Part shown: positions 1-64,000 of the stretch, in pieces
How the letters are laid out: each line of letters opens with the position of its first letter
How positions within the stretch are numbered: the first letter of the stretch is position 1
NCBI GenBank assembly: GCA_002709695.1
Contig: PAQF01000078.1
Span: forward strand, 116,980-180,979
DNA: 64,000 nucleotides
Source of the DNA: Candidatus Poribacteria bacterium
Lineage (GTDB): Bacteria; Poribacteria; WGA-4E; UBA9662
Direction: 5' to 3'
Program-made: the position numbers and the translations under genes
The notes under the pieces: model-generated
What the model was told of the DNA's origin: nothing
Seen by the model: the letters and a program-made list of their open reading frames with translations, nothing else
Databases searched by the model: none

Positions 1-708
1 TAAATGTTTTACGGTCATGTCATCCCTTGGTCTTAGCCATCGATAGCTATAACCGTAGAAAAGAACTTTTCGAGTAATATTTGAATAGTTTGGGCTTGCA
101 GAATGCCATAGACGACGATCAAAAAAGACCGCTGTTCCGGATGGTACACAGACAGTCAGGGCATTTTCTGGATCTAACGTCTTCTCTTGTGGCATTTTCA
201 ATTTGTTAGATTGGTGACTTCCCGGTACAACAGAAAAATTCCCGCACCCTGGTTGTGAGGTATCCGTCAAGAAGAAAGCCACTTTTAAAGATACCCGAGG
301 GCGGGGGTCACCTTGTAACTCTATGTTCAGGCGCCCACTATCTTGATGCCATCCAAGGCGCTTTTTTGGGAGTTCCTCATTTGCAGATTGAGGTGGTGTA
401 ATGACCATGTGTGAATGATAAAGTTGAATATTCCATCCAAGGATTCCCCACACTTTAGGAAAAGTTTTAGGCCAATCAAGCAATTCAAGAAAAAGTTCAT
501 CTTTACCAATAAAATCGAGCATATTTACTGTTCCATGTTTGGCAATACCATTTTTCTTACGGTACTGTGGAAGAAGTCGGTCAGCTGCGGAAATTAAGTT
601 TTCAACCAACTCCGGAGGTAACGCGTTTTTAATGATAAAAAAACCATCTTGTTCAAATTGCTGGTTTTCTTTTTTTGTTAAACAATAATTTAAACATTCA
701 GCATCCAT
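1..708 (-). CDS. Phytanoyl-CoA dioxygenase (PhyH) family protein, partial (C-terminus beyond window start)
   Basis: My own minus-strand translation from ATG at 708-706 (RBS GGAGAA upstream) gives 236 aa without a stop: MDAECLNYCLTKKENQQFEQDGFFIIKNALPPELVENL...WHQDSG...VVPGSHQSN...RRLWHSASPN. The HxD ... GSH ... distal His pattern is typical of PhyH-type Fe(II)/2OG dioxygenases. It is absent from the ORF track because it has no stop in the window. Confidence 0.75.
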   Translation of the reverse strand, partial: MDAECLNYCLTKKENQQFEQDGFFIIKNALPPELVENLISAADRLLPQYRKKNGIAKHGTVNMLDFIGKDELFLELLDWPKTFPKVWGILGWNIQLYHSHMVITPPQSANEELPKKRLGWHQDSGRLNIELQGDPRPRVSLKVAFFLTDTSQPGCGNFSVVPGSHQSNKLKMPQEKTLDPENALTVCVPSGTAVFFDRRLWHSASPNYSNITRKVLFYGYSYRWLRPRDDMTVKHL

Positions 709-726
709 GATTTTCTCCTTCTTGAA

Positions 727-1188
727 CTAGCAGCATAAAACCACAAAGGTCTCATGTTTAGTTGAGATTTTAAAATCAGAACGTAATTCTAGATTAATTG
801 TTTGGAGTTCATAGAAAAGCTCTGCGATAAATTCCATCTTGCGCCCCTCTGTGAATGCCATGACTGCGTATATAATACCTCGGTAGTGCCAATCTTCATT
901 TCCTGCTAGCACCAAACTTTTATCAACATTTTGAATAGTAAACCCTTCTTCATTTATCTGAGGAGTGATTCCCTATGGTATCTCAAATCCAAAGGATTCG
1001 ATATTATTGCTTTGACCAACATAAATATGTGTATCGGATATTCTTTGGTTGTCTGTTGTGATCGGGAGTTCCGTACCAGATATACTTTTAATTGTTTTTT
1101 TGAAGTATTTTTGAAGTTTCAATTGCTTGGTCCAAATCCTCCACACCACAATTTTTGCTTTAGAGTGTCCCGACTCTACGATTATCAT
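727..1188 (-). pseudogene. Hypothetical ~154-codon reading frame interrupted by a single in-frame TAG (at 973-975); unknown family
   Basis: Track ORFs 973..1188(-) and 727..915(-) are in the same frame (both low coordinates are 1 mod 3, and the 57 nt between them equal 19 sense codons). Translation across: ...NIESFGFEIP*GITPQINEEGFTIQNVDKSLVLAGNEDWHY... I recognise no family. Confidence 0.3.
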
Positions 1189-1459
1189 CGTTTTGATCGC
1201 TTAACTTAGTTTTCTTTGTCTTGCCTTTTAAGAATGTTGGATATGATTCCATACTATAGTAGTCTAAGATCTTCTGTCAAGTGGTCTGGGTTGAAAATAC
1301 AAAGTAAGTGAGGGGTGGTATACCTTTTTGGGTTTGGCTTGACAAACTAAAGTTTGGTGCTATAACATATCGGTTCACAAACAAATTCGATTGATTTACA
1401 GCCTTTACTGATAATTCAATACTTTTTAAGTTTATCTATGAATAATTAAAGTAAGGAAA

Positions 1460-1945
1460 ATGGAGCCGAAAGATATTTTTGCTGAACGTATAAGTGTAGA
1501 AGAAGTGGAAGAGGGAGACCAACTTGCGCCCAAATTCGACTCGGAAGGTTTGATTCCAGTTGTAACAACTGATTATAAAACTGGCGAGTTGCTGATGCAT
1601 GCTTACATGAATCAAGACGCGCTAGCCAAAACAATTGAAATTGGTGAAGCAGTTTACTGGAGCCGGAGCCGTCAATGCTTATGGCATAAAGGTGCTACAA
1701 GCGGATTGGTTCAGAAAATCCACGAGATTCGAGTTGATGATGATCAAGACTGCATCTGGTTGCGGGTGGATGTTATGGGAGGTGCAAGTTGCCATGTTGG
1801 CTATCGATCCTGCTTCTACCGAAGCATTCCCTTCAGTGAAGAAGCGGAAGGGAAATCGCCAATCACGTTAAACTTTGAGGATATGGAAAAAGTTTTTGAC
1901 CCCAAGAAAGTTTACGGTGATGCCCCGAATCCAACCAGATTATAA
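1460..1945 (+). CDS. hisI: Phosphoribosyl-AMP cyclohydrolase (HisI), monofunctional
   Basis: 161 aa. [53 protein letters not shown] matches the PRA-CH core. C-terminal Cys pair ([13 protein letters not shown]) is consistent with the Zn-binding type. AGGAAAATGG RBS context. Confidence 0.9.
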
Positions 1946-1968
1946 CAACAACATGCAAGGGGGAGCTA

Positions 1969-2196
1969 ATGCCCAGATATGATTTTGAGTGTTCTGATTG
2001 TGATGTTGTATTCGAAGAGAAAGTTTCGTTGGCAGACTTAGAAAAAGCTGTTGAGTGTCCACTATGTGAAAGTCTAAACACCAAAAGAACTATTGGGATG
2101 CCAATGATCTTTAAAAAACAAAATAGTCAATCAAGCAACGTAGCCAGCCAAAACACAACTCGTGGGCGTCACCGCTCTAGCTGTCCTTGTTGTTAA
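1969..2196 (+). CDS. FmdB-family zinc-ribbon putative regulatory protein
   Basis: 75 aa. N-terminal MPRYDFECSDCDVVFEE...CPLCES (CxxC ... CxxC) is the FmdB/zinc-ribbon signature. C-terminal CPCC. Confidence 0.6.
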   Translation: MPRYDFECSDCDVVFEEKVSLADLEKAVECPLCESLNTKRTIGMPMIFKKQNSQSSNVASQNTTRGRHRSSCPCC

Positions 2197-2228
2197 TACT
2201 TAATTTTTAAGTTAGGATAAAATAGAAG

Positions 2229-3263
2229 ATGTTTGAAGTCTCAGACCCAAATTCCCCTATACCGATTACTATTCTAAGTGGATTTCTCGGTGCAGGAAAA
2301 ACTTCACTGCTCAACCATATATTACACGGAGATCATGGCCTCCGTGTTGGAGTCTTAGTTAATGATTTTGGTGAAATTAATATTGATGCGGAATTAGTTG
2401 CTGGTGTTTCTGGGGACTCAGTTAGTCTTTCAAACGGCTGTGTTTGCTGTTCGATTCGGGACGATCTAGTTGAATCAACTTTACAACTAGTCCAAGGGCC
2501 TAATAGACCTGAATATCTTATACTTGAAACAAGTGGGGTGGCAGATCCGGTCTCTGTTTCACTTACTTTTGTTGAAAGCGAATTGAAATCGCTAGTTGAA
2601 GTAGATAGTATATTAACTGTTGTGGATGCCGAGAATATACGAAGTTTGGATGGTGATTATGAGGAACTTGCTGAGGATCAAATTAGCTTGGCAGATATCG
2701 TAATTCTCAACAAAGTTGATCTCGCAAATCAACTTACTCTAAGTGAATTAAAATCATGGATTCATGGAATGGTTCCGAATGCTCGGATTATGGAAACAAC
2801 TCATGGGAAAGTTCCGCTTGAATTGATATTGGGTATAGGTCAATTTGAACCTGAGCGTGTTCTTGGGAAAACGCGCTCCGACATACACGTACATGCCGAA
2901 TCTGGTCATGATCATCACCAACATGACCACGAAGATAATGGCCATGATCATGATCATGATCATACATTGGTTTTTAGCACATGGAGTTATAGTTCTAGTG
3001 AACCGCATTCTTATAAGGCACTGCGTCAGGCTGTTGAGTCCTTACCTTCTACTATTTACCGAGTAAAGGGGATTGTATTTCTCAATGAATCTCCAGATCG
3101 GTGTGGTGTTATTCAGCTGGTAGGTAAGCGAACCCGTGTATCTGTTACCCAATCATGGGGTGACAAAACACCTTACACCCGAATTGTAGTGATCGGCACT
3201 CATGGGGGGGTCGATGCCAGCGAGCTCTCAGAACGTTTTGAATCTTGTCAAGTTAACGACTGA
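2229..3263 (+). CDS. COG0523 / CobW-family G3E GTPase (putative metal chaperone), His-rich linker
   Basis: Walker [19 protein letters not shown], CxCC motif (GCVCCS), His-rich [24 protein letters not shown], and CobW C-terminal domain ([10 protein letters not shown]...RIVVIGT). Confidence 0.85.
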
Positions 3264-3265
3264 AT

Positions 3266-4645
3266 TTGAAGCACAAAGCACAAATGGATATTGAGATGAA
3301 AAATCGAGTTCCAGTTACAGTGTTAACCGGTTTTTTGGGGGCTGGGAAGACGACCCTACTTAACCGTATTCTCAGTGAACATCATGGTAAACGTATTGCA
3401 GTTATCGAGAATGAATTTGGTGAAATAGGGGTTGATCACGAACTTGTGATTGGTACAGACGAAGAGATCTTCGAAATGAACAATGGTTGTATCTGTTGTA
3501 CTGTTCGTGGCGACCTAATCCGAATCCTAGGGAACCTAATGAAACGCCGGGATAAATTTGATTACATCTTGGTTGAAACAACAGGTTTAGCTGATCCTGG
3601 ACCAGTAGCACAAACTTTCTTTATGGATGCTGAGATGCAAAGCCAACTTGAATTAGATGGCATTGTTACTGTTGTTGATGCTAAACATATATGGCAACAT
3701 ATTGACGAAAGCAATGAGGCTAAGGAACAAATTGCCTTTGGTGACGTGATTTTGCTGAATAAAACAGATCTCGTAAGTCCAGAAGAACTCGGCAAACTCG
3801 AAAAACGCGTTCGTTCAATTAATGCTATGGCAAAGATTTACCAAACACAAAGCACATCTATTGAGATTAACAGGATTCTGAACATTGGAGGTTTCGATCT
3901 TGAACATGCTTTAGACATTGACCCTCACTTTTTAGAACCTGAGTACCCATTTAAATGGGTTGGGGTGTATCAACTTGAACCCGGAATGTATGAATTAACT
4001 AACCGTGAGAATCAGCAAATAATAACAAATGTTTGTATTCTAGATGCTACTGCTAAGTTTGATAAAAAAGAAATAGCGAACGAAACACTAGAAGAAGCTG
4101 TATTAGTATTTTCAGATGAAGAAAAAACAATTGATGGCCAATCAACTGTAACAATAGGGAAGGTCTTGAATCAATTGTCGTTTTCTGACGATATTACGTC
4201 CCAATGTTACTACGTGGAGATAAAAGAGACAGGATGTTACATGCTTTTTACTGAGCATCATCCACATGATTTTGACTTGGGATTGTATGATGGTAAGGGG
4301 AAAATCGATCCTGTTTATGATTATGAATATGGACACCACCATGAACATGATGATGATGTTACATCTGTTGGTGTAAGAATCGAAGGCGACCTAGATCCAA
4401 ATCGATTCAATGAATGGATTGGACATCTCCTTCAAACAAGAGGTCCCGATATCTTCCGTATGAAAGGAATTCTTAGTTTCATTGGCGTTCCAAACCGACA
4501 CGTTTTTCAAGGTATTCATATGCTCTTTGATAGCGAACCGGATAAGCTTTGGGAAGGCGAGATACGCCAAAATGAAATGATTTTTATTGGGCGCCATTTG
4601 GATCAAAAAGAGTTAGTTGAAGGGTTCAAATCGTGCCTCGTGTAA
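3266..4645 (+). CDS. COG0523 / CobW-family G3E GTPase paralog with ~150-aa insertion and His/Asp-rich segment
   Basis: [25 protein letters not shown], insertion between GTPase and CobW_C domains, [13 protein letters not shown]-terminal FRMKGILSF...MIFIGRHLD. Starts 3 nt after the previous paralog. Confidence 0.85.
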
Positions 4646-5685
4646 GTAGAAAAAAAAGGACTATAAGTCTGTGCGAGAACTGGCGAAGTATGATTAGTGA
4701 CCATGTAATTGATCTCTGTTGGTCTCCTCGAAAGGAGAAAATTGCAGCGGCCGCAGTCAGTGGACCTATTACTATTTTTAACGCTGAAACTGGTGATGTT
4801 GATCACGCGTTGGAAGGACATGGTTTTGGAACTATGTCTATAGCATGGCATCCGGAGGAGGACATGCTCGCAACTGCAGGCCAAGATGGGAAAGCGAAGT
4901 TGTGGTCTACAGAATCAGGAAATTTGCTCATGGAACTAGAATGTGGTGCGTCTTGGGTTGAGCATGTTTCTTGGAGCACTGATTCTACAAAAGACCGGAT
5001 TCTGGCGACTAGCGCCGGGAAAAAAATAAAATTCTGGTCTGCAAACGGTAACCTAATAGGGGAGGCCTCGGATCAGCAAAACACAATTTCTGATATCCAA
5101 TGGAATCCGGAAGAAAACATACTCGCCTCAATTTCCTATGGTGGGATAAAGCTATGGTCTCCTGATATTTCAAACGAACTCCGCATTTTTGATTGGCAAG
5201 GATCCGCATTGAAGATTCACTGGAGCCCTGATACCCGTTTCATAGCTACTGGAGACCAAGACTCAACGGTACATTTCTGGTTTGTGGAAACTGGACAGGA
5301 TCTCCAAATGTCTGGTTATCCAACTAAGATTCGTGAACTCTCTTGGGATAAGAGTAGCCGATATTTGGCTACGGGGGGTGGTTCACAAATAGTCATTTGG
5401 GATTGTTCCGGAAAAGGGCCGGAAGGGCGGAGACCAATTATGTTGGATGAGCATAAGGATTTTCTCGTAGATATAGCTTTTCAGCATCACGGAGATCTTT
5501 TAGCTTCAGCAGGTCTTGATGGCTTACTGGTAATTTGGGAACCCTTCACCGGCCGCAAACGGAAGCAACCGAAAGCTAGGATTGGTTTTGATCAAAGTCT
5601 TACAAAAGTAGCATGGTCCCTTGATGATACCAAGGTTTTAGTCGGTGATGATTCGGGGATTATCGCAGTTTTTACGCTTGGCTGA
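4633..5685 (+). CDS. WD40-repeat (beta-propeller) protein
   Basis: Repeated ...GH...V..WS...LA(T/S)...DG...W modules ([39 protein letters not shown]). The annotated start overlaps the COG0523 stop by 13 nt. An alternative Met at ~4690 is possible. Confidence 0.7.
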
Positions 5686-5807
5686 AAAACTGAGGCAGGA
5701 TCTTAGGTAGTTAAGATGCGTCGTTCGGCGACTCTCCTTAATTACCTTGAAAAATTAATGTCAATAAGATTCAATTATCAATCTGGTAGTATATCCTGAT
5801 TAAAACT

Positions 5808-6695
5808 TTAATCTACTGGTCGAAGCTCGGATGATAATTTCTGAAAACTGTTGATTAGGTCAGTAAGTTTACGTTGTTGGGCATTCACTTTTTGCTGGAT
5901 ACTTTTAACAAGATTGGCGATTGGGTCACTGTCTTTACTGCCTTTCTCTCGGGCCTTATGAATTTCTTGTTTAAGTTTGTAGATTTCACCTGATTTGATA
6001 CGATTGATTTCCACGTGCAAGTCTGAAAATGAGCCCTTTGCGCATTCAAGTTGTTGTGCTAGGTGCTTTTTCTTCTCCGCGAAAGTTTGGTCATGCAACT
6101 CGATTTCGTCGGCTGTTTCCACACTTATACGTTTAAGTGTATCGATATCTTGATCTTCATAGGCTCGGTTGATGACTACCATCATCTGTTTTTGCCGTTC
6201 ATAGCCCTCTTTACCTTCAGCTGATTTATCTGGATGATAAGCTTTAGCAAGTTCGAGATATAGTTTTCGTACGTGCTTCGTTTGCGAGGTTGAAAGTTTA
6301 TTTTTGTTGTTATTCTCTTCGATTTCTTTTTCCTGCTTTGTTGCGTCTTTTTCGTGATTTTCTAAGCGTTGCCGTTGCGACTTAAAACAGGATGCAACAC
6401 GTTCCTCGATTTTTGCTTGGGATACACCTTCTCGAACCAACAGTAGACGTAGCTTATACTCTCTCATTGATAAATTTACCTTATCAAGCTCGATATATGT
6501 CCCTGCCACGCGGAGATCATATGCTTTTTGGAAGTGGCGAACTTCAAGTTTTAAATCTTCAAGATCAAGCGTCATTTCTGCAACTTGGTGACGTGTCAAT
6601 TGAAGCTCAAGTTGTAGCTCTTCAATTTCAATCTGGTCGCGGTTTTTGGTGGGAACGATAGCAGCGCTAGGCATTTCCGATCCTGAACCAGTCAC
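5808..6695 (-). CDS. J-domain (DnaJ-like) protein with flanking coiled coils
   Basis: Central J-domain KLYLELAKAYHPDKSAEGKEGYERQKQMMVVINRAYE with the HPD motif; heptad-rich flanks. The GTG at 6695 overlaps the infA stop (TAGTG). An alternative ATG at 6674 has an AGGA RBS. Confidence 0.6.
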   Translation of the reverse strand: MTGSGSEMPSAAIVPTKNRDQIEIEELQLELQLTRHQVAEMTLDLEDLKLEVRHFQKAYDLRVAGTYIELDKVNLSMREYKLRLLLVREGVSQAKIEERVASCFKSQRQRLENHEKDATKQEKEIEENNNKNKLSTSQTKHVRKLYLELAKAYHPDKSAEGKEGYERQKQMMVVINRAYEDQDIDTLKRISVETADEIELHDQTFAEKKKHLAQQLECAKGSFSDLHVEINRIKSGEIYKLKQEIHKAREKGSKDSDPIANLVKSIQQKVNAQQRKLTDLINSFQKLSSELRPVD

Positions 6696-7063
6696 TATTT
6701 TCTTCGATAAATAATGCGTCCACGAGTCAAATCGTAAGGTGATAGTTCAACTGTAACGCTATCACCCGGTAAAATGCGGATAAAATGCTTACGCATGCGG
6801 CCACAGATATGTGCTAATACTTCATGCTTGTTCTCAAGTTCGACCCGAAAAGTAGCATTCGGTAAGGGTTCTGTAACTGTTCCCTCTACCTCTATTTTAT
6901 TCTGTTTTGATTTTTGGCTTTGTTCGTTTTCACTTGTGACCTGCTCCGGTGTATTGGTTGCAGCTACTGTAGTTTTGGGCTTTTTCTTTTTTCTTCTGCG
7001 GTTGTTATTATGTGGTTGAAAACCACCTGTTTTCTTTTTGAATGGTCTTTTTTTCCTGCTCAA
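6695..7063 (-). CDS. infA: Translation initiation factor IF-1 with ~55-aa Lys/Arg-rich N-terminal extension
   Basis: C-terminal 70 aa [66 protein letters not shown] is canonical IF-1. The only in-frame start upstream of the core is TTG at 7063 (AAGGAG RBS 7 nt upstream). There is no ATG, GTG or TTG between it and the core. Confidence 0.85.
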
Positions 7064-7917
7064 TTTTTTCTCCTTGTGCCTGTTACATTTGATTGATTTT
7101 TTTGTTTTGTGTCAATGCGAAATGAGTTTCCTTGCGCGGTGACAATTTCTCGGAAATAATTTACAGATTCTTGCAGTAGTAGCTCCACGTCATCTTGGCT
7201 TGAACTCGTTGTTATGATATCAATAGGCATTCCTCTATCTGTTTCACGTAGTGCTACATATGCTTTGACATAAACATTAGGGAATTTCTCCATTACCTGC
7301 TGCATCAATGGAGATACGCCTGATTCATGTAAGTCAACATATATGCGGATAGATGATCCTGCAGCACTAAACCTCTTTGATATTATTGGGGCAATATGGT
7401 TTTCAAAAACTGCCTGCATTTCACGTGGTGGGCCTGGCATCATTACAAGAGTAGATTGTTTCACTTCAACAGAGATACAAGGAGCCCATCCAACGGGGTT
7501 TTGGAATACCACAGCTGTTTCTGGCACCGTAGCCATTTTGACCAGTGCTTCACCAACTTCGGAGCGATCGCGAAGTTGGCGCCTCTCCATGTAGTTCTGT
7601 ACAGTGTTTTGGTCAACCACTAGATCTTTTCCAATAATTTCAGCAATCATTTCTACTGTCATATCGTCTGGTGTTGGTCCAAGACCTCCAGTGGTGATAA
7701 CTAATCCTGTTTGACGGTGTTCGATTGAATCTTGGATAGCCTCCTTCATTTCATCAAAATCATCACGAATCATAGAAATCCTGCGTATCGTCCCACCAAG
7801 TTGAAAAGTTTGTTGGGCAATCCAGTGTGCATTTGTATCTTGAATTTGTCCCAGAGTTAACTCAGTACCGATTGAGAACAACTCTATTACTGGTTCAGAT
7901 TCCAAATTGGATTCCAT
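7060..7917 (-). CDS. CinA-family protein (N-terminal MoCF-binding domain; no C-terminal PncC/CinA deamidase domain)
   Basis: [27 protein letters not shown]...[30 protein letters not shown] matches the CinA N-terminal molybdopterin-binding fold. At 285 aa it is shorter than full-length CinA. Confidence 0.75.
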
Positions 7918-9242
7918 TACGCTTTTGTGTCGGTAATAATCTGGCTATTCAACAAATTGAAAGTTATTCCTGTAGCCAATTTCGGATAAAAAAAGGTTGA
8001 CTTTTGCGGCATTGTTTTACCGTCCAAAGCAACTTCGTTGACATGATTAACGGACGTTGGATTCATTAAAAACGCGATTTGATAATCACCTGATCTAACC
8101 ATTTCGATTGTTTGGTCAGTGTTAGCTTTGTAGCTAATTTTTTCCTGATCTTTGGGGATTGTAACATCCACACCGAAAAATTTATTGATGATTTGGTCAT
8201 GTAGTATTTTAACATCAAGCTGATCAAGACGGGGGGCATTTGGATTTGATGGTGGTGCGATAACCAAGTGATAGTTTTGATTACCTGTGTAAACACCGAA
8301 AGCCGGTTGCTTATCAGAGAATTTTTCTAACTCTTCTCTTAGTTGGCTAAGGTTGTTATACTTAGTAATTTCAAAATGATCAGTTAATCTTCTGAGGGCT
8401 TCCGACACAAAATCCGGATCAAGTTGATATAGAAGTCGATTAATTGGTAATACTGCTAAACCTTTTGATTCCATACGTACCAAATTCATCATAACATAGT
8501 TATGGCCTTCAGAACCGTTCCATGTCTTCGATTTTTTTTCGATTTGTGCTTGATTTTCATTACGAAAAGCCAGCGACGTTTCGTACCGATGATGCCCATC
8601 AGCAATCAACAACGTTTTGGAAGCAAAAGCTGCCTTGATCCGCCCATTAATTTCGTCATTTTGGATCCTCCACATACGATGTGTTGATCCGAATTTTTCA
8701 GTGGTATCAATTAGAGGAAGGTTTAAAGCTGTATAATTTTGCATTTCATCTTCAATAATTCCTTCTAGATCAGAATATAAAAGAAAAATCGGGCTTAAAT
8801 TTGCATGGGTTCGGCGCATCAAATTGAGTCGGTCTAATTTGGGGGCAGCGAGCGTTTTTTCATGTGGGAGAATCACTCGCTTGTTAAATTCTTCCAACTT
8901 TCCAATAGCAATTAATGCTCTTCTTGTATAAGCTTTGCCTTCTGGGGTGTCGAAAGACTGGTCATAAACGTAGTAGCAAGGGGATGGATCTTTTATGAGG
9001 ATACCGTTACTAATCCAAGATTGCATCTGTTCTGCAGCACGCGTATATTGATTTTCTGTTTCTGTGTCTTGATCAGTAGGTTGGTTTAGGATGAGACGAA
9101 CGATGTTATGCTGATTCTGTTCTTGGAGTTGGATCCTATCTTCAACATTAATTACATCATAGGGAGGGGCAATAACTTCTGAAATATCATTGATTTTCTC
9201 TGGATTGTATCGTAATCCGCAAAATGGTACAACTTCTGCCAT
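7917..9242 (-). CDS. DUF1015-family protein
   Basis: N-terminus MAEVVPFCGLRYNPEK...VIAPPYDVI resembles the conserved DUF1015 N-terminal signature. 441 aa. Overlaps the CinA start by 1 nt. Confidence 0.6.
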   Translation of the reverse strand: MAEVVPFCGLRYNPEKINDISEVIAPPYDVINVEDRIQLQEQNQHNIVRLILNQPTDQDTETENQYTRAAEQMQSWISNGILIKDPSPCYYVYDQSFDTPEGKAYTRRALIAIGKLEEFNKRVILPHEKTLAAPKLDRLNLMRRTHANLSPIFLLYSDLEGIIEDEMQNYTALNLPLIDTTEKFGSTHRMWRIQNDEINGRIKAAFASKTLLIADGHHRYETSLAFRNENQAQIEKKSKTWNGSEGHNYVMMNLVRMESKGLAVLPINRLLYQLDPDFVSEALRRLTDHFEITKYNNLSQLREELEKFSDKQPAFGVYTGNQNYHLVIAPPSNPNAPRLDQLDVKILHDQIINKFFGVDVTIPKDQEKISYKANTDQTIEMVRSGDYQIAFLMNPTSVNHVNEVALDGKTMPQKSTFFYPKLATGITFNLLNSQIITDTKA

Positions 9243-9270
9243 AAAGTACTTTCTCTTAATTTAACTATGT

Positions 9271-10200
9271 TTAATCCCAAAGACGCGTACTGAAATACCG
9301 TTCCCCTATATCACAAAAAACGGTGACGATTTTCCCTTTCTTTATGTGTTTAGCAACCTCATATGCAGCTTGCATATATGCACCAGAAGATTGGCCAACG
9401 AACCATCCATACTTAGCCAAGGTGTTGCACATATCGTAAGCTTGATCAATAGAGATTGGGATTTTCTGGTCAACGATGCTATCATCGTATATCTTAGGAA
9501 CAATGTATTCAGGACTTCCAAGGGGTTTTAATCCTTCAATACCCGGAAATTCATCAGGAGCCACACAGCATATTTGGATATTCTTGCTGAATTCTTTCAA
9601 ACGACGACCCACACCAGTGATTGTGCCACCCGTTCCAACACCTGCCACGAAATGCGTCAATTCCCCTTGGGTTTGGTCTAAAATCTCAACTGCTGTGGTG
9701 TGATAGTGAGCAAGCCAATTGTCATTATTCTCATATTGATCAATCATAAAATACTTGTCTGGCAAGGCAATGTAGCGCCTATGAGCCTCCCGCATGGCTT
9801 CATCATAACCTTGAATAGCATCGGTAAAAACAATGTTTGCACCATGCGTTGAGATTCGCTTTTTACGTTCTTCGCTGGCATTATCTGGCATAACTAACTC
9901 AACTCGGTAACCTAAGACGGCCCCTATCATTGCATACGCAATCCCCGCATTGCCAGAAGTAGAGTCGAGGATAGCCGTGCCTAGTGTCAATTCGCCACTT
10001 TGAATTGCTTTGGTAATCATCCTCAGTGCTGGTCGGTCCTTGATCGAACCACCTGGATTGAACGTTTCCATTTTGGCAAAAAACTCCACATCTGGAAACT
10101 GATCATCAAAAAGGCGTAATTTGACCAAAGGTGTGTTGCCAATTTGCTCCAGGATAGGGTACTTTGAAAGGTCGAATCCTTCCGATTCGCAAGTTTTCAT
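9271..10200 (-). CDS. Cysteine synthase family PLP enzyme (CysK/CysM-like)
   Basis: IGNTPLVKL, GGSIKDRPALRMI (PLP lysine), SGNAGIAYAMI, GVGTGGTITG glycine loop. Confidence 0.8.
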   Translation of the reverse strand: MKTCESEGFDLSKYPILEQIGNTPLVKLRLFDDQFPDVEFFAKMETFNPGGSIKDRPALRMITKAIQSGELTLGTAILDSTSGNAGIAYAMIGAVLGYRVELVMPDNASEERKKRISTHGANIVFTDAIQGYDEAMREAHRRYIALPDKYFMIDQYENNDNWLAHYHTTAVEILDQTQGELTHFVAGVGTGGTITGVGRRLKEFSKNIQICCVAPDEFPGIEGLKPLGSPEYIVPKIYDDSIVDQKIPISIDQAYDMCNTLAKYGWFVGQSSGAYMQAAYEVAKHIKKGKIVTVFCDIGERYFSTRLWD

Positions 10201-10223
10201 CTAAAGTTCAATGTCCGATTAAG

Positions 10224-11000
10224 TTATGACGCCTCAATTGTATCGATTAAACTAGCAAGATAATCGCGGTCACGTTGTAGAGCTTCAAGCTTGTCGTCAC
10301 CATGCAAAAACTCTATTTCAATATAGTTATTATATCCAATATCTGCTAGTTTCTGAACAATTTTTTCATAGTCAACAACCCCATCAGCAATTGCGCAACC
10401 TTGGCCATCAGCATTAGCATTTTGCGCATGTACATTAACAATGTGCGAACCCAGCTTTTCAACTGTTTCATATGGGTCGTCTGCATCCGACCGAAATGAA
10501 GGTTGGAAGTAAGTCTTAATTGCTGGCACTCTAACATACTCAAGAAGTTCGAGTATGCTGTCTATACTATCAGTGAAATTATTGTTATGCATTTCCAATC
10601 CAAGTGTGAGGTCCCGGAACTGCGCCCAATGTGCTAAACTGGCAAAACGAAAAAAGATTGTTTGTTTGGTGTCAGTTGTTATTGTTTTTGAGCTTCCTCC
10701 TTTTGACCACACTCGGACAAGATTTGTACCCAAGCCCTCTGCAATTTTGTATGCTTCTTCAAAATGCTGTTGGTGTCTATCTAGGAGAGGATTGACGTAC
10801 GATCCATATGCTGAAACTTCTAGGTCTTTACCTTCAATAAGCTTTCTAACATGTGCTATATATTCTGAATCGTATGTCTCTGGCATATGTGGTTCTTGCC
10901 CCCAAATCTCAATTCCGTCGAAACCATAATCAGCAGCAATCGAGATCACTTCTTCTAACGGTCGATCTCTAAAAGCAATCGTGCACAAACCCAGTTTCAT
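10224..11000 (-). CDS. Sugar phosphate isomerase/epimerase (xylose isomerase-like TIM barrel)
   Basis: MKLGLCTIAFRDRPLEEVISIAADYGFDGIEIWG. I place the start at ATG 11000-10998 with GAGGAG RBS 6 nt upstream. The track ORF extends to 11084 but the extra 28 aa look non-genic. Confidence 0.75.
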   Translation of the reverse strand: MKLGLCTIAFRDRPLEEVISIAADYGFDGIEIWGQEPHMPETYDSEYIAHVRKLIEGKDLEVSAYGSYVNPLLDRHQQHFEEAYKIAEGLGTNLVRVWSKGGSSKTITTDTKQTIFFRFASLAHWAQFRDLTLGLEMHNNNFTDSIDSILELLEYVRVPAIKTYFQPSFRSDADDPYETVEKLGSHIVNVHAQNANADGQGCAIADGVVDYEKIVQKLADIGYNNYIEIEFLHGDDKLEALQRDRDYLASLIDTIEAS

Positions 11001-11103
11001 ATATAACTCCTCTATATAATTTATATAGAAAAACAGACACATTTGCACTGAAGACATCATAACATAAATAAGAGTCTCTTTCAACTCTATTTATTCAGCA
11101 ATA

Positions 11104-11964
11104 TCACAAATATTTGCCTATAATCAAACCTAATTTTTCCTTGATTTCGTCGGGAATAACCTGAGGATTAGTAGCAATAGACTTTTCAAGGGCTTTATGA
11201 GCTGGACTATCCTCATTCCCTTCTGGAATAGAGGGAATCAAGAATTTAACAATTTGTTTTGCTTTTTCAACATTAGCCACTAGATTCTCGATAATCATCT
11301 CAGTGGTGACAGTGTCGTGATTTGGATGCCAGCAATCATAGTCTGTTGAACAGGCTAAAAGCGCATAGCTGATTTCGGCTTCGCGTGCTAGCTTTGCCTC
11401 AGGTCCTGCGGTCATGCCAATCACATCGAATCCAAGTTGTCGATAAAGCCTCGATTCTGCTAATGTAGAAAAAGCGGGTCCTTCCATGCAAATGTATGTT
11501 CCTCCTAAATGAGTCTTCGCCTCAACTTTTACAGTACTTTCATAAAGTAAATTGCTGAGAATTGGACAAAATGGCTGAGCGAAGCTAACATGAGCAACTA
11601 TCCCATTTCCAAAGAAGGTCGAAATTCTATTTTTTGTGTGGTCATAAAGCTGATCTGGTATTACGAAATGCCGAGGCTCAATTTCTTCTTTCAAACTTCC
11701 AACTGCACTAACAGAGAGTAACCATTTAACACCAATACTTTTAAGTGCATAGATATTTGCTCTAACATTTATCTCAGATGGTAACAATAGGTGTCCAACT
11801 CCATGCCTTGGTAGAAAAGCTACACGTTGGTCTTCAATTGTGCCAATAGTCAAACTACTGCTTGGTTTTCCAAATGGCGTATCGATCTCAACGTTCTCAA
11901 CTTGGCTTAAGCCTTCCATCTGGTAAAATCCAGAACCACCGATTATTCCGATTCCTGCGGTCAT
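11104..11964 (-). CDS. mtnP: S-methyl-5'-thioadenosine phosphorylase (PNP/MTAP family)
   Basis: MTAGIGIIGGSGFY ... HLLLPSEINVRANIYALKSIGVKWLLSVSAVGSL is typical of MTAP. AAGGGG RBS. Confidence 0.8.
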   Translation of the reverse strand: MTAGIGIIGGSGFYQMEGLSQVENVEIDTPFGKPSSSLTIGTIEDQRVAFLPRHGVGHLLLPSEINVRANIYALKSIGVKWLLSVSAVGSLKEEIEPRHFVIPDQLYDHTKNRISTFFGNGIVAHVSFAQPFCPILSNLLYESTVKVEAKTHLGGTYICMEGPAFSTLAESRLYRQLGFDVIGMTAGPEAKLAREAEISYALLACSTDYDCWHPNHDTVTTEMIIENLVANVEKAKQIVKFLIPSIPEGNEDSPAHKALEKSIATNPQVIPDEIKEKLGLIIGKYL

Positions 11965-12044
11965 ATGTCCCCTTTATGTTACAATCTTATTAGTGTGATT
12001 TTTCTTATGGTAGCCTAAGAATATAGAAAAAGACTGGATGTTGA

Positions 12045-12053
12045 ATTATACCA
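12045..12053 (-). promoter_or_regulatory. Putative extended -10 promoter (TGGTATAAT) for the mtnP operon
   Basis: Minus-strand TGGTATAAT lies ~80 nt upstream of the mtnP ATG, in the divergent intergenic region. Confidence 0.3.
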
Positions 12054-12072
12054 TCTTCAATTTTTACTTAAA

Positions 12073-12903
12073 GTGCAAATGACTTTACTGAACTGTGGTA
12101 CCTTAACTATTGAGGGGAAATCAGTTGGTGGGTTAGCAACATATATGCGTGTCAAAGAGCTCGATCTGATCTTTGATCTGGGACGGTGTCCAATAAGTTT
12201 TATTGGGACGAATCATGTTTTTATCACTCATTTTCATCTTGATCATTACTTTGGATTACCAATCTACGTTAGCCAGCGCTGGATTTCTAACATGCCTCCC
12301 GGTGAAGTTTTTGTTCCTGCAGAAGGGATAGAACAACTTCAAAACATCCTTGATAGCATTGCCAAACTTGATAGCCAGCGGACGTGGAATCATCGTCTCG
12401 TACCAGTCAAAGTTGGCGACCGAATTCCGTTTCGAAGGAATTTGGTCGCCTATGCTATAGCAGTAAACCATACTATACCTGCTGTTGGGTACTTAGTTTG
12501 TGAGGTTCGAGATAAACTTAAACCAGAACATCTAGGACGACCAGGGGCTGAGATCGCTGAATTGCGCAGAAAAGGAGTTCCAGTCACAAACCGCCTCGAG
12601 TTGCCTATCATTGCCTATTTAGGCGATACTCAAACAGTTTCAATGGAAACTCACCCACTCTTGGCTCGTTGTCAAATTTTAGTATGCGAGTGTACCTTTT
12701 TATTGCCTGAAGATCGACAAAGAGCCGAAAAGACAAAGCATTTCCATCTTGATTCTTTGATTAGTTTAGTCAAAAACTTTAATGGTGATAAAATTGTTCT
12801 TACACATTTTTCCCAACGCTACTCTACTCACCTCATTCAAAAACAAATTGAGCAAGCGATTCCAGATCCTGCTCAACGAGCAAAGATTGGTTTATTTATT
12901 TAA
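12073..12903 (+). CDS. MBL-fold metallo-hydrolase
   Basis: HFHLDHYFGL (HxHxDH) motif plus downstream His/Asp ligands. Confidence 0.7.
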   Translation: MQMTLLNCGTLTIEGKSVGGLATYMRVKELDLIFDLGRCPISFIGTNHVFITHFHLDHYFGLPIYVSQRWISNMPPGEVFVPAEGIEQLQNILDSIAKLDSQRTWNHRLVPVKVGDRIPFRRNLVAYAIAVNHTIPAVGYLVCEVRDKLKPEHLGRPGAEIAELRRKGVPVTNRLELPIIAYLGDTQTVSMETHPLLARCQILVCECTFLLPEDRQRAEKTKHFHLDSLISLVKNFNGDKIVLTHFSQRYSTHLIQKQIEQAIPDPAQRAKIGLFI

Positions 12904-13091
12904 ATAGGAATATTATTTCAACGAATTAAGAATCAAGTAACTAAATTCTATAAGTTGAGCCTAATTTTATCCTTTGTAACCTGTTCTATCCAATAATTGA
13001 ATAGGGCTTATCTTAGCTATGGTTGGATGAAACTACAGTGTTAAACAGCACGTTTTTTAAGTTTAAAACAGTACTGAAACGGTAAAATATA

Positions 13092-13829
13092 ATGAAGTTT
13101 GTTGCGCAAACGGACATTGGTAAACGCCGTCGTTACAATGAGGACTGTTACTTGATTGATGATAGAGTTGGTCTATTTGTTGTTGCAGATGGCATGGGTG
13201 GGCACAACGCTGGTGATATTGCCAGTCAATTGGCTATTGATGTATTCCGTGAATGGGCTGAATCGTTTCCTAAAATTGCTCCGTCCATTCACGGAAAAGC
13301 AACAATAGTTAACATAATAGATCAGTTAGTTGTAGATGCAAACACACGAATACACACTGAATCAAAGATACATCCAACTCGTCATGGGATGGGTACTACG
13401 TTAATCGCTGGCATCTGCCAAGATAATTTGATTTCCTATGCGCATGTTGGCGATAGTCGAATTTACCTGATTCGTCAAGGTTGTATCACCCAAATTACCA
13501 TTGATCATTCACAGGTTCAAGAGATGGTTGACAGTGGTATTATTACAGCTGAAGAGGCGAGAGTTCATCAAAATCGCCATATTATCAATCGAGCTGTTGG
13601 ATTACACCAAACGGTTATAGTAGATACAAATCAATTCGAGATTCTAACTGATGATATTCTTCTCGTATGTACAGATGGGTTACATGATATGATTGCTTCA
13701 GATCAAGAAATTGCTGAGCTTATTATTTCTGCGTCAGATCTCGAATCTGCGGGGAAAACCCTTACTGAAACAGCACTTGCCTATGGTGGTTCTGATAATA
13801 TCACGCTTATCCTAATTCACATTGCGTGA
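13092..13829 (+). CDS. PP2C-family Ser/Thr protein phosphatase
   Basis: TDIGKRRRYNEDCY, VADGMGGHNAGDIAS, VGDSRIY, CTDGL, GGSDNIT motifs. Confidence 0.85.
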   Translation: MKFVAQTDIGKRRRYNEDCYLIDDRVGLFVVADGMGGHNAGDIASQLAIDVFREWAESFPKIAPSIHGKATIVNIIDQLVVDANTRIHTESKIHPTRHGMGTTLIAGICQDNLISYAHVGDSRIYLIRQGCITQITIDHSQVQEMVDSGIITAEEARVHQNRHIINRAVGLHQTVIVDTNQFEILTDDILLVCTDGLHDMIASDQEIAELIISASDLESAGKTLTETALAYGGSDNITLILIHIA

Positions 13830-13917
13830 GTCTTCCCCCATCCATCATGTTTGAGTTGACTTTATAGTTCCTCAAATGAGTTTGGGATTAGAGACCAGAA
13901 TTTTTTTTTGAAAAAAT

Positions 13918-16287
13918 GTGCTGTGCTGTATTCAATCATCACCGTGGGAATTAGGAGTAAATATATTGAAGAACATAGATAAAAGTGACCTCAAATTGTG
14001 GTATTGCCAACCTGCAAATGAATGGGTTGAAGCATTACCTATTGGTAACGGCAGACTCGGCGCAATGGTTTTCGGCCGTGTTGAAGACGAACGAATTCAA
14101 CTTAATGAAGATACTTTGTGGGATGGGCATAAATTCAATCGTAATAACCCAGAAGCATTTAATGCTTTACCAACAGTTCGACAGTTGCTTTTTGAGGGCA
14201 GAAATCAGGAGGCAACCGATTTAGCTGCGGAAAAGATGATGGGGGTTCCTCCACGAATAAAGTCATATCAAACGGTTGGTGATTTGAGACTAAAGTTTGA
14301 TCATACTCTGGATCAATGCCGGCAGTACCATAGAGAACTCGATCTCAATGTCGGTGTTGTTCGCACATGTTACAAACATAATTCTGTTTCCTATGTACGC
14401 GAAATCTTTTCCTCGGCACCAGATAACGCTATTGTTATGCAGCTATCTTGTGACATTCCAAAACAAATAAGTTTTGTGGCAACATTTTCACGGGAACAAG
14501 ATGCCCACTGCCAATTAATGAGCAAAGATCATATTGCGCTCGTGGGAGCAATAGGTAAAGATGGGTTAAAGTTTGAAGCCCACATGGCAGTCATCGTAGA
14601 CAATGGTAGGATATGGACAGAAGATGAAAACTTAGTTGTCGAAAATGCAGACAAGGTTACATTAATCATCGTAGCTTTCACCAGTTATATAAATCAAAAC
14701 GATACATCGGCTAATCCTCGGACGTTATGCGAAAACACATTAAATTTAGCTAAAGCCAAGTCTTATCAAATATTACGCACGGACCATATATTAGATTATC
14801 AAAGTTTGTTTCACCGCGTTGAAATTAATCTTGGAAAAACAATTGAGATGCCAACAGACCAGCGTCTTGAAAGGCTAAAAAATGGCGATCAAGACCCTGA
14901 ACTGTTGGCACTTTACTTTCAATATGGACGATATTTATTGATGGGAAGTTCGCGACCAGGGTCACTTCCAGCCAATCTACAGGGAATTTGGAATGAACAC
15001 ATGGATGCACCTTGGAATAGTGACTTTCATACCAATATTAATATTCAGATGAATTACTGGCCAGCTGAGGTCTGTAATCTTGCAGAATGCCACCTCCCTT
15101 TATTTGATTTGATGGCTGGTCTTGTTGAACCCGGGAGTGAAACAGCAGAAACGCATTATGGATCAAATGGTTGGACAATCCACCATCTCTCTGATATATG
15201 GGGTTTTACAGTTCCTGCAGATGGTGTTTGGGGAATCTGGCCCGTTGGTGCAGCATGGTTGTGTCAGCATTTATGGGAGCATTTTCTGTATGGTCAGGAT
15301 CTCTCATTCCTTAAAGAGGTTGCCTATCCTTTGATGAAGGGAGCTGCTAGATTTATGCTTGATTTCTTGGTGGAGGCACCAGAATGTACACCTGTAGCAG
15401 GTAAACTTGTAACGAATCCTTCTCATTCACCGGAAAACAGTTTTATTAAACTGGACGGAACGCAATCGATGTTCACTTATGCAGCAACTATGGATTTGCA
15501 AATCACATGGGATCTGTTTACTAATTGCATTGATGCAATCAATACGATTGATGATGATGTCGAGCATAACTTTCGTCAGGAAATTGAGGCTGCGCTGGCT
15601 AACTTAGCACCGCTACAGATCAGTAGAAAGACGGGGCGTTTGCAAGAATGGATTGAAGATTATGATGAACCAGAGCCTGGGCATCGTCATATGTCTCATC
15701 TTTATGGGTTGCATCCTGGTTGTCAAATCACATTACGTGGGACTCCTGAACTTGCAGCTGCAACACGAAAATCCCTTGAACATCGATTGGCCCATGGAGG
15801 AGGGCATACTGGTTGGAGTAAGGCTTGGTTGATTAGTTTTTGGGCCCGATTGGAAGAAAGTGAGCAAGCATATAATAACTTGACCGACTTGTTAACCAAA
15901 TGTACGCTTAACAATCTTTTTGATACGCATCCACCCTTTCAAATTGATGGGAATTTTGGAGGAACATCAGGTATAGCAGAGATGTTACTACAAAGCCATA
16001 ATGGAGAACTTCACTTACTTCCTGCTTTGCCTAGTGCGTGGTTAGTAGGCAATATCAAGGGGTTACGTGCTAGAGGTGGGTTCGAAGTAGACATCTCATG
16101 GCAAGACGGAAAACTTTTGGAAGCTGAAATTAGCACAACTGTTGGTGGCCCCTGCCGAGTGCGAACTTCTCTGCCAGTTAGGATTTATTTGGATGATCAG
16201 GTTGTTGAAGGTCAAAACCTTGATGAGAACTTAATCCTTTTCAATACAGAAGAAAGAAAAAAATACCAGGTAAAGCAAGGTTTTTAG
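13918..16287 (+). CDS. Glycoside hydrolase family 95 (alpha-L-fucosidase-like)
   Basis: N-terminal [42 protein letters not shown] is the GH95 N-terminal signature; ~790 aa. The start is uncertain: GTG at 13918, or TTG at 13966 with a GGAG RBS. No signal peptide is evident. Confidence 0.75.
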
Positions 16288-16867
16288 GATATTTACTGGC
16301 CTATCTAGGTTTTAAGATATTATAAATTACAATTTTTGTGGTTCATTTTTTGTATAGAGATGTTATCTCTCAGTCCAACTTCCCCGTAACGATACATCGG
16401 TTTTTGCTGAAGTAGGAAAGTTAGATTATGTTATGATGAAACGAAGGTGATGCATGACCAGAACAGTTCTTAGCTAGTTTTTAGGGTCAACTATTCCAGT
16501 CATGCTGAAGAGACTGAAATCAAATTTCTAGCAGGTTACTAGTTAGAGAAGATACGATCAAAATAGTGGATGTTTGGAACATCTGTATCAAGGATTAAGT
16601 ACCTGTACTTTAGAACAGGTAGAAAGTAATCAAGAAAATGGCATGATCGATACAATAATCAATTTTTATAGTTTAGCAAACGACTAAATTTTCTTCCCAC
16701 TCATGAGTTACGTTAATCAATTCATGAGTGTTATGTTAGGCTAATCTTTAAGTACATATAATACCTTACCATTGAAAGATAGAATCAAACAAACTCATGA
16801 AAAAAGCTTTTCTCTTTGTCTTTTCTAAAGGGGAAACAATAATTTTTGGAGAGAATCAAATTAATTT

Positions 16868-17677
16868 ATGGAAATAACTAAATCACAGTTAAATCAGTTT
16901 GACCAAGTTGGTTTTTTCAAAATGGATCGAGTGATCTCACGAAAAGGGTTCCAAGAAATTCGTGAGAGGATGGAGGATATTACTCAAGGCCGAATACAGT
17001 ATCCAGGAATGTCATTTCAATTAGATGGCAGTAGTAAAGCATACGATTCTGTTCCAAGGGGTGGAGGGTTTCAGGGGCCGTCTGATAACTATCGAAAGAT
17101 TCAAGGGTGGGAAAAAGACCCTGTGTTTCTTAAGTACATGCAACACAAAATTTTCAGAGACCTGACACAGAAATTAATAGGAGATAAGGTTTCTATCTAT
17201 CGTGCTATGTTTATGAATAAGCCCCCACAAAGTGGTACTAATCTTCCTTACCACCAAGATGGGGGCGCAGGCTGGGGATTATCAAGCTATCTTGCTAATC
17301 AATTTGTCACAGTTTGGACAGCAATTGATAATGCCTATGTAGAAAGCGGTTGTATCCAAGTGGTTCCGGGTAGCCACAAGCTTGGATTATTATCTGATCA
17401 AGGTCACACAATTACAGAGGAGCAAGTTAAAGAGTATGCTTCGGAGGAGAAATCAGCTTATCTAGAAGCCCAAATGGGAGAGATCTTTGTTCTCCATAAC
17501 TTTTTACTACATAAATCAGGAATTAATCAAACGAATAAACCGCGTCGTGGATTCAGTGTTTGCTACATGGATGGTACTATCACACGGGTCAACACTTCAG
17601 AGGACACAGGAGTAATTAATCCGAACTATGAATTTCCTATTATGTTCGGAGAAAATGCGATGAAAGCAGCAGTCTGA
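16868..17677 (+). CDS. Phytanoyl-CoA dioxygenase (PhyH) family protein
   Basis: YHQDGGAGW (HxD), VVPGSHKLG, FLLHKSG distal His. Confidence 0.75.
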   Translation: MEITKSQLNQFDQVGFFKMDRVISRKGFQEIRERMEDITQGRIQYPGMSFQLDGSSKAYDSVPRGGGFQGPSDNYRKIQGWEKDPVFLKYMQHKIFRDLTQKLIGDKVSIYRAMFMNKPPQSGTNLPYHQDGGAGWGLSSYLANQFVTVWTAIDNAYVESGCIQVVPGSHKLGLLSDQGHTITEEQVKEYASEEKSAYLEAQMGEIFVLHNFLLHKSGINQTNKPRRGFSVCYMDGTITRVNTSEDTGVINPNYEFPIMFGENAMKAAV

Positions 17678-17792
17678 CCTAGGCCAAGTCAGACTGCTTT
17701 AATAGGTTACCTATGTTTTCTTTACTTTTAGCTTATATGCCCTTTTCGAAGTTATATTTTTGGTACACTAATGTTATTTTTATGGTGATTTT

Positions 17793-18752
17793 ATGTCCAA
17801 AATACTAGTTACAGAGAATATCGTTGGCAAACAAATGGAGATATTGAAAAGGAGTTTCGATGTTAGGTTCGACCCAGAATTGTGGGAGTCCCCAGATAGA
17901 TTGAAAGAAATCATTCCTGATTTCGAAGCGCTGATTATTCGAAATCAAACTATCATTACTTCTGAACTTATCACTATCGCTAGTAATTTGAAGGTTATCG
18001 GGCGGCACGGGGTAGGAATTGATAATGTAGATCTTAATGCGGCTACCAAGGCTGGAGTTCTCGTGACCTACGCACCGGAGCAGAATGCTATCTCTGTAGC
18101 GGAATTGGTGATGGGATTGGTCCTCTGTTTGGCTAGGAAAATCCCGGCTGCAGATCGGAGTACTAGACAAGGGAACTGGGAACGGCAAAACTTTACAGGA
18201 ACTGAGATTTTTAATAAAACTATTGGAATTATTGGTCTAGGTCGGATCGGTTATCGCGTTGGTATAAGAGCACAAGCCTTCGGTATGGATATAGTCGCGC
18301 ACGATCCCTACATTAATCAAGACAGTTTAAATGTTTCTGAACTACGTGCATCTTTATTGAGTTTAGAGGATTTGTGCTGCCAATCTGATTATGTTACTTG
18401 CCACTTGCCTCTAACTGAAGAAACGAAAAAAAAATTTAATTACGAGATCTTTTGTTCTATGAAACCGACAGCTTTTTTTATCAATCTGTCTCGTGGAGGA
18501 GTTGTGGATGAAGAAGGATTGCTTCGTGCTTTGCAAAACAAACGGATTGCTGGTGCTGCACTTGATGTTCGGCAGGATGAACCACCAGGAGAAGATCTGT
18601 TTTCTGAAATGGAGAATGTTATTTTAACGCCTCACGTTGCTGGAATCACTGAAGAATCAAGAGAAAGAGTTGTTTCTTGCGTTTGTAAGGATGTGGCTGC
18701 TGTATTAAGAGGTGAAAGTCCTGTTCACGCGGTTAATTCAATAAGATTTTGA
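17793..18752 (+). CDS. D-isomer-specific 2-hydroxyacid dehydrogenase (PGDH/GHPR-like)
   Basis: GIIGLGRIGYRVG NAD-binding motif, catalytic region LTPHVAGITEES, 319 aa. Confidence 0.85.
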   Translation: MSKILVTENIVGKQMEILKRSFDVRFDPELWESPDRLKEIIPDFEALIIRNQTIITSELITIASNLKVIGRHGVGIDNVDLNAATKAGVLVTYAPEQNAISVAELVMGLVLCLARKIPAADRSTRQGNWERQNFTGTEIFNKTIGIIGLGRIGYRVGIRAQAFGMDIVAHDPYINQDSLNVSELRASLLSLEDLCCQSDYVTCHLPLTEETKKKFNYEIFCSMKPTAFFINLSRGGVVDEEGLLRALQNKRIAGAALDVRQDEPPGEDLFSEMENVILTPHVAGITEESRERVVSCVCKDVAAVLRGESPVHAVNSIRF

Positions 18753-18771
18753 GATCCAAAACTAAGGGCGA

Positions 18772-20013
18772 TTGCAGATGGATAAGAAATTGAAACAAAC
18801 ATTTACGTATGTTACTCACCTTGAATGTAGTATGGTTGGGGATAATTATGCAACCTACCAACAGCACAATTTATCCAAAGCAGGTAAACCACTACTGGTA
18901 AAGTATGATTTAAAGTCTTTGTCTAATAGTTTATCCAGAGAAGAATTGTCATATCGGCCAGAAACTTTGTGGCGTTATCGCGAATTTTTACCTATTAAGA
19001 ATCCTGAGAATATTGTCACTCTTGGTGAGAATATGACACCATTGATTCACACACCGCGCCTACAATCAGGAAAGGGTAATATCTACATCAAAGATGAAGG
19101 TCGTTTGCCAACGGGTTCATTTAAGGCACGAGGACTATGTATGGCAGTTTCAATGGCTAAGGAACTAGGCGTTACCCGGATTGCCATGCCAACAAATGGA
19201 AATGCAGGTGCTGCACTGGCTGCTTATGCGTCACGTGCAGGTATTGAAGCTTACATTTTTTGCCCTGAAGATACCCCACAGGTGAACGTTCGCGAAATCG
19301 CCGCTCAAGGAGGGAAAGTTTGGTTAGTTAATGGTCTTATTAATGATTGTGGTCGAATTGTGACCGAAGGTAAAGAAAAGATGGCTTGGTTTGATTTTTC
19401 AACACTCAAGGAACCTTATCGTATTGAAGGTAAGAAAACTATGGGATTGGAATTAGCTGACCAACTTGAATGGGTATTACCAGATACTATTTTTTACCCA
19501 ACTGGTGGTGGGACTGGGTTGATTGGTATGTGGAAGGCTTTTAATGAGATGAAAGATATCGGTTGGGTTAATGGTAAACTACCACGCATGATTGCTGTAC
19601 AAGCCACGGGGTGCGCACCGATTGTACAAGCTTATGAAGACGGGGCTGAACACGCCGAATTATGGGAGGGAGCTCATACTGTTGCTGCTGGGATTCGTGT
19701 GCCAGTCGCGATAGGAGATTTCTTGGTTTTACGTGCTATACGCGAAAGTAATGGATTTGCAACTGCTGTGGATGATGAAAAAATCTTGGAGGCGCGTAAT
19801 GAAGTTGCTCAACAGGAGGGTATTCTTCTATGTCCAGAAGGTGCTGCAACTTACGCTGCCTACAAAAAAGAGCTTAGTAGTGGTCGTATTAACCCATCGG
19901 AATCAGCCATTTTGTTTAATTGTGCAAGTGGCCTAAAATATGAGCTCCCGAAAATGTCGCGATTTCTAGATTGCACTCAGCCAGTAATAGATTATTCGAA
20001 ATTGTCAGACTAG
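18772..20013 (+). CDS. Threonine synthase-like PLP-dependent enzyme (fold type II)
   Basis: TPLIHTPRL...IYIKDEGRLPTGSFKARG (PLP Lys), GNAGAALAAYA, 413 aa. Exact reaction not assignable. Confidence 0.65.
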   Translation: MQMDKKLKQTFTYVTHLECSMVGDNYATYQQHNLSKAGKPLLVKYDLKSLSNSLSREELSYRPETLWRYREFLPIKNPENIVTLGENMTPLIHTPRLQSGKGNIYIKDEGRLPTGSFKARGLCMAVSMAKELGVTRIAMPTNGNAGAALAAYASRAGIEAYIFCPEDTPQVNVREIAAQGGKVWLVNGLINDCGRIVTEGKEKMAWFDFSTLKEPYRIEGKKTMGLELADQLEWVLPDTIFYPTGGGTGLIGMWKAFNEMKDIGWVNGKLPRMIAVQATGCAPIVQAYEDGAEHAELWEGAHTVAAGIRVPVAIGDFLVLRAIRESNGFATAVDDEKILEARNEVAQQEGILLCPEGAATYAAYKKELSSGRINPSESAILFNCASGLKYELPKMSRFLDCTQPVIDYSKLSD

Positions 20014-20328
20014 TTTGGCGTAATCTAGAGCATATTTCCGAACTCTGGTAATGACTTCCATATTTTCATTTCTAGTAGGATATCTGCTGGAGTTGCTCTA
20101 AGCGACTACATGGAGAAAAGGGTTCTCCAGATCAAAAGGTTTATATATCAAAAAGTGATCTTTTCTAAGTTAAGATCAAAAATCTAGCTTTCGGGAATGG
20201 TGGGAAACGAATTTTTTGGCAACCATTTCTACCCACATATCTTCTTCTGGTGGATATTTGGAATAAATTGAGGTCCGCAAGTATGACTCGATCCGAAAAT
20301 CGTAATTAATCTAATTGGTTTTAAGGTT

Positions 20329-21750
20329 ATGTCTAGCCAAGAAATATGTTTTATGACAGCAGTAGAAATGGTGAATTGTCTTCGTTTTGGTGATCTGTCT
20401 GCCCGCCAGATAATGGTAGCCCATTTGGACCAGATTAAACGGATTAATCCAAAGGTTAATGCTATTGTTACCTTGTGTGCGGAGGAGGCTATGAAACAAG
20501 CTGCTGTTGCTGATGAAGCGCTTGTGCATAATAGGAAGGAGGTGGGACCTCTTCATGGTTTACCAATAGCACACAAAGATTTAACATTAACTAAGGGTAT
20601 TCAAACCACGTTTGGTTCACCTGTTTTTCAGGATTTTATTCCTGATCAAGATGGGTTGATTATAGAAAGATTGAAACAAGCAGGTGCGATTACTGTTGGG
20701 AAAACTAATACCCCTGAATTTGGCGCAGGATCTCAAACTTATAATGAGGTTTTCGGAGAGACCTTAAATCCTTATGATATAAGTAAAACTTGTGGTGGTA
20801 GTAGTGGTGGTGCAGCGGTAGCTCTTGCCTGTGGAATGCAACCTATCGCTGATGGGAGTGATATGGGGGGGTCACTCCGCAATCCGGCGAGCTTCTGTAA
20901 TGTTGTAGGGTTTCGACCTTCACCAGGCAGAGTGCCGGTTTGGCCGTCTCTCACGGGATGGTTCCCGATATCTGTACAAGGTCCTATGGCACGTACAGTT
21001 GCAGATGTGAGCTTAGTGCTGAGTGCTATTGCTGGGCCTGATCCTCGTTCACCAATTTCCATCTCAGAATCCGGTGATGTTTTTAAGCAATCTTTGGATA
21101 GAGATTTTTCCGGTGTACACATTGCATGGAGTCAGGACTTAGGCGAATTTCCAGTTGATAAGAGGATTACTAAAGCGATTGAAGGACAAAAATCCGTATT
21201 TGAGTCGATAGGTTGTGTCATAATTGATGACCAACCGGACTTTACAGATGCCGACGAAATTTTTAAAATATGGCGTGCGTGGCACTTCGAACTGGCTTAT
21301 GCTGAACTATTAGAAACGCATCGAGATCAGATCAAAGACACAGTCATCTGGAATATCGAAGAGGGGCAAAAACTTAGCGGGGTAGAGATCGGTCGCGCTG
21401 AAATTAAACGAACTCAGTTATACCAGCGAATTCGTGAGTTTATGGAAAAGAGCGAATTTCTGGTTCTGCCTGTTAGTCAAGTTCCTCCTTTTGATATAAG
21501 ACAACGTTATGTTACTGAAATTAATGGTGTTGATATGGAAACCTATATTGATTGGATGAAATCCTGTTATTACATTAGTATTACTGGTCTTCCTTCTATC
21601 TCAGTGCCCTGTGGATTTACTTCTGAAGGTTTACCTGTTGGTATTCAAATCGTCGGTCGTCATCAGGACGACTTTGGTGTCCTACAGCTTGCCTATGCCT
21701 TTGAGCAATCAACAGGTTTTTGGAAACAGAAGCCTACAATTGTGGCATAA
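20329..21750 (+). CDS. Amidase (amidase-signature family)
   Basis: GGSSGGAAVALACG with upstream Lys and Ser-cis-Ser context; 473 aa. Confidence 0.85.
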   Translation: MSSQEICFMTAVEMVNCLRFGDLSARQIMVAHLDQIKRINPKVNAIVTLCAEEAMKQAAVADEALVHNRKEVGPLHGLPIAHKDLTLTKGIQTTFGSPVFQDFIPDQDGLIIERLKQAGAITVGKTNTPEFGAGSQTYNEVFGETLNPYDISKTCGGSSGGAAVALACGMQPIADGSDMGGSLRNPASFCNVVGFRPSPGRVPVWPSLTGWFPISVQGPMARTVADVSLVLSAIAGPDPRSPISISESGDVFKQSLDRDFSGVHIAWSQDLGEFPVDKRITKAIEGQKSVFESIGCVIIDDQPDFTDADEIFKIWRAWHFELAYAELLETHRDQIKDTVIWNIEEGQKLSGVEIGRAEIKRTQLYQRIREFMEKSEFLVLPVSQVPPFDIRQRYVTEINGVDMETYIDWMKSCYYISITGLPSISVPCGFTSEGLPVGIQIVGRHQDDFGVLQLAYAFEQSTGFWKQKPTIVA

Positions 21751-23120
21751 TGCTGTTGAATGCACCCAACGAGAGTTTGTGTATGCATAATGATCGCCAG
21801 GTCACTCAATCTCTGAAGACCTATGAGCTCGCAGGTAAACTAATCCCTGGTTGGACACAACTTATAAGCCGACGTGCTAGTCAGTTTGCAAACGGTGTCA
21901 GTCCGATTTATGCACAGTGTGCTAAGGGGGCACGTTTTACTGATATTGATGGGAATAGTTATATTGATTGGGTTAGTGCTGTTGGTGCAATTATTTTAGG
22001 TCATGCTGATAAAGTCGTTGATCAAGCTGTAAAGGAGCAGATCAATCGCGGAAGTTTGTATTCTTTAAATAGTCCATTGGAAGTTGAATTGGCTGAGGAA
22101 TTGGTAGATACAATCCCCAGCGCAGAAATGGTTCGATATACTAAAGGAGGTGGAGAAGCATGTGCTGTTGCTGTTCGAATCGCTCGGGGAACTTCAGGTA
22201 GAGAAAAAATCCTATTCTGTGGTTATCATGGCTGGCACGATTGGTATCAAGCAGCCAATTACTTGGTAAACCCAGAAGATGGTGAGTTTCCATTTTCGGG
22301 AATTGAACCAATTGGTGTACCTCAAGTTTTGGCGAATACGGTCATCCCTTTTGCTTACGGAAATCTGACGATGTTAGAAGATCTCCTTAAAAACAACCAG
22401 AACCAAGTTGCAGCCATTATGATGGAACCAATTAGATCTGTACTGCCAGATCCCGGATATTTAGAAGGAGTAAAAGCATTAGCACAAGAACACGATGTTA
22501 TACTGATTTTTGATGAAGTGTCTTGTGGATGGAGACTGTCAATTGGTGGTGTTCAGAAATACCTTAATGTTGTTCCTGATATGACGGTTGTTGCTAAGGC
22601 TATGTCTAATGGGTATCCTATGGGAGCCGTAGTTGGTTTACGAAATGTAATGGAGCCAGCCGATCGAATGTTTATTTCTAGTTCTTACTGGAGTGATAAT
22701 ATTGGTTTGGTTGCAGCATTAACGACAATCCGAGAGCTGAAACAGCGTGATTCTGAAACTCGATTTAAAGAAATTGGAGATAAGCTAATCAAAGGTATTA
22801 ATGAAGCGATTACTGATCTTGGCCTCTCTGGTATGTGTTCGGGGCTTTATACTAATCCCACCATTAATTTAGATTTACCTGATGATACGCTAGGATCGAA
22901 AGTTAACACGCTGTTTATTCAAGAAATGTCATCCAGAGGAGTCCTTTGCTACACGTCATTGACACCAACCTTAGCCCATACTGAGGAAGATATTAATCTT
23001 ACGATCCAAGCGATTACTGATACTCTAGTAGTGATTCAGTCTGGTTTGGAATCTGGCGATATAGATAGTCTGCTGACATGCAATATTAAGAAAGATCCTT
23101 TCCGTCGATTGGTCAGATAA
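21750..23120 (+). CDS. Class III (omega) aminotransferase
   Basis: GARFTDIDGNSYIDW, FDEVSCGWRLSIGG, AKAMSNGYP (PLP Lys). Start chosen at ATG 21750 overlapping the amidase stop (TAATG). The track start at 21720 lies inside the amidase. Confidence 0.8.
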   Translation: MLLNAPNESLCMHNDRQVTQSLKTYELAGKLIPGWTQLISRRASQFANGVSPIYAQCAKGARFTDIDGNSYIDWVSAVGAIILGHADKVVDQAVKEQINRGSLYSLNSPLEVELAEELVDTIPSAEMVRYTKGGGEACAVAVRIARGTSGREKILFCGYHGWHDWYQAANYLVNPEDGEFPFSGIEPIGVPQVLANTVIPFAYGNLTMLEDLLKNNQNQVAAIMMEPIRSVLPDPGYLEGVKALAQEHDVILIFDEVSCGWRLSIGGVQKYLNVVPDMTVVAKAMSNGYPMGAVVGLRNVMEPADRMFISSSYWSDNIGLVAALTTIRELKQRDSETRFKEIGDKLIKGINEAITDLGLSGMCSGLYTNPTINLDLPDDTLGSKVNTLFIQEMSSRGVLCYTSLTPTLAHTEEDINLTIQAITDTLVVIQSGLESGDIDSLLTCNIKKDPFRRLVR

Positions 23121-23286
23121 ATCTGTACTTTGTTTCTCTGGATATGTACTTGAAAGTCGACTTTTATTTGTTACAGGGACCTTATTGTGATACAATAAAA
23201 TGCGTTAGTTAGGTGTTTTTTTTATTAAAACATCTGGCTGGTAGCAAAAGCTAAGTTATTATGAAAAGGCAGGAGGTTGTAAACTC

Positions 23287-23679
23287 GTGGGAAAAAGTGC
23301 CAAGGAGCTTGTTGAAGAAGCTAATTCGATGCTTAACGTAATTTCGGTTGAAGAGGCTCAATCGTTGGTTGGAAATTCAGATGTCGTTTTTGTCGATGTG
23401 CGAGATCCCGATTCGGTATCAGAAACTGGTATTATTCCAGGAGGAGTTAGTGCGCCGCGCGGACTACTTGAATTTCATGCGGATCCGGAATTTGAGGCTT
23501 TCCATAAACCAGAACTTGACCCAAATAAGCATATTGTGGTAACTTGTGGATTAGGTGGTCAAGCAGCATTATCTGGCAAAGTTCTGAAGGAAATGGGTTT
23601 TGAAAACGTTTCAAATATTGATGGTGGAATGGCTGCTTGGACGGAAGCAAATGCTCCAACCGAAGATTTCGAAGAATAA
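23287..23679 (+). CDS. Rhodanese-domain sulfurtransferase
   Basis: VFVDVRDPDS...VVTCGLGGQAALSGKVLKEMGFENVSNIDGGMAAW with active-site Cys in CGLGG; GTG start. Confidence 0.8.
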   Translation: MGKSAKELVEEANSMLNVISVEEAQSLVGNSDVVFVDVRDPDSVSETGIIPGGVSAPRGLLEFHADPEFEAFHKPELDPNKHIVVTCGLGGQAALSGKVLKEMGFENVSNIDGGMAAWTEANAPTEDFEE

Positions 23680-23703
23680 AAAAATAAGTTAGTACTGACT
23701 TTC

Positions 23704-23740
23704 AGCGTTGAAGTTTTTCATCTTCAACGCTATTTTTTTA
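23704..23740 (+). terminator. Rho-independent terminator after the rhodanese gene
   Basis: Perfect 10-bp stem AGCGTTGAAG / CTTCAACGCT with an 8-nt loop, followed by ATTTTTTTT. Confidence 0.7.
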
Positions 23741-23768
23741 ATTAAAATCTCTTTTACTGGGAGGAATT

Positions 23769-24359
23769 ATGGGCGGATTAGGTGAAAAAACGCTGTCGGT
23801 TGCAGACGTAATTCAGTCACGACGGACAATATTCAATTTCAAGTTGGAAAAACCTGAAAGAGAGGAAATCGAAGAGGTTTTGGCTTTTGGAATTTGGGCA
23901 CCCAATCACCGACTTACTGAACCATGGCGGTTTACCATAATTGGTGAAGGAAAGAAGCGAGTCTTAGCTGAACGATATCGTGAAATTCAAGTCGAAAAAG
24001 TTGTTGAGTATGCCGATGAACAGCAACAAATAAACGTTGGTCAAAAAGGGTATGACAAATTTATGTCAAAACCTGTTATTGTCGCGGTTTCCTATGTCAA
24101 ATCAGGTAACGATTTTGAGCAGCGGGAAGATTATGCTGCTACTTGTTGTGCTATTCAGAACATTCAATTGGTTGCATGGAGTCGCGGTATTGGTATGCAA
24201 TGGAGCACGGGACCAATTACTCGTGAGGTAGAAACAAATACTCTGTTAGGAATTAGTCACGAGGAAGAAATAATCGGTTTTTTGTACACAGGCTATCCCG
24301 CAGAAATACCAAAAGCTAGGCGGAAATTGTTCAGCGAACTATTCCGCGTTACGGATTGA
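23769..24359 (+). CDS. Nitroreductase-family NAD(P)H oxidoreductase
   Basis: RRTIFNFKLEKPEREEIEEVLAFGIWAPNHRLTEPWRFTII; 196 aa. Confidence 0.8.
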   Translation: MGGLGEKTLSVADVIQSRRTIFNFKLEKPEREEIEEVLAFGIWAPNHRLTEPWRFTIIGEGKKRVLAERYREIQVEKVVEYADEQQQINVGQKGYDKFMSKPVIVAVSYVKSGNDFEQREDYAATCCAIQNIQLVAWSRGIGMQWSTGPITREVETNTLLGISHEEEIIGFLYTGYPAEIPKARRKLFSELFRVTD

Positions 24360-24531
24360 AGCTAAGAAAGCTCGAAAGTAAAAATTCCCTAAAAAATATT
24401 GTATGATTATCATTTAACGAGCTGTACGGCTCCAATTTATTTGATATTCTTTATTATAAATGTTATCATCCGCAGTTTAGCATAGGATTATGATTTTAAA
24501 TTAGTTTGATTTAGATGGAGAAAAGTGACTT

Positions 24532-25146
24532 ATGAGCCGGTATACTGGACCGAAAGTTAAAAAGCTTCGTGCCTTTGGCGTTGATTTGCCTGGACTCTCT
24601 CGCAAATCGCAAAGAGATCGACCGTATGTTCCTGGCGAACACGGTCAAAGTTTTCGTCGAAAACCATCTCCTTATGGTGAGAGATTAATTGAAAAACAAA
24701 AGGTCCGATTTAACTATGGGCTGAGTGAGAAGCAGATGCGGCGACTCATGTCGGAAGCTCGTCGAAGTCAAATGGCTGCAGGCGATAAATTAATGGAATT
24801 ACTTGAACGCCGTTTGGATAATGTTGTCTTTCGTTCGGGGTTCGCACCGACAATTCCAGCTGCACGTCAATTAGTAAATCATGGGCATTTCACTGTTAAT
24901 GGTAAAAAGGTAAATATTCCGTCTTATCGCGTTGATACTGGCGATATAATTGCTCCTCGTCAGAAAAGCATGAACTTGGAATGCATTGAGGTATCGCTTG
25001 AAAACCCGCCACTCTCAAGCACCGATTGGATTGGATTAGATGCAGACAAAAAAACCGCTTCCGTCAATTCGTTACCGACAATCGAGGCTGTCCCTTTTCC
25101 ACTGGATATCCAATTAGTTGTTGAATATTACTCGAGACTGCTATAA
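24532..25146 (+). CDS. rpsD: 30S ribosomal protein S4
   Basis: MSRYTGPKVKKLRAFGVDLPGLSRKS...RPYVPGEHGQ; the S4 domain VVFRSGFAPTIPAARQLVNHGHFTVNGKKVNIPSYRV. Confidence 0.95.
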   Translation: MSRYTGPKVKKLRAFGVDLPGLSRKSQRDRPYVPGEHGQSFRRKPSPYGERLIEKQKVRFNYGLSEKQMRRLMSEARRSQMAAGDKLMELLERRLDNVVFRSGFAPTIPAARQLVNHGHFTVNGKKVNIPSYRVDTGDIIAPRQKSMNLECIEVSLENPPLSSTDWIGLDADKKTASVNSLPTIEAVPFPLDIQLVVEYYSRLL

Positions 25147-25168
25147 ATGGAGAGAACTAGATCTCCAT
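25147..25168. terminator. Possible bidirectional terminator hairpin between convergent rpsD and the TPR gene
   Basis: ATGGAGA / TCTCCAT 7-bp stem with an 8-nt loop, followed by a T-rich run. Confidence 0.35.
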
Positions 25169-25175
25169 TACTGCT

Positions 25176-26261
25176 TTATTGATTTTCTAACTCCATATTT
25201 TTGATTTCATCTTCGAGGGTTTTAATTTCTGCTAATATTCCCACGTCGGATTCTAGTTCATAAGCCTTCTGATAAGCCGCTAGAGCAGCTTCAGGATCAT
25301 CTAAGAACGATCTCTGGATTTGACCAATCCACTGCCAAGCATCGACTTCGCTAGGATCCAATTCTACAATCTTCTGGTAGATATTAAGTGCTTGGTCATA
25401 GGATCGGGTGCCTCTCGCTCGTCCCGCAATTGAGGCTTGTCGATATAATAGCCCTATCAGTTCTTGACGTGCTTCTACAAAGTGTTCGTTAATATGGACA
25501 GCATCTTCGAGGATCGCAATGGCTTGTTTTTCCATTTTTTCTATCTCAGTTGCGTCAGGTATGTTTTCCTGACCTAAATTTTGATAACCTTGAAGTATTT
25601 GTCGATAAGTCCGCGATAATTGCATCCTTGCGAGTTGTCCTACTGCTGCTAGCTCAAACGGTTGGTGGATCATTTGTAGGTCGTACTGAATTGCTTGCTG
25701 ATAGTGATCAATTGCTTGTTCGAATTGGCGAGCTCCTTGGTATAAAACTCCAAGTAGATAATGAGCCTCAAAATTTTTAGGGTCCTTTTTAATTACTGCT
25801 AAGAATTCCTGTGTTGCTAAGGCCCTTTGCCCATTATCCTTATATAGTTCACCTTGAAGCAATCGTAGTTCTGTATTGTTTCGGTCTATTTCTGCTGCGC
25901 GAGCCAAATGGTCTAGCGCATCCTTGTTCCAATTGCTTCTAAAGTAAATTTCAGAGATACGTAATCTTGCATGAAGTAATTTTTGGGGTTCTTTTTGACT
26001 TTCCATGTGGGTAATGGTTTCCCAATACTTTACTAGTGCTCTAGGCAAGTCCTGTGTCTTGTATAATTGATCTGCTTTCTCTATTAGTTGATCTAAGTCT
26101 GGATTTTCTCCATAGTTTTGATTTGTGTAGGAATTCGTTATATTAACAAAAATGATTACAAAGAAAATGAACACAGCGAATATCTCGAAATAAATGAGCC
26201 ATTTTCTCGTGTTTGTCATTTCGTCAATCATCCTAGTTTCTGAATCAATTTTTCCAAACAA
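25176..26261 (-). CDS. TPR-repeat protein with N-terminal membrane anchor
   Basis: Hydrophobic segment LIYFEIFAVFIFFVIIFV followed by multiple 34-residue TPR-like repeats (AxxxYxxAI motifs). Confidence 0.7.
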   Translation of the reverse strand: MFGKIDSETRMIDEMTNTRKWLIYFEIFAVFIFFVIIFVNITNSYTNQNYGENPDLDQLIEKADQLYKTQDLPRALVKYWETITHMESQKEPQKLLHARLRISEIYFRSNWNKDALDHLARAAEIDRNNTELRLLQGELYKDNGQRALATQEFLAVIKKDPKNFEAHYLLGVLYQGARQFEQAIDHYQQAIQYDLQMIHQPFELAAVGQLARMQLSRTYRQILQGYQNLGQENIPDATEIEKMEKQAIAILEDAVHINEHFVEARQELIGLLYRQASIAGRARGTRSYDQALNIYQKIVELDPSEVDAWQWIGQIQRSFLDDPEAALAAYQKAYELESDVGILAEIKTLEDEIKNMELENQ

Positions 26262-28155
26262 GTCCTTGGTCTAAAAATTCGATGAATCGTTTTTTATTAC
26301 GTGTTAAGCCTGGGAACCTGGTAATCTCACGATCTTCGGGAGATAGCACAACGTAAAATGGCAAAGCTGTTGTTCCAAATCGATCTATTTCCATCTGTTG
26401 ATTTTTATCTTTGTCTGCTCCGCCATCTGTAAACAACTCTATAAGTACAAACTGTTTTAAACGAGATGAAATTTTGGGATCCTTAAACATGTTAGATTCC
26501 ATCCAGCGACAGTTAGTACATGTATAACCAGTAAAATTCACAAACATTGGTTTGCCCGTTTTTTTCGATTGCTTGAGACCTTCCTCGAATTTCATAACCC
26601 AATCCAAACTATTATCTGATGTCTCAGTATTAGGTTTATGAGAGCGGCTTTGTAAATCTAGTGGCAGATAAGCATCAATAAGGCTATGTAGAGGATGTCC
26701 TGTTAAGCCTTTTGACATATAGATGGCAAATGTAAACAGGACTATGCTGAGGATCAAACGAGGCGCACTAATAGTTTCTAGTTCCGAATCATGTGGTAAA
26801 CGAAGTTTGCCAATCAAATATAGACCGGTTAGGAACGCGATCACTATCCATATAGAAAGTACGCTAGATCGAGTGAAAATTCCCCAATTCCATACTAAAT
26901 CTACATTGCTAAGAAATTTGCATGATGCGGCAAGTTCAAGGAATCCCATTACTACTTTTATTGAGTTGAGCCAGCCTCCACTCTTAGGCATTTTTGCCAA
27001 ATATTGAGGGAAGAGTGCCAGCAAGAAAAACGGAACAGCAAATGCTGTTGAAAAAAACAACATTCCAATCAGTGGCCACAGCCAATTTCCTTGAACTGCT
27101 GCAACTAAGAGTAAACCGACAAATTGTACAGTACAAGTGAAAGAGGTCAAGGTAAAAGTCAGCGCCATAAAGAGAGTGCCTACATATCCACCTCTTCCTT
27201 CTTGTGTGGATGAAAATTGCCTAAGAGCTGTGGGGAGTTGGATTTCATACATACCGAAAAGCGAAAATGCAAAGTATACAAAGAGAAAGCCGATAAAAAG
27301 ATTGACCCAAGGACTGGCAGCTAGCTGATTAGCCCCTGAAGCTCCCAGTGTTATGGCTAATATCAATCCTAATATAGTATAAGTAATAATAATACCTGCA
27401 GAATAAATGAAAGCTTGAGCGAGTGTTTTCCCTTCTTCATGTTCACCTCGTTTAATAAAATAGGATACAGTAATAGGAACCATAGGAAACACACACGGAG
27501 TTAGTAATGAGAGAAAACCCATGGATAGGGAAAGAAGAATAAAAGATTTTATTCCCTTGGCTATGATATTATCCAGGTCAATTTTATCGTCGCCAACAGT
27601 AACATCTGTTTCCATCAACTTGTTCTTCTCATTTCTGGGGTTGCCTTCTTCCACTAACAAAGCAACAATCATTTTTGTGGTCTTTGGAGGGTAACAGATG
27701 TGTGGGTCACAAGCTTGATATAAAAGTTCTACGATAAGCGAATATTTACCGGGATTTAAGGTGGGAATAAGCTTAATAGGTGTTTCGAATACAACAGTTC
27801 CTTCATGAAAATAAACATCAATTTGAAACCCTTCATCATATTTGGTTGCAGGTATCGGTTCTAAAGTTTTGCCAAGAGAACTGACTAAGTTCTCGGGCTT
27901 AATAGTCACCTTTGAGGCGACAGGTCCTACACTTTGTTTATTAGCGGCATAAATGTAGAATCCTGATTTAATTAGAGCCTTAGTTTTTACTGTAACTATC
28001 TCTCCTGCTCGAGCAACAGATGGGTTGATTTCTGCCTCAGCAGTTACAACGGAGTCGACTGTGGTAAAGGGGGTAAATTGCCCAATAGCCAATGGTGCTG
28101 TGGTCACCAAAATCAATAATGCTAGTTGAGGGTACTTTTTTTTATGGATATTCAA
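26245..28155 (-). CDS. dsbD: Thiol:disulfide interchange protein DsbD (protein-disulfide reductase)
   Basis: Signal peptide, periplasmic N-terminal domain, multi-helix core with conserved Cys (LLTPCVFPMVPI), and C-terminal thioredoxin fold with CTNCRWME (CxxC). Confidence 0.85.
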   Translation of the reverse strand: MNIHKKKYPQLALLILVTTAPLAIGQFTPFTTVDSVVTAEAEINPSVARAGEIVTVKTKALIKSGFYIYAANKQSVGPVASKVTIKPENLVSSLGKTLEPIPATKYDEGFQIDVYFHEGTVVFETPIKLIPTLNPGKYSLIVELLYQACDPHICYPPKTTKMIVALLVEEGNPRNEKNKLMETDVTVGDDKIDLDNIIAKGIKSFILLSLSMGFLSLLTPCVFPMVPITVSYFIKRGEHEEGKTLAQAFIYSAGIIITYTILGLILAITLGASGANQLAASPWVNLFIGFLFVYFAFSLFGMYEIQLPTALRQFSSTQEGRGGYVGTLFMALTFTLTSFTCTVQFVGLLLVAAVQGNWLWPLIGMLFFSTAFAVPFFLLALFPQYLAKMPKSGGWLNSIKVVMGFLELAASCKFLSNVDLVWNWGIFTRSSVLSIWIVIAFLTGLYLIGKLRLPHDSELETISAPRLILSIVLFTFAIYMSKGLTGHPLHSLIDAYLPLDLQSRSHKPNTETSDNSLDWVMKFEEGLKQSKKTGKPMFVNFTGYTCTNCRWMESNMFKDPKISSRLKQFVLIELFTDGGADKDKNQQMEIDRFGTTALPFYVVLSPEDREITRFPGLTRNKKRFIEFLDQGLVWKN

Positions 28156-28750
28156 TTGTACTCTGAACCGATTTCTTTTTTCTTATAGTTGTTGTGTTGA
28201 TAATTTCTAGGGTTGCACTCTGAATCTCTGCTCGGTATCGTAATCCAGCGGAGGTCGATTGTCGAAGGCTAGATAAAAGTGTAGTTTCAAGTTCTTCTAT
28301 TGTTGCCCACCGTGCGTCAGAAATTTCCTGTTGATCTATCGGGTTAATATCGTTAGTTGTGGCTTTAGCAGTAAATACGTGGGTTATCCAGTTGACAACT
28401 TGATCCTCAAAATAGAAATCGACATATGTCTTAAGGACGTATTTTTCTATTTTGATATGTAGTCCTGTTTCTTCGTAGATCTCGCGTTTGATACCGCTTT
28501 CAAAATCTTCTCCAGGTTCAATTCCACCACTGGGGGGGCGATAGATTTCTTCCGGATAACTGGGTTTCCGAATTACAGCCACATTAGAATTGTGGAAGAC
28601 AAATGGTGTAATATCGTGTGCTCGTCCTTTTCTCATACTCCATTTGAGCAAATCGAATTCGATTTTGTTCATTGCACACGTAGTATGATATGTTTGAGGC
28701 TGACCATATTTCTGTTCAATTTTATCTAGGATTTGCTGTGTAATATACAT
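28142..28750 (-). CDS. NUDIX hydrolase
   Basis: Nudix box GGIEPGEDFESGIKREIYEETG. Confidence 0.8.
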   Translation of the reverse strand: MYITQQILDKIEQKYGQPQTYHTTCAMNKIEFDLLKWSMRKGRAHDITPFVFHNSNVAVIRKPSYPEEIYRPPSGGIEPGEDFESGIKREIYEETGLHIKIEKYVLKTYVDFYFEDQVVNWITHVFTAKATTNDINPIDQQEISDARWATIEELETTLLSSLRQSTSAGLRYRAEIQSATLEIINTTTIRKKKSVQSTIEYP

Positions 28751-30004
28751 TCAGATACCCGCAACAAAACGACCAGGGTTTAATACATTAGCCGGATCAA
28801 GCTCAGACTTGATTTGTGTCATCAGTTGTGATTTCTGTCCAACTTCACCCCAAACATCCATAAGATTTTTTAACCCAAGTGGTGCAATTTCGAGGATGAG
28901 GTTACCTTGTATATTAACAGCTTGTTTTCTTAGTACAGTGAGGGTGTTTGCGAGCAAACCAATCTGTTCTTCAGTGAAATCGGACAAAATAAGATAAACT
29001 ATACCGTTACCAATGTGAGACATGACATATGTGGAAAATGGACTGGTTAGATCTAAAACACTTGAAATAAAATTACCGACATTAGATGGCTTGATATTTA
29101 TGCGAGAAACGACCGCCGAGTTTGACCCGTTCCCTTCTGGGAAAGCACACAAACTAGATCTTAATTGTGATTGTTTGTGATCTTGGTAGACTTCTTTTTG
29201 AACGACGCCATTTAGATTTGCTATTGAATTGATCTGATCAATTTGCCAGGCAACTGTTTTTGGATGCCCGTCAATTCCAATCAGAAGACATGGTTCGAGA
29301 ACCTCAGTGTCAGGAATGCCTGCAGAAAAAAAACTGACAAATACTGGTAACAACTGCGACTTTACGATCTCCGTGGATGTCCGAAGAGCATGTCCATGTT
29401 GATTGAAATTTAGTAGCATGGTTCGTTCAACCGCAGGTTTAGGGAAAAGTTTAAATGATACTTCCGTAATAATGCCCAGAGTGCCGTAGGATGCGATATA
29501 CAATTTGTTTATATCATAACCAGCAACATTTTTAACGACTTTTCCCCCTGCCTTAATTATTGTGCCATTAGTTTGAACAACACGCAGGCCCAGAATTAAA
29601 TCTCTTGTCGCGCCATAACGCAATCTATGGGGGCCACTAGAGTTTGTGGCAACAATTCCTCCGACTGTTGCTTCATTATTATAGGGTGGATTTGTTGGTA
29701 GCAATTGGTTATTATCAGCTAGAATTTTCTGCACATCCTTCAACAACATACCAGAACCCACAGTAATTGTTAAATCATCTGGTATGTATTCAACAACTTT
29801 GTTGAATTTTTTCATTGTTAGCAGGAAATCTATTTGGGGTGGAGGGTTACCAATTGAAAGTTTTGAGCCACTTCCCGCAGGAATAACCGACAATTTTTCT
29901 TTGGTTACGTGTCTTAAAAAACTTTGTATTTCGCTGACTGATGAAGGTATGGTAACCTCCTTTGGTATTACACCATCGATCTTGCTAAAGTTTGTGTTTT
30001 GCAT
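28751..30004 (-). CDS. FAD-binding PCMH-type oxidase (GlcE-like subunit)
   Basis: FAD-binding 4 domain (VIPAGSGSKLSIG..., GGIVATNSSGPHRLRYGATRD), 417 aa. Confidence 0.75.
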   Translation of the reverse strand: MQNTNFSKIDGVIPKEVTIPSSVSEIQSFLRHVTKEKLSVIPAGSGSKLSIGNPPPQIDFLLTMKKFNKVVEYIPDDLTITVGSGMLLKDVQKILADNNQLLPTNPPYNNEATVGGIVATNSSGPHRLRYGATRDLILGLRVVQTNGTIIKAGGKVVKNVAGYDINKLYIASYGTLGIITEVSFKLFPKPAVERTMLLNFNQHGHALRTSTEIVKSQLLPVFVSFFSAGIPDTEVLEPCLLIGIDGHPKTVAWQIDQINSIANLNGVVQKEVYQDHKQSQLRSSLCAFPEGNGSNSAVVSRINIKPSNVGNFISSVLDLTSPFSTYVMSHIGNGIVYLILSDFTEEQIGLLANTLTVLRKQAVNIQGNLILEIAPLGLKNLMDVWGEVGQKSQLMTQIKSELDPANVLNPGRFVAGI

Positions 30005-31093
30005 CTACACCATCTCCTTGTGCCTGCTACATGCTTCACAAAATGGTAGTAAGGAATGGCGAATATGTTGGCATTCTTCACATTTTTCATATAGGTTTTG
30101 ACCACACGATGGACATGTGTAAGGGGCTTCGGATGTGTCATCTTCTTTTTGCCAAATGGGGATTGCTCCTCGGAACTTACTTGAACTCCAATCAACTTCT
30201 TTGCGAAGACCACGGCGAATTGGAAAGTTACAGATGGGACAGAGCCATTTTCGGTATGCTTCCTTATATTGCTTTAATAACCAATCTTTTTGTGGGGAGG
30301 ATGCTAGCTGAATTAAGTGTCTTAAAATAATAATAACAACAAGAATTGCAACACCAATTAAAATATAATGAAAGAATTCAGCTGGAAAGTATTGCTGCAT
30401 AATCATACCTGTTTGCACGAAAGTGGCAACGAAAGCTGCGAAGACAAGTGGGGCGAAATCACTTTTTCTTTTGTAAACAAGGAGCCAAGTGACACCGAAC
30501 AAGAGCGGAATTATTAGTAACAGTTTCAAACCAGCTGTTTTCCATCGATGCGTACGCATTAAGGTATCAAATTTTTCCTGTCCAAGTTCGCGCCGAGTGT
30601 CAATTTTTTGCGTTATTGTATCTATTTCTTGTTGTAATTGACGTAGTTTCTCAGTCAGAACAACAATCTCATTATTGGCCTGTTGAAATTGTTGTTGGCT
30701 GGACAGATAAAGTGTCTGGCTTTCAGCCAAGGCGTTTTGCTGATCCACAGTAGGTTTCACGCTTTTTTCCAACGCCAGTCGATGCAAGCTTAGTAATTGT
30801 TCCATCGTTTCTTTGGAACTGCTCATGCTATTTTTCAGGATTTTCTGGTTTTCCTGTTGGTTCTTAATTTGGGCGACAATAGTGTTTTTTTCTTCGTTTA
30901 GCTTTTGTTCTTGATCTTGCAGTGAGTTGCCAATTGCTTCCGTTTGGATGGTTTGCCAGTTAGGCCCCTCAATATTGCCAATGTCAGACAGGATGTGTCC
31001 AATGGCCCATATTAAAAGCACAGTTAGGATGGCAGAAAAAGCATAAATCATAATCCGATGCGAGATAGGCCCTATTTGTTTGCCCACATTCAT
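30005..31093 (-). CDS. Hypothetical membrane protein: N-terminal TM, long coiled coil, 3 TM helices, C-terminal double zinc ribbon (4 CxxC)
   Basis: Hydrophobic IMIYAFSAILTVLLIWAIG; Q/E/L-rich heptads; LKLLLIIPLLFGVTWLLVY and others; CPICNF...CPSCGQ...CEECQH...CEAC. Abuts both FAD-oxidase genes. Confidence 0.5.
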   Translation of the reverse strand: MNVGKQIGPISHRIMIYAFSAILTVLLIWAIGHILSDIGNIEGPNWQTIQTEAIGNSLQDQEQKLNEEKNTIVAQIKNQQENQKILKNSMSSSKETMEQLLSLHRLALEKSVKPTVDQQNALAESQTLYLSSQQQFQQANNEIVVLTEKLRQLQQEIDTITQKIDTRRELGQEKFDTLMRTHRWKTAGLKLLLIIPLLFGVTWLLVYKRKSDFAPLVFAAFVATFVQTGMIMQQYFPAEFFHYILIGVAILVVIIILRHLIQLASSPQKDWLLKQYKEAYRKWLCPICNFPIRRGLRKEVDWSSSKFRGAIPIWQKEDDTSEAPYTCPSCGQNLYEKCEECQHIRHSLLPFCEACSRHKEMV

Positions 31094-32499
31094 GGTGTGA
31101 CTCCTATGGTTTCATCAATTGGAAAGATCTTTTTTGGGTTACATAGTTGCTTAGGGTTGAAAATATTTCGAATTGTAACCATGAAGTCCATATCTTCCTC
31201 TGAAAAAATTAGTGGCATAAACTCCTGTTTTTCGACTCCAATTCCGTGTTCACCTGAAATTGTTCCGCCAACATCAACACACGCTTGAAGAATTTCTTTA
31301 TTAACCATATGAACGCGTTCTACTTGATCTGAATCTCTTTTGTCAAAAAGCACAATAGGGTGAAGATTTCCGTCGCCAGCATGAAAAACATTGGCAATCG
31401 GAATATCATATTTCTTTGAAACTTCACCAACAAACTGAAGCATTTTAGGTAGTTGGGATCTTGGTACTGTACCATCTTGTGTAATATAATTGGGTGCAAG
31501 TAATCCGAGAGCACCAAAAGCATGTTTGCGAGCCGTCCAAAGTTTTTTCCTGTCCTCATCATCTTTTGCTGTTCGCACTTCTCGAGTATGATGGTCTTCC
31601 AATATTCGAATTATCTGATCGGCTTCATCCGACATTCCAACTTCGACACCGTCAAGCTCAACAATCAGTACTGCACCTGCGTCGGTTGGCAGCCCCCAAC
31701 TGAAAGCCGCTTCAACAGCACGGATAACGAAATTGTCCATCATCTCAAGAGCGGCAGGTACAATTCCATCGGCAATGATATTTGATACTGCATTAGTGGC
31801 ATTATCAATTGTTTCAAAGACACCAAGCATAGTGTAGTATGCTTGTGGATTTCGTGTTAAACGGACAATGGCCTTGGTGACAATACCGAGTGTACCTTCA
31901 GATCCTATCATTAGACCTCGTAAATCATAACCTAGGTCTTCTTCAATTGGTCCACCAAACTCAATAATTTCCCCATTAGGCAGTACAACTTCCATTCCTA
32001 AAATATGGTTGGTAGTAACACCATACTTTAGTGTGTGCGGTCCACCTGAATTTTCGGCGATGTTTCCTCCAATACTACAAGCCTGTTGACTAGATGGATC
32101 TGGTGCATAATGATAACCTTTATCTTGCACCGCTTGTGTCAACATCAAATTAACGACTCCAGGTTCGATTACTGCCTGTCGGTTTTCAAGATCAACCTCA
32201 AGAATCCGGTCCATTTTGTTCATAGCAATCATAATTCCTGCGTTTATGGGTAGCGTTCCACCGCTAAGGCCTGTTCCAGCACCACGTGCAATATAAGGTT
32301 TATTGTATGTATTCGCAAGTTTTACGATTTTCGAAATTTCTTCTGCTGAATCTGGAAACACGACAACATCCGGGAGAGCCTTGAAGAATTCTGCCCCATC
32401 ACATTCGTATACTTTGAGTGAAATGTCGTCAATGATTACGTTTTCATAACCTAGTAAATCTATCAATTCTAGGACAAGCGGCTCATCTTTTGACATCAA
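31090..32499 (-). CDS. FAD-linked oxidase (GlcD / D-lactate dehydrogenase-like)
   Basis: FAD_binding_4 motifs (ARGAGTGLSGG, GGNIAENSGGPHTLKYGVT) and a C-terminal FAD-oxidase domain; 469 aa. Confidence 0.85.
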   Translation of the reverse strand: MMSKDEPLVLELIDLLGYENVIIDDISLKVYECDGAEFFKALPDVVVFPDSAEEISKIVKLANTYNKPYIARGAGTGLSGGTLPINAGIMIAMNKMDRILEVDLENRQAVIEPGVVNLMLTQAVQDKGYHYAPDPSSQQACSIGGNIAENSGGPHTLKYGVTTNHILGMEVVLPNGEIIEFGGPIEEDLGYDLRGLMIGSEGTLGIVTKAIVRLTRNPQAYYTMLGVFETIDNATNAVSNIIADGIVPAALEMMDNFVIRAVEAAFSWGLPTDAGAVLIVELDGVEVGMSDEADQIIRILEDHHTREVRTAKDDEDRKKLWTARKHAFGALGLLAPNYITQDGTVPRSQLPKMLQFVGEVSKKYDIPIANVFHAGDGNLHPIVLFDKRDSDQVERVHMVNKEILQACVDVGGTISGEHGIGVEKQEFMPLIFSEEDMDFMVTIRNIFNPKQLCNPKKIFPIDETIGVTP

Positions 32500-32597
32500 T
32501 ACTCCTGATCCCAGTTGGTAAAAAACCGAGATACATTCAACCGGTATTATTGAATGTATCTCGGCTTCTATATGTTTATAAAATTAGTGCTGAAAAA

Positions 32598-33548
32598 TCA
32601 AGTGATCGTTAAATCATCCTGTTCAATTTCTTTCACTTGTTCAATTAGTTGCTGTGCTGCATGACGAAAAGCTTCAGATTGGGGGGATTCCGGATAAGCC
32701 ACTGTGATTGGTACACCAAGATCCCCACACTCACAGATTTTCGGATCTATTGGGATTTGACCAAGTAATGGTATGCCAAGATCTTCACTCATTTTCTTTC
32801 CACCACCAGATCCAAATATAGCTACTCGTTTCTGATTTTCGGGACTGATAAAATAACTCATGTTCTCAATTATACCAAGCATGGGAACATTCATTCGATT
32901 GCACATGCCAATTGAGCGTCGAACATCAGCAAGTGCAACATCCTGTGGTGTTGTAACAATTATTGCTCCCGTTAAGGGTAACGTTTGGCTTAACGATAAT
33001 TGGGCATCACCAGTTCCTGGTGGCATATCAATTACTAGGTAATCAAGATCATCCCATATAACGTCCCCTAGCATTTGGCGAATTGCGCTGTGAATCATTG
33101 GGCCACGCCAAATTAAAGCTTGTTCTTCGCTAACCATGAATCCAATTGACATCAGTGAAATATTATGGCTCTTTAGCGGAATCAGCTTTTTGTTTTCATT
33201 TGTCTTAGGTTGTTCCCTGATTCCCATCATAGTTGGAATACTAGGACCATAGACATCTGAATCCAACAAACCAACTTTATCACAAATCTCTGACAAAGCA
33301 ATTGCAATGTTTACAGCAACGGTAGATTTTCCAACTCCTCCCTTTCCACTCGCAACAATGATTACGTTGTCTACGTGTGGAATCAACTCATCCTGTTCTG
33401 GTTCAGCAGGAGGTTGTGTGGGTGTTGGAGTAGATTTGGAAACTGAGGACCCACTAATAACCTTCAGTTCAGGATGTGCTACGGTTTTTGGCTTTGCTTT
33501 GTCCTGATCCAATTTGTTCTCATCCTTTTTCTTTCCAAAAAACTTCAT
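32598..33548 (-). CDS. Mrp/NBP35 (ApbC-like) iron-sulfur cluster carrier ATPase
   Basis: Deviant Walker A VASGKGGVGKSTVAVNIA, and a CxxC in the C-terminal half (DPKICECGD). Confidence 0.85.
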   Translation of the reverse strand: MKFFGKKKDENKLDQDKAKPKTVAHPELKVISGSSVSKSTPTPTQPPAEPEQDELIPHVDNVIIVASGKGGVGKSTVAVNIAIALSEICDKVGLLDSDVYGPSIPTMMGIREQPKTNENKKLIPLKSHNISLMSIGFMVSEEQALIWRGPMIHSAIRQMLGDVIWDDLDYLVIDMPPGTGDAQLSLSQTLPLTGAIIVTTPQDVALADVRRSIGMCNRMNVPMLGIIENMSYFISPENQKRVAIFGSGGGKKMSEDLGIPLLGQIPIDPKICECGDLGVPITVAYPESPQSEAFRHAAQQLIEQVKEIEQDDLTIT

Positions 33549-33612
33549 ATTCTTCCTTTCAAGTAAAACAACGATGCTGACTTAAATTCTAAATTAAACG
33601 GTTGCTGACTTT

Positions 33613-34992
33613 TTAATTGGTATAATACAGACCAAAGAGAATCATCATCTCGTCCGTACTGAGGAATCCAAAGTTAACTTCTCTATTTCGTGTATTATTG
33701 TATGTTGCTATAAGTTTAACTCCTTGTCCGGCATCTAGAACAAGTGGAGGGTCCAATTCCAATATAGGTGGGTGTTCCCAATCGTTGGAGAAATAAATTT
33801 CTTCACCGTTTCTTTTTCCTCCGTTGATTTCGACTCGAAACTCGGTATTCAGTTCATGGGCATGTGAAAAGAGTTGGAAAATGTGAACCTTTTCTCGGAA
33901 ATTAAAGGTTTTATGCAAAGTAGTAATTCGATTTGGGGGCAGTCGAATGTCCAGATTTGTGAAAGTGATCACTTCTGCCATATGCTCAACCTGCTTTGGG
34001 TCTGCATAGTATAAATTGGCGTATACTTCACCTAATATCTTCGATTTTGTACGATTGACGTAATGTGAGTTTAGGTCAAACCCAGAATTTGCTGGAATTC
34101 TTAAAGCGATTCCAGCAGGAAATTTATAGTTCATCTTTGGCCACTGAGTACCTGCAACAAAAGTATGAAATCGCATTGATTGGATAGTGGTCAATATGTA
34201 ACTTCCATTTTTGTCTCTTAACTCACGGTAAACTTGAGGTTGTGGAATTGGTACGTTTGCTTGAAAACCATAGATAAGGAAATGATGACTCCCAGGTCTC
34301 ATAGAAATTTCTACCTGATTAATATAGATTGGTTCTGGGTTCTCCAGTGGTTGGTAATAAAAAAATTCACGTTCAGAATCAGGCTGAATTTCAAATTGCT
34401 TTACATGTAATTGTTTGCCATCTTTAGGAGGTGGGGGAGGAATAAATGCAGGTTGAGATTGGTATCGTTCTGTGTTCTCCAGCAATTTCAGATCCGCAAC
34501 CACAGTTGTTTTTGGCGCACCTTCTATAATCCATTTTCTAATGAATTCCAATTCCCCATATGTGAGTGGTGTTAATGGCCGGGGTGGCATAATACTTCCG
34601 TAACTTGGGTGGTCTTGGTAGAAATGATCCTCATTCGGTGCATTAATCTTTTCCCATAGAAAACTTTTAGCTAGGCTTTTTGGCCCGTTTGTTCCAACAA
34701 GTATCAGGCTATCTGAGCGAGCTGTAGCATTTTTTGGTATACGGTTGATCAATTGACTATAAGCAACATCAGGAGTGAGTATCAGCCCTGATTGAGTGGC
34801 TTCAGACGCTCCGTTTTGGTGACATGATACGCATTTTGGAGATAGAATTTGATCTTGGATAACCAGCCAAGTTGCGGCTGATGGAGCTTCAGCTAGAGAC
34901 TCTTCCATCGTTTCCTCTTCATCACTACTACAGCTAATAAATATCGTAAGGTATACAACAAGCAAGATAACTGAAACTAGTTTTATTTTCAT
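33613..34992 (-). CDS. Secreted lipoprotein with CxxCH haem-binding motif and PHM/DBH-like copper-monooxygenase histidine pattern (hypothesis)
   Basis: Signal peptide plus lipobox (LTIFISC), CVSCHQNG, PPPPPKDG linker, then SHHFLIYGF ... FSHAHELN ... DEMMILFG, resembling CuH (HH..H) and CuM (HxH..M) sites. Overlaps the IscS stop by 4 nt. Confidence 0.45.
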   Translation of the reverse strand: MKIKLVSVILLVVYLTIFISCSSDEEETMEESLAEAPSAATWLVIQDQILSPKCVSCHQNGASEATQSGLILTPDVAYSQLINRIPKNATARSDSLILVGTNGPKSLAKSFLWEKINAPNEDHFYQDHPSYGSIMPPRPLTPLTYGELEFIRKWIIEGAPKTTVVADLKLLENTERYQSQPAFIPPPPPKDGKQLHVKQFEIQPDSEREFFYYQPLENPEPIYINQVEISMRPGSHHFLIYGFQANVPIPQPQVYRELRDKNGSYILTTIQSMRFHTFVAGTQWPKMNYKFPAGIALRIPANSGFDLNSHYVNRTKSKILGEVYANLYYADPKQVEHMAEVITFTNLDIRLPPNRITTLHKTFNFREKVHIFQLFSHAHELNTEFRVEINGGKRNGEEIYFSNDWEHPPILELDPPLVLDAGQGVKLIATYNNTRNREVNFGFLSTDEMMILFGLYYTN

Positions 34993-36194
34993 GCTTGTTG
35001 CTGACTGCCTTTTCTAACTATCTTGTACATTGAGGACAAATTTCGTAATTTCGTTACTTGCTTTGATAGTTGGTCTGCAACAAAGTTAACTTGATTTAAC
35101 GTATTGCTGCGTCCTAATCCAAAACGAATTGGGGACCTAGCCAGTTCTTCTTCAACTCCCATAGCCATCAACACACGTGAAGTTTCGATTGATGATGAAG
35201 AACAGGCAGAACCTGTCGATAGTGCTATGTTGCTGAGATTTTCAAGTAGGGACAAACTCTCAACAAATTCAAAACTGATGTTTAGGTTGCCTGGCAATCG
35301 CTTTTCTGGATGGCCGTGTACATGCATGAAGTCAATATTTTCAGATATCTTTTGATGTAGATGATTGCGTAAATTTGTAAGATGCTTTGCTTCAGCTTCC
35401 ATCTCAGATTGGGCAATTTCACATGCTGCGCCAAAACCAACGATACTAGGAACATTCAGTGTTCCTGAACGGATGTTAGCTTCCTGACCTCCACCATGAT
35501 TTTGTGGTTTTATTCGGATTTTAGGTCGTTTACTGCGAATATGGAGCGCGCCAATACCTTTAGGACCGTACATTTTGTGTGCTGTCAGCGACATCAAGTC
35601 CACTTTCAAGGTATCAACGCTCGACTCGACTTTTCCAATTCCTTGCACAGCATCTGAGTGAAATAGCACACCATGATCCTGTGAGATTTCTCCGATTTCA
35701 CTCAATGGATTAATTGTGCCCACTTCATTGCTAGCATAAATGATACTTATCAATATTGTCTGGTCAGTGATAGCCTCTTTTACATCTTGAGGATCAACCA
35801 TACCATACTGATCAACTGGTAGATATGTAACTTCAAACCCGTCTTTTTCGAGTGTCTTACAGGATTCAAGAATTGCGCTATGTTCGATCTGAGAGGTAAT
35901 GAGATGGTTGCCTTTTCGACGGTATTGCTGGGCGACACCTTTAATTGCTAGATTGTCAGATTCTGTTGCACCATTGGTGAAAATAATCTCTTCCGGGTTA
36001 CATCCGATGAGCTTGGCTATCTGTTGTCGTGCCAGCTCGACCGCTTCTTTGGCACGCCACCCGAAAGCATGAGTATTACTTGAAGCATTACCAAACTCAC
36101 TAGTGAGATAAGGCATCATCGTTTCTAAAACGCGTGGATCTAGGGGGGTTGTGGCATGGTGATCCATGTAAATTCTTTGAAACGTTTTTTCCAT
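34989..36194 (-). CDS. iscS: Cysteine desulfurase, class I (IscS/NifS type)
   Basis: IYMDHHATTPLDPRVLETMMPYL, GATESDNLAIKGVA, PLP Lys region SLTAHKMYGPKGIGAL, and active-site STGSACSS. Confidence 0.85.
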   Translation of the reverse strand: MEKTFQRIYMDHHATTPLDPRVLETMMPYLTSEFGNASSNTHAFGWRAKEAVELARQQIAKLIGCNPEEIIFTNGATESDNLAIKGVAQQYRRKGNHLITSQIEHSAILESCKTLEKDGFEVTYLPVDQYGMVDPQDVKEAITDQTILISIIYASNEVGTINPLSEIGEISQDHGVLFHSDAVQGIGKVESSVDTLKVDLMSLTAHKMYGPKGIGALHIRSKRPKIRIKPQNHGGGQEANIRSGTLNVPSIVGFGAACEIAQSEMEAEAKHLTNLRNHLHQKISENIDFMHVHGHPEKRLPGNLNISFEFVESLSLLENLSNIALSTGSACSSSSIETSRVLMAMGVEEELARSPIRFGLGRSNTLNQVNFVADQLSKQVTKLRNLSSMYKIVRKGSQQQA

Positions 36195-36640
36195 TAGCTT
36201 CCTCTGTTCATAATGATAATTTTACTGAACCAATATAGTGAAGTCAAGTTCTTAACCCTACCCATCTATCAATTGTGAAAACAGGTATATCATAGAAATT
36301 AACTCAAGATCTTATGCGTGTAAAAAACGGTAAAAAGGTCATGTATTACGAAACCTTACCTTTTGAGTACACACAAATGGAATCCATTCACTATGAGACA
36401 TCAATCAGATTGCAATATCCTCAAAGTTGCCGTTATATTGACCGGCAGCATCAAATGATGTTGAGGTTCCCAACGGCGATTTGCGTGTTCTAGTGATTAT
36501 TTCATCTTTACTAAGTACTTTTAGGCTTTAATCTCATTAACCTTAGCATCATTTCCTTTCTCCTTTTTCAGCAGATAGTCCTAAGGCTAAATCAGGCTCC
36601 AATTTCAGATTTCGCATTGCTCTAGGTCACAATGATATTA

Positions 36641-37272
36641 AGGATTTTAAAGGCAAACATTTATGGTTCCAAACTCTGACTTCATCTACAGTTCTCGTGT
36701 ACACTTGGTACACTTTACCTAAACTTTTGTTTATACAGTTCCACCCTCCGATAATAGTTTCACCTTTGGTACCCATGTACCCTCCATTGCTTACGCTTTC
36801 TGCTACTTTTTCTCCATCAACATAAATTCTTCTGGCTTTTTTTGAATTATCAACCCAGAAGGTAAGGTTATATAAAGGCGCAAATGTAAACTCAAGTTTT
36901 TGCTATTCTTCTCATATTGAGAAAAGATAACTTCTTGTCCTTCAACTAATTTAGATTTTGGCCAAAATTGGACGGTAAAATCTGAATTATTGAAGGAAAT
37001 GTAATGTGTGGAATAATAACCTACGTCTTACCGTCAAGTTGAGACCCTCTGCCAATCTTTACTTCGATCCATCCGATCTTCCCGTTAATTTTCCCATTGT
37101 TCCCTTGGCCAGATCGATCTGTAACTATTTGACCTGCTCCTTCATCAAAAGTTAGAGCTAGAACTAAGTCTTTCGAAATATCTTGTGCTTGTAGTGATAA
37201 AACAGATAAAAGTGCCATTAAATAAATAAAAGAATGTCTTAAGCTATTTAAGTTATAATCTCTTCTCTTCAC
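36641..37272 (-). pseudogene. LamG/concanavalin A-like lectin domain protein, frameshifted pseudogene
   Basis: Intact signal peptide and start of LamG domain (ORF 37021..37272: ...LALTFDEGAGQIVTDRSGQGNNGKINGK...). The domain continues in two other frames (THYISFNNSDFTVQFWPKSKLVEGQEVIFSQ... and VYQVYTRTVDEVRVWNHKCL) over 36641-37020. Confidence 0.55.
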
Positions 37273-37486
37273 TTTTTCCCTTGTTGAGTTCTTATGGTAT
37301 AATTAACTTATAAATGATGTTATCATGGACTTGTATTAGTTTCTGTAGTAAACGCATACATTTTTGTTAAAAAACGTTACAAAAATAATAGTTGCTGAAA
37401 ACTCCGTATTTCTTGTTTTTTCTATTGCCATTTATGCTCCAATTGAATATCCAAATAATTATTTTGTTATTTAAGGTAAATTAATT

Positions 37487-38542
37487 ATGAATCGAACGGG
37501 AAGAGCCGTTGTCGCAAGCGGACAAAATTTCGAAATCCGCGAATATCCGGTTCCAGAGCCGGCTCCTGGGACGATTCTGCTGCGTCAGGAACTGGCAGGT
37601 ATCTGTGGAACGGACTTGCATAACTGGCAAAAAGGGATTGAAGGTGAAATGCTTCTTGGCCATGAGAATGTTGGTATCATTGATGCTATTGGTAAAGGTG
37701 TTGGAACCGATTATATCGGAAACTCTATCCAAGAAGGAGATCGGGTTATCCTTGCTCCTAGGGCAGATGAACGTGTCTATGGGTTTCACCCCGACCCCGA
37801 CGAGGCACCGCATTTCGGGGGAGGGTTTGCTGACTATATATACCTAACCTATTCTGGGACATGTTTCATTAAAACTGGAGCGCCTATCGACGTGGCTGTT
37901 TTGACAGAGCCTTTTGCTATTGCTGTACATGCCGTTATGAGGGCTAAAGTAAAGATTGGTGATACAGTTGTGGTTCAAGGTTCAGGAGCGATTGGATTGT
38001 TGACACTAGTTTGTGCCAAAATTAGTGGCGCAGCAAAATTGATTATGGTCGGGGGCCCCAGTGGTAGATTAGATTTAGCAAAGCAGTTAGGAGCAGATGT
38101 AACCATCAATATTGAGGAATTTTCGTCTGTTGAAGAAAGGACGCAATTAGTTAGAGATCAAACACTGCACAGTGAAGGTGCCGATGTTGTATTTGAATGT
38201 GCAGGATTCTTGCCAGCTATTACAGAAGGCCTCGGGTATGTTAAATATAGTGGAGTTTTCTGTGAGGTTGGACATTTTGTTGACGTTGGTTCTTTTGAAC
38301 TTAATCCAAACCAAATGTTGATGCGGAAAAATCTACGGTTGGAAGCAGTATGGAGTAGCCAGCATGAACATTTTGTTCGTGGGTTGCCAATTTTGGAGCA
38401 GGATGAATTTCCCTTTGCTGACATGGTAAGTCATGTACTACCATTATCCCGTATTCGGGAAGGATTTGAGGCTCTTGACGGTGGCTATCGTTTGGGTAAT
38501 GAGACGGTAATCAAGATTGCTGTCAATGCTCAAGCAGAGTAG
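37487..38542 (+). CDS. Zn-dependent alcohol dehydrogenase (MDR family; threonine/sorbitol DH-like)
   Basis: GICGTDLH with downstream GHE, NAD Rossmann VVQGSGAIG. Confidence 0.85.
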   Translation: MNRTGRAVVASGQNFEIREYPVPEPAPGTILLRQELAGICGTDLHNWQKGIEGEMLLGHENVGIIDAIGKGVGTDYIGNSIQEGDRVILAPRADERVYGFHPDPDEAPHFGGGFADYIYLTYSGTCFIKTGAPIDVAVLTEPFAIAVHAVMRAKVKIGDTVVVQGSGAIGLLTLVCAKISGAAKLIMVGGPSGRLDLAKQLGADVTINIEEFSSVEERTQLVRDQTLHSEGADVVFECAGFLPAITEGLGYVKYSGVFCEVGHFVDVGSFELNPNQMLMRKNLRLEAVWSSQHEHFVRGLPILEQDEFPFADMVSHVLPLSRIREGFEALDGGYRLGNETVIKIAVNAQAE

Positions 38543-38579
38543 ACAAGTACAAAAATACGACTATCTTTAGGATACTTCC

Positions 38580-40202
38580 ATGGATCTACAACTGGTTAAC
38601 GGAGAAAATGCTATTGCTTGGGGAGCGATAGAAGCGGGAGTTAGTGTTGTCACTGGATATCCCGGATCCCCAGGAACTGGAACGTTTAACGCCTTAGCAG
38701 AAACTGCTGAAGTATATGGGCATCACACTGAATGGTGTATCAACGAGCGTATTGCCTTGGATATAGTAGCAGGTGTGTCCCAAGGAGGGAAGCGGGCGTT
38801 TGTCTGTTTGAAAAGTGTTGGTATGAATGTCGCTTTGGACACACTCATGGTGTTGAATATGACAGGTGTACACGCCGGGCTGGTTATTCTGTTAGGTGAT
38901 GACCCAGGTGCTTGGGGATCCCAAAATGAACAGGATACCCGTTTTATAGCTCCCATGGCAGAGATACCAATGCTCGAACCATCTACACCTAAAGAAGGAC
39001 GTGAGATGATCAAGTGGGCTTTCGAATTCTCAGAACTGCTCCGTACCGTTGTCATTATTCGGATTACGCGAAGTTTCAGTCTAGCGGAAAGTCTTCTCCC
39101 TCCGATTTCTGAACCAGAAGTGAAGTTGTCTTTGTCACCTGACAGGGAAACAATGCGATGGATTTCTGGTCCCAGCAATGCTATGGACAACCACCGCGAA
39201 GTTCACCATAAGATGCAGCAGGCAACTGAACAATTCAGCCATTTGCCTTTCAACAAAATTGAAGGCTCAGGTTCCAAAGGAATTCTTGCTGGTGGTTTTA
39301 CCTACAGCAAGCTAATGGAAGCAATGTCCGGTACAGATACCTCGGACTTATCGATTTTCAAACTGAGTACTCTCTATCCACTTCCTAGGGATTTGTTAAT
39401 TCAATTTTTAGGTCAATGTGAAGAAGTCCTCGTTTTGGAAGAAGTAGACCCCTACTTAGAAGACGCAATCAAAACTGTGGGATATGATGCTGGTCACACA
39501 CCTAAAATACTGGGGAAACGAACGACAGATGTTAATTGGGAAGGGGAGCTTTTCCGGTGGCATATACAGCAGTCACTCGGCACTTACTTGCCTAGTTTCT
39601 TACCAAGTCAATATTATACCCAAGATGGATGGGAAAAGGAGAAACCCGCGCGAAAACCTTATTGTGCGGGGTGTCCTTACGTTGAAATTTTAACTACTCT
39701 TCGCCAAGTAGCTAAAGATTTGGGACAGAATCCATTTCTTTCTGCAGATCCTGGTTGTGCTATCACTGCGGCACATTTATTGGATACAAAGCTTTGCATG
39801 GGGTCCGCAATCGGAGCGGCTGCAGGTCTGCAGAAAGCTGGGATTGACGAACCTGCTATCGCTATTTTTGGTGATTCTGCCTTTTATCATGGTGGTCTCA
39901 ATGCGCTGGTCCACGCTCGCGCGACCAAGTTGAATCTACTAACGATCGTTCTGGACAACGGTGGTGCTGTCACCACCGGTGGTCAAAGCACACCTAACAA
40001 CACACCACCATCTTCTGACGATTCGGAAACAACCATTGGTATTGTTGATCTTGCTTCCTCTTGTGGGGTGAAATTTATCTGGATTATCGAAGACGACGAT
40101 GATACTGAGAAAATGAGTAACGTTTTTCGAGAAGCTTTAACAGTCGAAACCGGACTTAATATGGTTGTTGTTCGAAAATTCTGTAAACCTATTGACGAAT
40201 AG
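38580..40202 (+). CDS. IorA-like thiamine-pyrophosphate enzyme lacking the 2x[4Fe-4S] ferredoxin domain
   Basis: N-terminus ENAIAWGAIEAGVSVVTGYPGSPGTG (PFOR domain I). C-terminal TPP motif GDSAFYHGGLNALVHARATKLNLLTIVLDNGG (GDG-x26-N type) and CAGCPY. No CxxCxxCxxxCP motifs. Confidence 0.6.
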   Translation: MDLQLVNGENAIAWGAIEAGVSVVTGYPGSPGTGTFNALAETAEVYGHHTEWCINERIALDIVAGVSQGGKRAFVCLKSVGMNVALDTLMVLNMTGVHAGLVILLGDDPGAWGSQNEQDTRFIAPMAEIPMLEPSTPKEGREMIKWAFEFSELLRTVVIIRITRSFSLAESLLPPISEPEVKLSLSPDRETMRWISGPSNAMDNHREVHHKMQQATEQFSHLPFNKIEGSGSKGILAGGFTYSKLMEAMSGTDTSDLSIFKLSTLYPLPRDLLIQFLGQCEEVLVLEEVDPYLEDAIKTVGYDAGHTPKILGKRTTDVNWEGELFRWHIQQSLGTYLPSFLPSQYYTQDGWEKEKPARKPYCAGCPYVEILTTLRQVAKDLGQNPFLSADPGCAITAAHLLDTKLCMGSAIGAAAGLQKAGIDEPAIAIFGDSAFYHGGLNALVHARATKLNLLTIVLDNGGAVTTGGQSTPNNTPPSSDDSETTIGIVDLASSCGVKFIWIIEDDDDTEKMSNVFREALTVETGLNMVVVRKFCKPIDE

Positions 40203-40489
40203 TAGTATTTCTGTGAAGTTTAATTGTTTCCTCTGGCAAACTTAAGGTTTCCATTGGACTGGTTATCCATTTACCTAATAATTAATTGAGCGTAATAGTT
40301 GTTGTTTGTGCTTTTTACTTTGCTTGTTTCAATGAGACTCTATGTCTTATCTGGGTGATCGTAAACTTGTAAGAGCTAAATATTCAAAAGGCATGAGTGG
40401 CAATCAGTTTCTATAGAAAGCAACTTCAACGTACAGTCAAAATGTAGGTTCATATCGGAATTAAAAGCGATCGACAGTAATTTTGTCGC

Positions 40490-41638
40490 TTATTCAATCT
40501 GGTTCCAACCAATTCCTTGCCGAATGGCTTCGATTGCCACTTGATAACGCCAACCATCTTGAAAAGTCAAATAACTTTGATGGGGTTGATTGCAAATATC
40601 TGCGATGAAATCAATGACTAGTGCTACCCACATGTTTTGGATAATGTCACCAACTTGAGGCAGATTATTAGTTAATGCTTCTGGTATTGCTAAAGAACTC
40701 GTCTGAGAATTCTCAGTTTTTGAAAGTGAGAATGATAACATTCCCCCTCGCACTATTAAGGTTCCTTCATCACCATAGAAATACCAACCGTTAGTTTCAA
40801 CCGATTCGGCAATCCCACTTGTGACTCGCATCATAACAGGAACAACATTTTCTTTTTCTCTTTGAGAGTTAGGTAAGCTTAGTTTCATCAAGGCTGAAAA
40901 GGAACTTTCCCCATCACAAATCCGCCATTCCATATTGGTTGCGTCTTGAGGACTGATTTTGGTGTCTCGGAATTGCCGAAAGTCGTGTACATTAGTTAGA
41001 ACGGGGGCTCGTTCGTGCCTTTGTTCTGCTTGACCAACAACTGAACTTAGCTTCTTATTCGTTATTCTTTCTAGTATTCCTAACCAGTGTGGGAATCCAT
41101 TGTTAAGCATTCCTCCACCGTGAGATAGGGAGTTCATCCAACTCCAAGATTTTAGCTCTTTAGATTTTGGGTGGGAAGAAATTACATCAATCTGCTGCAA
41201 ATTACCAACTGATTGGTTACTCAACAGTTGATTGACCCAGGTTACACTGGGATGATAACAGTGAGTAGCTGCATAAGCATGTTTAACATTTGCCTCGTTG
41301 ACCAGATGATAAAAGTACTCGGCTTCTTTGGCTGTATTAGCCAATGGCTTGTCGCATAAAATGTGTGCGCCTAGCTCGACAGCCAATTCAATCACTGGAG
41401 CCCTCAAAATAGCAGGTGTGGCCAAAGCGACAATATCAGGTTTTACCTTTTCAAGGGTCTGTTGCCAATTGGTCGAAGCTATTTCTATGTCTAAATTAGA
41501 AGCAATTTTATCAACAACTTCTTGTTTACGAGCGCAGATGGCTGCGACCTTTACTCCACAGTATTGTAAGGCTTTGGTATGGCCTTCACCTGCCCATCCT
41601 GCTCCCACAATAATGGCCTTCAAATTCTGGGGTTTCAT
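40490..41638 (-). CDS. Gfo/Idh/MocA-family oxidoreductase
   Basis: N-terminal Rossmann LKAIIVGAGWAGEGHTKAL and C-terminal alpha/beta domain; 382 aa. Confidence 0.85.
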   Translation of the reverse strand: MKPQNLKAIIVGAGWAGEGHTKALQYCGVKVAAICARKQEVVDKIASNLDIEIASTNWQQTLEKVKPDIVALATPAILRAPVIELAVELGAHILCDKPLANTAKEAEYFYHLVNEANVKHAYAATHCYHPSVTWVNQLLSNQSVGNLQQIDVISSHPKSKELKSWSWMNSLSHGGGMLNNGFPHWLGILERITNKKLSSVVGQAEQRHERAPVLTNVHDFRQFRDTKISPQDATNMEWRICDGESSFSALMKLSLPNSQREKENVVPVMMRVTSGIAESVETNGWYFYGDEGTLIVRGGMLSFSLSKTENSQTSSLAIPEALTNNLPQVGDIIQNMWVALVIDFIADICNQPHQSYLTFQDGWRYQVAIEAIRQGIGWNQIE

Positions 41639-42240
41639 ATTAGTAACCTCTATTGTTTTTTTACAATACCTAGAGTCGATTTGACAAACCAGAAATCCAG
41701 TGGACTTTCGTACAATTCGATGATATCAGAGGATCATATTATATTAACGATGAGAAGGAGTGTCAATTATTAGAAATTGGACAATGGCTGTCTACTTGTG
41801 AGTAGAGCAAATTTGGATTTTACACTTTGAGTTTCAAACATAATCTAATCAACTCTAAACTTAGGAACCCATTGCAAAAAAATGGATTAGAATTCGTTGG
41901 AGTAGGGGATTGAGAATTTATGCTATTATGTCATATTTCTTGCTGGAAATTGGGGGCTCTGGTTAGTGTTTCAAGATTAACCAGAGTACAAGCACAGTAC
42001 ATACATTTCCATTATGGATTCGTTTAGGTAGCCATTTTATTCTTAGAGGCGTCCATATTTAATTATGTTTTATTGAATAATCCTTGGATTTCTTTGCTTG
42101 AATGAGTGATTTCAAATATTGTCTCTAAGAAGCGGGTGCAATTAAAAGAATCACTACTGAGTGTATGGATGAATACCTTTAGTGAAACCATAATTCGATT
42201 GATGCATAATGAATCTTATTTCTTTTAATAGGTCCTAAAT

Positions 42241-42256
42241 TATGTTAGAATACGCT
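42241..42256 (+). promoter_or_regulatory. Shared motif TATGTTAGAATACGCT (extended -10-like TGnTAGAAT) upstream of the PhyH gene
   Basis: 15 of 16 nt identical to the motif at 44731-44746. Confidence 0.4.
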
Positions 42257-42395
42257 TTCTTATTCCAATTAGCTATCTCCTAAATAATCCAACCCCCAGA
42301 ATGGTCTGTAATTCAGAATTTATTGGGCAGGTAACAAGTATAGGGGGCCGATTGTAGCCTCTTAAACACGATATTTATATGGAACTGGATTTAGA

Positions 42396-43211
42396 ATGAC
42401 CAAAGTATATGATTGCCAACCGACCCTTACTGATTCGCAGGTATTTTCTTTTTGTCGCGACGGATACTTAATGTTGGAGGGGGTTGTACCAAACGAAATC
42501 AATCAAAAAACGAATGAGTTTATTGAGCAAAATGGGCATAGGCCACTATTGGAAGAAGATTGGTTCATTGAACAAATCTTTCTGAATTCTGAGGTAGTTG
42601 GTGTCATAAGGTCTCTTTTAGGAGCCAATTTTGCATTGCCCATTAAATTGCCTAATCATCGAGCCAAATGTCCTCTGCCTTCCCAAAGTTGGCATCGAGA
42701 TGGTGGTTCTCGTTACGGCTGTGAATTGAATCACCTGCAAGTCTTCTATTATCCACAAGATACACCGGCAGAATTGGGGCCAACAGAAGTCTTACCAGGT
42801 TCACATTTCCTCTTTTCCTTGGGAAGTTGGATGGGCCACTATGAGGCCATACGTGGTTCTGTTTTGACTAGTGCACCAGCAGGTTCAATTTATATTACTG
42901 CATATTCGATCTGGCATCGGCGTGGGGTTTCTACAGCCACAGGCATACGTAATATGTTGAAGTATATATATTGGAGAACCACTCCTCCTGAGCATGATTG
43001 GATTAAGGAACCTGATTTCAACCATCGCCCACCTGCTAATTTTACCATGCCATCTGTTCAGCAACAACATCGCAATTGGTATGATGCTGCTGAAATGTAT
43101 TATTGGTTATGCGGTAGTAAGGAAAAACTTGAAGCTATGGTTGGAGACAAAGAATGGCCACCGGGTTATCCTGTTCCCCATTGGACCCCAGAGAACTATC
43201 ACAATTTCTAA
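42396..43211 (+). CDS. Phytanoyl-CoA dioxygenase (PhyH) family protein
   Basis: WHRDGGSRYG (HxD), LPGSHFLFS, YSIWHRRG. Confidence 0.75.
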   Translation: MTKVYDCQPTLTDSQVFSFCRDGYLMLEGVVPNEINQKTNEFIEQNGHRPLLEEDWFIEQIFLNSEVVGVIRSLLGANFALPIKLPNHRAKCPLPSQSWHRDGGSRYGCELNHLQVFYYPQDTPAELGPTEVLPGSHFLFSLGSWMGHYEAIRGSVLTSAPAGSIYITAYSIWHRRGVSTATGIRNMLKYIYWRTTPPEHDWIKEPDFNHRPPANFTMPSVQQQHRNWYDAAEMYYWLCGSKEKLEAMVGDKEWPPGYPVPHWTPENYHNF

Positions 43212-43304
43212 TAGAACTGAAAAAACGTTCCGTCCTGAATCACATGGCTTGAAGATCCTTACCATAGTTCCACTAGATTTTCCTCCCATATCTATGCATA
43301 GTGA

Positions 43305-44618
43305 ATGACTGATCAAAATCAAACCGACGAAAAAGCGTTTCTTATTGGAGTAATTAATGGCGCTCTGTGGAACGTTGTTACTGCTGTTATCCAACCCGAG
43401 CTTGTGTTATCAGCTTTTATTCTTAGGTTAAGAAACTCCGTAGTTTTAACAACTCTGCCTTTTGTTATCATGCGTCTTACGCACATGATTTCAAGCCTAC
43501 TTATCTCAAATATTGCTGAGACATGGCCACGGAAAAAAATATTCTATGTTGCAGGAGGGAGTTTCCGTGTCATCATGTTATGTCTAATTTCCCTCGCAAC
43601 TTATACCTTGGGGAAAAACTGGCCGAATCTCTTGCTATGGGTGTTTTTAGTTCTTTTGGGGTTCTATGCAGCTGGAATTGGGTCTAGTAGTATAGGTTTT
43701 AACGAAATTATTGCAAAAACCATTTCCTTCCGGAGACGGGGGCAATTGATGGGGCTACGTGGCTTTTTCGGTGGCTTGGTTGGTATTGTGAGTGGTTTCT
43801 ATGTTAGATTCATGTTGGGTGACGCAGGTCCCTCTTTCCCGCAAAATTACGCCTGCTTATATGCTACAGCGGCGTTTTTTCTTGGTTGTTGTGTCTTTAG
43901 TTTCGCGTTGGTTAATGAGCCTGCTGGGTATGTCAACACCAAGCGGGCTTCTGTATATCAGCATATTATTCAAGGCATCAGTATTTTAAAAACGGATCAG
44001 AACTTTAAGTTCCAGTATCTGAATAATTTAATGCAAGCGATGGCCATCATTGGGCCAGCCGTTTACTACCCTTATGCTATAAAGTTGCTTGGGGTACCTG
44101 AATCATTCGTTGGTAGTTTGCTCATACTTTCCGCTGCCCTTACTCTTCCAACAAACTTTCTTTGGAGCTATATAGGAGACAAACATGGAAATCGCCTTCT
44201 TTTGTTGATAAATACTTGTGTTTTTGTACTTTCACCAATCTTGATCCTTCTATCCGGATATTTGATGCGAACACCGCTGGCTGCTGTGAGTTGGAATACG
44301 GGACTGGGTTTTATCACCCCAGTTCGTATTTGTCTGATTTTGGCCTACGCTATTTTTACCATGACGAATATTGGAGGAATGATTGGCAGAATGAATTACC
44401 TTTTGGAAATTGCTCCCGATGGACGTCGTCCATCCTATATTGCTTTTATGAATATTATGCTTACACCAGCGGCTGCTTTTCCCTTGATTGGTGGAATGGT
44501 CTCGGAAAATTTATCGTTCCAAGCGAATTTTTTACTATCGTTTACCCTGAGCTTGGTTGCCTTGTATTATGCATACCGATTAGGAGAACCTCGCAATCAG
44601 CAAATAAATGGAAGATGA
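43305..44618 (+). CDS. MFS-like multi-pass membrane transporter
   Basis: ~12 predicted hydrophobic helices, a basic loop ETWPRKKIFYVAGG after TM2, and a basic central loop. Confidence 0.55.
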   Translation: MTDQNQTDEKAFLIGVINGALWNVVTAVIQPELVLSAFILRLRNSVVLTTLPFVIMRLTHMISSLLISNIAETWPRKKIFYVAGGSFRVIMLCLISLATYTLGKNWPNLLLWVFLVLLGFYAAGIGSSSIGFNEIIAKTISFRRRGQLMGLRGFFGGLVGIVSGFYVRFMLGDAGPSFPQNYACLYATAAFFLGCCVFSFALVNEPAGYVNTKRASVYQHIIQGISILKTDQNFKFQYLNNLMQAMAIIGPAVYYPYAIKLLGVPESFVGSLLILSAALTLPTNFLWSYIGDKHGNRLLLLINTCVFVLSPILILLSGYLMRTPLAAVSWNTGLGFITPVRICLILAYAIFTMTNIGGMIGRMNYLLEIAPDGRRPSYIAFMNIMLTPAAAFPLIGGMVSENLSFQANFLLSFTLSLVALYYAYRLGEPRNQQINGR

Positions 44619-44730
44619 ATGCTAAGCAGTAGCCAATCTCTGATAATAGTTTATATGGGTTGTTAACTCTGTGAAAAAGTAAGATTTAGCTAGTAAGGTT
44701 CTCCTGTCCCTTTGCTCCGAGATGATTAGT

Positions 44731-44746
44731 TATGCTAGAATACGCT
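44731..44746 (+). promoter_or_regulatory. Shared motif TATGCTAGAATACGCT (extended -10-like) upstream of the Gfo/Idh/MocA gene
   Basis: 15 of 16 nt identical to the motif at 42241-42256; ~45 nt upstream of the start codon. Confidence 0.4.
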
Positions 44747-44791
44747 AACAATGAACAGATTCTATTTTCAAATCTATAAAGGAGTATTTGT

Positions 44792-45865
44792 GTGAATCAA
44801 AAAACCTATCGAGTTGGTGCTATTGGGCATAGTGGGGCAGGTAATTTCGGTCACCAAATCCATTTGGCCTACAGAGGTCTGGATAATGTTCAGTTTGTCA
44901 GTGTTGCAGATCCAAATCCAGATGGTCGTGAAAAAGCTGCCCAAGAGGCTGGGGCAACATCAAGTTATGCTGATTATAATGAAATGTTGATTGAGGAAGA
45001 TCTAGATATTGTTAGTGTGTGTCCGCGTTGGGGCACCGAGCGTTTAGATATGGTATTAGCCTGCTTAAATAATGGTTGTCATGTATATTGTGAAAAACCT
45101 ATGACAATGACCTTGGCTGATGGCGATCAAATTGTACAAACTGCAAAAGCAAATAACCTCAAAGTTGCCGTTGCTCATCAAGCCGTTTATTTGCCTCGTC
45201 TACATCAACTCAGACAGCTAATCGAAAATGGGAAAATTGGAGAGGTCGAAGTTGTGAGTGCAACAGGGAAACAGGATCACAGAGGCGGTGGTGAAGATAT
45301 GATTGTACTTGGTACTCATTTGTTTAATATGATGAGATTTTTTGTTGGAGACGTTAATTGGATGTCATCTCACGTAATTGAAGATGGGGATGAAATTGTT
45401 GCGTCCTCTGGGAGAGAGGCCAATGAACCAGTTGGCAAAATTGCCGGCGATTGTATTCGTAGTTACTTTGCTTTCAAAAGTGGTGTTTCTGGTTACTTTC
45501 AGTCTAAGAAAGATCGGGCACAGGGAGAACAGACTTACGGCATGAACATCGTTGGAACTGAAGGTGTTATTTCCTTGCTAGGTGGTGCTGCTGAGAACTT
45601 ATCCCTTTATCCTTATCGATATTTTAATCCGACGAACCAAGACCAAAGTTGGGAAATTATCCAACTGGAAAGCAACCAGTTAATGGAAGGGAATCGTCTG
45701 GCAGCACTTGACTTGATTCGAGCAATTGAAAATGACAACGAGCCTATTTCCAGCGCCGCAGATGCAGTAGCAGCCTTGGAGATGATTCATGGCGCTTACG
45801 TATCCCAAATTTCCGAGTCAAGGGTCTACTTTCCTGTTTCCGACCGGTTACATCCTTTAAATTGA
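44792..45865 (+). CDS. Gfo/Idh/MocA-family oxidoreductase
   Basis: YRVGAIGHSGAGNFGHQIH Rossmann, EKPMTMTLADGDQIV; 357 aa; GTG start. Confidence 0.85.
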   Translation: MNQKTYRVGAIGHSGAGNFGHQIHLAYRGLDNVQFVSVADPNPDGREKAAQEAGATSSYADYNEMLIEEDLDIVSVCPRWGTERLDMVLACLNNGCHVYCEKPMTMTLADGDQIVQTAKANNLKVAVAHQAVYLPRLHQLRQLIENGKIGEVEVVSATGKQDHRGGGEDMIVLGTHLFNMMRFFVGDVNWMSSHVIEDGDEIVASSGREANEPVGKIAGDCIRSYFAFKSGVSGYFQSKKDRAQGEQTYGMNIVGTEGVISLLGGAAENLSLYPYRYFNPTNQDQSWEIIQLESNQLMEGNRLAALDLIRAIENDNEPISSAADAVAALEMIHGAYVSQISESRVYFPVSDRLHPLN

Positions 45866-46030
45866 TCTGTAATTTTCCTTGTTAGGATTGAATAACATAT
45901 CTTGTGATGGTACCTGTTGACTTGTTATTTTTAAATGCCACCGCATATCATAAAATCAAGATTAATATATTTTTGTAATACTGTAACAGAGTTATTAAAT
46001 GGGAAAAGAAACAGTCTGTACTAATAGTTT

Positions 46031-47521
46031 TTAGGGGTTGTCAAGCTGAGCTATTGCATTTAAATAATTTGAAATTTGTTGTTGGTAACGAACAGGGATA
46101 CGATCTCTTTCTATTGCTTCAGCATAATTTTGTTTGGCATTCAAATATGCTCTTTGAAATGTGATGTATTTGGGCTCAATACTGCTATCAGAGTTTTGAG
46201 ACACAAAAACCCGCGAAAGTCCTTGGCGATCAGATGAAATAGTATTTAATTTGAGATCAACATTGTTAGTATCCTTAGGAAAGATAAAATCTCTATCTAA
46301 CTGTGTTGGTATTGACGTCGGTGTATCCTGGGTAGCATCGAAATTTTGCTTATTGGGTTTCCAACGATTATTGTCCGATTGGGTTACTATTCCTTGTGTA
46401 TCACCTGTTACAGATTTCTGACTAGGATGGCCACTGCCATCGGCAACGCTGCTACCACTTTGATTCATTTCAATTCCAGCTAGTGCTATACGCCTTCGGC
46501 CTTCCCGAATTCGGTTTAGCGTTTCCTCTATTGCCATTAAATGCTGAAGTTTCTGGTCTAGATCAAGTAGTGCGTCTGCCATACGTTTTAACTTCTCAGC
46601 GCTGACTACTTCTGGTTGTAAATTTGAGAGTTCGTCTTTGATTTCACTGGGTATATGTTTTTGTTCTAAAGCTTTCGCAATCTTTTGTAATTTTTGTTTG
46701 AGTTCATTTCTTTGTTCATCATTCAGTGCATCAAATTGGTTAGCTAATTTATCGAGATTTGAGGCTAAATTCCCCATGGTCGTTTGGGTTACTTCATAAG
46801 TAGCTTTTCGGGTTTCTTTGAGTTGTTTGGTTTTAAATTCCCGTTTTTGTCGCTGCGCTTGATCTTGGAGTTGACTCAAGCGAGCTTGTGCTTGTAGGCT
46901 CGTTATGTGTTTATCTTTTAATTTATTGATTGTTTCCTGAATTTCTGCGTCCAATTGGTTTTTGTCGTCAAAACCTATGAGATTTTCAAATTGGCTGACG
47001 GTTTGATCAATGGCTTGTCTTTCGGCTGTAGTTGGTAGTTTCGGTTGATTTTGCTCCTCATTGATAAAGAAAGAGAGACAAATTAAGGTAATTGGAATTG
47101 GAATCAATTTCCATGAAGCCGGCACTTTAAATGGGAAATCGGAGGATAATACAATTTTCTCAGCTTCATTTGCTGCATCATGTAGTTGAGCCTCATCAAA
47201 GTCGAGGTGGTCTTTCCTACGTAAAATGCAAACTGATGTACTTAGACGATCTTTCAGTTTCAAACGATCATCAGTAATCCTAGCGACTTGCAGAAGCTCA
47301 AGTTTTCGTGAAACAATAACAATTAAGATTCCAGTCAATAGAACAATTAAAGCAATTGGCAAATTAATGGGCAAACGGACAAACCTATTTACTGTCAATA
47401 GAATCCAAACCAGTGTTAGCCCACAGATTCCATAACGGGTACAATTATAGATAAGTTGATTATGGTAAAACCGTCGCTGAATTAGAACCAATTTGTTTAG
47501 TACAGATGATCTATTGTCCAT
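46031..47521 (-). CDS. Hypothetical membrane-anchored coiled-coil protein
   Basis: Two N-terminal hydrophobic helices, a third helix (LIPIPITLICLSFFI), then ~250 aa of Q/K/E-rich heptads and a Ser/Thr/Asn-rich tail. No recognisable catalytic motif. Confidence 0.45.
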   Translation of the reverse strand: MDNRSSVLNKLVLIQRRFYHNQLIYNCTRYGICGLTLVWILLTVNRFVRLPINLPIALIVLLTGILIVIVSRKLELLQVARITDDRLKLKDRLSTSVCILRRKDHLDFDEAQLHDAANEAEKIVLSSDFPFKVPASWKLIPIPITLICLSFFINEEQNQPKLPTTAERQAIDQTVSQFENLIGFDDKNQLDAEIQETINKLKDKHITSLQAQARLSQLQDQAQRQKREFKTKQLKETRKATYEVTQTTMGNLASNLDKLANQFDALNDEQRNELKQKLQKIAKALEQKHIPSEIKDELSNLQPEVVSAEKLKRMADALLDLDQKLQHLMAIEETLNRIREGRRRIALAGIEMNQSGSSVADGSGHPSQKSVTGDTQGIVTQSDNNRWKPNKQNFDATQDTPTSIPTQLDRDFIFPKDTNNVDLKLNTISSDRQGLSRVFVSQNSDSSIEPKYITFQRAYLNAKQNYAEAIERDRIPVRYQQQISNYLNAIAQLDNP

Positions 47522-47795
47522 TAATTTGTTTCTTCTCGTTTAAATTAGTTTTGCCTTTTCTCTAAAAATTTTTGACTATCATTATTTTATCTGGTCTGAA
47601 GTTTTTATGTTTATATTTCTCTATATGTTTTTGTTGGGGAATGCTTGTTTAAGTGTTTGTTTTGCAGTCTTCACCGATGTATTCATTCAATACAACTAAT
47701 ACTAGTACCTGTAACTTCCTGTTTAAAAAACCAAGTTTCCTCGATTGTTAAACGCACTTTTTGAACTGCCGAATCTAGATTTATTCTCTTGCCAG

Positions 47796-49034
47796 CTAAA
47801 TATTGATGATTTCTATAGGGGTAGTATAACCACCTGCAATATGGGTTTCCAACCATTCTGGATCATCATTTCGAGGTAATGATAATACTGGTTTCCCTTT
47901 GCAACTCAAACGGTACAGTAACCGAGCATCATCAACCGAGTTAATATTTACTTTAGCTGGCGGAGAATTATGCAGCGTCATGTAATTGTCCCATAGAGTT
48001 ATGTCACCTGGCCGATGTAGGTGATCATAACGGAATTGTTCTTGGAGCACATGATCTTCAAGTCGGTCTAAAAAAGCACGGGACTTGCTTTGTGACATGC
48101 CATCGACTTCCACGGGAGGCCTTACACGAGGACGCGAAGCCCAGATTGGGCTATGGAACGACTTAATGCCAGAGCGAGGATTGGTGCGAACTAATGGTGC
48201 TAACCATCCTTCATCTGATTGATTTAATCGTCTTCGTAGTTGTATTTGTTCTAAGGCGAGTTGTTCTGAAGAAGGTAGGGCAGCAAAAGCAGATGCGGTG
48301 TCGACAAATGCCGTTTCACCATTTAAGGGAAGGCGCATTCGTTTCTGCATAAGTTCGTTGCAAGATCCCTCTAAATAAGGGGTAGTTGCGTTAGGTGCCT
48401 CCACCCAGTTTTTCCCCAGAGCGTTCCGAGATACAGGTGACTGATGGACCAAGAACATAGAAACATAAATAGGTAATGGTTCATACTCAATGTCTGTATG
48501 CCACGAACCTCCAGAACTGACTCGGATAGGGTTTTTATCATCTTGTACTCCGGTAATTTTTCCGCTGAAGTTGGAGACAAGCAATACGGCTGGTGATTGA
48601 TGAGGTAGGCACTGCAATTGGTTAGGGAATGTTAGATTGACTGCCGATACTCGTCGTTTTTCAAATGGAATCAACTCGAATGCTCCATTACTGTCTCCAT
48701 CAGACTGTGCTGGTTTCCCTCCGCGTAGGAAATTATTAGGGTGTGGCACGGGGGCTCCCCAGTAATTAGCAAATCGTTCAAAGTGAGCTAGTGAAAAGGT
48801 CGTTAGGTCTTGACCTGCTATGCAGATAATGCGGAATTGACTTAAGGCATCTAGCAAAAAAGTAATCTGCTCCGGATTCAATCGACCACACATATTTAGA
48901 CCAAAAAAGCGTAGTCCAGCACCACTGGCGGCCAATGGTCCTTCGCTATACGTGTCTTCACCAAATAGTCTACGTAATTGTTCATCCCAATGTTGCAGTT
49001 TCGCTTTTGGTTGCAGTTTCGCTTTTGGATTCAT
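47796..49034 (-). CDS. TauD/TfdA-family Fe(II)/2-oxoglutarate dioxygenase
   Basis: WHTDIEYEPLP (HxD), GETAFVD, WDNYMTLH distal His. The N-terminus contains the tandem repeat PKAKLQPKAKLQ. Confidence 0.7.
   Translation of the reverse strand: MNPKAKLQPKAKLQHWDEQLRRLFGEDTYSEGPLAASGAGLRFFGLNMCGRLNPEQITFLLDALSQFRIICIAGQDLTTFSLAHFERFANYWGAPVPHPNNFLRGGKPAQSDGDSNGAFELIPFEKRRVSAVNLTFPNQLQCLPHQSPAVLLVSNFSGKITGVQDDKNPIRVSSGGSWHTDIEYEPLPIYVSMFLVHQSPVSRNALGKNWVEAPNATTPYLEGSCNELMQKRMRLPLNGETAFVDTASAFAALPSSEQLALEQIQLRRRLNQSDEGWLAPLVRTNPRSGIKSFHSPIWASRPRVRPPVEVDGMSQSKSRAFLDRLEDHVLQEQFRYDHLHRPGDITLWDNYMTLHNSPPAKVNINSVDDARLLYRLSCKGKPVLSLPRNDDPEWLETHIAGGYTTPIEIINI
48998..49033. repeat. Perfect 18-bp tandem duplication (TTGCAGTTTCGCTTTTGG x2) within the first codons of the TauD-family gene
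   Basis: Plus-strand TTGCAGTTTCGCTTTTGGTTGCAGTTTCGCTTTTGG immediately precedes ATTCAT (start codon on the minus strand). Confidence 0.8.
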
Positions 49035-49868
49035 AATTTCATCTCCATCAGATCGTTCTGTAGTTTTGCTGTTGGTGATTTCAAGCTATATGCTGATGCC
49101 AACCAATTCACCTGTAACAGAGCTTTACCTAGTTCCTAAAATCTTCCAATTAGCTTCTAATCCCACTCCGCAGAAAAATCGATTTTAGGCTAAACACTAG
49201 GTAATTAACCACTAAGTTCCAAAACAAGAAGACTACTTTAAACTATTTGAGTTTGGGTGAAACTGGAAAAACGGCTATCAAGGTAATTAAGGCGAAAATA
49301 GATACATCATTTGGGCTGAGGCGTTCGCATTCAGTTCTGTTTTAACTGTTTATTTAGAGAACGAGCTTGCGATTAAAAAGTTGACTGAATTCTGTGTTTT
49401 TAGCCATGGTTTAAGTATTATTCATCAGTTGATTACCTACATCCTGTTTATATTATTAGAGAGTAGGATCTATGATTAATTCGTGAATAATCTGCTGTAG
49501 GTATGACTCTTACTTAGTGGGTACTTCATTAGTTCATGTGAACCTTGGTTAATGCCATTTGTTGTTTTAAGTGCCAGAATTGGTTCAATAATAGCTCAAG
49601 AAAAACAATAACTGACATTTAAACAGGCGAAAATGATAAGTTTTTCTAATCTTTCAGACGTTCGTTGCTAACAGGAGTTTTTTTATTTATAATATATGTG
49701 CTAGTGGTAAAGTAAGAGTGAAACATAATAGCGTTGCTAGCACAAAAGTTATTATAAAACAAAACGGGAATTTATCTTGATTTTCTCAGATGGCAATTCA
49801 GAGTTTTAGTAACGCAGGATATATTCCGTAAATACATAATTTCATGGTAATTCATAAAGGGAGGCATT

Positions 49869-50777
49869 GTGATGGACGGGACGGTTGGGTCAATTTCAAG
49901 GAGGAAACTAACGGACGAGAGTGTATTTGCTGAGTTGAGCAACCAAGGATTTTGCGTTTTACCAAGCTATCTGCCAAGCGAACAAGTTAAAACTTTGACA
50001 GCGGCAGCACGCCGACTCCATCCGTCTTGGGCTGATCTCCCTTCCGAAGAGTTGCCGTCTACAGGCGACCTTCCAAGTCCAAATGCCTTTCCGTCTAAAA
50101 GTGCTGGTTTCCCGTATGAAGAGCCATGCCTTAATCAGATTATTGTGGCTCCAGATACAATAGCTCTTGCGAAACGTTGGTTGGAAACAGAGCAAATCTG
50201 CATGCGTGGAAGCGGTTGTTCTGTTCGTTACCCGGGGTTTGTCGATGGCACGGGCCGACACGTGGACGGATTCTCGCTACTTCCAACGAATAGGGCAAGC
50301 CGTCGACACAATCAACTCAAGTTTTGGTATTATCTTTCCGATGTTGAATCTGAGATGGCACCGACTTCGTTCTGGCCCACCCAATGGGATGAAGACGGTC
50401 CACATGTGGTAGGTGACGAGCAAAAAATTACGGGGCCGGCAGGTTCGTTGGTTGTTTTCTCAATCTTCACCTACCATTCGCGAAACGATTTTATTCAGAC
50501 GAATGGAGAGCGATATGTTTTCACCGTACGGTGGGGGCGTCGTGACCATCCGTGGGAAGGGATGTCAGAGTACGTGATGTCTGGGAGTAATCCGGCCTTT
50601 TCGGCTTTCGTCGGGAACTTAGCTCCTAGTACCCGAGAACTTTTCCATTTCCCGCCTGTTGGTCATCCGTACTATACAGAGGAAACACTGAGCGATTTAG
50701 AAAATCGGTATCCCGGATGGGATGCTCATGGTGAATACCATGCCGCCATTGGCACAAACGGCCGTACACAATTGTAG
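49869..50777 (+). CDS. PhyH-like Fe(II)/2OG dioxygenase (divergent)
   Basis: GTGRHVDGFS (HxD), GPAGSLVVFS, TYHSRN. The gene looks GC-richer than its surroundings. GTG start with GGGAGG RBS. Confidence 0.55.
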   Translation: MMDGTVGSISRRKLTDESVFAELSNQGFCVLPSYLPSEQVKTLTAAARRLHPSWADLPSEELPSTGDLPSPNAFPSKSAGFPYEEPCLNQIIVAPDTIALAKRWLETEQICMRGSGCSVRYPGFVDGTGRHVDGFSLLPTNRASRRHNQLKFWYYLSDVESEMAPTSFWPTQWDEDGPHVVGDEQKITGPAGSLVVFSIFTYHSRNDFIQTNGERYVFTVRWGRRDHPWEGMSEYVMSGSNPAFSAFVGNLAPSTRELFHFPPVGHPYYTEETLSDLENRYPGWDAHGEYHAAIGTNGRTQL

Positions 50778-51135
50778 TAACTCATTATGTTTGTAGAAGG
50801 GGTATTATATATTTCAGATGTCAGTTTTTCTAATAATACTTTTCGTGATGGCGTAGAGCGTGTGTTTTTTTAGCCAACTAATTTTCTTGAGGGTATGTTT
50901 GTTTAGCAGCAGAAGGACTAGGAACACCTCAGTTTGAGATTCAAATGCTAAATGTTGTACCCACATGCATTGATTCCCGATAACCATTGTAGTGCTAGGC
51001 TATATGAAACGGCGGGTCGTGTTTTGTCACTACTTGGAATTTATGTTGCAAAGATATCAAGTTTAGAAGGTTTCGTATATCCTGCTTGCTCCGTAGGAGC
51101 ATCGCACGGCGGTCACGATCGAATCCCTACTTTGA

Positions 51136-51612
51136 TTACAAATCAATTTCCGGATCGGGGTGGATCGGATCTACCCAAAAAACGTTCTCAGGCTCTTCTG
51201 CTACAGGTATGTCTAAGTTTACAATTACAGGTTCTTGGTCACTGCGCACGAGAACGCATTCCAAAGATTCATCTTCATTTGCATTGATTTCTTGATGAGG
51301 GACATAAGGAGGAACGTAAATAAAGTCGCCAGGGCCTGCTTCGGCAGTAAATTCTAGTTGATTCCCCCACCGCATGCGCGCCTTTCCTTTGACCACATAA
51401 ATCACGCTTTCTAGGGGGCCATGGTGGTGTGCACCTGTCTTTGCGTTAGGATAAATTTTAACTGTTCCCGCCCACAATTTCTCGGCTCCTGCACTCGCCC
51501 GATTAATTGCTGTTGCTCTTGTCATTCCTGGAGTCTGCGCTGTGTCTAAATCGAGTTGGTTACTAGTTACTACTCGAACACCTTGTTCACGCCAATCTGT
51601 TTTCTGAGCCAT
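51136..51612 (-). CDS. Cupin-domain protein
   Basis: GAHHHGPLESVIYVVKGKARMRWG ... GDFIYVPPYVPHQE, two cupin motifs with His ligands. Confidence 0.75.
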   Translation of the reverse strand: MAQKTDWREQGVRVVTSNQLDLDTAQTPGMTRATAINRASAGAEKLWAGTVKIYPNAKTGAHHHGPLESVIYVVKGKARMRWGNQLEFTAEAGPGDFIYVPPYVPHQEINANEDESLECVLVRSDQEPVIVNLDIPVAEEPENVFWVDPIHPDPEIDL

Positions 51613-51613
51613 T

Positions 51614-53074
51614 TTACAAAATCCTCTCTCTCCACTGATACATGCGCAGAGCTGGATCGTCTGTTTCTTGCATCCATTTCTTCAATTTAGTTTTCAATAT
51701 TTTCAACTTATCTAAATACTTGGGGTTATCGATCAAGTTATCCATCTCGTATGGATCTGTTTCTAAATCATATAGTTCATCTTGGCTTGTTAGATTACAT
51801 CCGTATTTCAAATTCCCCATTCGGAGTGTTTTCATTGATGTTGCTACATTACCAAGTCCAAGAAATTCAGTAACCACAAAATCACGCCAATGTAATACTT
51901 CTCCCTTAATTAGAGGCAAAAGTGATGTGCCGTGGATTTTGCCTTGATCGTAGTCTCCATCTGCAAAATCCAAAATCGTTGGATACATGTCAGCGAGTGA
52001 TGAGAATTCCGAAATTCGCTTTCCTGCGTGCGATCTGCTTGGAAATCTAATAATTAAGGGAATGTGATGGGTTTCTTCAAAATGATGCCATCCTTTATCC
52101 AATAAACCACCATGGCTACCCAATGTTTCTCCGTGGTCAGCGGTAAAAATCAAGACTGTATTTTCCAATTCACCATTTTCTTTTAACCAATCATAGAGTC
52201 GACCAATTTGACTGTCAATCATTGATACTCGTGCATAATAATATTTTATTGCCACTGCCCAATCTTTCCAAGTTAATGATTCGTGGTTCCAATGAATTTT
52301 CAAGTGATGTGGACCTGAAATATCTCGCGAAGGCCATTCATAATTTGGCCAAGGCGGGATGTCAACATCTTCGTACCAATCCAAAAATTCGCTGGTGGCA
52401 AAATATGGTGCGTGTGGCCCCCAAAAATTCAGACTGATAAAGTATGGCAGATTCCGTCTTTTAAACGAACAGGCCATCTCAATGACGTTATCCACAAGAT
52501 ATGCTGGTACTGTTGCGTTTGTTGGTATTGCTAGTTCTCCAATACCGTTTCTAATCATAGTGGTGGGTTCATCCCAAGGTTGTACACTAAGTGTGTGTCC
52601 CTTGGAACGTAACCATTCCAAATAACTTGGATACTCCTGTCCAGCTCCACCATGTCCTGCAAAATCCTGTCCTTCGTATCCAATACATGATGGCAAAGAA
52701 GGTTTATTCGAGCCTTGAAAAGTTCTGTTTTGGTCTGACCCTAGGTGCCATTTCCCTGTAAAGCCTACGCCATAACCTGCTGCCTGTAATCGTCGAGGCA
52801 AAAGTTCAGGGCGGTCTTCCAATTCATGAACACTACACCCGACTTCATGTGTGTTTGATGTAATTCCATGGGTGTGTGGATATACTCCTGTTTGGATTGT
52901 TCCTCTCGCTGGGCTACAAACGGGATACACTGTATACGTGTTTTCAAACAGTACACCTTCGTTTGCCAACCGATCAATCTTAGGTGTGCGGCATGGTGTC
53001 TCACCATATGCGCCTACACCTGATAAACGGTGTTGATCTGTTAAGATGAATATGATGTTCGGTTGTTTTTTCAT
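51614..53074 (-). CDS. Sulfatase (Cys-type formylglycine sulfatase), no signal peptide
   Basis: PNIIFILTDQHR, CSPARGTIQTG (C-x-P-x-R), GKWHLG, downstream metal ligands. N-terminus MKKQPNIIFIL lacks a signal peptide. Confidence 0.9.
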   Translation of the reverse strand: MKKQPNIIFILTDQHRLSGVGAYGETPCRTPKIDRLANEGVLFENTYTVYPVCSPARGTIQTGVYPHTHGITSNTHEVGCSVHELEDRPELLPRRLQAAGYGVGFTGKWHLGSDQNRTFQGSNKPSLPSCIGYEGQDFAGHGGAGQEYPSYLEWLRSKGHTLSVQPWDEPTTMIRNGIGELAIPTNATVPAYLVDNVIEMACSFKRRNLPYFISLNFWGPHAPYFATSEFLDWYEDVDIPPWPNYEWPSRDISGPHHLKIHWNHESLTWKDWAVAIKYYYARVSMIDSQIGRLYDWLKENGELENTVLIFTADHGETLGSHGGLLDKGWHHFEETHHIPLIIRFPSRSHAGKRISEFSSLADMYPTILDFADGDYDQGKIHGTSLLPLIKGEVLHWRDFVVTEFLGLGNVATSMKTLRMGNLKYGCNLTSQDELYDLETDPYEMDNLIDNPKYLDKLKILKTKLKKWMQETDDPALRMYQWRERIL

Positions 53075-53717
53075 TATAAAATATATTCTAATTTTAGTTT
53101 AATAATTTTCTCTTTCCAGTCAAGAAGTCCATCAGGCACCAACACATATTTAGGTGATGTATCCACGTTACAATCTCGTATTGATTATCTTATTTTTTAA
53201 AACGAGCTTATAGCTCGAAAGCTGACCCAACTTCATAGGTTTATTTTAGAAAAAATATTTGCTAATTTGTGCAATCGGAAATCGAAAAATACCATTTAAT
53301 ATTACTTAGCATTTACATTGAAAGAAGTCATAATTTCTACAGCCGAGATAAAAATTATGGAATGAAGACATATATTGCGTTTCAAATGAGTTTTGGTTGT
53401 GTTGTTTTGTAACGAGTTAGAGGTTCAGGGTAGCATGCTGTATAACTGAGATCTTGACACATTATATCATTATTAATTTAATGTTTAAGTTGGAAATATT
53501 TGGCGAACTTTGATTGAGTCTACTACAAAATATTTGGCCTCTTCGTACCAGTAAATTAATTTGAATTCGCCATTTGATTTAGATAGACTTTAATCAATTG
53601 GTGACACGAATTTCTCTAGTCGATTAAAACTTTGGTTAATCTTAAATGATTTTGGTCAGGAGGAAAAGGTTAGTAAGATCTCATTTGTAGGAAATCTCCA
53701 TGTAGGTCAAAAAAATA

Positions 53718-54566
53718 ATGGTTGGTAAAATGGTAACAGGGAAGCAGTTTCGGTTAACTTCAGATGAATTGGGTCGATGGGATCGCGACGGTTATTTGGT
53801 TCGTCTTAACGTCTTCAGTATGGAAGAGAATGATGTGCTCCGTCAAGTAGCGGAAGATATTGTTGATGGTAAGCGCCCATTTCCCATTGTACACATTGAC
53901 CATAATGCATTGATTGGGGTAGGTAATGCAGAGCGAACTGGCATCTACGCTATGCACAAAATTCACCATCCAAGTAGTTACTCCACCGAATTTCTGTTTC
54001 GTACACGTGATCCTCGATTAACAGATCCATTAGTTGATCTCTTGGGGCCAGATCTTTTGGGGATTAATAACCTTTTTATCTGGAAATCGCCAGAGATAGG
54101 GTTAGGATTCCCTTGGCATCAGGATAAGTTCTACTTTCGCAGCCGGTTTCGAACGGAAACAACCGTTGGTACTTGGATGTCGATCGATGCAGCCGATCAG
54201 GAAAACGGCTGTCTCTATGTAATTCCAGGTAGCCACAAAAAGAACATTTTTCAGCATGATGATCTAGAAGGACCTCAACAGAGGGAGTTCAAATTAGCAC
54301 GCGATGTTCGCAACGAAGATGGCGTACCTGTGGAAGTTCCTTCAGGTGCTGTTATCTGGTTCCATAGTCATCTGTTACATAAGAGCATGGACAACCATAG
54401 CCAACGTTTTCGTCGTAGCTATGTAGCTCATTACCTCAGTGCACAAGCTGAATGGTCTAGTCCTGAAAATGTAGGATGTGGTCAAGCGATAATGTGGATT
54501 CGGGGGCGAACTTACCCCAATAAAGTCCATCAGGTAGAAACCGACGTTTTGCCGATTCCTAAATAA
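53718..54566 (+). CDS. Phytanoyl-CoA dioxygenase (PhyH) family protein
   Basis: PWHQDKFYF (HxD), YVIPGSHKK, HSHLLHKS. Confidence 0.75.
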   Translation: MVGKMVTGKQFRLTSDELGRWDRDGYLVRLNVFSMEENDVLRQVAEDIVDGKRPFPIVHIDHNALIGVGNAERTGIYAMHKIHHPSSYSTEFLFRTRDPRLTDPLVDLLGPDLLGINNLFIWKSPEIGLGFPWHQDKFYFRSRFRTETTVGTWMSIDAADQENGCLYVIPGSHKKNIFQHDDLEGPQQREFKLARDVRNEDGVPVEVPSGAVIWFHSHLLHKSMDNHSQRFRRSYVAHYLSAQAEWSSPENVGCGQAIMWIRGRTYPNKVHQVETDVLPIPK

Positions 54567-54661
54567 ATTGATGTCTCCTCTGTACTTGTGACTGTGCTGG
54601 TTGACCGTTCGGTTTAACCTTTTTTATTACTTAGCCTGTGTTGTTTTTTCATTTTAACCCT

Positions 54662-55456
54662 TTAAGAATCTACAAAGGGAAATGTCCCATTATAGCCTAG
54701 CGCGGTAATCGCCGGTAGTGACGAGCTGACGAACGAAATGCCTGGAAACATTGGTGTTTGCTGATAATGTAGTACCACGTTACTACGTAACGGAGTGTTG
54801 TCATCCTCTTGTGTCAGTTTGGCACCTTGGTGCGGAATATGGCTGAAGAAGACTACCGCGTCGCCAGTTAGTGGGTAAAGGTGGGTTTGTTGTTGTTTTT
54901 CGCACCACTGGTAGAATGGATTATCTGAGTTGTATCCACCGAGATGACGGATCTCTTCGGGCAAGGCGTTGTGGCAGAAGTTATCTATAAAGGTAAGTCT
55001 ACCTGTTTCAGGTGTGTTGTCTGTTAGGTAGAAGGTGGTATTGATGCAAAGCGGTCGCAATGCGTGGCGAGCTTCATCGGGAGCGTCCCAGTAATACCCG
55101 AAATCCTTGTGCCATTCTTGAGTATAGGCTCCAGGGTTAATATGCGCCCGAAAGCTGCGCAACTGGCATTGTCGGCCTAGCATGGCCTTGAGATACGGAG
55201 ATACCGAATCATGACCAATCAGTACTCGTGCCAACTCAGGTTCCTGTTCTAGTAGACGGTCGAAGGCCACATTGCCGACCTCGTTGCTAATATCCCATTC
55301 TTTGTGTTTGTATTTTCGTGTTAGGCATTCACGCCAAGCTTCAACTGTTTCTAAGTCGAGTGCGTCGCGCACAAGTAGATAGCCATGTTGATCTAGCGCA
55401 TCAAGCTGTGGTTCTAGGCCCTTAATTTCTGCCGTATCGGCGATTAGTTCTCCCAT
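54662..55456 (-). CDS. Phytanoyl-CoA dioxygenase (PhyH) family protein
   Basis: EWHKDFGYY (HxD), TGRLTFI, FFSHIPHQG. Confidence 0.65.
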   Translation of the reverse strand: MGELIADTAEIKGLEPQLDALDQHGYLLVRDALDLETVEAWRECLTRKYKHKEWDISNEVGNVAFDRLLEQEPELARVLIGHDSVSPYLKAMLGRQCQLRSFRAHINPGAYTQEWHKDFGYYWDAPDEARHALRPLCINTTFYLTDNTPETGRLTFIDNFCHNALPEEIRHLGGYNSDNPFYQWCEKQQQTHLYPLTGDAVVFFSHIPHQGAKLTQEDDNTPLRSNVVLHYQQTPMFPGISFVSSSLPAITALGYNGTFPFVDS

Positions 55457-56267
55457 ATTTTTCTCCTTTGCCTCATTTGTTTATCAATTGATCTATAAAA
55501 ACATTCTGTACACTGTGTCGTGGATATATCAACTGAATTTCGATGGTATAACATAGTTTATTTCTGTGTGCCAACCTGAGTTTATAAGAATTCATCCATT
55601 TTGCCGTCCTCTACTGAGATCTCGGTTTTCTCGTGTGGCTTGAGCTTTTTACTGTGTTAATTCCAAAAGTGGTCTTTGGCTGTGTGGAGACCGGGATCTG
55701 TCAACTTTAGTTTTGGACTAGATTTTACCAGTGCCAACAACTCAAAAATGGGCCGATTTCTCACCTCAAACCCAATCAAGAAAAGAATTTGAGGTAAATC
55801 TGACATAGAAGGCAGATTTGGAAACTTTTGCAGGCTGATGGTTCTTTCATTTTACCACAATTCCTGCTCCCTTCCAAGACTTTTGGCTATTTTACAATAG
55901 CGTGGTCTACGGTAAACGGGGCTAATGTGTTTCATGACAGAGAATGCTATCAAATTGTATTCTAATCTACTTGATAGCTATGATGCTGCAGTTTGGCTTA
56001 GCCGAATAAGGTTCAGACAAGTGTCTAGAGATTGTTTTATAGTTATTACATACTACACCAAAATGTTTTGTTACCTCTCTGAGGCATCTTCGACACTTAA
56101 TGTCTAATATTGCTGAAACATGTAATCTATTCAAATGTTTAGGTTGGAACTGATGGTTTCCTGGCTTTTTCAGTTTAGGCAAGAGGGCAAATCAATATAA
56201 CAGAGACCTTTAGTTTATGAGAGGATTTTAGATTTTATTTGTAGTTGTTAGTAGTTGAGTTTAACAT

Positions 56268-57446
56268 CTAACTGCCTAAGCGTTTGTTTTCTTCCTCAAG
56301 CCAGTCTGCATCAGCCATTGGCATTGGTGTCAGTTCCTCTAGTCCAGCTTCATTACGCCAGCGTATTAGTGGATGTTCGCGATTGAGCTGTGGGAGGTCA
56401 ACGCGTGTACCATAAGCTGAGGATTCAAAAATCCCCATTATAATTTCGATGACATGAAGGCCTTCCGCTCCGCTACATTCGTGTTCTCTTCCTTCATCTA
56501 AAGCTCGGACATATTCGTCTACAAACCAATAATCACCTTCAACCATACTGCTATTACCAGAAATGGTTTTGGCTGCTTGCTCAAAGCTTTCTGGGTATAT
56601 GGGTTTTAGAGCTTGCCATTGATCTAGGTTGTTGTTTACAGGCAGAGCGTGAGGGTTTGGTAACTTCCATGCACCTCGTGGGTGCCACATCAATCGCCCT
56701 TCTGTACCATAGAGTTCGACCACATGTGCATCCAAGTTCAACTTGTCAAAGCGATGTTGTAGCAGAGTACCCGTTACCCCATTGTCAAATTGTAATGATG
56801 CGGTGACGTGGTCACCTGCAATGATGCCGTTTCCACGTGGTGCAGGCAAAACATCTTGTGGAGTAATAGGACGTCCACGAGTAGTAGCATGTGCGGTAAC
56901 GCTCTGGCAATGGCCTCCAAATTTTATCATAGAGGTTAGTAAATGAGTGCCAATCTCCATTAGCCCAAAACCGCCATAATACCCTTTTCCACTAGCGTAT
57001 ATATAACGTAATTCGCCGATCTCACCCGCCTGATAGGCTCGATTAATAGCTTGTGTCCAAGCACTCAACCTCCACTGATGGTGAACCGCAACTTGGACTG
57101 ATTTTTTTGATGCTTTACTCATTACTGCATCAGTTTCGATAAGATTCAAACCCATCGGTTTTTCTACTTCAATGTTAACTCCATGTTCCAACACTCGTAA
57201 TGCTAGTGGTGCATGCAAGGCAGGGGCAGTTGGGATAGCTACAATGTCAGGTTCTGTTTGGCGGATCATTTCGTCCAAATCCGTAAATCGAGCTTCTACG
57301 TTAATCTCATTTCCTAAGGTATTTAGCCTATCCTCAAGCAAATCACACAAACCGACTACCTCCGCCCGTGGATGGGCGTGATAAACTCTAGCTGCTGAAG
57401 AACCACGGGATCGACAGCCTAAAATGGCAACTCGGTACTGTTTCAT
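56268..57446 (-). CDS. Gfo/Idh/MocA-family oxidoreductase
   Basis: YRVAILGCRSRGSSAARVY Rossmann, EKPMGLNLIETD; 392 aa. Confidence 0.85.
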   Translation of the reverse strand: MKQYRVAILGCRSRGSSAARVYHAHPRAEVVGLCDLLEDRLNTLGNEINVEARFTDLDEMIRQTEPDIVAIPTAPALHAPLALRVLEHGVNIEVEKPMGLNLIETDAVMSKASKKSVQVAVHHQWRLSAWTQAINRAYQAGEIGELRYIYASGKGYYGGFGLMEIGTHLLTSMIKFGGHCQSVTAHATTRGRPITPQDVLPAPRGNGIIAGDHVTASLQFDNGVTGTLLQHRFDKLNLDAHVVELYGTEGRLMWHPRGAWKLPNPHALPVNNNLDQWQALKPIYPESFEQAAKTISGNSSMVEGDYWFVDEYVRALDEGREHECSGAEGLHVIEIIMGIFESSAYGTRVDLPQLNREHPLIRWRNEAGLEELTPMPMADADWLEEENKRLGS

Positions 57447-58253
57447 TTTTTTCCCTTTGTCTAAGGATTATCGTAGAAAAAACGCGATTTGGAAATCGTT
57501 CTGCAATAGTCCAATTTAAAATGTAATCTGGTTGGAAGTTTTTTCCATTCTAGCAAATACAAACCTAATCCCGCAAGCTTTAAGTAGGATCTTGGAAATG
57601 GCTAACTATTAGTCCGATTCTAGTTCGGCTGAAACTATTCTTAAACAATCTATTTAGATTGGTTTGGGTTAGCAAAAAGCCACGTAAATCAATATTAATC
57701 TACACTATTGAGGTTCAGTCCTCTTTACCTTATATTCACTATGTTAAAATGCTTCTACATTGATCTTGGAGAAATGAAAATTATTTCCAATCACTGCGCG
57801 TGTTGAAATTGGTTTTGCTAAATTTCAAACTCTCGACGTTCGCCGGTTTTATAAGACTTACATCATCAATATATCAGCGGGTAAAGAAATGTTGTCACAG
57901 TAGTCTAAATTATCGACTAGATGCACATAAATTTACAGTATAGTCTGAAAATAAACAAATTCAAAGTGTCAAAGTACTGTATGAATATTATTTATCAGAA
58001 CAGCTGGATTCTAGATGGATTTAGGTTAACGCTAGAGCTGGCAGCTGATAAAGTTAACGAGTTATATTCAAAATTTTAATTCAAGATCTGTTTTCTACTT
58101 ATGTTGCATAACGCCCATGCTTGGTTTAGAATAGTTGATTGGAGATAGCCGTTATCAGGAATCGACGGTCTCAAGGGATTTCTATCGTGTTATGTGGTAT
58201 GTGACGATTCGAACGTAGAGCATCAAACTAATTGCTTAATTTGGAGGATTACA

Positions 58254-59267
58254 ATGAAAATCGCTGCTATGTTTACTGACGGTTCCGGTGGAATCGTTGA
58301 CCGGCCCGACCCTCAACCTGTCGAGGACTTTGTGTTGGTTAAAATCCGATCGGTGCCAATGTGTACCGAATATAAAGGTTTTAAAAGGGAACGTGAGCAA
58401 GATGCCGTGGGCTTTGGGCACGAAGCTGCAGGTGAAGTAGTTGCAGTCGCTCAATCGGGGCGGGTGAAGGTAGGTGATCGTGTTGTTGTTCAGCCTCAAC
58501 TTGGTTGCGGGGCTTGCTGGTTATGTCTAGATGGTGAACACATCCATTGCCAAAATGGGAGGCGACTGCCAGAAGGCCAGACAGCTGGGCACACTTATGC
58601 TCAATATATTCTCAAGCCCGATTGGTTGCTGTCACCTTTTCCCGAAGACATTAGCTATAAACACGCTGGAATGGCTTGTTGCGGTTTAGGACCAACATTT
58701 GGAGCTATGCAAAAGATGAATGTTAATGCCTTGGACACTGTTATGATTACGGGAATGGGGCCAGTTGGGCTTGGAGGCGTGATCAACGGTCATCATCGCG
58801 GTGCTAAAGTAATTGCAGTTGAGAGTCAACCTTTTAGGGCCAACCTGGCTCAAGAACTAGGGGCCACGGCTGTTTTTGATCCTAATGATGAGAATGTTCT
58901 AGATAAGATTATGGATTTAACTGATGGTTTAGGTGTTGATAAAGCTATGGATTGTTCAGGAGCGTCTCCTGCTCATCGATTGATGGTCGATGCACTTCGT
59001 CGAAAAGGGCAAGCTTGCTTTATCGGCCAGGGAGGGGATTTCCCTTTGGGTGCAAGTCGTGATATGATTAGCAAGGGAATAGGGCTACATGGGATTTGGC
59101 ACTATAATTTATCCTTCTTCCCTGCTTTGGTCAAAATGATCAATCAAGTTGGAGATCAGTTGGATAAATTCATCACCCACCAGTATGGAATGAGTCAAGT
59201 GCAGGAGGCTTGGGAACAACAATGTACAGGTAATGCAGGTAAAGTTGTTCTTGATCCATGGGCTTAG
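58254..59267 (+). CDS. Zn-dependent alcohol dehydrogenase (MDR family)
   Basis: Start at ATG 58254 with GGAGG RBS (the track ORF starts upstream at 58194). GHEAAGEV, CGACWLC structural-Zn Cys cluster, GMGPVGLG Rossmann. Confidence 0.8.
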   Translation: MKIAAMFTDGSGGIVDRPDPQPVEDFVLVKIRSVPMCTEYKGFKREREQDAVGFGHEAAGEVVAVAQSGRVKVGDRVVVQPQLGCGACWLCLDGEHIHCQNGRRLPEGQTAGHTYAQYILKPDWLLSPFPEDISYKHAGMACCGLGPTFGAMQKMNVNALDTVMITGMGPVGLGGVINGHHRGAKVIAVESQPFRANLAQELGATAVFDPNDENVLDKIMDLTDGLGVDKAMDCSGASPAHRLMVDALRRKGQACFIGQGGDFPLGASRDMISKGIGLHGIWHYNLSFFPALVKMINQVGDQLDKFITHQYGMSQVQEAWEQQCTGNAGKVVLDPWA

Positions 59268-59496
59268 GATTTCACAAGCAATACTAATAACGTAAAGAGG
59301 GCGAAGAATTAAAAGAATTTTTTTAGTGTGTGCTTGGTTGTATTAATAATTTAGTACTATGTTGATTAAAGGCTTTTTTAACGGGTTCTATTTGTGGCAC
59401 AAGTTTAAGTCGACTCTCTTGTTGATTTGTGTTTCGGCTAGTTTTAGCAACGATTTAAGCTAGTCAATACCTTGGAGTAGAAAAGGGAAAAAGCAC

Positions 59497-60435
59497 ATGA
59501 AAGATGCTGGTAATTACATTGTTCCTAAGCTTGCTAAAATCCCAAATTGTACTGAAGTCACGATGGCGGGTAAGAAACTGGTTTTCGGGAAAACCATCTG
59601 GCAGCTTGAAGATAGTAACCACTTATTAGGAGATATTTCCGCTCTTCGGCGGCAGATGGACTCGGCTGGTTATTTGTTACTGCGAGGGTTTTTCGATCCC
59701 GTTCTAGTGGGCAAAGCTAGATCAGAAATCTTGGATTACATGTCATCACAAAATGTCCTCAACAGAGGTCAAGAGGCTGTTACTATTACGCAGGCAACAG
59801 CCTCACCTAACCATCATAGGTTAAGATTTACACATTCAGTGATTCAACAATTATCAGGATTTCTAGAAGTAGTCAATTCGCGCCAAATTCTGTCCTTTTT
59901 TGACAGTTTTCTGGGTGGGCCATCAATGTCGTTAGATCATAAATGGTTACGGGCTACTCCGCCAGGGAAAAATACGGGTGCCCACTGCGACGTGGTCTAT
60001 ATGGGAGCAGGTACTAAAGAACTATACACGGTCTGGACTGCTTTAAATAATATATCGTTGAATATGGGGCCATTGGCTGTTTGCCTTGATTCTCACCGAC
60101 ACCAGAAGCTAAGAGAAACCTATGGTGCTAGCGATGCACATGAAGACCTATTGGAAGGATATTTCAGTCGTGATCCTTATGAGATAATAGAAAAACTCGG
60201 TTTTCGTTGGGCGTCGACACCTTTTCAGGCAGGTGATATCGTGATTTTCGGTGTGTATTTAATGCATGGTTCCCTGGACAATTTGTCGGATAAATTTCGA
60301 CTGAGTTGCGATACCCGCTATCAGTTGGTGGATGCTGATGTGGATTGGCGCCACATGGGGGAACACCCTGACCAAATCCCAAAAGCAAAAAAACGTATAA
60401 GCATCCAAGATGCTAGAGCTAATTGGGGAATATAA
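59497..60435 (+). CDS. Phytanoyl-CoA dioxygenase (PhyH) family protein
   Basis: GAHCDVVYMG (HxD), CLDSHRH, YLMHGS. An alternative start MAGKKL at ~59563 is possible. Confidence 0.7.
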   Translation: MKDAGNYIVPKLAKIPNCTEVTMAGKKLVFGKTIWQLEDSNHLLGDISALRRQMDSAGYLLLRGFFDPVLVGKARSEILDYMSSQNVLNRGQEAVTITQATASPNHHRLRFTHSVIQQLSGFLEVVNSRQILSFFDSFLGGPSMSLDHKWLRATPPGKNTGAHCDVVYMGAGTKELYTVWTALNNISLNMGPLAVCLDSHRHQKLRETYGASDAHEDLLEGYFSRDPYEIIEKLGFRWASTPFQAGDIVIFGVYLMHGSLDNLSDKFRLSCDTRYQLVDADVDWRHMGEHPDQIPKAKKRISIQDARANWGI

Positions 60436-60563
60436 CTTAGTCTAGACAACGAACTACCGATAGTTTTCGGTATGTGCCGGAACAGTATTGGAATTTGCAG
60501 ATGAAAACAAACTAGGAATTAAGCCGCCGAAGCATAGTTATACCGAGTTTCAAGGAGGGTTCC

Positions 60564-61601
60564 ATGATTGATGCAGATAATGAAAAAAGCAGGCTGGTTG
60601 ATGGATTGCTTCGTGATAAACGGGGCTTTTGGCAGCCGGAAAGAGGGACGGCTCCACCAAGTCCTCTATTCGCATGGCCACCAAGACCAACTGAGGCCTT
60701 CAAATGGCTATTTGGCTTTCCGGGGTATCTATTTCCATGGAACGTCATCTATATGGTAATTGCGATGCTGACGTGGAATTACCTTCAGCCTCCTCTGTCC
60801 CAGTGTGTCGATTTTCAAGCCAGCTGGATATTTGCGATATATGTCCGAAACCAGGTTATGCTTGTGATTATCGTCAGCGCATGGCATCTAAGACTCTGGT
60901 CATTCAAATCTCAGGGGTTCAAGTTTAAATACACTTCAGATTGGATGGCAACCGGAAAACGAAAGTTCCTTTGGAATAACCAGCTTTACGACAATGTTTT
61001 CTGGAGTTGTGTGAGCGGCGGCACAATTTGGACGGCTTACGAAGTTCTGATGCTATGGGCCTATGCTAATAAGATTATTCCTTATATTGACTGGCGTCAG
61101 AAACCTGTTTACTTTCTTGTAATGCTTTGTAGCATTCAGATGTGGAGACTCTTTCATTTTTATTGGGTTCATCGTCTTTTGCATTGGCGGTTACTCTACA
61201 AAGCTGGACACTATCTTCATCACAAAAATATCAACATCGGACCGTGGTCTGGATTAGCCATGCACCCGATTGAACACATCCTCTACTTCAGCTGCATTTT
61301 GATTCATTGGGTCGTACCTTCACACCCAATTCACATGTTGATGAATGCACATCATGCTGCATTTACCCCTGCACAGGGGCACGTTGGGTTCGAGAAACTT
61401 ACCATCAGTGGAAACTATAGTGTTCCCGCGGCTTCATATTTTCATCAATTGCACCACCGCTACTTTGAGTGCAATTATGGGGAAAACGATTTACCTTTCG
61501 ACATGTGGTTTGGTACCTACCATGATGGGTCTACTGAGGCACACACGCAGATGCGAGAAAAGCGAAGATCTAAACATAATATTCTAACTGAAGCCGATTA
61601 A
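60564..61601 (+). CDS. Fatty acid hydroxylase / sterol desaturase superfamily membrane protein
   Basis: Histidine boxes HFYWVHRLLH, HYLHHK, HMLMNAHH, HQLHHRYF, with hydrophobic helices. Confidence 0.8.
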   Translation: MIDADNEKSRLVDGLLRDKRGFWQPERGTAPPSPLFAWPPRPTEAFKWLFGFPGYLFPWNVIYMVIAMLTWNYLQPPLSQCVDFQASWIFAIYVRNQVMLVIIVSAWHLRLWSFKSQGFKFKYTSDWMATGKRKFLWNNQLYDNVFWSCVSGGTIWTAYEVLMLWAYANKIIPYIDWRQKPVYFLVMLCSIQMWRLFHFYWVHRLLHWRLLYKAGHYLHHKNINIGPWSGLAMHPIEHILYFSCILIHWVVPSHPIHMLMNAHHAAFTPAQGHVGFEKLTISGNYSVPAASYFHQLHHRYFECNYGENDLPFDMWFGTYHDGSTEAHTQMREKRRSKHNILTEAD

Positions 61602-61902
61602 CCTTTTTAAATAATGGCAGGAGAATTGGTTGTATCAATAGTTTTAGATGGAGAATCAGCTTCGCAAACTCTGCCCAACAACAGGAATCTGAGTATGTTA
61701 GCGTTGGGTCTAGGGGATGTTGATATCAAATTCGGGCATTCTATTCTGCACGCTGTGTAGTAGGTGAAACTGTCGAAGAAAGTTTCTCTAGCAACCAGCT
61801 ATATCTTTTGTGAGACAGGGCTTAGTTGCACATTTATTCAATATCAGCGCCAAGTGCACCCAATTGTAGTCTAAGGACAATCGAAATAGCCATTCAACTG
61901 CT

Positions 61903-62940
61903 TTACGGCCTTGCCGTTGCTGCTCCCATTGGATAAGGGCCATTGGTCAGAGGGTTCAAGCGAGCATGATCATAGACGGCATCTTGGATTTCCAAGACAC
62001 GGACGGCATCGAGGATATTTGTCTCGGGTACTTTACCTTCTTGAATAGCGCATAATCCTTCGTTAATTACGTTTCGCATGCGTTCACCATGTCCTAAGTC
62101 TTCTTCAAATTCTGTTCCTGTAGAGGTGTTAATTTCAATAAGAGGTTCACCTTTCTTACCATAGAAAGCGAACACTGAAGCCTTACTTCCGATGAAGCGG
62201 AAAAAGTGGTCACCACTGCGTCCTCCCTCAGAAGGGAAAGTGTAGCCAGATTCGATGATACCAGTAACACCATCATCACTACGTAACATTCCCACAGCAC
62301 TATCCTCTATTTTTCGTCCATACATAGAATTGGACATAATAGCTCCCACCACAGTTATCTGGTTTTCACCAACAAATTGCAGGTAAGTATCAATGCCATG
62401 GGCCCCCTCGGTTGCCCAACTCCCTCCACCAGATATTGCTGGGATGTTGTGCCAAGCGGATGGTGTGGGGTCGTAGCGCGTCGGCGATCCGTTGTTTAGC
62501 CGGCTGTTGTAGAGGACTAATTTACCTAAACTGCCGTCAGCAAACATCTTCTTAATTATCGCTACAATCTTGCTAGCACGGTTAGGCAAGGTCAAGGTGC
62601 TGAAAACACCATGCTTTTCGGAAGCCTCGGCTACTGGTCTGAGGCGAGCGGCGCAATCTGCGAATGGTTTATCGACCAAGTAAGGAATACGCCGGTCTAC
62701 ACAGGCCTGAATATGAGATGGTATCTTTATATGTTTTCCTGTGATGAGAGCTGCGTCCGGGCTAACGGTATCTAAGCATGTCCCTACTGTATCAAAACCG
62801 GGGCAACCGAATTCCTTCTCCAATTGAGTGCGCGCATCTTCATCTGTATCCATGACACCGATTATCTCATGACCGAGACTATACCCAATTCGACCTATAC
62901 TTCGTCCATGGTGGCTATAAGAAATGACTACTAGCTTCAT
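61903..62940 (-). CDS. Gfo/Idh/MocA-family oxidoreductase
   Basis: MKLVVISYSHHGRSIGRIG N-terminal Rossmann, DKPFADCAARL; 345 aa. Confidence 0.8.
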   Translation of the reverse strand: MKLVVISYSHHGRSIGRIGYSLGHEIIGVMDTDEDARTQLEKEFGCPGFDTVGTCLDTVSPDAALITGKHIKIPSHIQACVDRRIPYLVDKPFADCAARLRPVAEASEKHGVFSTLTLPNRASKIVAIIKKMFADGSLGKLVLYNSRLNNGSPTRYDPTPSAWHNIPAISGGGSWATEGAHGIDTYLQFVGENQITVVGAIMSNSMYGRKIEDSAVGMLRSDDGVTGIIESGYTFPSEGGRSGDHFFRFIGSKASVFAFYGKKGEPLIEINTSTGTEFEEDLGHGERMRNVINEGLCAIQEGKVPETNILDAVRVLEIQDAVYDHARLNPLTNGPYPMGAATARP

Positions 62941-63163
62941 TAATATACCTCACTATAATATTTGTGATATGCAGGGCCAAAGGATTTTCAGATAGAACAT
63001 AATTCACAACTATCTGAAAATTCGGTGAGTGGAGCATATCATCCAACGAATGCCCCGATCTTGTATTCTCGAATGTCAAATTCTCGTTGTTCTTGAAAGG
63101 GGAAATCTTACTGCAACAAGCACAAGTGATTACGAATCTGTTACCATACGATCATCTATTTAA

Positions 63164-64000
63164 TTATGTTATGCCTTCTTCTCGGCGCCAGCGTTCGAGT
63201 GGGTGCTCTCGGATTTCCAGTGGAGCGTAGACCCTTTCCTTACGTCGGTGTGATTCCCAAGTTAGGTTGATCATTTCCATACTGGCGACTCCTCCTCGCC
63301 CACTTGCAATTGGATCACGATCCTCTTCAATTGCATTTATTAGATCCCTGATCATTAAACGTTGGAGGTACAATCTTCCTCTGTTTTTACGGGGTTGTCC
63401 CTTTTCGTCATTGTCCTCTTCTTCTATGTAAACTTGCTCCCAGTTTTGTTGGGGGAGGTGACGTTGTCCTCGGTGGATGAACATTGTTGTGCCAACACTT
63501 TCTCGAATAGCGATGCGACCTTCAGTACCAATGAGGTCAATGCCGTATCCTTTATCGTCTCCTTGTGTTTCAGCGAGGAAAGCTGCCTCAGCATGGATAC
63601 CACTCTTGAATCGGAAGGAAGCGAAGCAACGCTCACCTAACACTAGGCCATCGCTATAGTCCTTCGGGTTCATTTCTTGTGCATCCTTTATATCATAAAC
63701 AGTAGATTCTTGGCCGTTAAGCTGGAGTAAGTGGGCGTGCACCCACTCGACGTCGCCAGCAAAGAGTCGCATCCAATCATAAAGATGGGTTCCCATTCCT
63801 ATTAAAGCATTACCTGACTTCCGTCCTCCCTTGTCGATGGCTTTGAGGTGTATGAGTTGGCCAATTTCCCCTTTTGTTATTAGGTCAAGAACAAGGTTAT
63901 TATAGAGACTGACACGCTTTATGTGGTTAATGGCTAGTTTGACCTTGTATGTGTCGCAAACTTGAACCATCTCATCAGCTTGAACTAAGTTGCGAGCCAG
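63164..64000 (-). CDS. Gfo/Idh/MocA-family oxidoreductase, partial (N-terminus probably beyond window end)
   Basis: The C-terminal alpha/beta domain is typical of the family. The reading frame stays open to position 64000 upstream of the listed Met, so the Rossmann domain is probably outside the window. Confidence 0.65.
   Translation of the reverse strand: MARNLVQADEMVQVCDTYKVKLAINHIKRVSLYNNLVLDLITKGEIGQLIHLKAIDKGGRKSGNALIGMGTHLYDWMRLFAGDVEWVHAHLLQLNGQESTVYDIKDAQEMNPKDYSDGLVLGERCFASFRFKSGIHAEAAFLAETQGDDKGYGIDLIGTEGRIAIRESVGTTMFIHRGQRHLPQQNWEQVYIEEEDNDEKGQPRKNRGRLYLQRLMIRDLINAIEEDRDPIASGRGGVASMEMINLTWESHRRKERVYAPLEIREHPLERWRREEGIT

Follow-up and report, generated by a model that had tools for sequence, protein, structure and literature searches.

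A probably fluid neighbourhood of oxygenase, dehydrogenase and sulfatase genes in a chromosome of Candidatus Poribacteria

Genes of the region

The region comprises 24 kb with 17 genes (positions 40490–64000) on the chromosome of a pelagic, deep-sea member of Candidatus Poribacteria; the window, i.e., the whole stretch of DNA that was analysed, is 64,000 nucleotides long. Pfam scans confirmed most of the families, at the coordinates given, that had been listed in an earlier note, which had been made from the sequence alone. None of the 17 genes, Gfo1 included, reached an NCBIfam equivalog cutoff. The genes alternate in orientation and form at least nine transcription units; genes for a regulator, a glycoside hydrolase or outer-membrane transport are all absent from the region.

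PhyH-like genes: Five were found in the region (three solid, one marginal, one below the Pfam threshold), where six had been counted before. PhyH1 (42396–43211, plus strand), the first gene of the co-directional group PhyH1-MFS-Gfo2, encodes a weak PhyH-like 2OG/Fe(II) oxygenase (PF05721, 22.9 bits against a cutoff of 22); its translation contains a WHRD...H motif, and a PDB sequence search gave no match. PhyH2 (49869–50777, plus strand), a divergent 2OG/Fe(II) oxygenase, scored 18 bits and thus remained under the cutoff of 22 for PF05721, while showing an HxD...H motif and a match to the 2OG-Fe(II) oxygenase PDB 8xp6 (E=9e-10); its GC of 0.50 and GC3 of 0.455 are among the highest of the region. 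The PhyH-family dioxygenase PhyH3 (53718–54566, plus strand; PF05721, 112 bits) is strongly conserved, with homologues in at least 120 clusters, all of at least 66% identity among the matches listed. PhyH4 (54662–55456, minus strand; 41.6 bits; GC3 0.464) and PhyH5 (59497–60435, plus strand; 59 bits) are dioxygenases of the same family. Two further copies outside the region were present as expected, so that the window holds seven instead of eight: PhyH_a (1–708, minus strand), recognized from its translation and truncated by the window edge, which PhyH1 matches at E=2e-4 (BLASTP), and PhyH_b (16868–17677, plus strand; PF05721, 86.8 bits).

Dehydrogenases: Of the Gfo/Idh/MocA oxidoreductases, thought to be five plus a partial sixth, the partial gene does exist, and the total including it is five. 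Gfo1 (40490–41638, minus strand; PF01408, 63 bits; PF22725), NAD(P)-dependent, is a separate transcription unit with a sigma-70 consensus match of 12/12 at 41766–41738, about 100 bp upstream. Gfo2 (44792–45865, plus strand; PF01408, 76 bits; PF02894) shares 25–29% identity with Gfo3 (56268–57446, minus strand; PF01408, 71 bits) and Gfo5. Gfo4 lies at 61903–62940 on the minus strand (PF22725, PF02894, PF01408). Gfo5 (63164–64000, minus strand; PF02894, PF22725) has its N-terminus cut by the window end; its ortholog in the related contig L091 is full-length with 376 amino acids. The Zn-dependent MDR alcohol/polyol dehydrogenase (58254–59267, plus strand; PF00107, PF08240) has its longest open reading frame from 58194 and probably begins with MKIAAMF at 58254; its best NCBIfam matches are threonine and scyllo-inosose dehydrogenases, far under the cutoff.

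Other genes: This alcohol dehydrogenase and a TauD, an MFS protein, a fatty-acid hydroxylase, a Cys-type sulfatase and a cupin were confirmed by Pfam as one copy each. The TauD/TfdA-family 2OG/Fe(II) dioxygenase (47796–49034, minus strand; PF02668, 87.7 bits) belongs to a conserved subfamily of about 400 amino acids, with homologs of 66–75% identity in metagenome-assembled genomes (MAGs) labelled Poribacteria, Latescibacteria, Planctomycetaceae and Chloroflexota. Its AF2 model (pLDDT 63.9) matched TfdA, RdpA, TauD and AtsK about equally, at 12–17% identity, and an assignment to the AtsK type was not possible. Downstream of it, a protein of 496 amino acids (46031–47521, minus strand) with hydrophobic N-terminal stretches and a charged, Q/K/E-rich middle gave no family in Pfam and NCBIfam searches; it has the lowest GC3 of the region (0.296) and was not found beside TauD orthologs in the loci of relatives. 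The MFS transporter lies at 43305–44618 (plus strand; PF07690, 74 bits), and the membrane protein of the fatty-acid hydroxylase/sterol-desaturase family (FAH), with His boxes, at 60564–61601 (plus strand; PF04116, 60.6 bits).

The S1 sulfatase (51614–53074, minus strand; PF00884, 177 bits; SGSH_C) carries the formylglycine motif CSPAR and no signal peptide and is predicted to be cytoplasmic. Its best PDB relatives include an exo-2S-iota-carrageenan sulfatase, a GlcNAc-6-sulfatase and a choline sulfatase. The metal-binding cupin (51136–51612, minus strand; PF07883, PF00190) follows the stop codon of the sulfatase after 1 nt. The best sulfatase match was an ortholog of 87% identity in the Poribacteria MAG OC6_3000m_MAG_233 (3000 m depth), and about 18 other genomes contained orthologs at 76–79%; in 17 genomes the sulfatase ortholog was immediately followed by a cupin ortholog (80–88%). 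The two genes are a conserved core module.

Spacers, paralogs and gene order in relatives

Five long spacers (643–834 bp; GC 0.30–0.37 versus 0.42 in coding sequence) correspond to the unusually long, AT-rich spacers of 600–830 bp noted earlier. The left 40 kb contains similar ones (751, 580, 648 and 1292 bp); long spacers are thus no special mark of the region. Divergent genes flank four of the five, namely 41639–42395 (757 bp, GC 0.337), 49035–49868 (834 bp, GC 0.338), 53075–53717 (643 bp, GC 0.302) and 57447–58253 (about 807 bp, GC 0.343); the fifth, 55457–56267 (811 bp, GC 0.367), separates the tandem minus-strand genes Gfo3 and PhyH4. The first contained no Rfam match, repeat or paralog remnant and is 92% identical in nucleotides to the contig L085, versus 95–97% for the flanking genes. 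Only the first ca. 76 bp of the third, beside the sulfatase, align to the relative L006. Searches of the 834-bp and 811-bp spacers for features, including blastx for paralog remnants, were empty; hidden paralog remnants were found by blastx in none of the long spacers, nor was a motif common to them.

All-versus-all BLASTP gave identities of 20–29% among the PhyH copies and likewise among the Gfo copies. The paralogs are thus ancient and not the product of a tandem expansion, which settles a choice that the earlier note had left between a recent and an old origin.

Close relatives were sampled as short contigs only, and genus-level presence of the region is poorly covered; within this sample, gene order was kept only in near-identical strains (94–99% amino acid identity). 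The strain-level contigs L085 and L090 repeat it, including the left junction with an IOR-like gene, and synteny of Gfo1 with PhyH1-MFS-Gfo2 was seen in L085 only. At 85–90% identity the order is partly broken: L091 retains ADH-FAH-Gfo4-Gfo5, while PhyH5 is a pseudogene there (residues 49–212 deleted, frame shifted) between intact neighbours, and L006 retains sulfatase-cupin only. Adjacency of Gfo4 and FAH was limited to L090 (99%) and L091 (90%). At 85–87% identity three independent anchors, TauD, sulfatase and hydroxylase, stood in other surroundings; L097 (TauD, 85%) and L092 (FAH, 87%) each contained no further gene of the region. In the comparison of related genomes, one of the checks proposed earlier, synteny was lost beyond strain level. 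None of 66 sulfatase-homolog loci (≥40% identity) contained a match of ≥40% to TauD, Gfo1–5, PhyH1–5, FAH, ADH or MFS within ±10 kb. Genes next to homologs of TauD (85%, 77%), MFS (64%; PhyH1 and Gfo2 not beside it) and PhyH3 (83%, 77%) were unrelated to the region, and in L092 FAH stands by itself amid housekeeping genes (YchF, Ddl, M48 peptidase, BipA). The scattering in relatives which the earlier note had named as speaking against its view is thus largely what was found.

Small modules alone persist, i.e., sulfatase-cupin in 17 genomes and the pair Gfo3-TauD in one distant genome. In the latter, a Latescibacteria contig (L101/L102), the TauD ortholog (72%) is preceded by the Gfo3 ortholog (81%) at a distance of 48 bp, which points to an insertion of the 7 kb that separate the two genes in the window. 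An ortholog of PhyH_a (59%) was located 1.3–2.7 kb upstream of sulfatase-cupin in relatives (tblastn against L007–L026 and L069). Besides, neighbourhoods rich in PhyH, sulfatase, TauD and Gfo or other dehydrogenases recur with non-orthologous members, often beside sugar-acid and glycan genes: an L007-type cluster has five PhyH, three sulfatases, a cupin and two dehydrogenases, with the five PhyH co-directional with sulfatase and cupin; L101 has four PhyH, Gfo, TauD, cupin, sulfatase and sugar-acid enzymes; L104 has four PhyH plus TauD-Gfo-AP_endonuc_2; and in L105 TauD is followed by a sulfatase after a gap of 55 bp. A 44% MFS homolog lies within a glycan-degradation cluster.

Interpretation

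The region would appear to be a fluid neighbourhood of separately transcribed accessory genes, loosely assembled and quickly reshuffled, rather than an operon or a single dedicated, fixed pathway (probability about 0.6). The families concerned have undergone a massive and ancient expansion in the phylum and tend to collect in the same parts of the genome, where genes would be gained, lost and shuffled singly or in pairs; the long AT-rich spacers would then mostly be promoters of divergent genes and junctions left by rearrangement. That the same families recur with non-orthologous members suggests a theme, processing of decorated sugars in the cytoplasm, without a fixed pathway. Since genes for sugar acids and glycans often stand near these co-recurring families, "sulfated sugar" is plausible as a loose theme, and the earlier proposal of a toolbox for sulfated substrates survives to this extent, with the conserved sulfatase-cupin pair. 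We infer that the genes could have in common the scavenging, in the cytoplasm, of sugars that are decorated (sulfated, possibly O-methylated). All encoded enzymes are predicted to be cytoplasmic, without signal peptides. The single MFS protein would act as importer; the Cys-type sulfatase and the metal cupin would remove sulfate from an imported sugar-like molecule and then process the product; the 2-oxoglutarate/Fe(II) oxygenases (five PhyH-like, one TauD-like) might hydroxylate, demethylate or desulfonate small substrates; and the NAD(P)-dependent dehydrogenases (five Gfo/Idh/MocA, one Zn-ADH) might oxidize hydroxyls of sugars or polyols.

An appreciable, though clearly smaller, chance has to be given to mere aggregation of families so numerous that crowding arises, with unrelated substrates. 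Among 101 ORFs from loci of relatives, no Pfam family was as frequent as PhyH, which made up about 7–9% of the ORFs in the sampled loci and, according to the literature, more than 1.9% of genes genome-wide; the depth of every paralog, orthologous synteny limited to small modules, the missing regulator and common spacer motif, and FAH amid housekeeping genes would also fit. The numbers, however, exceed the background. Taking 174 genes of relatives' loci, which were themselves anchored on homologs of region genes and are not random genome samples, Gfo amounts to about 2.3% and PhyH to about 6.9%, versus 5 of 17 region genes each (binomial P=3e-5 and P=0.005, respectively); five Gfo remain improbable even at a background of 5% (P=0.001), and for PhyH at the literature value of 1.9% P is 1e-5. 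Local crowding is thus above chance, and the same combination appears tightly adjacent in independent genomes (TauD-sulfatase, Gfo-TauD, five PhyH with sulfatase-cupin).

Enrichment above the sampled background would likewise be compatible with a toolbox that is functionally integrated and under selection. A dedicated pathway, in which the genes act in sequence to break down or tailor a single complex sulfated compound (sterol, lipid, terpenoid or glycan) and are regulated individually via the spacers, is improbable. The sulfatase, the TauD-like enzyme, a hydroxylase, a transporter and many oxidoreductases do lie within 24 kb, and TauD adjoins a sulfatase in L105; but the block is not conserved around three anchors at 85–87% identity, PhyH5 is dispensable in L091, and the region comprises at least nine transcription units and no regulator. 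Genes for glycoside hydrolases, lyases, sterol-ring degradation and beta-oxidation are absent from the region, and TauD is not assignable to the AtsK type. A role in sulfated sterol or lipid metabolism, suggested earlier, finds no support, the sulfatase resembling glycan and choline sulfatases and not steroid sulfatases, and FAH standing alone in L092.

A horizontally acquired island or recent tandem expansion is the least probable explanation: GC3 is higher (0.384 versus 0.335 for the 40 kb to the left; Mann-Whitney P=2e-4) and coding density lower (74% versus 87%), but the difference in GC3 is modest and might stem from expression level rather than acquisition, no tRNA gene, flanking repeats or, among Pfam matches, integrase or transposase were present, paralogs are at most 29% identical, and the closest homologs of each gene are in Poribacteria or Latescibacteria-type genomes.

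Comparison with known systems

Sulfated-glycan loci (PULs) of marine Bacteroidota and PVC bacteria consist of sulfatase, glycoside hydrolase, transporter and regulator. The region similarly has a formylglycine-type S1 sulfatase, an importer and sugar-type dehydrogenases together, and homologs in relatives lie beside heparinase-, GH127- and PcRGLX-like genes. In contrast to PULs, it contains no glycoside hydrolase, lyase, SusC/D, TonB system or regulator, its enzymes are all predicted to be cytoplasmic, and the genes alternate in orientation and have no conserved order.

In oxidative glycoside and sugar pathways, Gfo/Idh/MocA enzymes (glycoside 3-dehydrogenase, inositol and levoglucosan dehydrogenases) are combined with xylose-isomerase-like TIM barrels. 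The four to five Gfo/Idh/MocA of the region weakly match models of IolG, levoglucosan dehydrogenase and glycoside 3-dehydrogenase, with scores far under equivalog cutoffs. In relatives, Gfo occurs together with AP_endonuc_2 and with 3-keto-disaccharide hydrolase, whereas the partner TIM-barrel and hydrolase genes are absent from the region; one AP_endonuc_2 lies 30 kb away (10224–11084).

PF05721 enzymes are able to strip O-methyl groups from a sugar ring, as described for the PHYHD1/FJS-type 2'-O-methyl-nucleoside demethylases, which include a tested Poribacteria enzyme (PMC12709175). The PhyH of the window belong to the same Pfam family, although none is orthologous to these demethylases (best match 24% identity).

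Kamke et al. 2014 (PMC3909097) reported genome-wide counts for Poribacteria and did not report local clustering or the company of sulfatase, Gfo/Idh/MocA and TauD seen here. Their PhnY/PhnZ phosphonate proposal is not applicable to the region, since an HD-phosphohydrolase neighbour is absent. In the same phylum, no other Pfam domain was as abundant as PhyH (>1.9% of genes), whose 305 sequences fell into 193 clusters at 60% identity. The genomes contain many diverse copies, most below 60% mutual identity and with function mostly unassigned; the seven PhyH-like genes of the window are 20–28% identical to one another. The PhyH copies of the window are, as the earlier note had considered possible to its own disadvantage, deep paralogs of a phylum-wide expansion already published (PMC3909097), and the finding is ordinary for Poribacteria.

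Gene content of the region

Seventeen genes were found in the region (window positions 40490–64000) by ORF listing and Pfam scans. Five encode Gfo/Idh/MocA oxidoreductases (Gfo1 to Gfo5, at 40490, 44792, 56268, 61903 and 63164–64000, on strands -, +, -, - and -), the fifth being cut by the window end, and five are PhyH-like (PhyH1 to PhyH5). The others are a TauD/TfdA dioxygenase (47796, minus strand), an S1 sulfatase (51614, minus) and, from Pfam, an MFS transporter (43305, plus), a cupin (51136, minus), a Zn-dependent MDR dehydrogenase (ADH; 58254, plus) and a membrane fatty-acid hydroxylase (FAH; 60564, plus), together with a 496-aa protein (46031–47521, minus) which had no match in Pfam or NCBIfam. 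The latter has N-terminal hydrophobic stretches, followed by a long charged middle part rich in Q, K and E; its GC3 of 0.296 is the minimum of the region, and it is not found beside TauD orthologs elsewhere. The TauD, MFS, cupin, sulfatase, Zn-ADH and FAH families are present as described in the earlier note. Its counts require correction: for six PhyH genes in the region and eight in the window, five and seven PhyH-like genes were found, and instead of five Gfo/Idh/MocA genes plus a partial sixth there are five including the partial one. Neither a hidden sixth PhyH nor decayed paralogs emerged when 11 spacers were compared by blastx with all window proteins. The two PhyH genes outside the region are PhyH_a (1–708, minus strand, truncated) and PhyH_b (16868–17677). 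An NCBIfam equivalog cutoff was reached by none of the 17 genes. No signal peptide was found on any region enzyme and one MFS importer is present; therefore, the substrates would be small imported molecules.

Membership in the PhyH family was taken as a PF05721 score above the gathering score of 22 bits, which was passed by PhyH3 (53718, plus; 112 bits), PhyH5 (59497, plus; 59 bits) and PhyH4 (54662, minus; 41.6 bits), and barely by PhyH1 (42396, plus; 22.9 bits). PhyH2 (49869, plus) scored below the threshold with 18 bits and matched a solved 2OG oxygenase (PDB 8xp6; E = 9e-10). The iron-binding HxD...H triad was read from the translations of the TauD protein and of all five PhyH-like proteins, in the latter as WHRD (PhyH1), RHVD (PhyH2), WHQD (PhyH3), WHKD (PhyH4) and AHCD (PhyH5), each with a later His after a (P)xGx(V/I)xxF-type strand. 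In the alignment of the PhyH3 family, H134, D136 and H221 do not vary; against the profile of this family, the two weak PhyH candidates reached probabilities of 21% and 0.2%, the profile being too narrow to inform. PhyH3 (53718–54566) is a member of a very conserved orphan PhyH subfamily. Identities were at least 66% in all 120 protein clusters among the matches listed, several of which came from genomes of 4–6 Mb, and the homologs had different neighbours in every context examined. For Gfo/Idh/MocA proteins an N-terminal Rossmann domain (PF01408) and a C-terminal PF02894 or PF22725 domain were required; both were found in 4/4 complete genes, and Gfo5, its N-terminus cut by the window end, showed the C-terminal domains only.

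Crowded families and small modules

The reading which we prefer, with a probability of about 0.6, is that of an accessory neighbourhood of fluid composition, as is typical of Poribacteria. It would consist of genes transcribed independently, from families that expanded anciently, and would include two small conserved modules; a shared theme, plausible but unproven, would be the processing of decorated sugars in the cytoplasm. The chief competitor of this reading is a chance aggregation of abundant families with no shared role, which we regard as possible, if rather improbable. The families are indeed common: among 174 non-anchor genes from ten relatives' loci, PhyH accounted for 6.9%, Gfo/Idh/MocA for 2.3% and sulfatases for 2.9%, and in a set of 101 ORFs from seven loci of relatives PhyH ranked first among the Pfam families. 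Five Gfo/Idh/MocA genes of 17 against this background gave P = 3e-5, and five PhyH of 17 gave P = 0.005, or 1e-5 against the published 1.9%; so the crowding is real.

For comparisons of neighbourhoods, 105 loci were fetched from other genomes via four anchors, and each was searched with every window protein by tblastn. A cluster present in about 15 species-level genomes contained the sulfatase-cupin orthologs inside a compact co-directional run of four PhyH genes, an esterase, sulfatase, cupin, a 3-hydroxyisobutyrate-dehydrogenase-like gene, a fifth PhyH and an SDR; the run has two further sulfatases next to it, and the cluster looks far more operon-like than the region. It lies at about 4800–15500 in each of the loci L007–L019, L026 and L069, whose genomes are labelled Latescibacterota. 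Of its PhyH genes, only one has a window ortholog, PhyH_a, which is 59% identical and separated from the window sulfatase by 51 kb. Other loci contained four PhyH genes with Gfo3-TauD, a cupin, a paralogous sulfatase, MR_MLE, DHDPS, aldo-keto reductases and a GH127/PcRGLX-like gene (L101), four PhyH genes with TauD-Gfo-AP_endonuc_2 (L104), or TauD followed after a gap of 55 bp by a paralogous sulfatase (L105). Families, not individual genes, keep company in relatives, often beside sugar-acid and glycan genes.

The first of the small modules consists of the sulfatase and the cupin, which are 1 nt apart in the window. Membership in the S1 sulfatases was defined by PF00884 (here 176.8 bits) and a C/S-x-P-x-R motif near the N-terminus. 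The motif is CSPAR, within 'YPVCSPARGTIQTG' of the translation, and the catalytic domain begins at residue 5; therefore the enzyme is of the Cys-type and cytoplasmic, as had been proposed. No formylglycine maturation enzyme (FGE or anSME) was detected in the window by Pfam, and the assembly collection contained no record with exactly the sequence of this sulfatase. The closest sulfatase (87% identity) is that of Candidatus Poribacteria MAG OC6_3000m_MAG_233; the nearest solved relatives are an exo-2S-iota-carrageenan sulfatase, a GlcNAc-6-sulfatase and a choline sulfatase. The cupin possesses both metal-binding motifs and was matched weakly by oxalate decarboxylase, RemF and sugar isomerases. 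Homologs of the sulfatase with at least 40% identity were present in 66 loci, and a cupin was directly downstream in 17 of these, i.e., the pair is kept in 17 genomes; within 10 kb on either side of the 66 sulfatases there were no matches of at least 40% to TauD, any Gfo, PhyH1 to PhyH5, FAH, ADH or MFS.

The second module links Gfo3 and the TauD-like protein. Assignment of the latter to TauD/TfdA is based on PF02668 (87.7 bits), a WHTD motif and the residues H179, D181 and H355, which are invariant in the alignment. Sequence matches to TfdA-like proteins, TauD and Rv3406 all had E values from 1e-3 to 3e-5. A structural model of moderate confidence (pLDDT 63.9, pTM 0.68) was matched in Foldseek about equally by AAD-1, TfdA/RdpA, TauD and AtsK, with 12–17% identity, and a substrate could not be derived from it; therefore, an AtsK-like role on sulfate esters is neither supported nor excluded. 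The protein represents a subfamily of about 400 aa with identities of 66–75% across MAGs labelled Poribacteria, Latescibacteria, Planctomycetaceae and Chloroflexota; no characterised member of this subfamily and no close solved structure are known. In the loci L097–L105 its immediate neighbour was a Gfo gene in two cases and a sulfatase in another. In the N-terminal part of the gene, on the minus strand, 18 nt are perfectly duplicated in tandem (48992–49027), by which PKAKLQ is encoded twice; since the closest homologs (88–97% identity) have 406 aa and the protein here 412 aa, the duplication of six residues looks strain-specific. On a Latescibacteria contig (L101/L102), the Gfo3 ortholog (81%) is located 48 bp upstream of the TauD ortholog (72%). 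In the window both genes are on the same strand and 7.2 kb apart, with PhyH4, PhyH3, the sulfatase-cupin pair and PhyH2 in between, which looks like an insertion into an older pair.

Gene order, spacers and ancestry of the paralogs

A pathway dedicated to a single substrate, as the earlier note had suggested, is not supported, least of all one for sulfated sterols or lipids, and is unlikely. The gene content from which it started stands, with corrected counts, and short runs of genes are kept at strain level (about 93–99% amino acid identity): Gfo1-PhyH1-MFS-Gfo2 occur in order at 93–99% in L085 and PhyH5-FAH-Gfo4 at 99% in L090. At about 85% nucleotide identity, L091 still has ADH-FAH-Gfo4-Gfo5, kept and intact, while its PhyH5 (729–1306, corresponding to window 59497–60435) is without residues 49–212 and frameshifted, a direct example of the decay of a single gene inside the neighbourhood. 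At 85–87% protein identity, three independent anchors (TauD, FAH and sulfatase) lose the neighbourhood, and the scattering of genes in relatives, which had been named beforehand as a refuting outcome, was found. L006 kept only sulfatase-cupin, L097 and L098 (TauD anchor) shared no other region gene by tblastn, and the FAH ortholog of L092 is accompanied by YchF, Ddl, an M48 peptidase and BipA; unrelated neighbours were likewise found for MFS at 64% (L086) and for PhyH3 at 83% and 77% (L001, L005). Synteny with the left 40 kb, i.e., the rest of the window, was not found in the fetched loci. The strand pattern of the 17 genes is - +++ -- + -- + - - +++ --, and a transcription-factor domain was found in none of them by Pfam; a single operon or PUL-like cluster was rejected on the grounds of alternating strands, five spacers of 643–834 bp, the missing regulator domain and an order kept in related genomes only at strain level. 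Among the matches listed for the sulfatase there was no steroid sulfatase.

The unusually long AT-rich spacers described previously are real: five in the region have 757, 834, 643, 811 and 807 bp and a GC content of 0.30–0.37, versus 0.42 in genes, and four of the five are flanked by divergent genes. Similar spacers (751, 580, 648 and 1292 bp) occur in the left 40 kb. The last of these (36195–37486; GC 0.337) lies a short way left of the region, with divergent genes on either side; it is the longest non-coding stretch of the window and contains no ORF of at least 150 aa, Rfam match or tRNA. In the marine relatives' loci L001, L092 and L086 (GC 0.44–0.47), coding density was 58–74% for ORFs of at least 120 aa, with gaps of 1.8–2.6 kb in L092; therefore, long intergenic stretches seem to characterise the lineage rather than the region. 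Spacers diverge faster than genes in related contigs. Rfam (at gathering threshold) and ARAGORN found no riboswitch, tRNA or other RNA within the spacers, comparisons among them for a shared regulatory element, repeat family or motif gave only short chance matches, and terminator counts were at the level of shuffled sequence. A 12/12 sigma-70 consensus (TTGACA-17-TATAAT; 41766–41738, minus strand) precedes the Gfo1 start by about 100 bp; beyond it, the promoter scan showed little else.

That the region was acquired as an island, or arose by tandem expansion, is highly improbable: GC3 is modestly shifted (0.384 versus 0.335 in the left 40 kb, P = 2e-4; 0.42–0.46 in PhyH2, PhyH4, FAH, Gfo4 and Gfo5), the sole sign of horizontal acquisition, with no tRNA, flanking repeats or mobility genes (integrase, transposase) in the region, and identities between copies within the window are 20–29% versus 60–99% to orthologs elsewhere. 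In all-versus-all BLASTP of the window proteins, PhyH copies were mutually 21–28% identical and Gfo copies 20–29%, the adjacent Gfo4 and Gfo5 giving no match at all; several region genes have orthologs with 66–87% identity in many other genomes. The PhyH and Gfo paralogs are ancient, each with its own orthologous lineage. A recent expansion of PhyH had been asked about earlier, with deep paralogy as the refuting outcome, and deep copies of at most 28% identity were found.

Genomic setting and comparison with other Poribacteria

The nearest genomes are Candidatus Poribacteria MAGs, and close MFS and TauD homologs are likewise labelled Poribacteria. Metagenome contigs match parts of the region with 94–99.6% nucleotide identity, including the left junction with an indolepyruvate-ferredoxin-oxidoreductase-alpha-like gene (38580–40202), so the assembly is sound. 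This TPP enzyme scored 405 bits, where the equivalog cutoff is 651; it is paired with a Zn-ADH (37487–38542), and an adjacent beta-subunit gene is missing. Housekeeping genes make up most of the left 40 kb (hisI, CobW GTPases, ribosomal protein S4, DsbD, a glycolate-oxidase-like cluster, Mrp/NUBPL ATPase, cysteine desulfurase), which also encodes repeat proteins of the WD40 and TPR types and a GH95 fucosidase. The GH95 alpha-L-fucosidase-type hydrolase (13918–16287; 589 bits), the sole glycoside hydrolase found in the window, adjoins PhyH_b and is 24 kb away from the region. The WD40 beta-propeller protein (4633–5685) and the TPR protein (25176–26261) lie among housekeeping genes; such eukaryote-like repeat proteins have been reported as typical for Poribacteria. 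A secondary-metabolite tailoring cluster was considered and rejected, with no PKS, NRPS or terpene synthase in the window.

A wider proposal, which we consider tentative and rather doubtful, is that PhyH- and TauD-like 2OG oxygenases, Gfo/Idh/MocA enzymes and cytoplasmic sulfatase-cupin pairs may form a recurrent modular guild in bacteria of the Poribacteria/Latescibacteria type, which would strip sulfate esters, O-methyl ethers and unusual hydroxyl patterns off imported marine sugars. A PhyH-family enzyme can O-demethylate a sugar ring (PMC12709175). Orthology of any window PhyH to the tested Poribacteria 2'-O-methyl-nucleoside demethylase was rejected, the best match having 24% identity. If the guild existed, the PhyH expansion of the phylum would be a battery of sugar O-demethylases and hydroxylases, and the Gfo3-TauD and sulfatase-cupin pairs would be its first defined modules.

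Of the unexplained features of poribacterial genomes, this expansion has stood out most since 2014. PF05721 is the most abundant Pfam domain there, with more than 1.9% of genes versus less than 0.05% elsewhere (PMC3909097), and the sequences are very diverse (305 fall into 193 clusters at 60% identity), their function being mostly unknown (Kamke et al. 2014, PMC3909097). From the loci compared here, PhyH genes are unevenly spread, piling up by sulfatases, TauD-like oxygenases and sugar-type dehydrogenases, with a membership that turns over fast. Gained are concrete small units, namely the sulfatase-cupin and Gfo3-TauD pairs and two orphan subfamilies of oxygenases with very high conservation, together with the caution that abundant families crowded into one stretch should not be taken for a pathway. 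With seven PhyH-like genes of at most 28% identity in 64 kb of a Poribacteria genome, the window fits the expansion of Kamke et al.; the phenomenon is already known at the level of the phylum, and the locus is a new and typical example of it, with a modest lead on the co-localisation of families.
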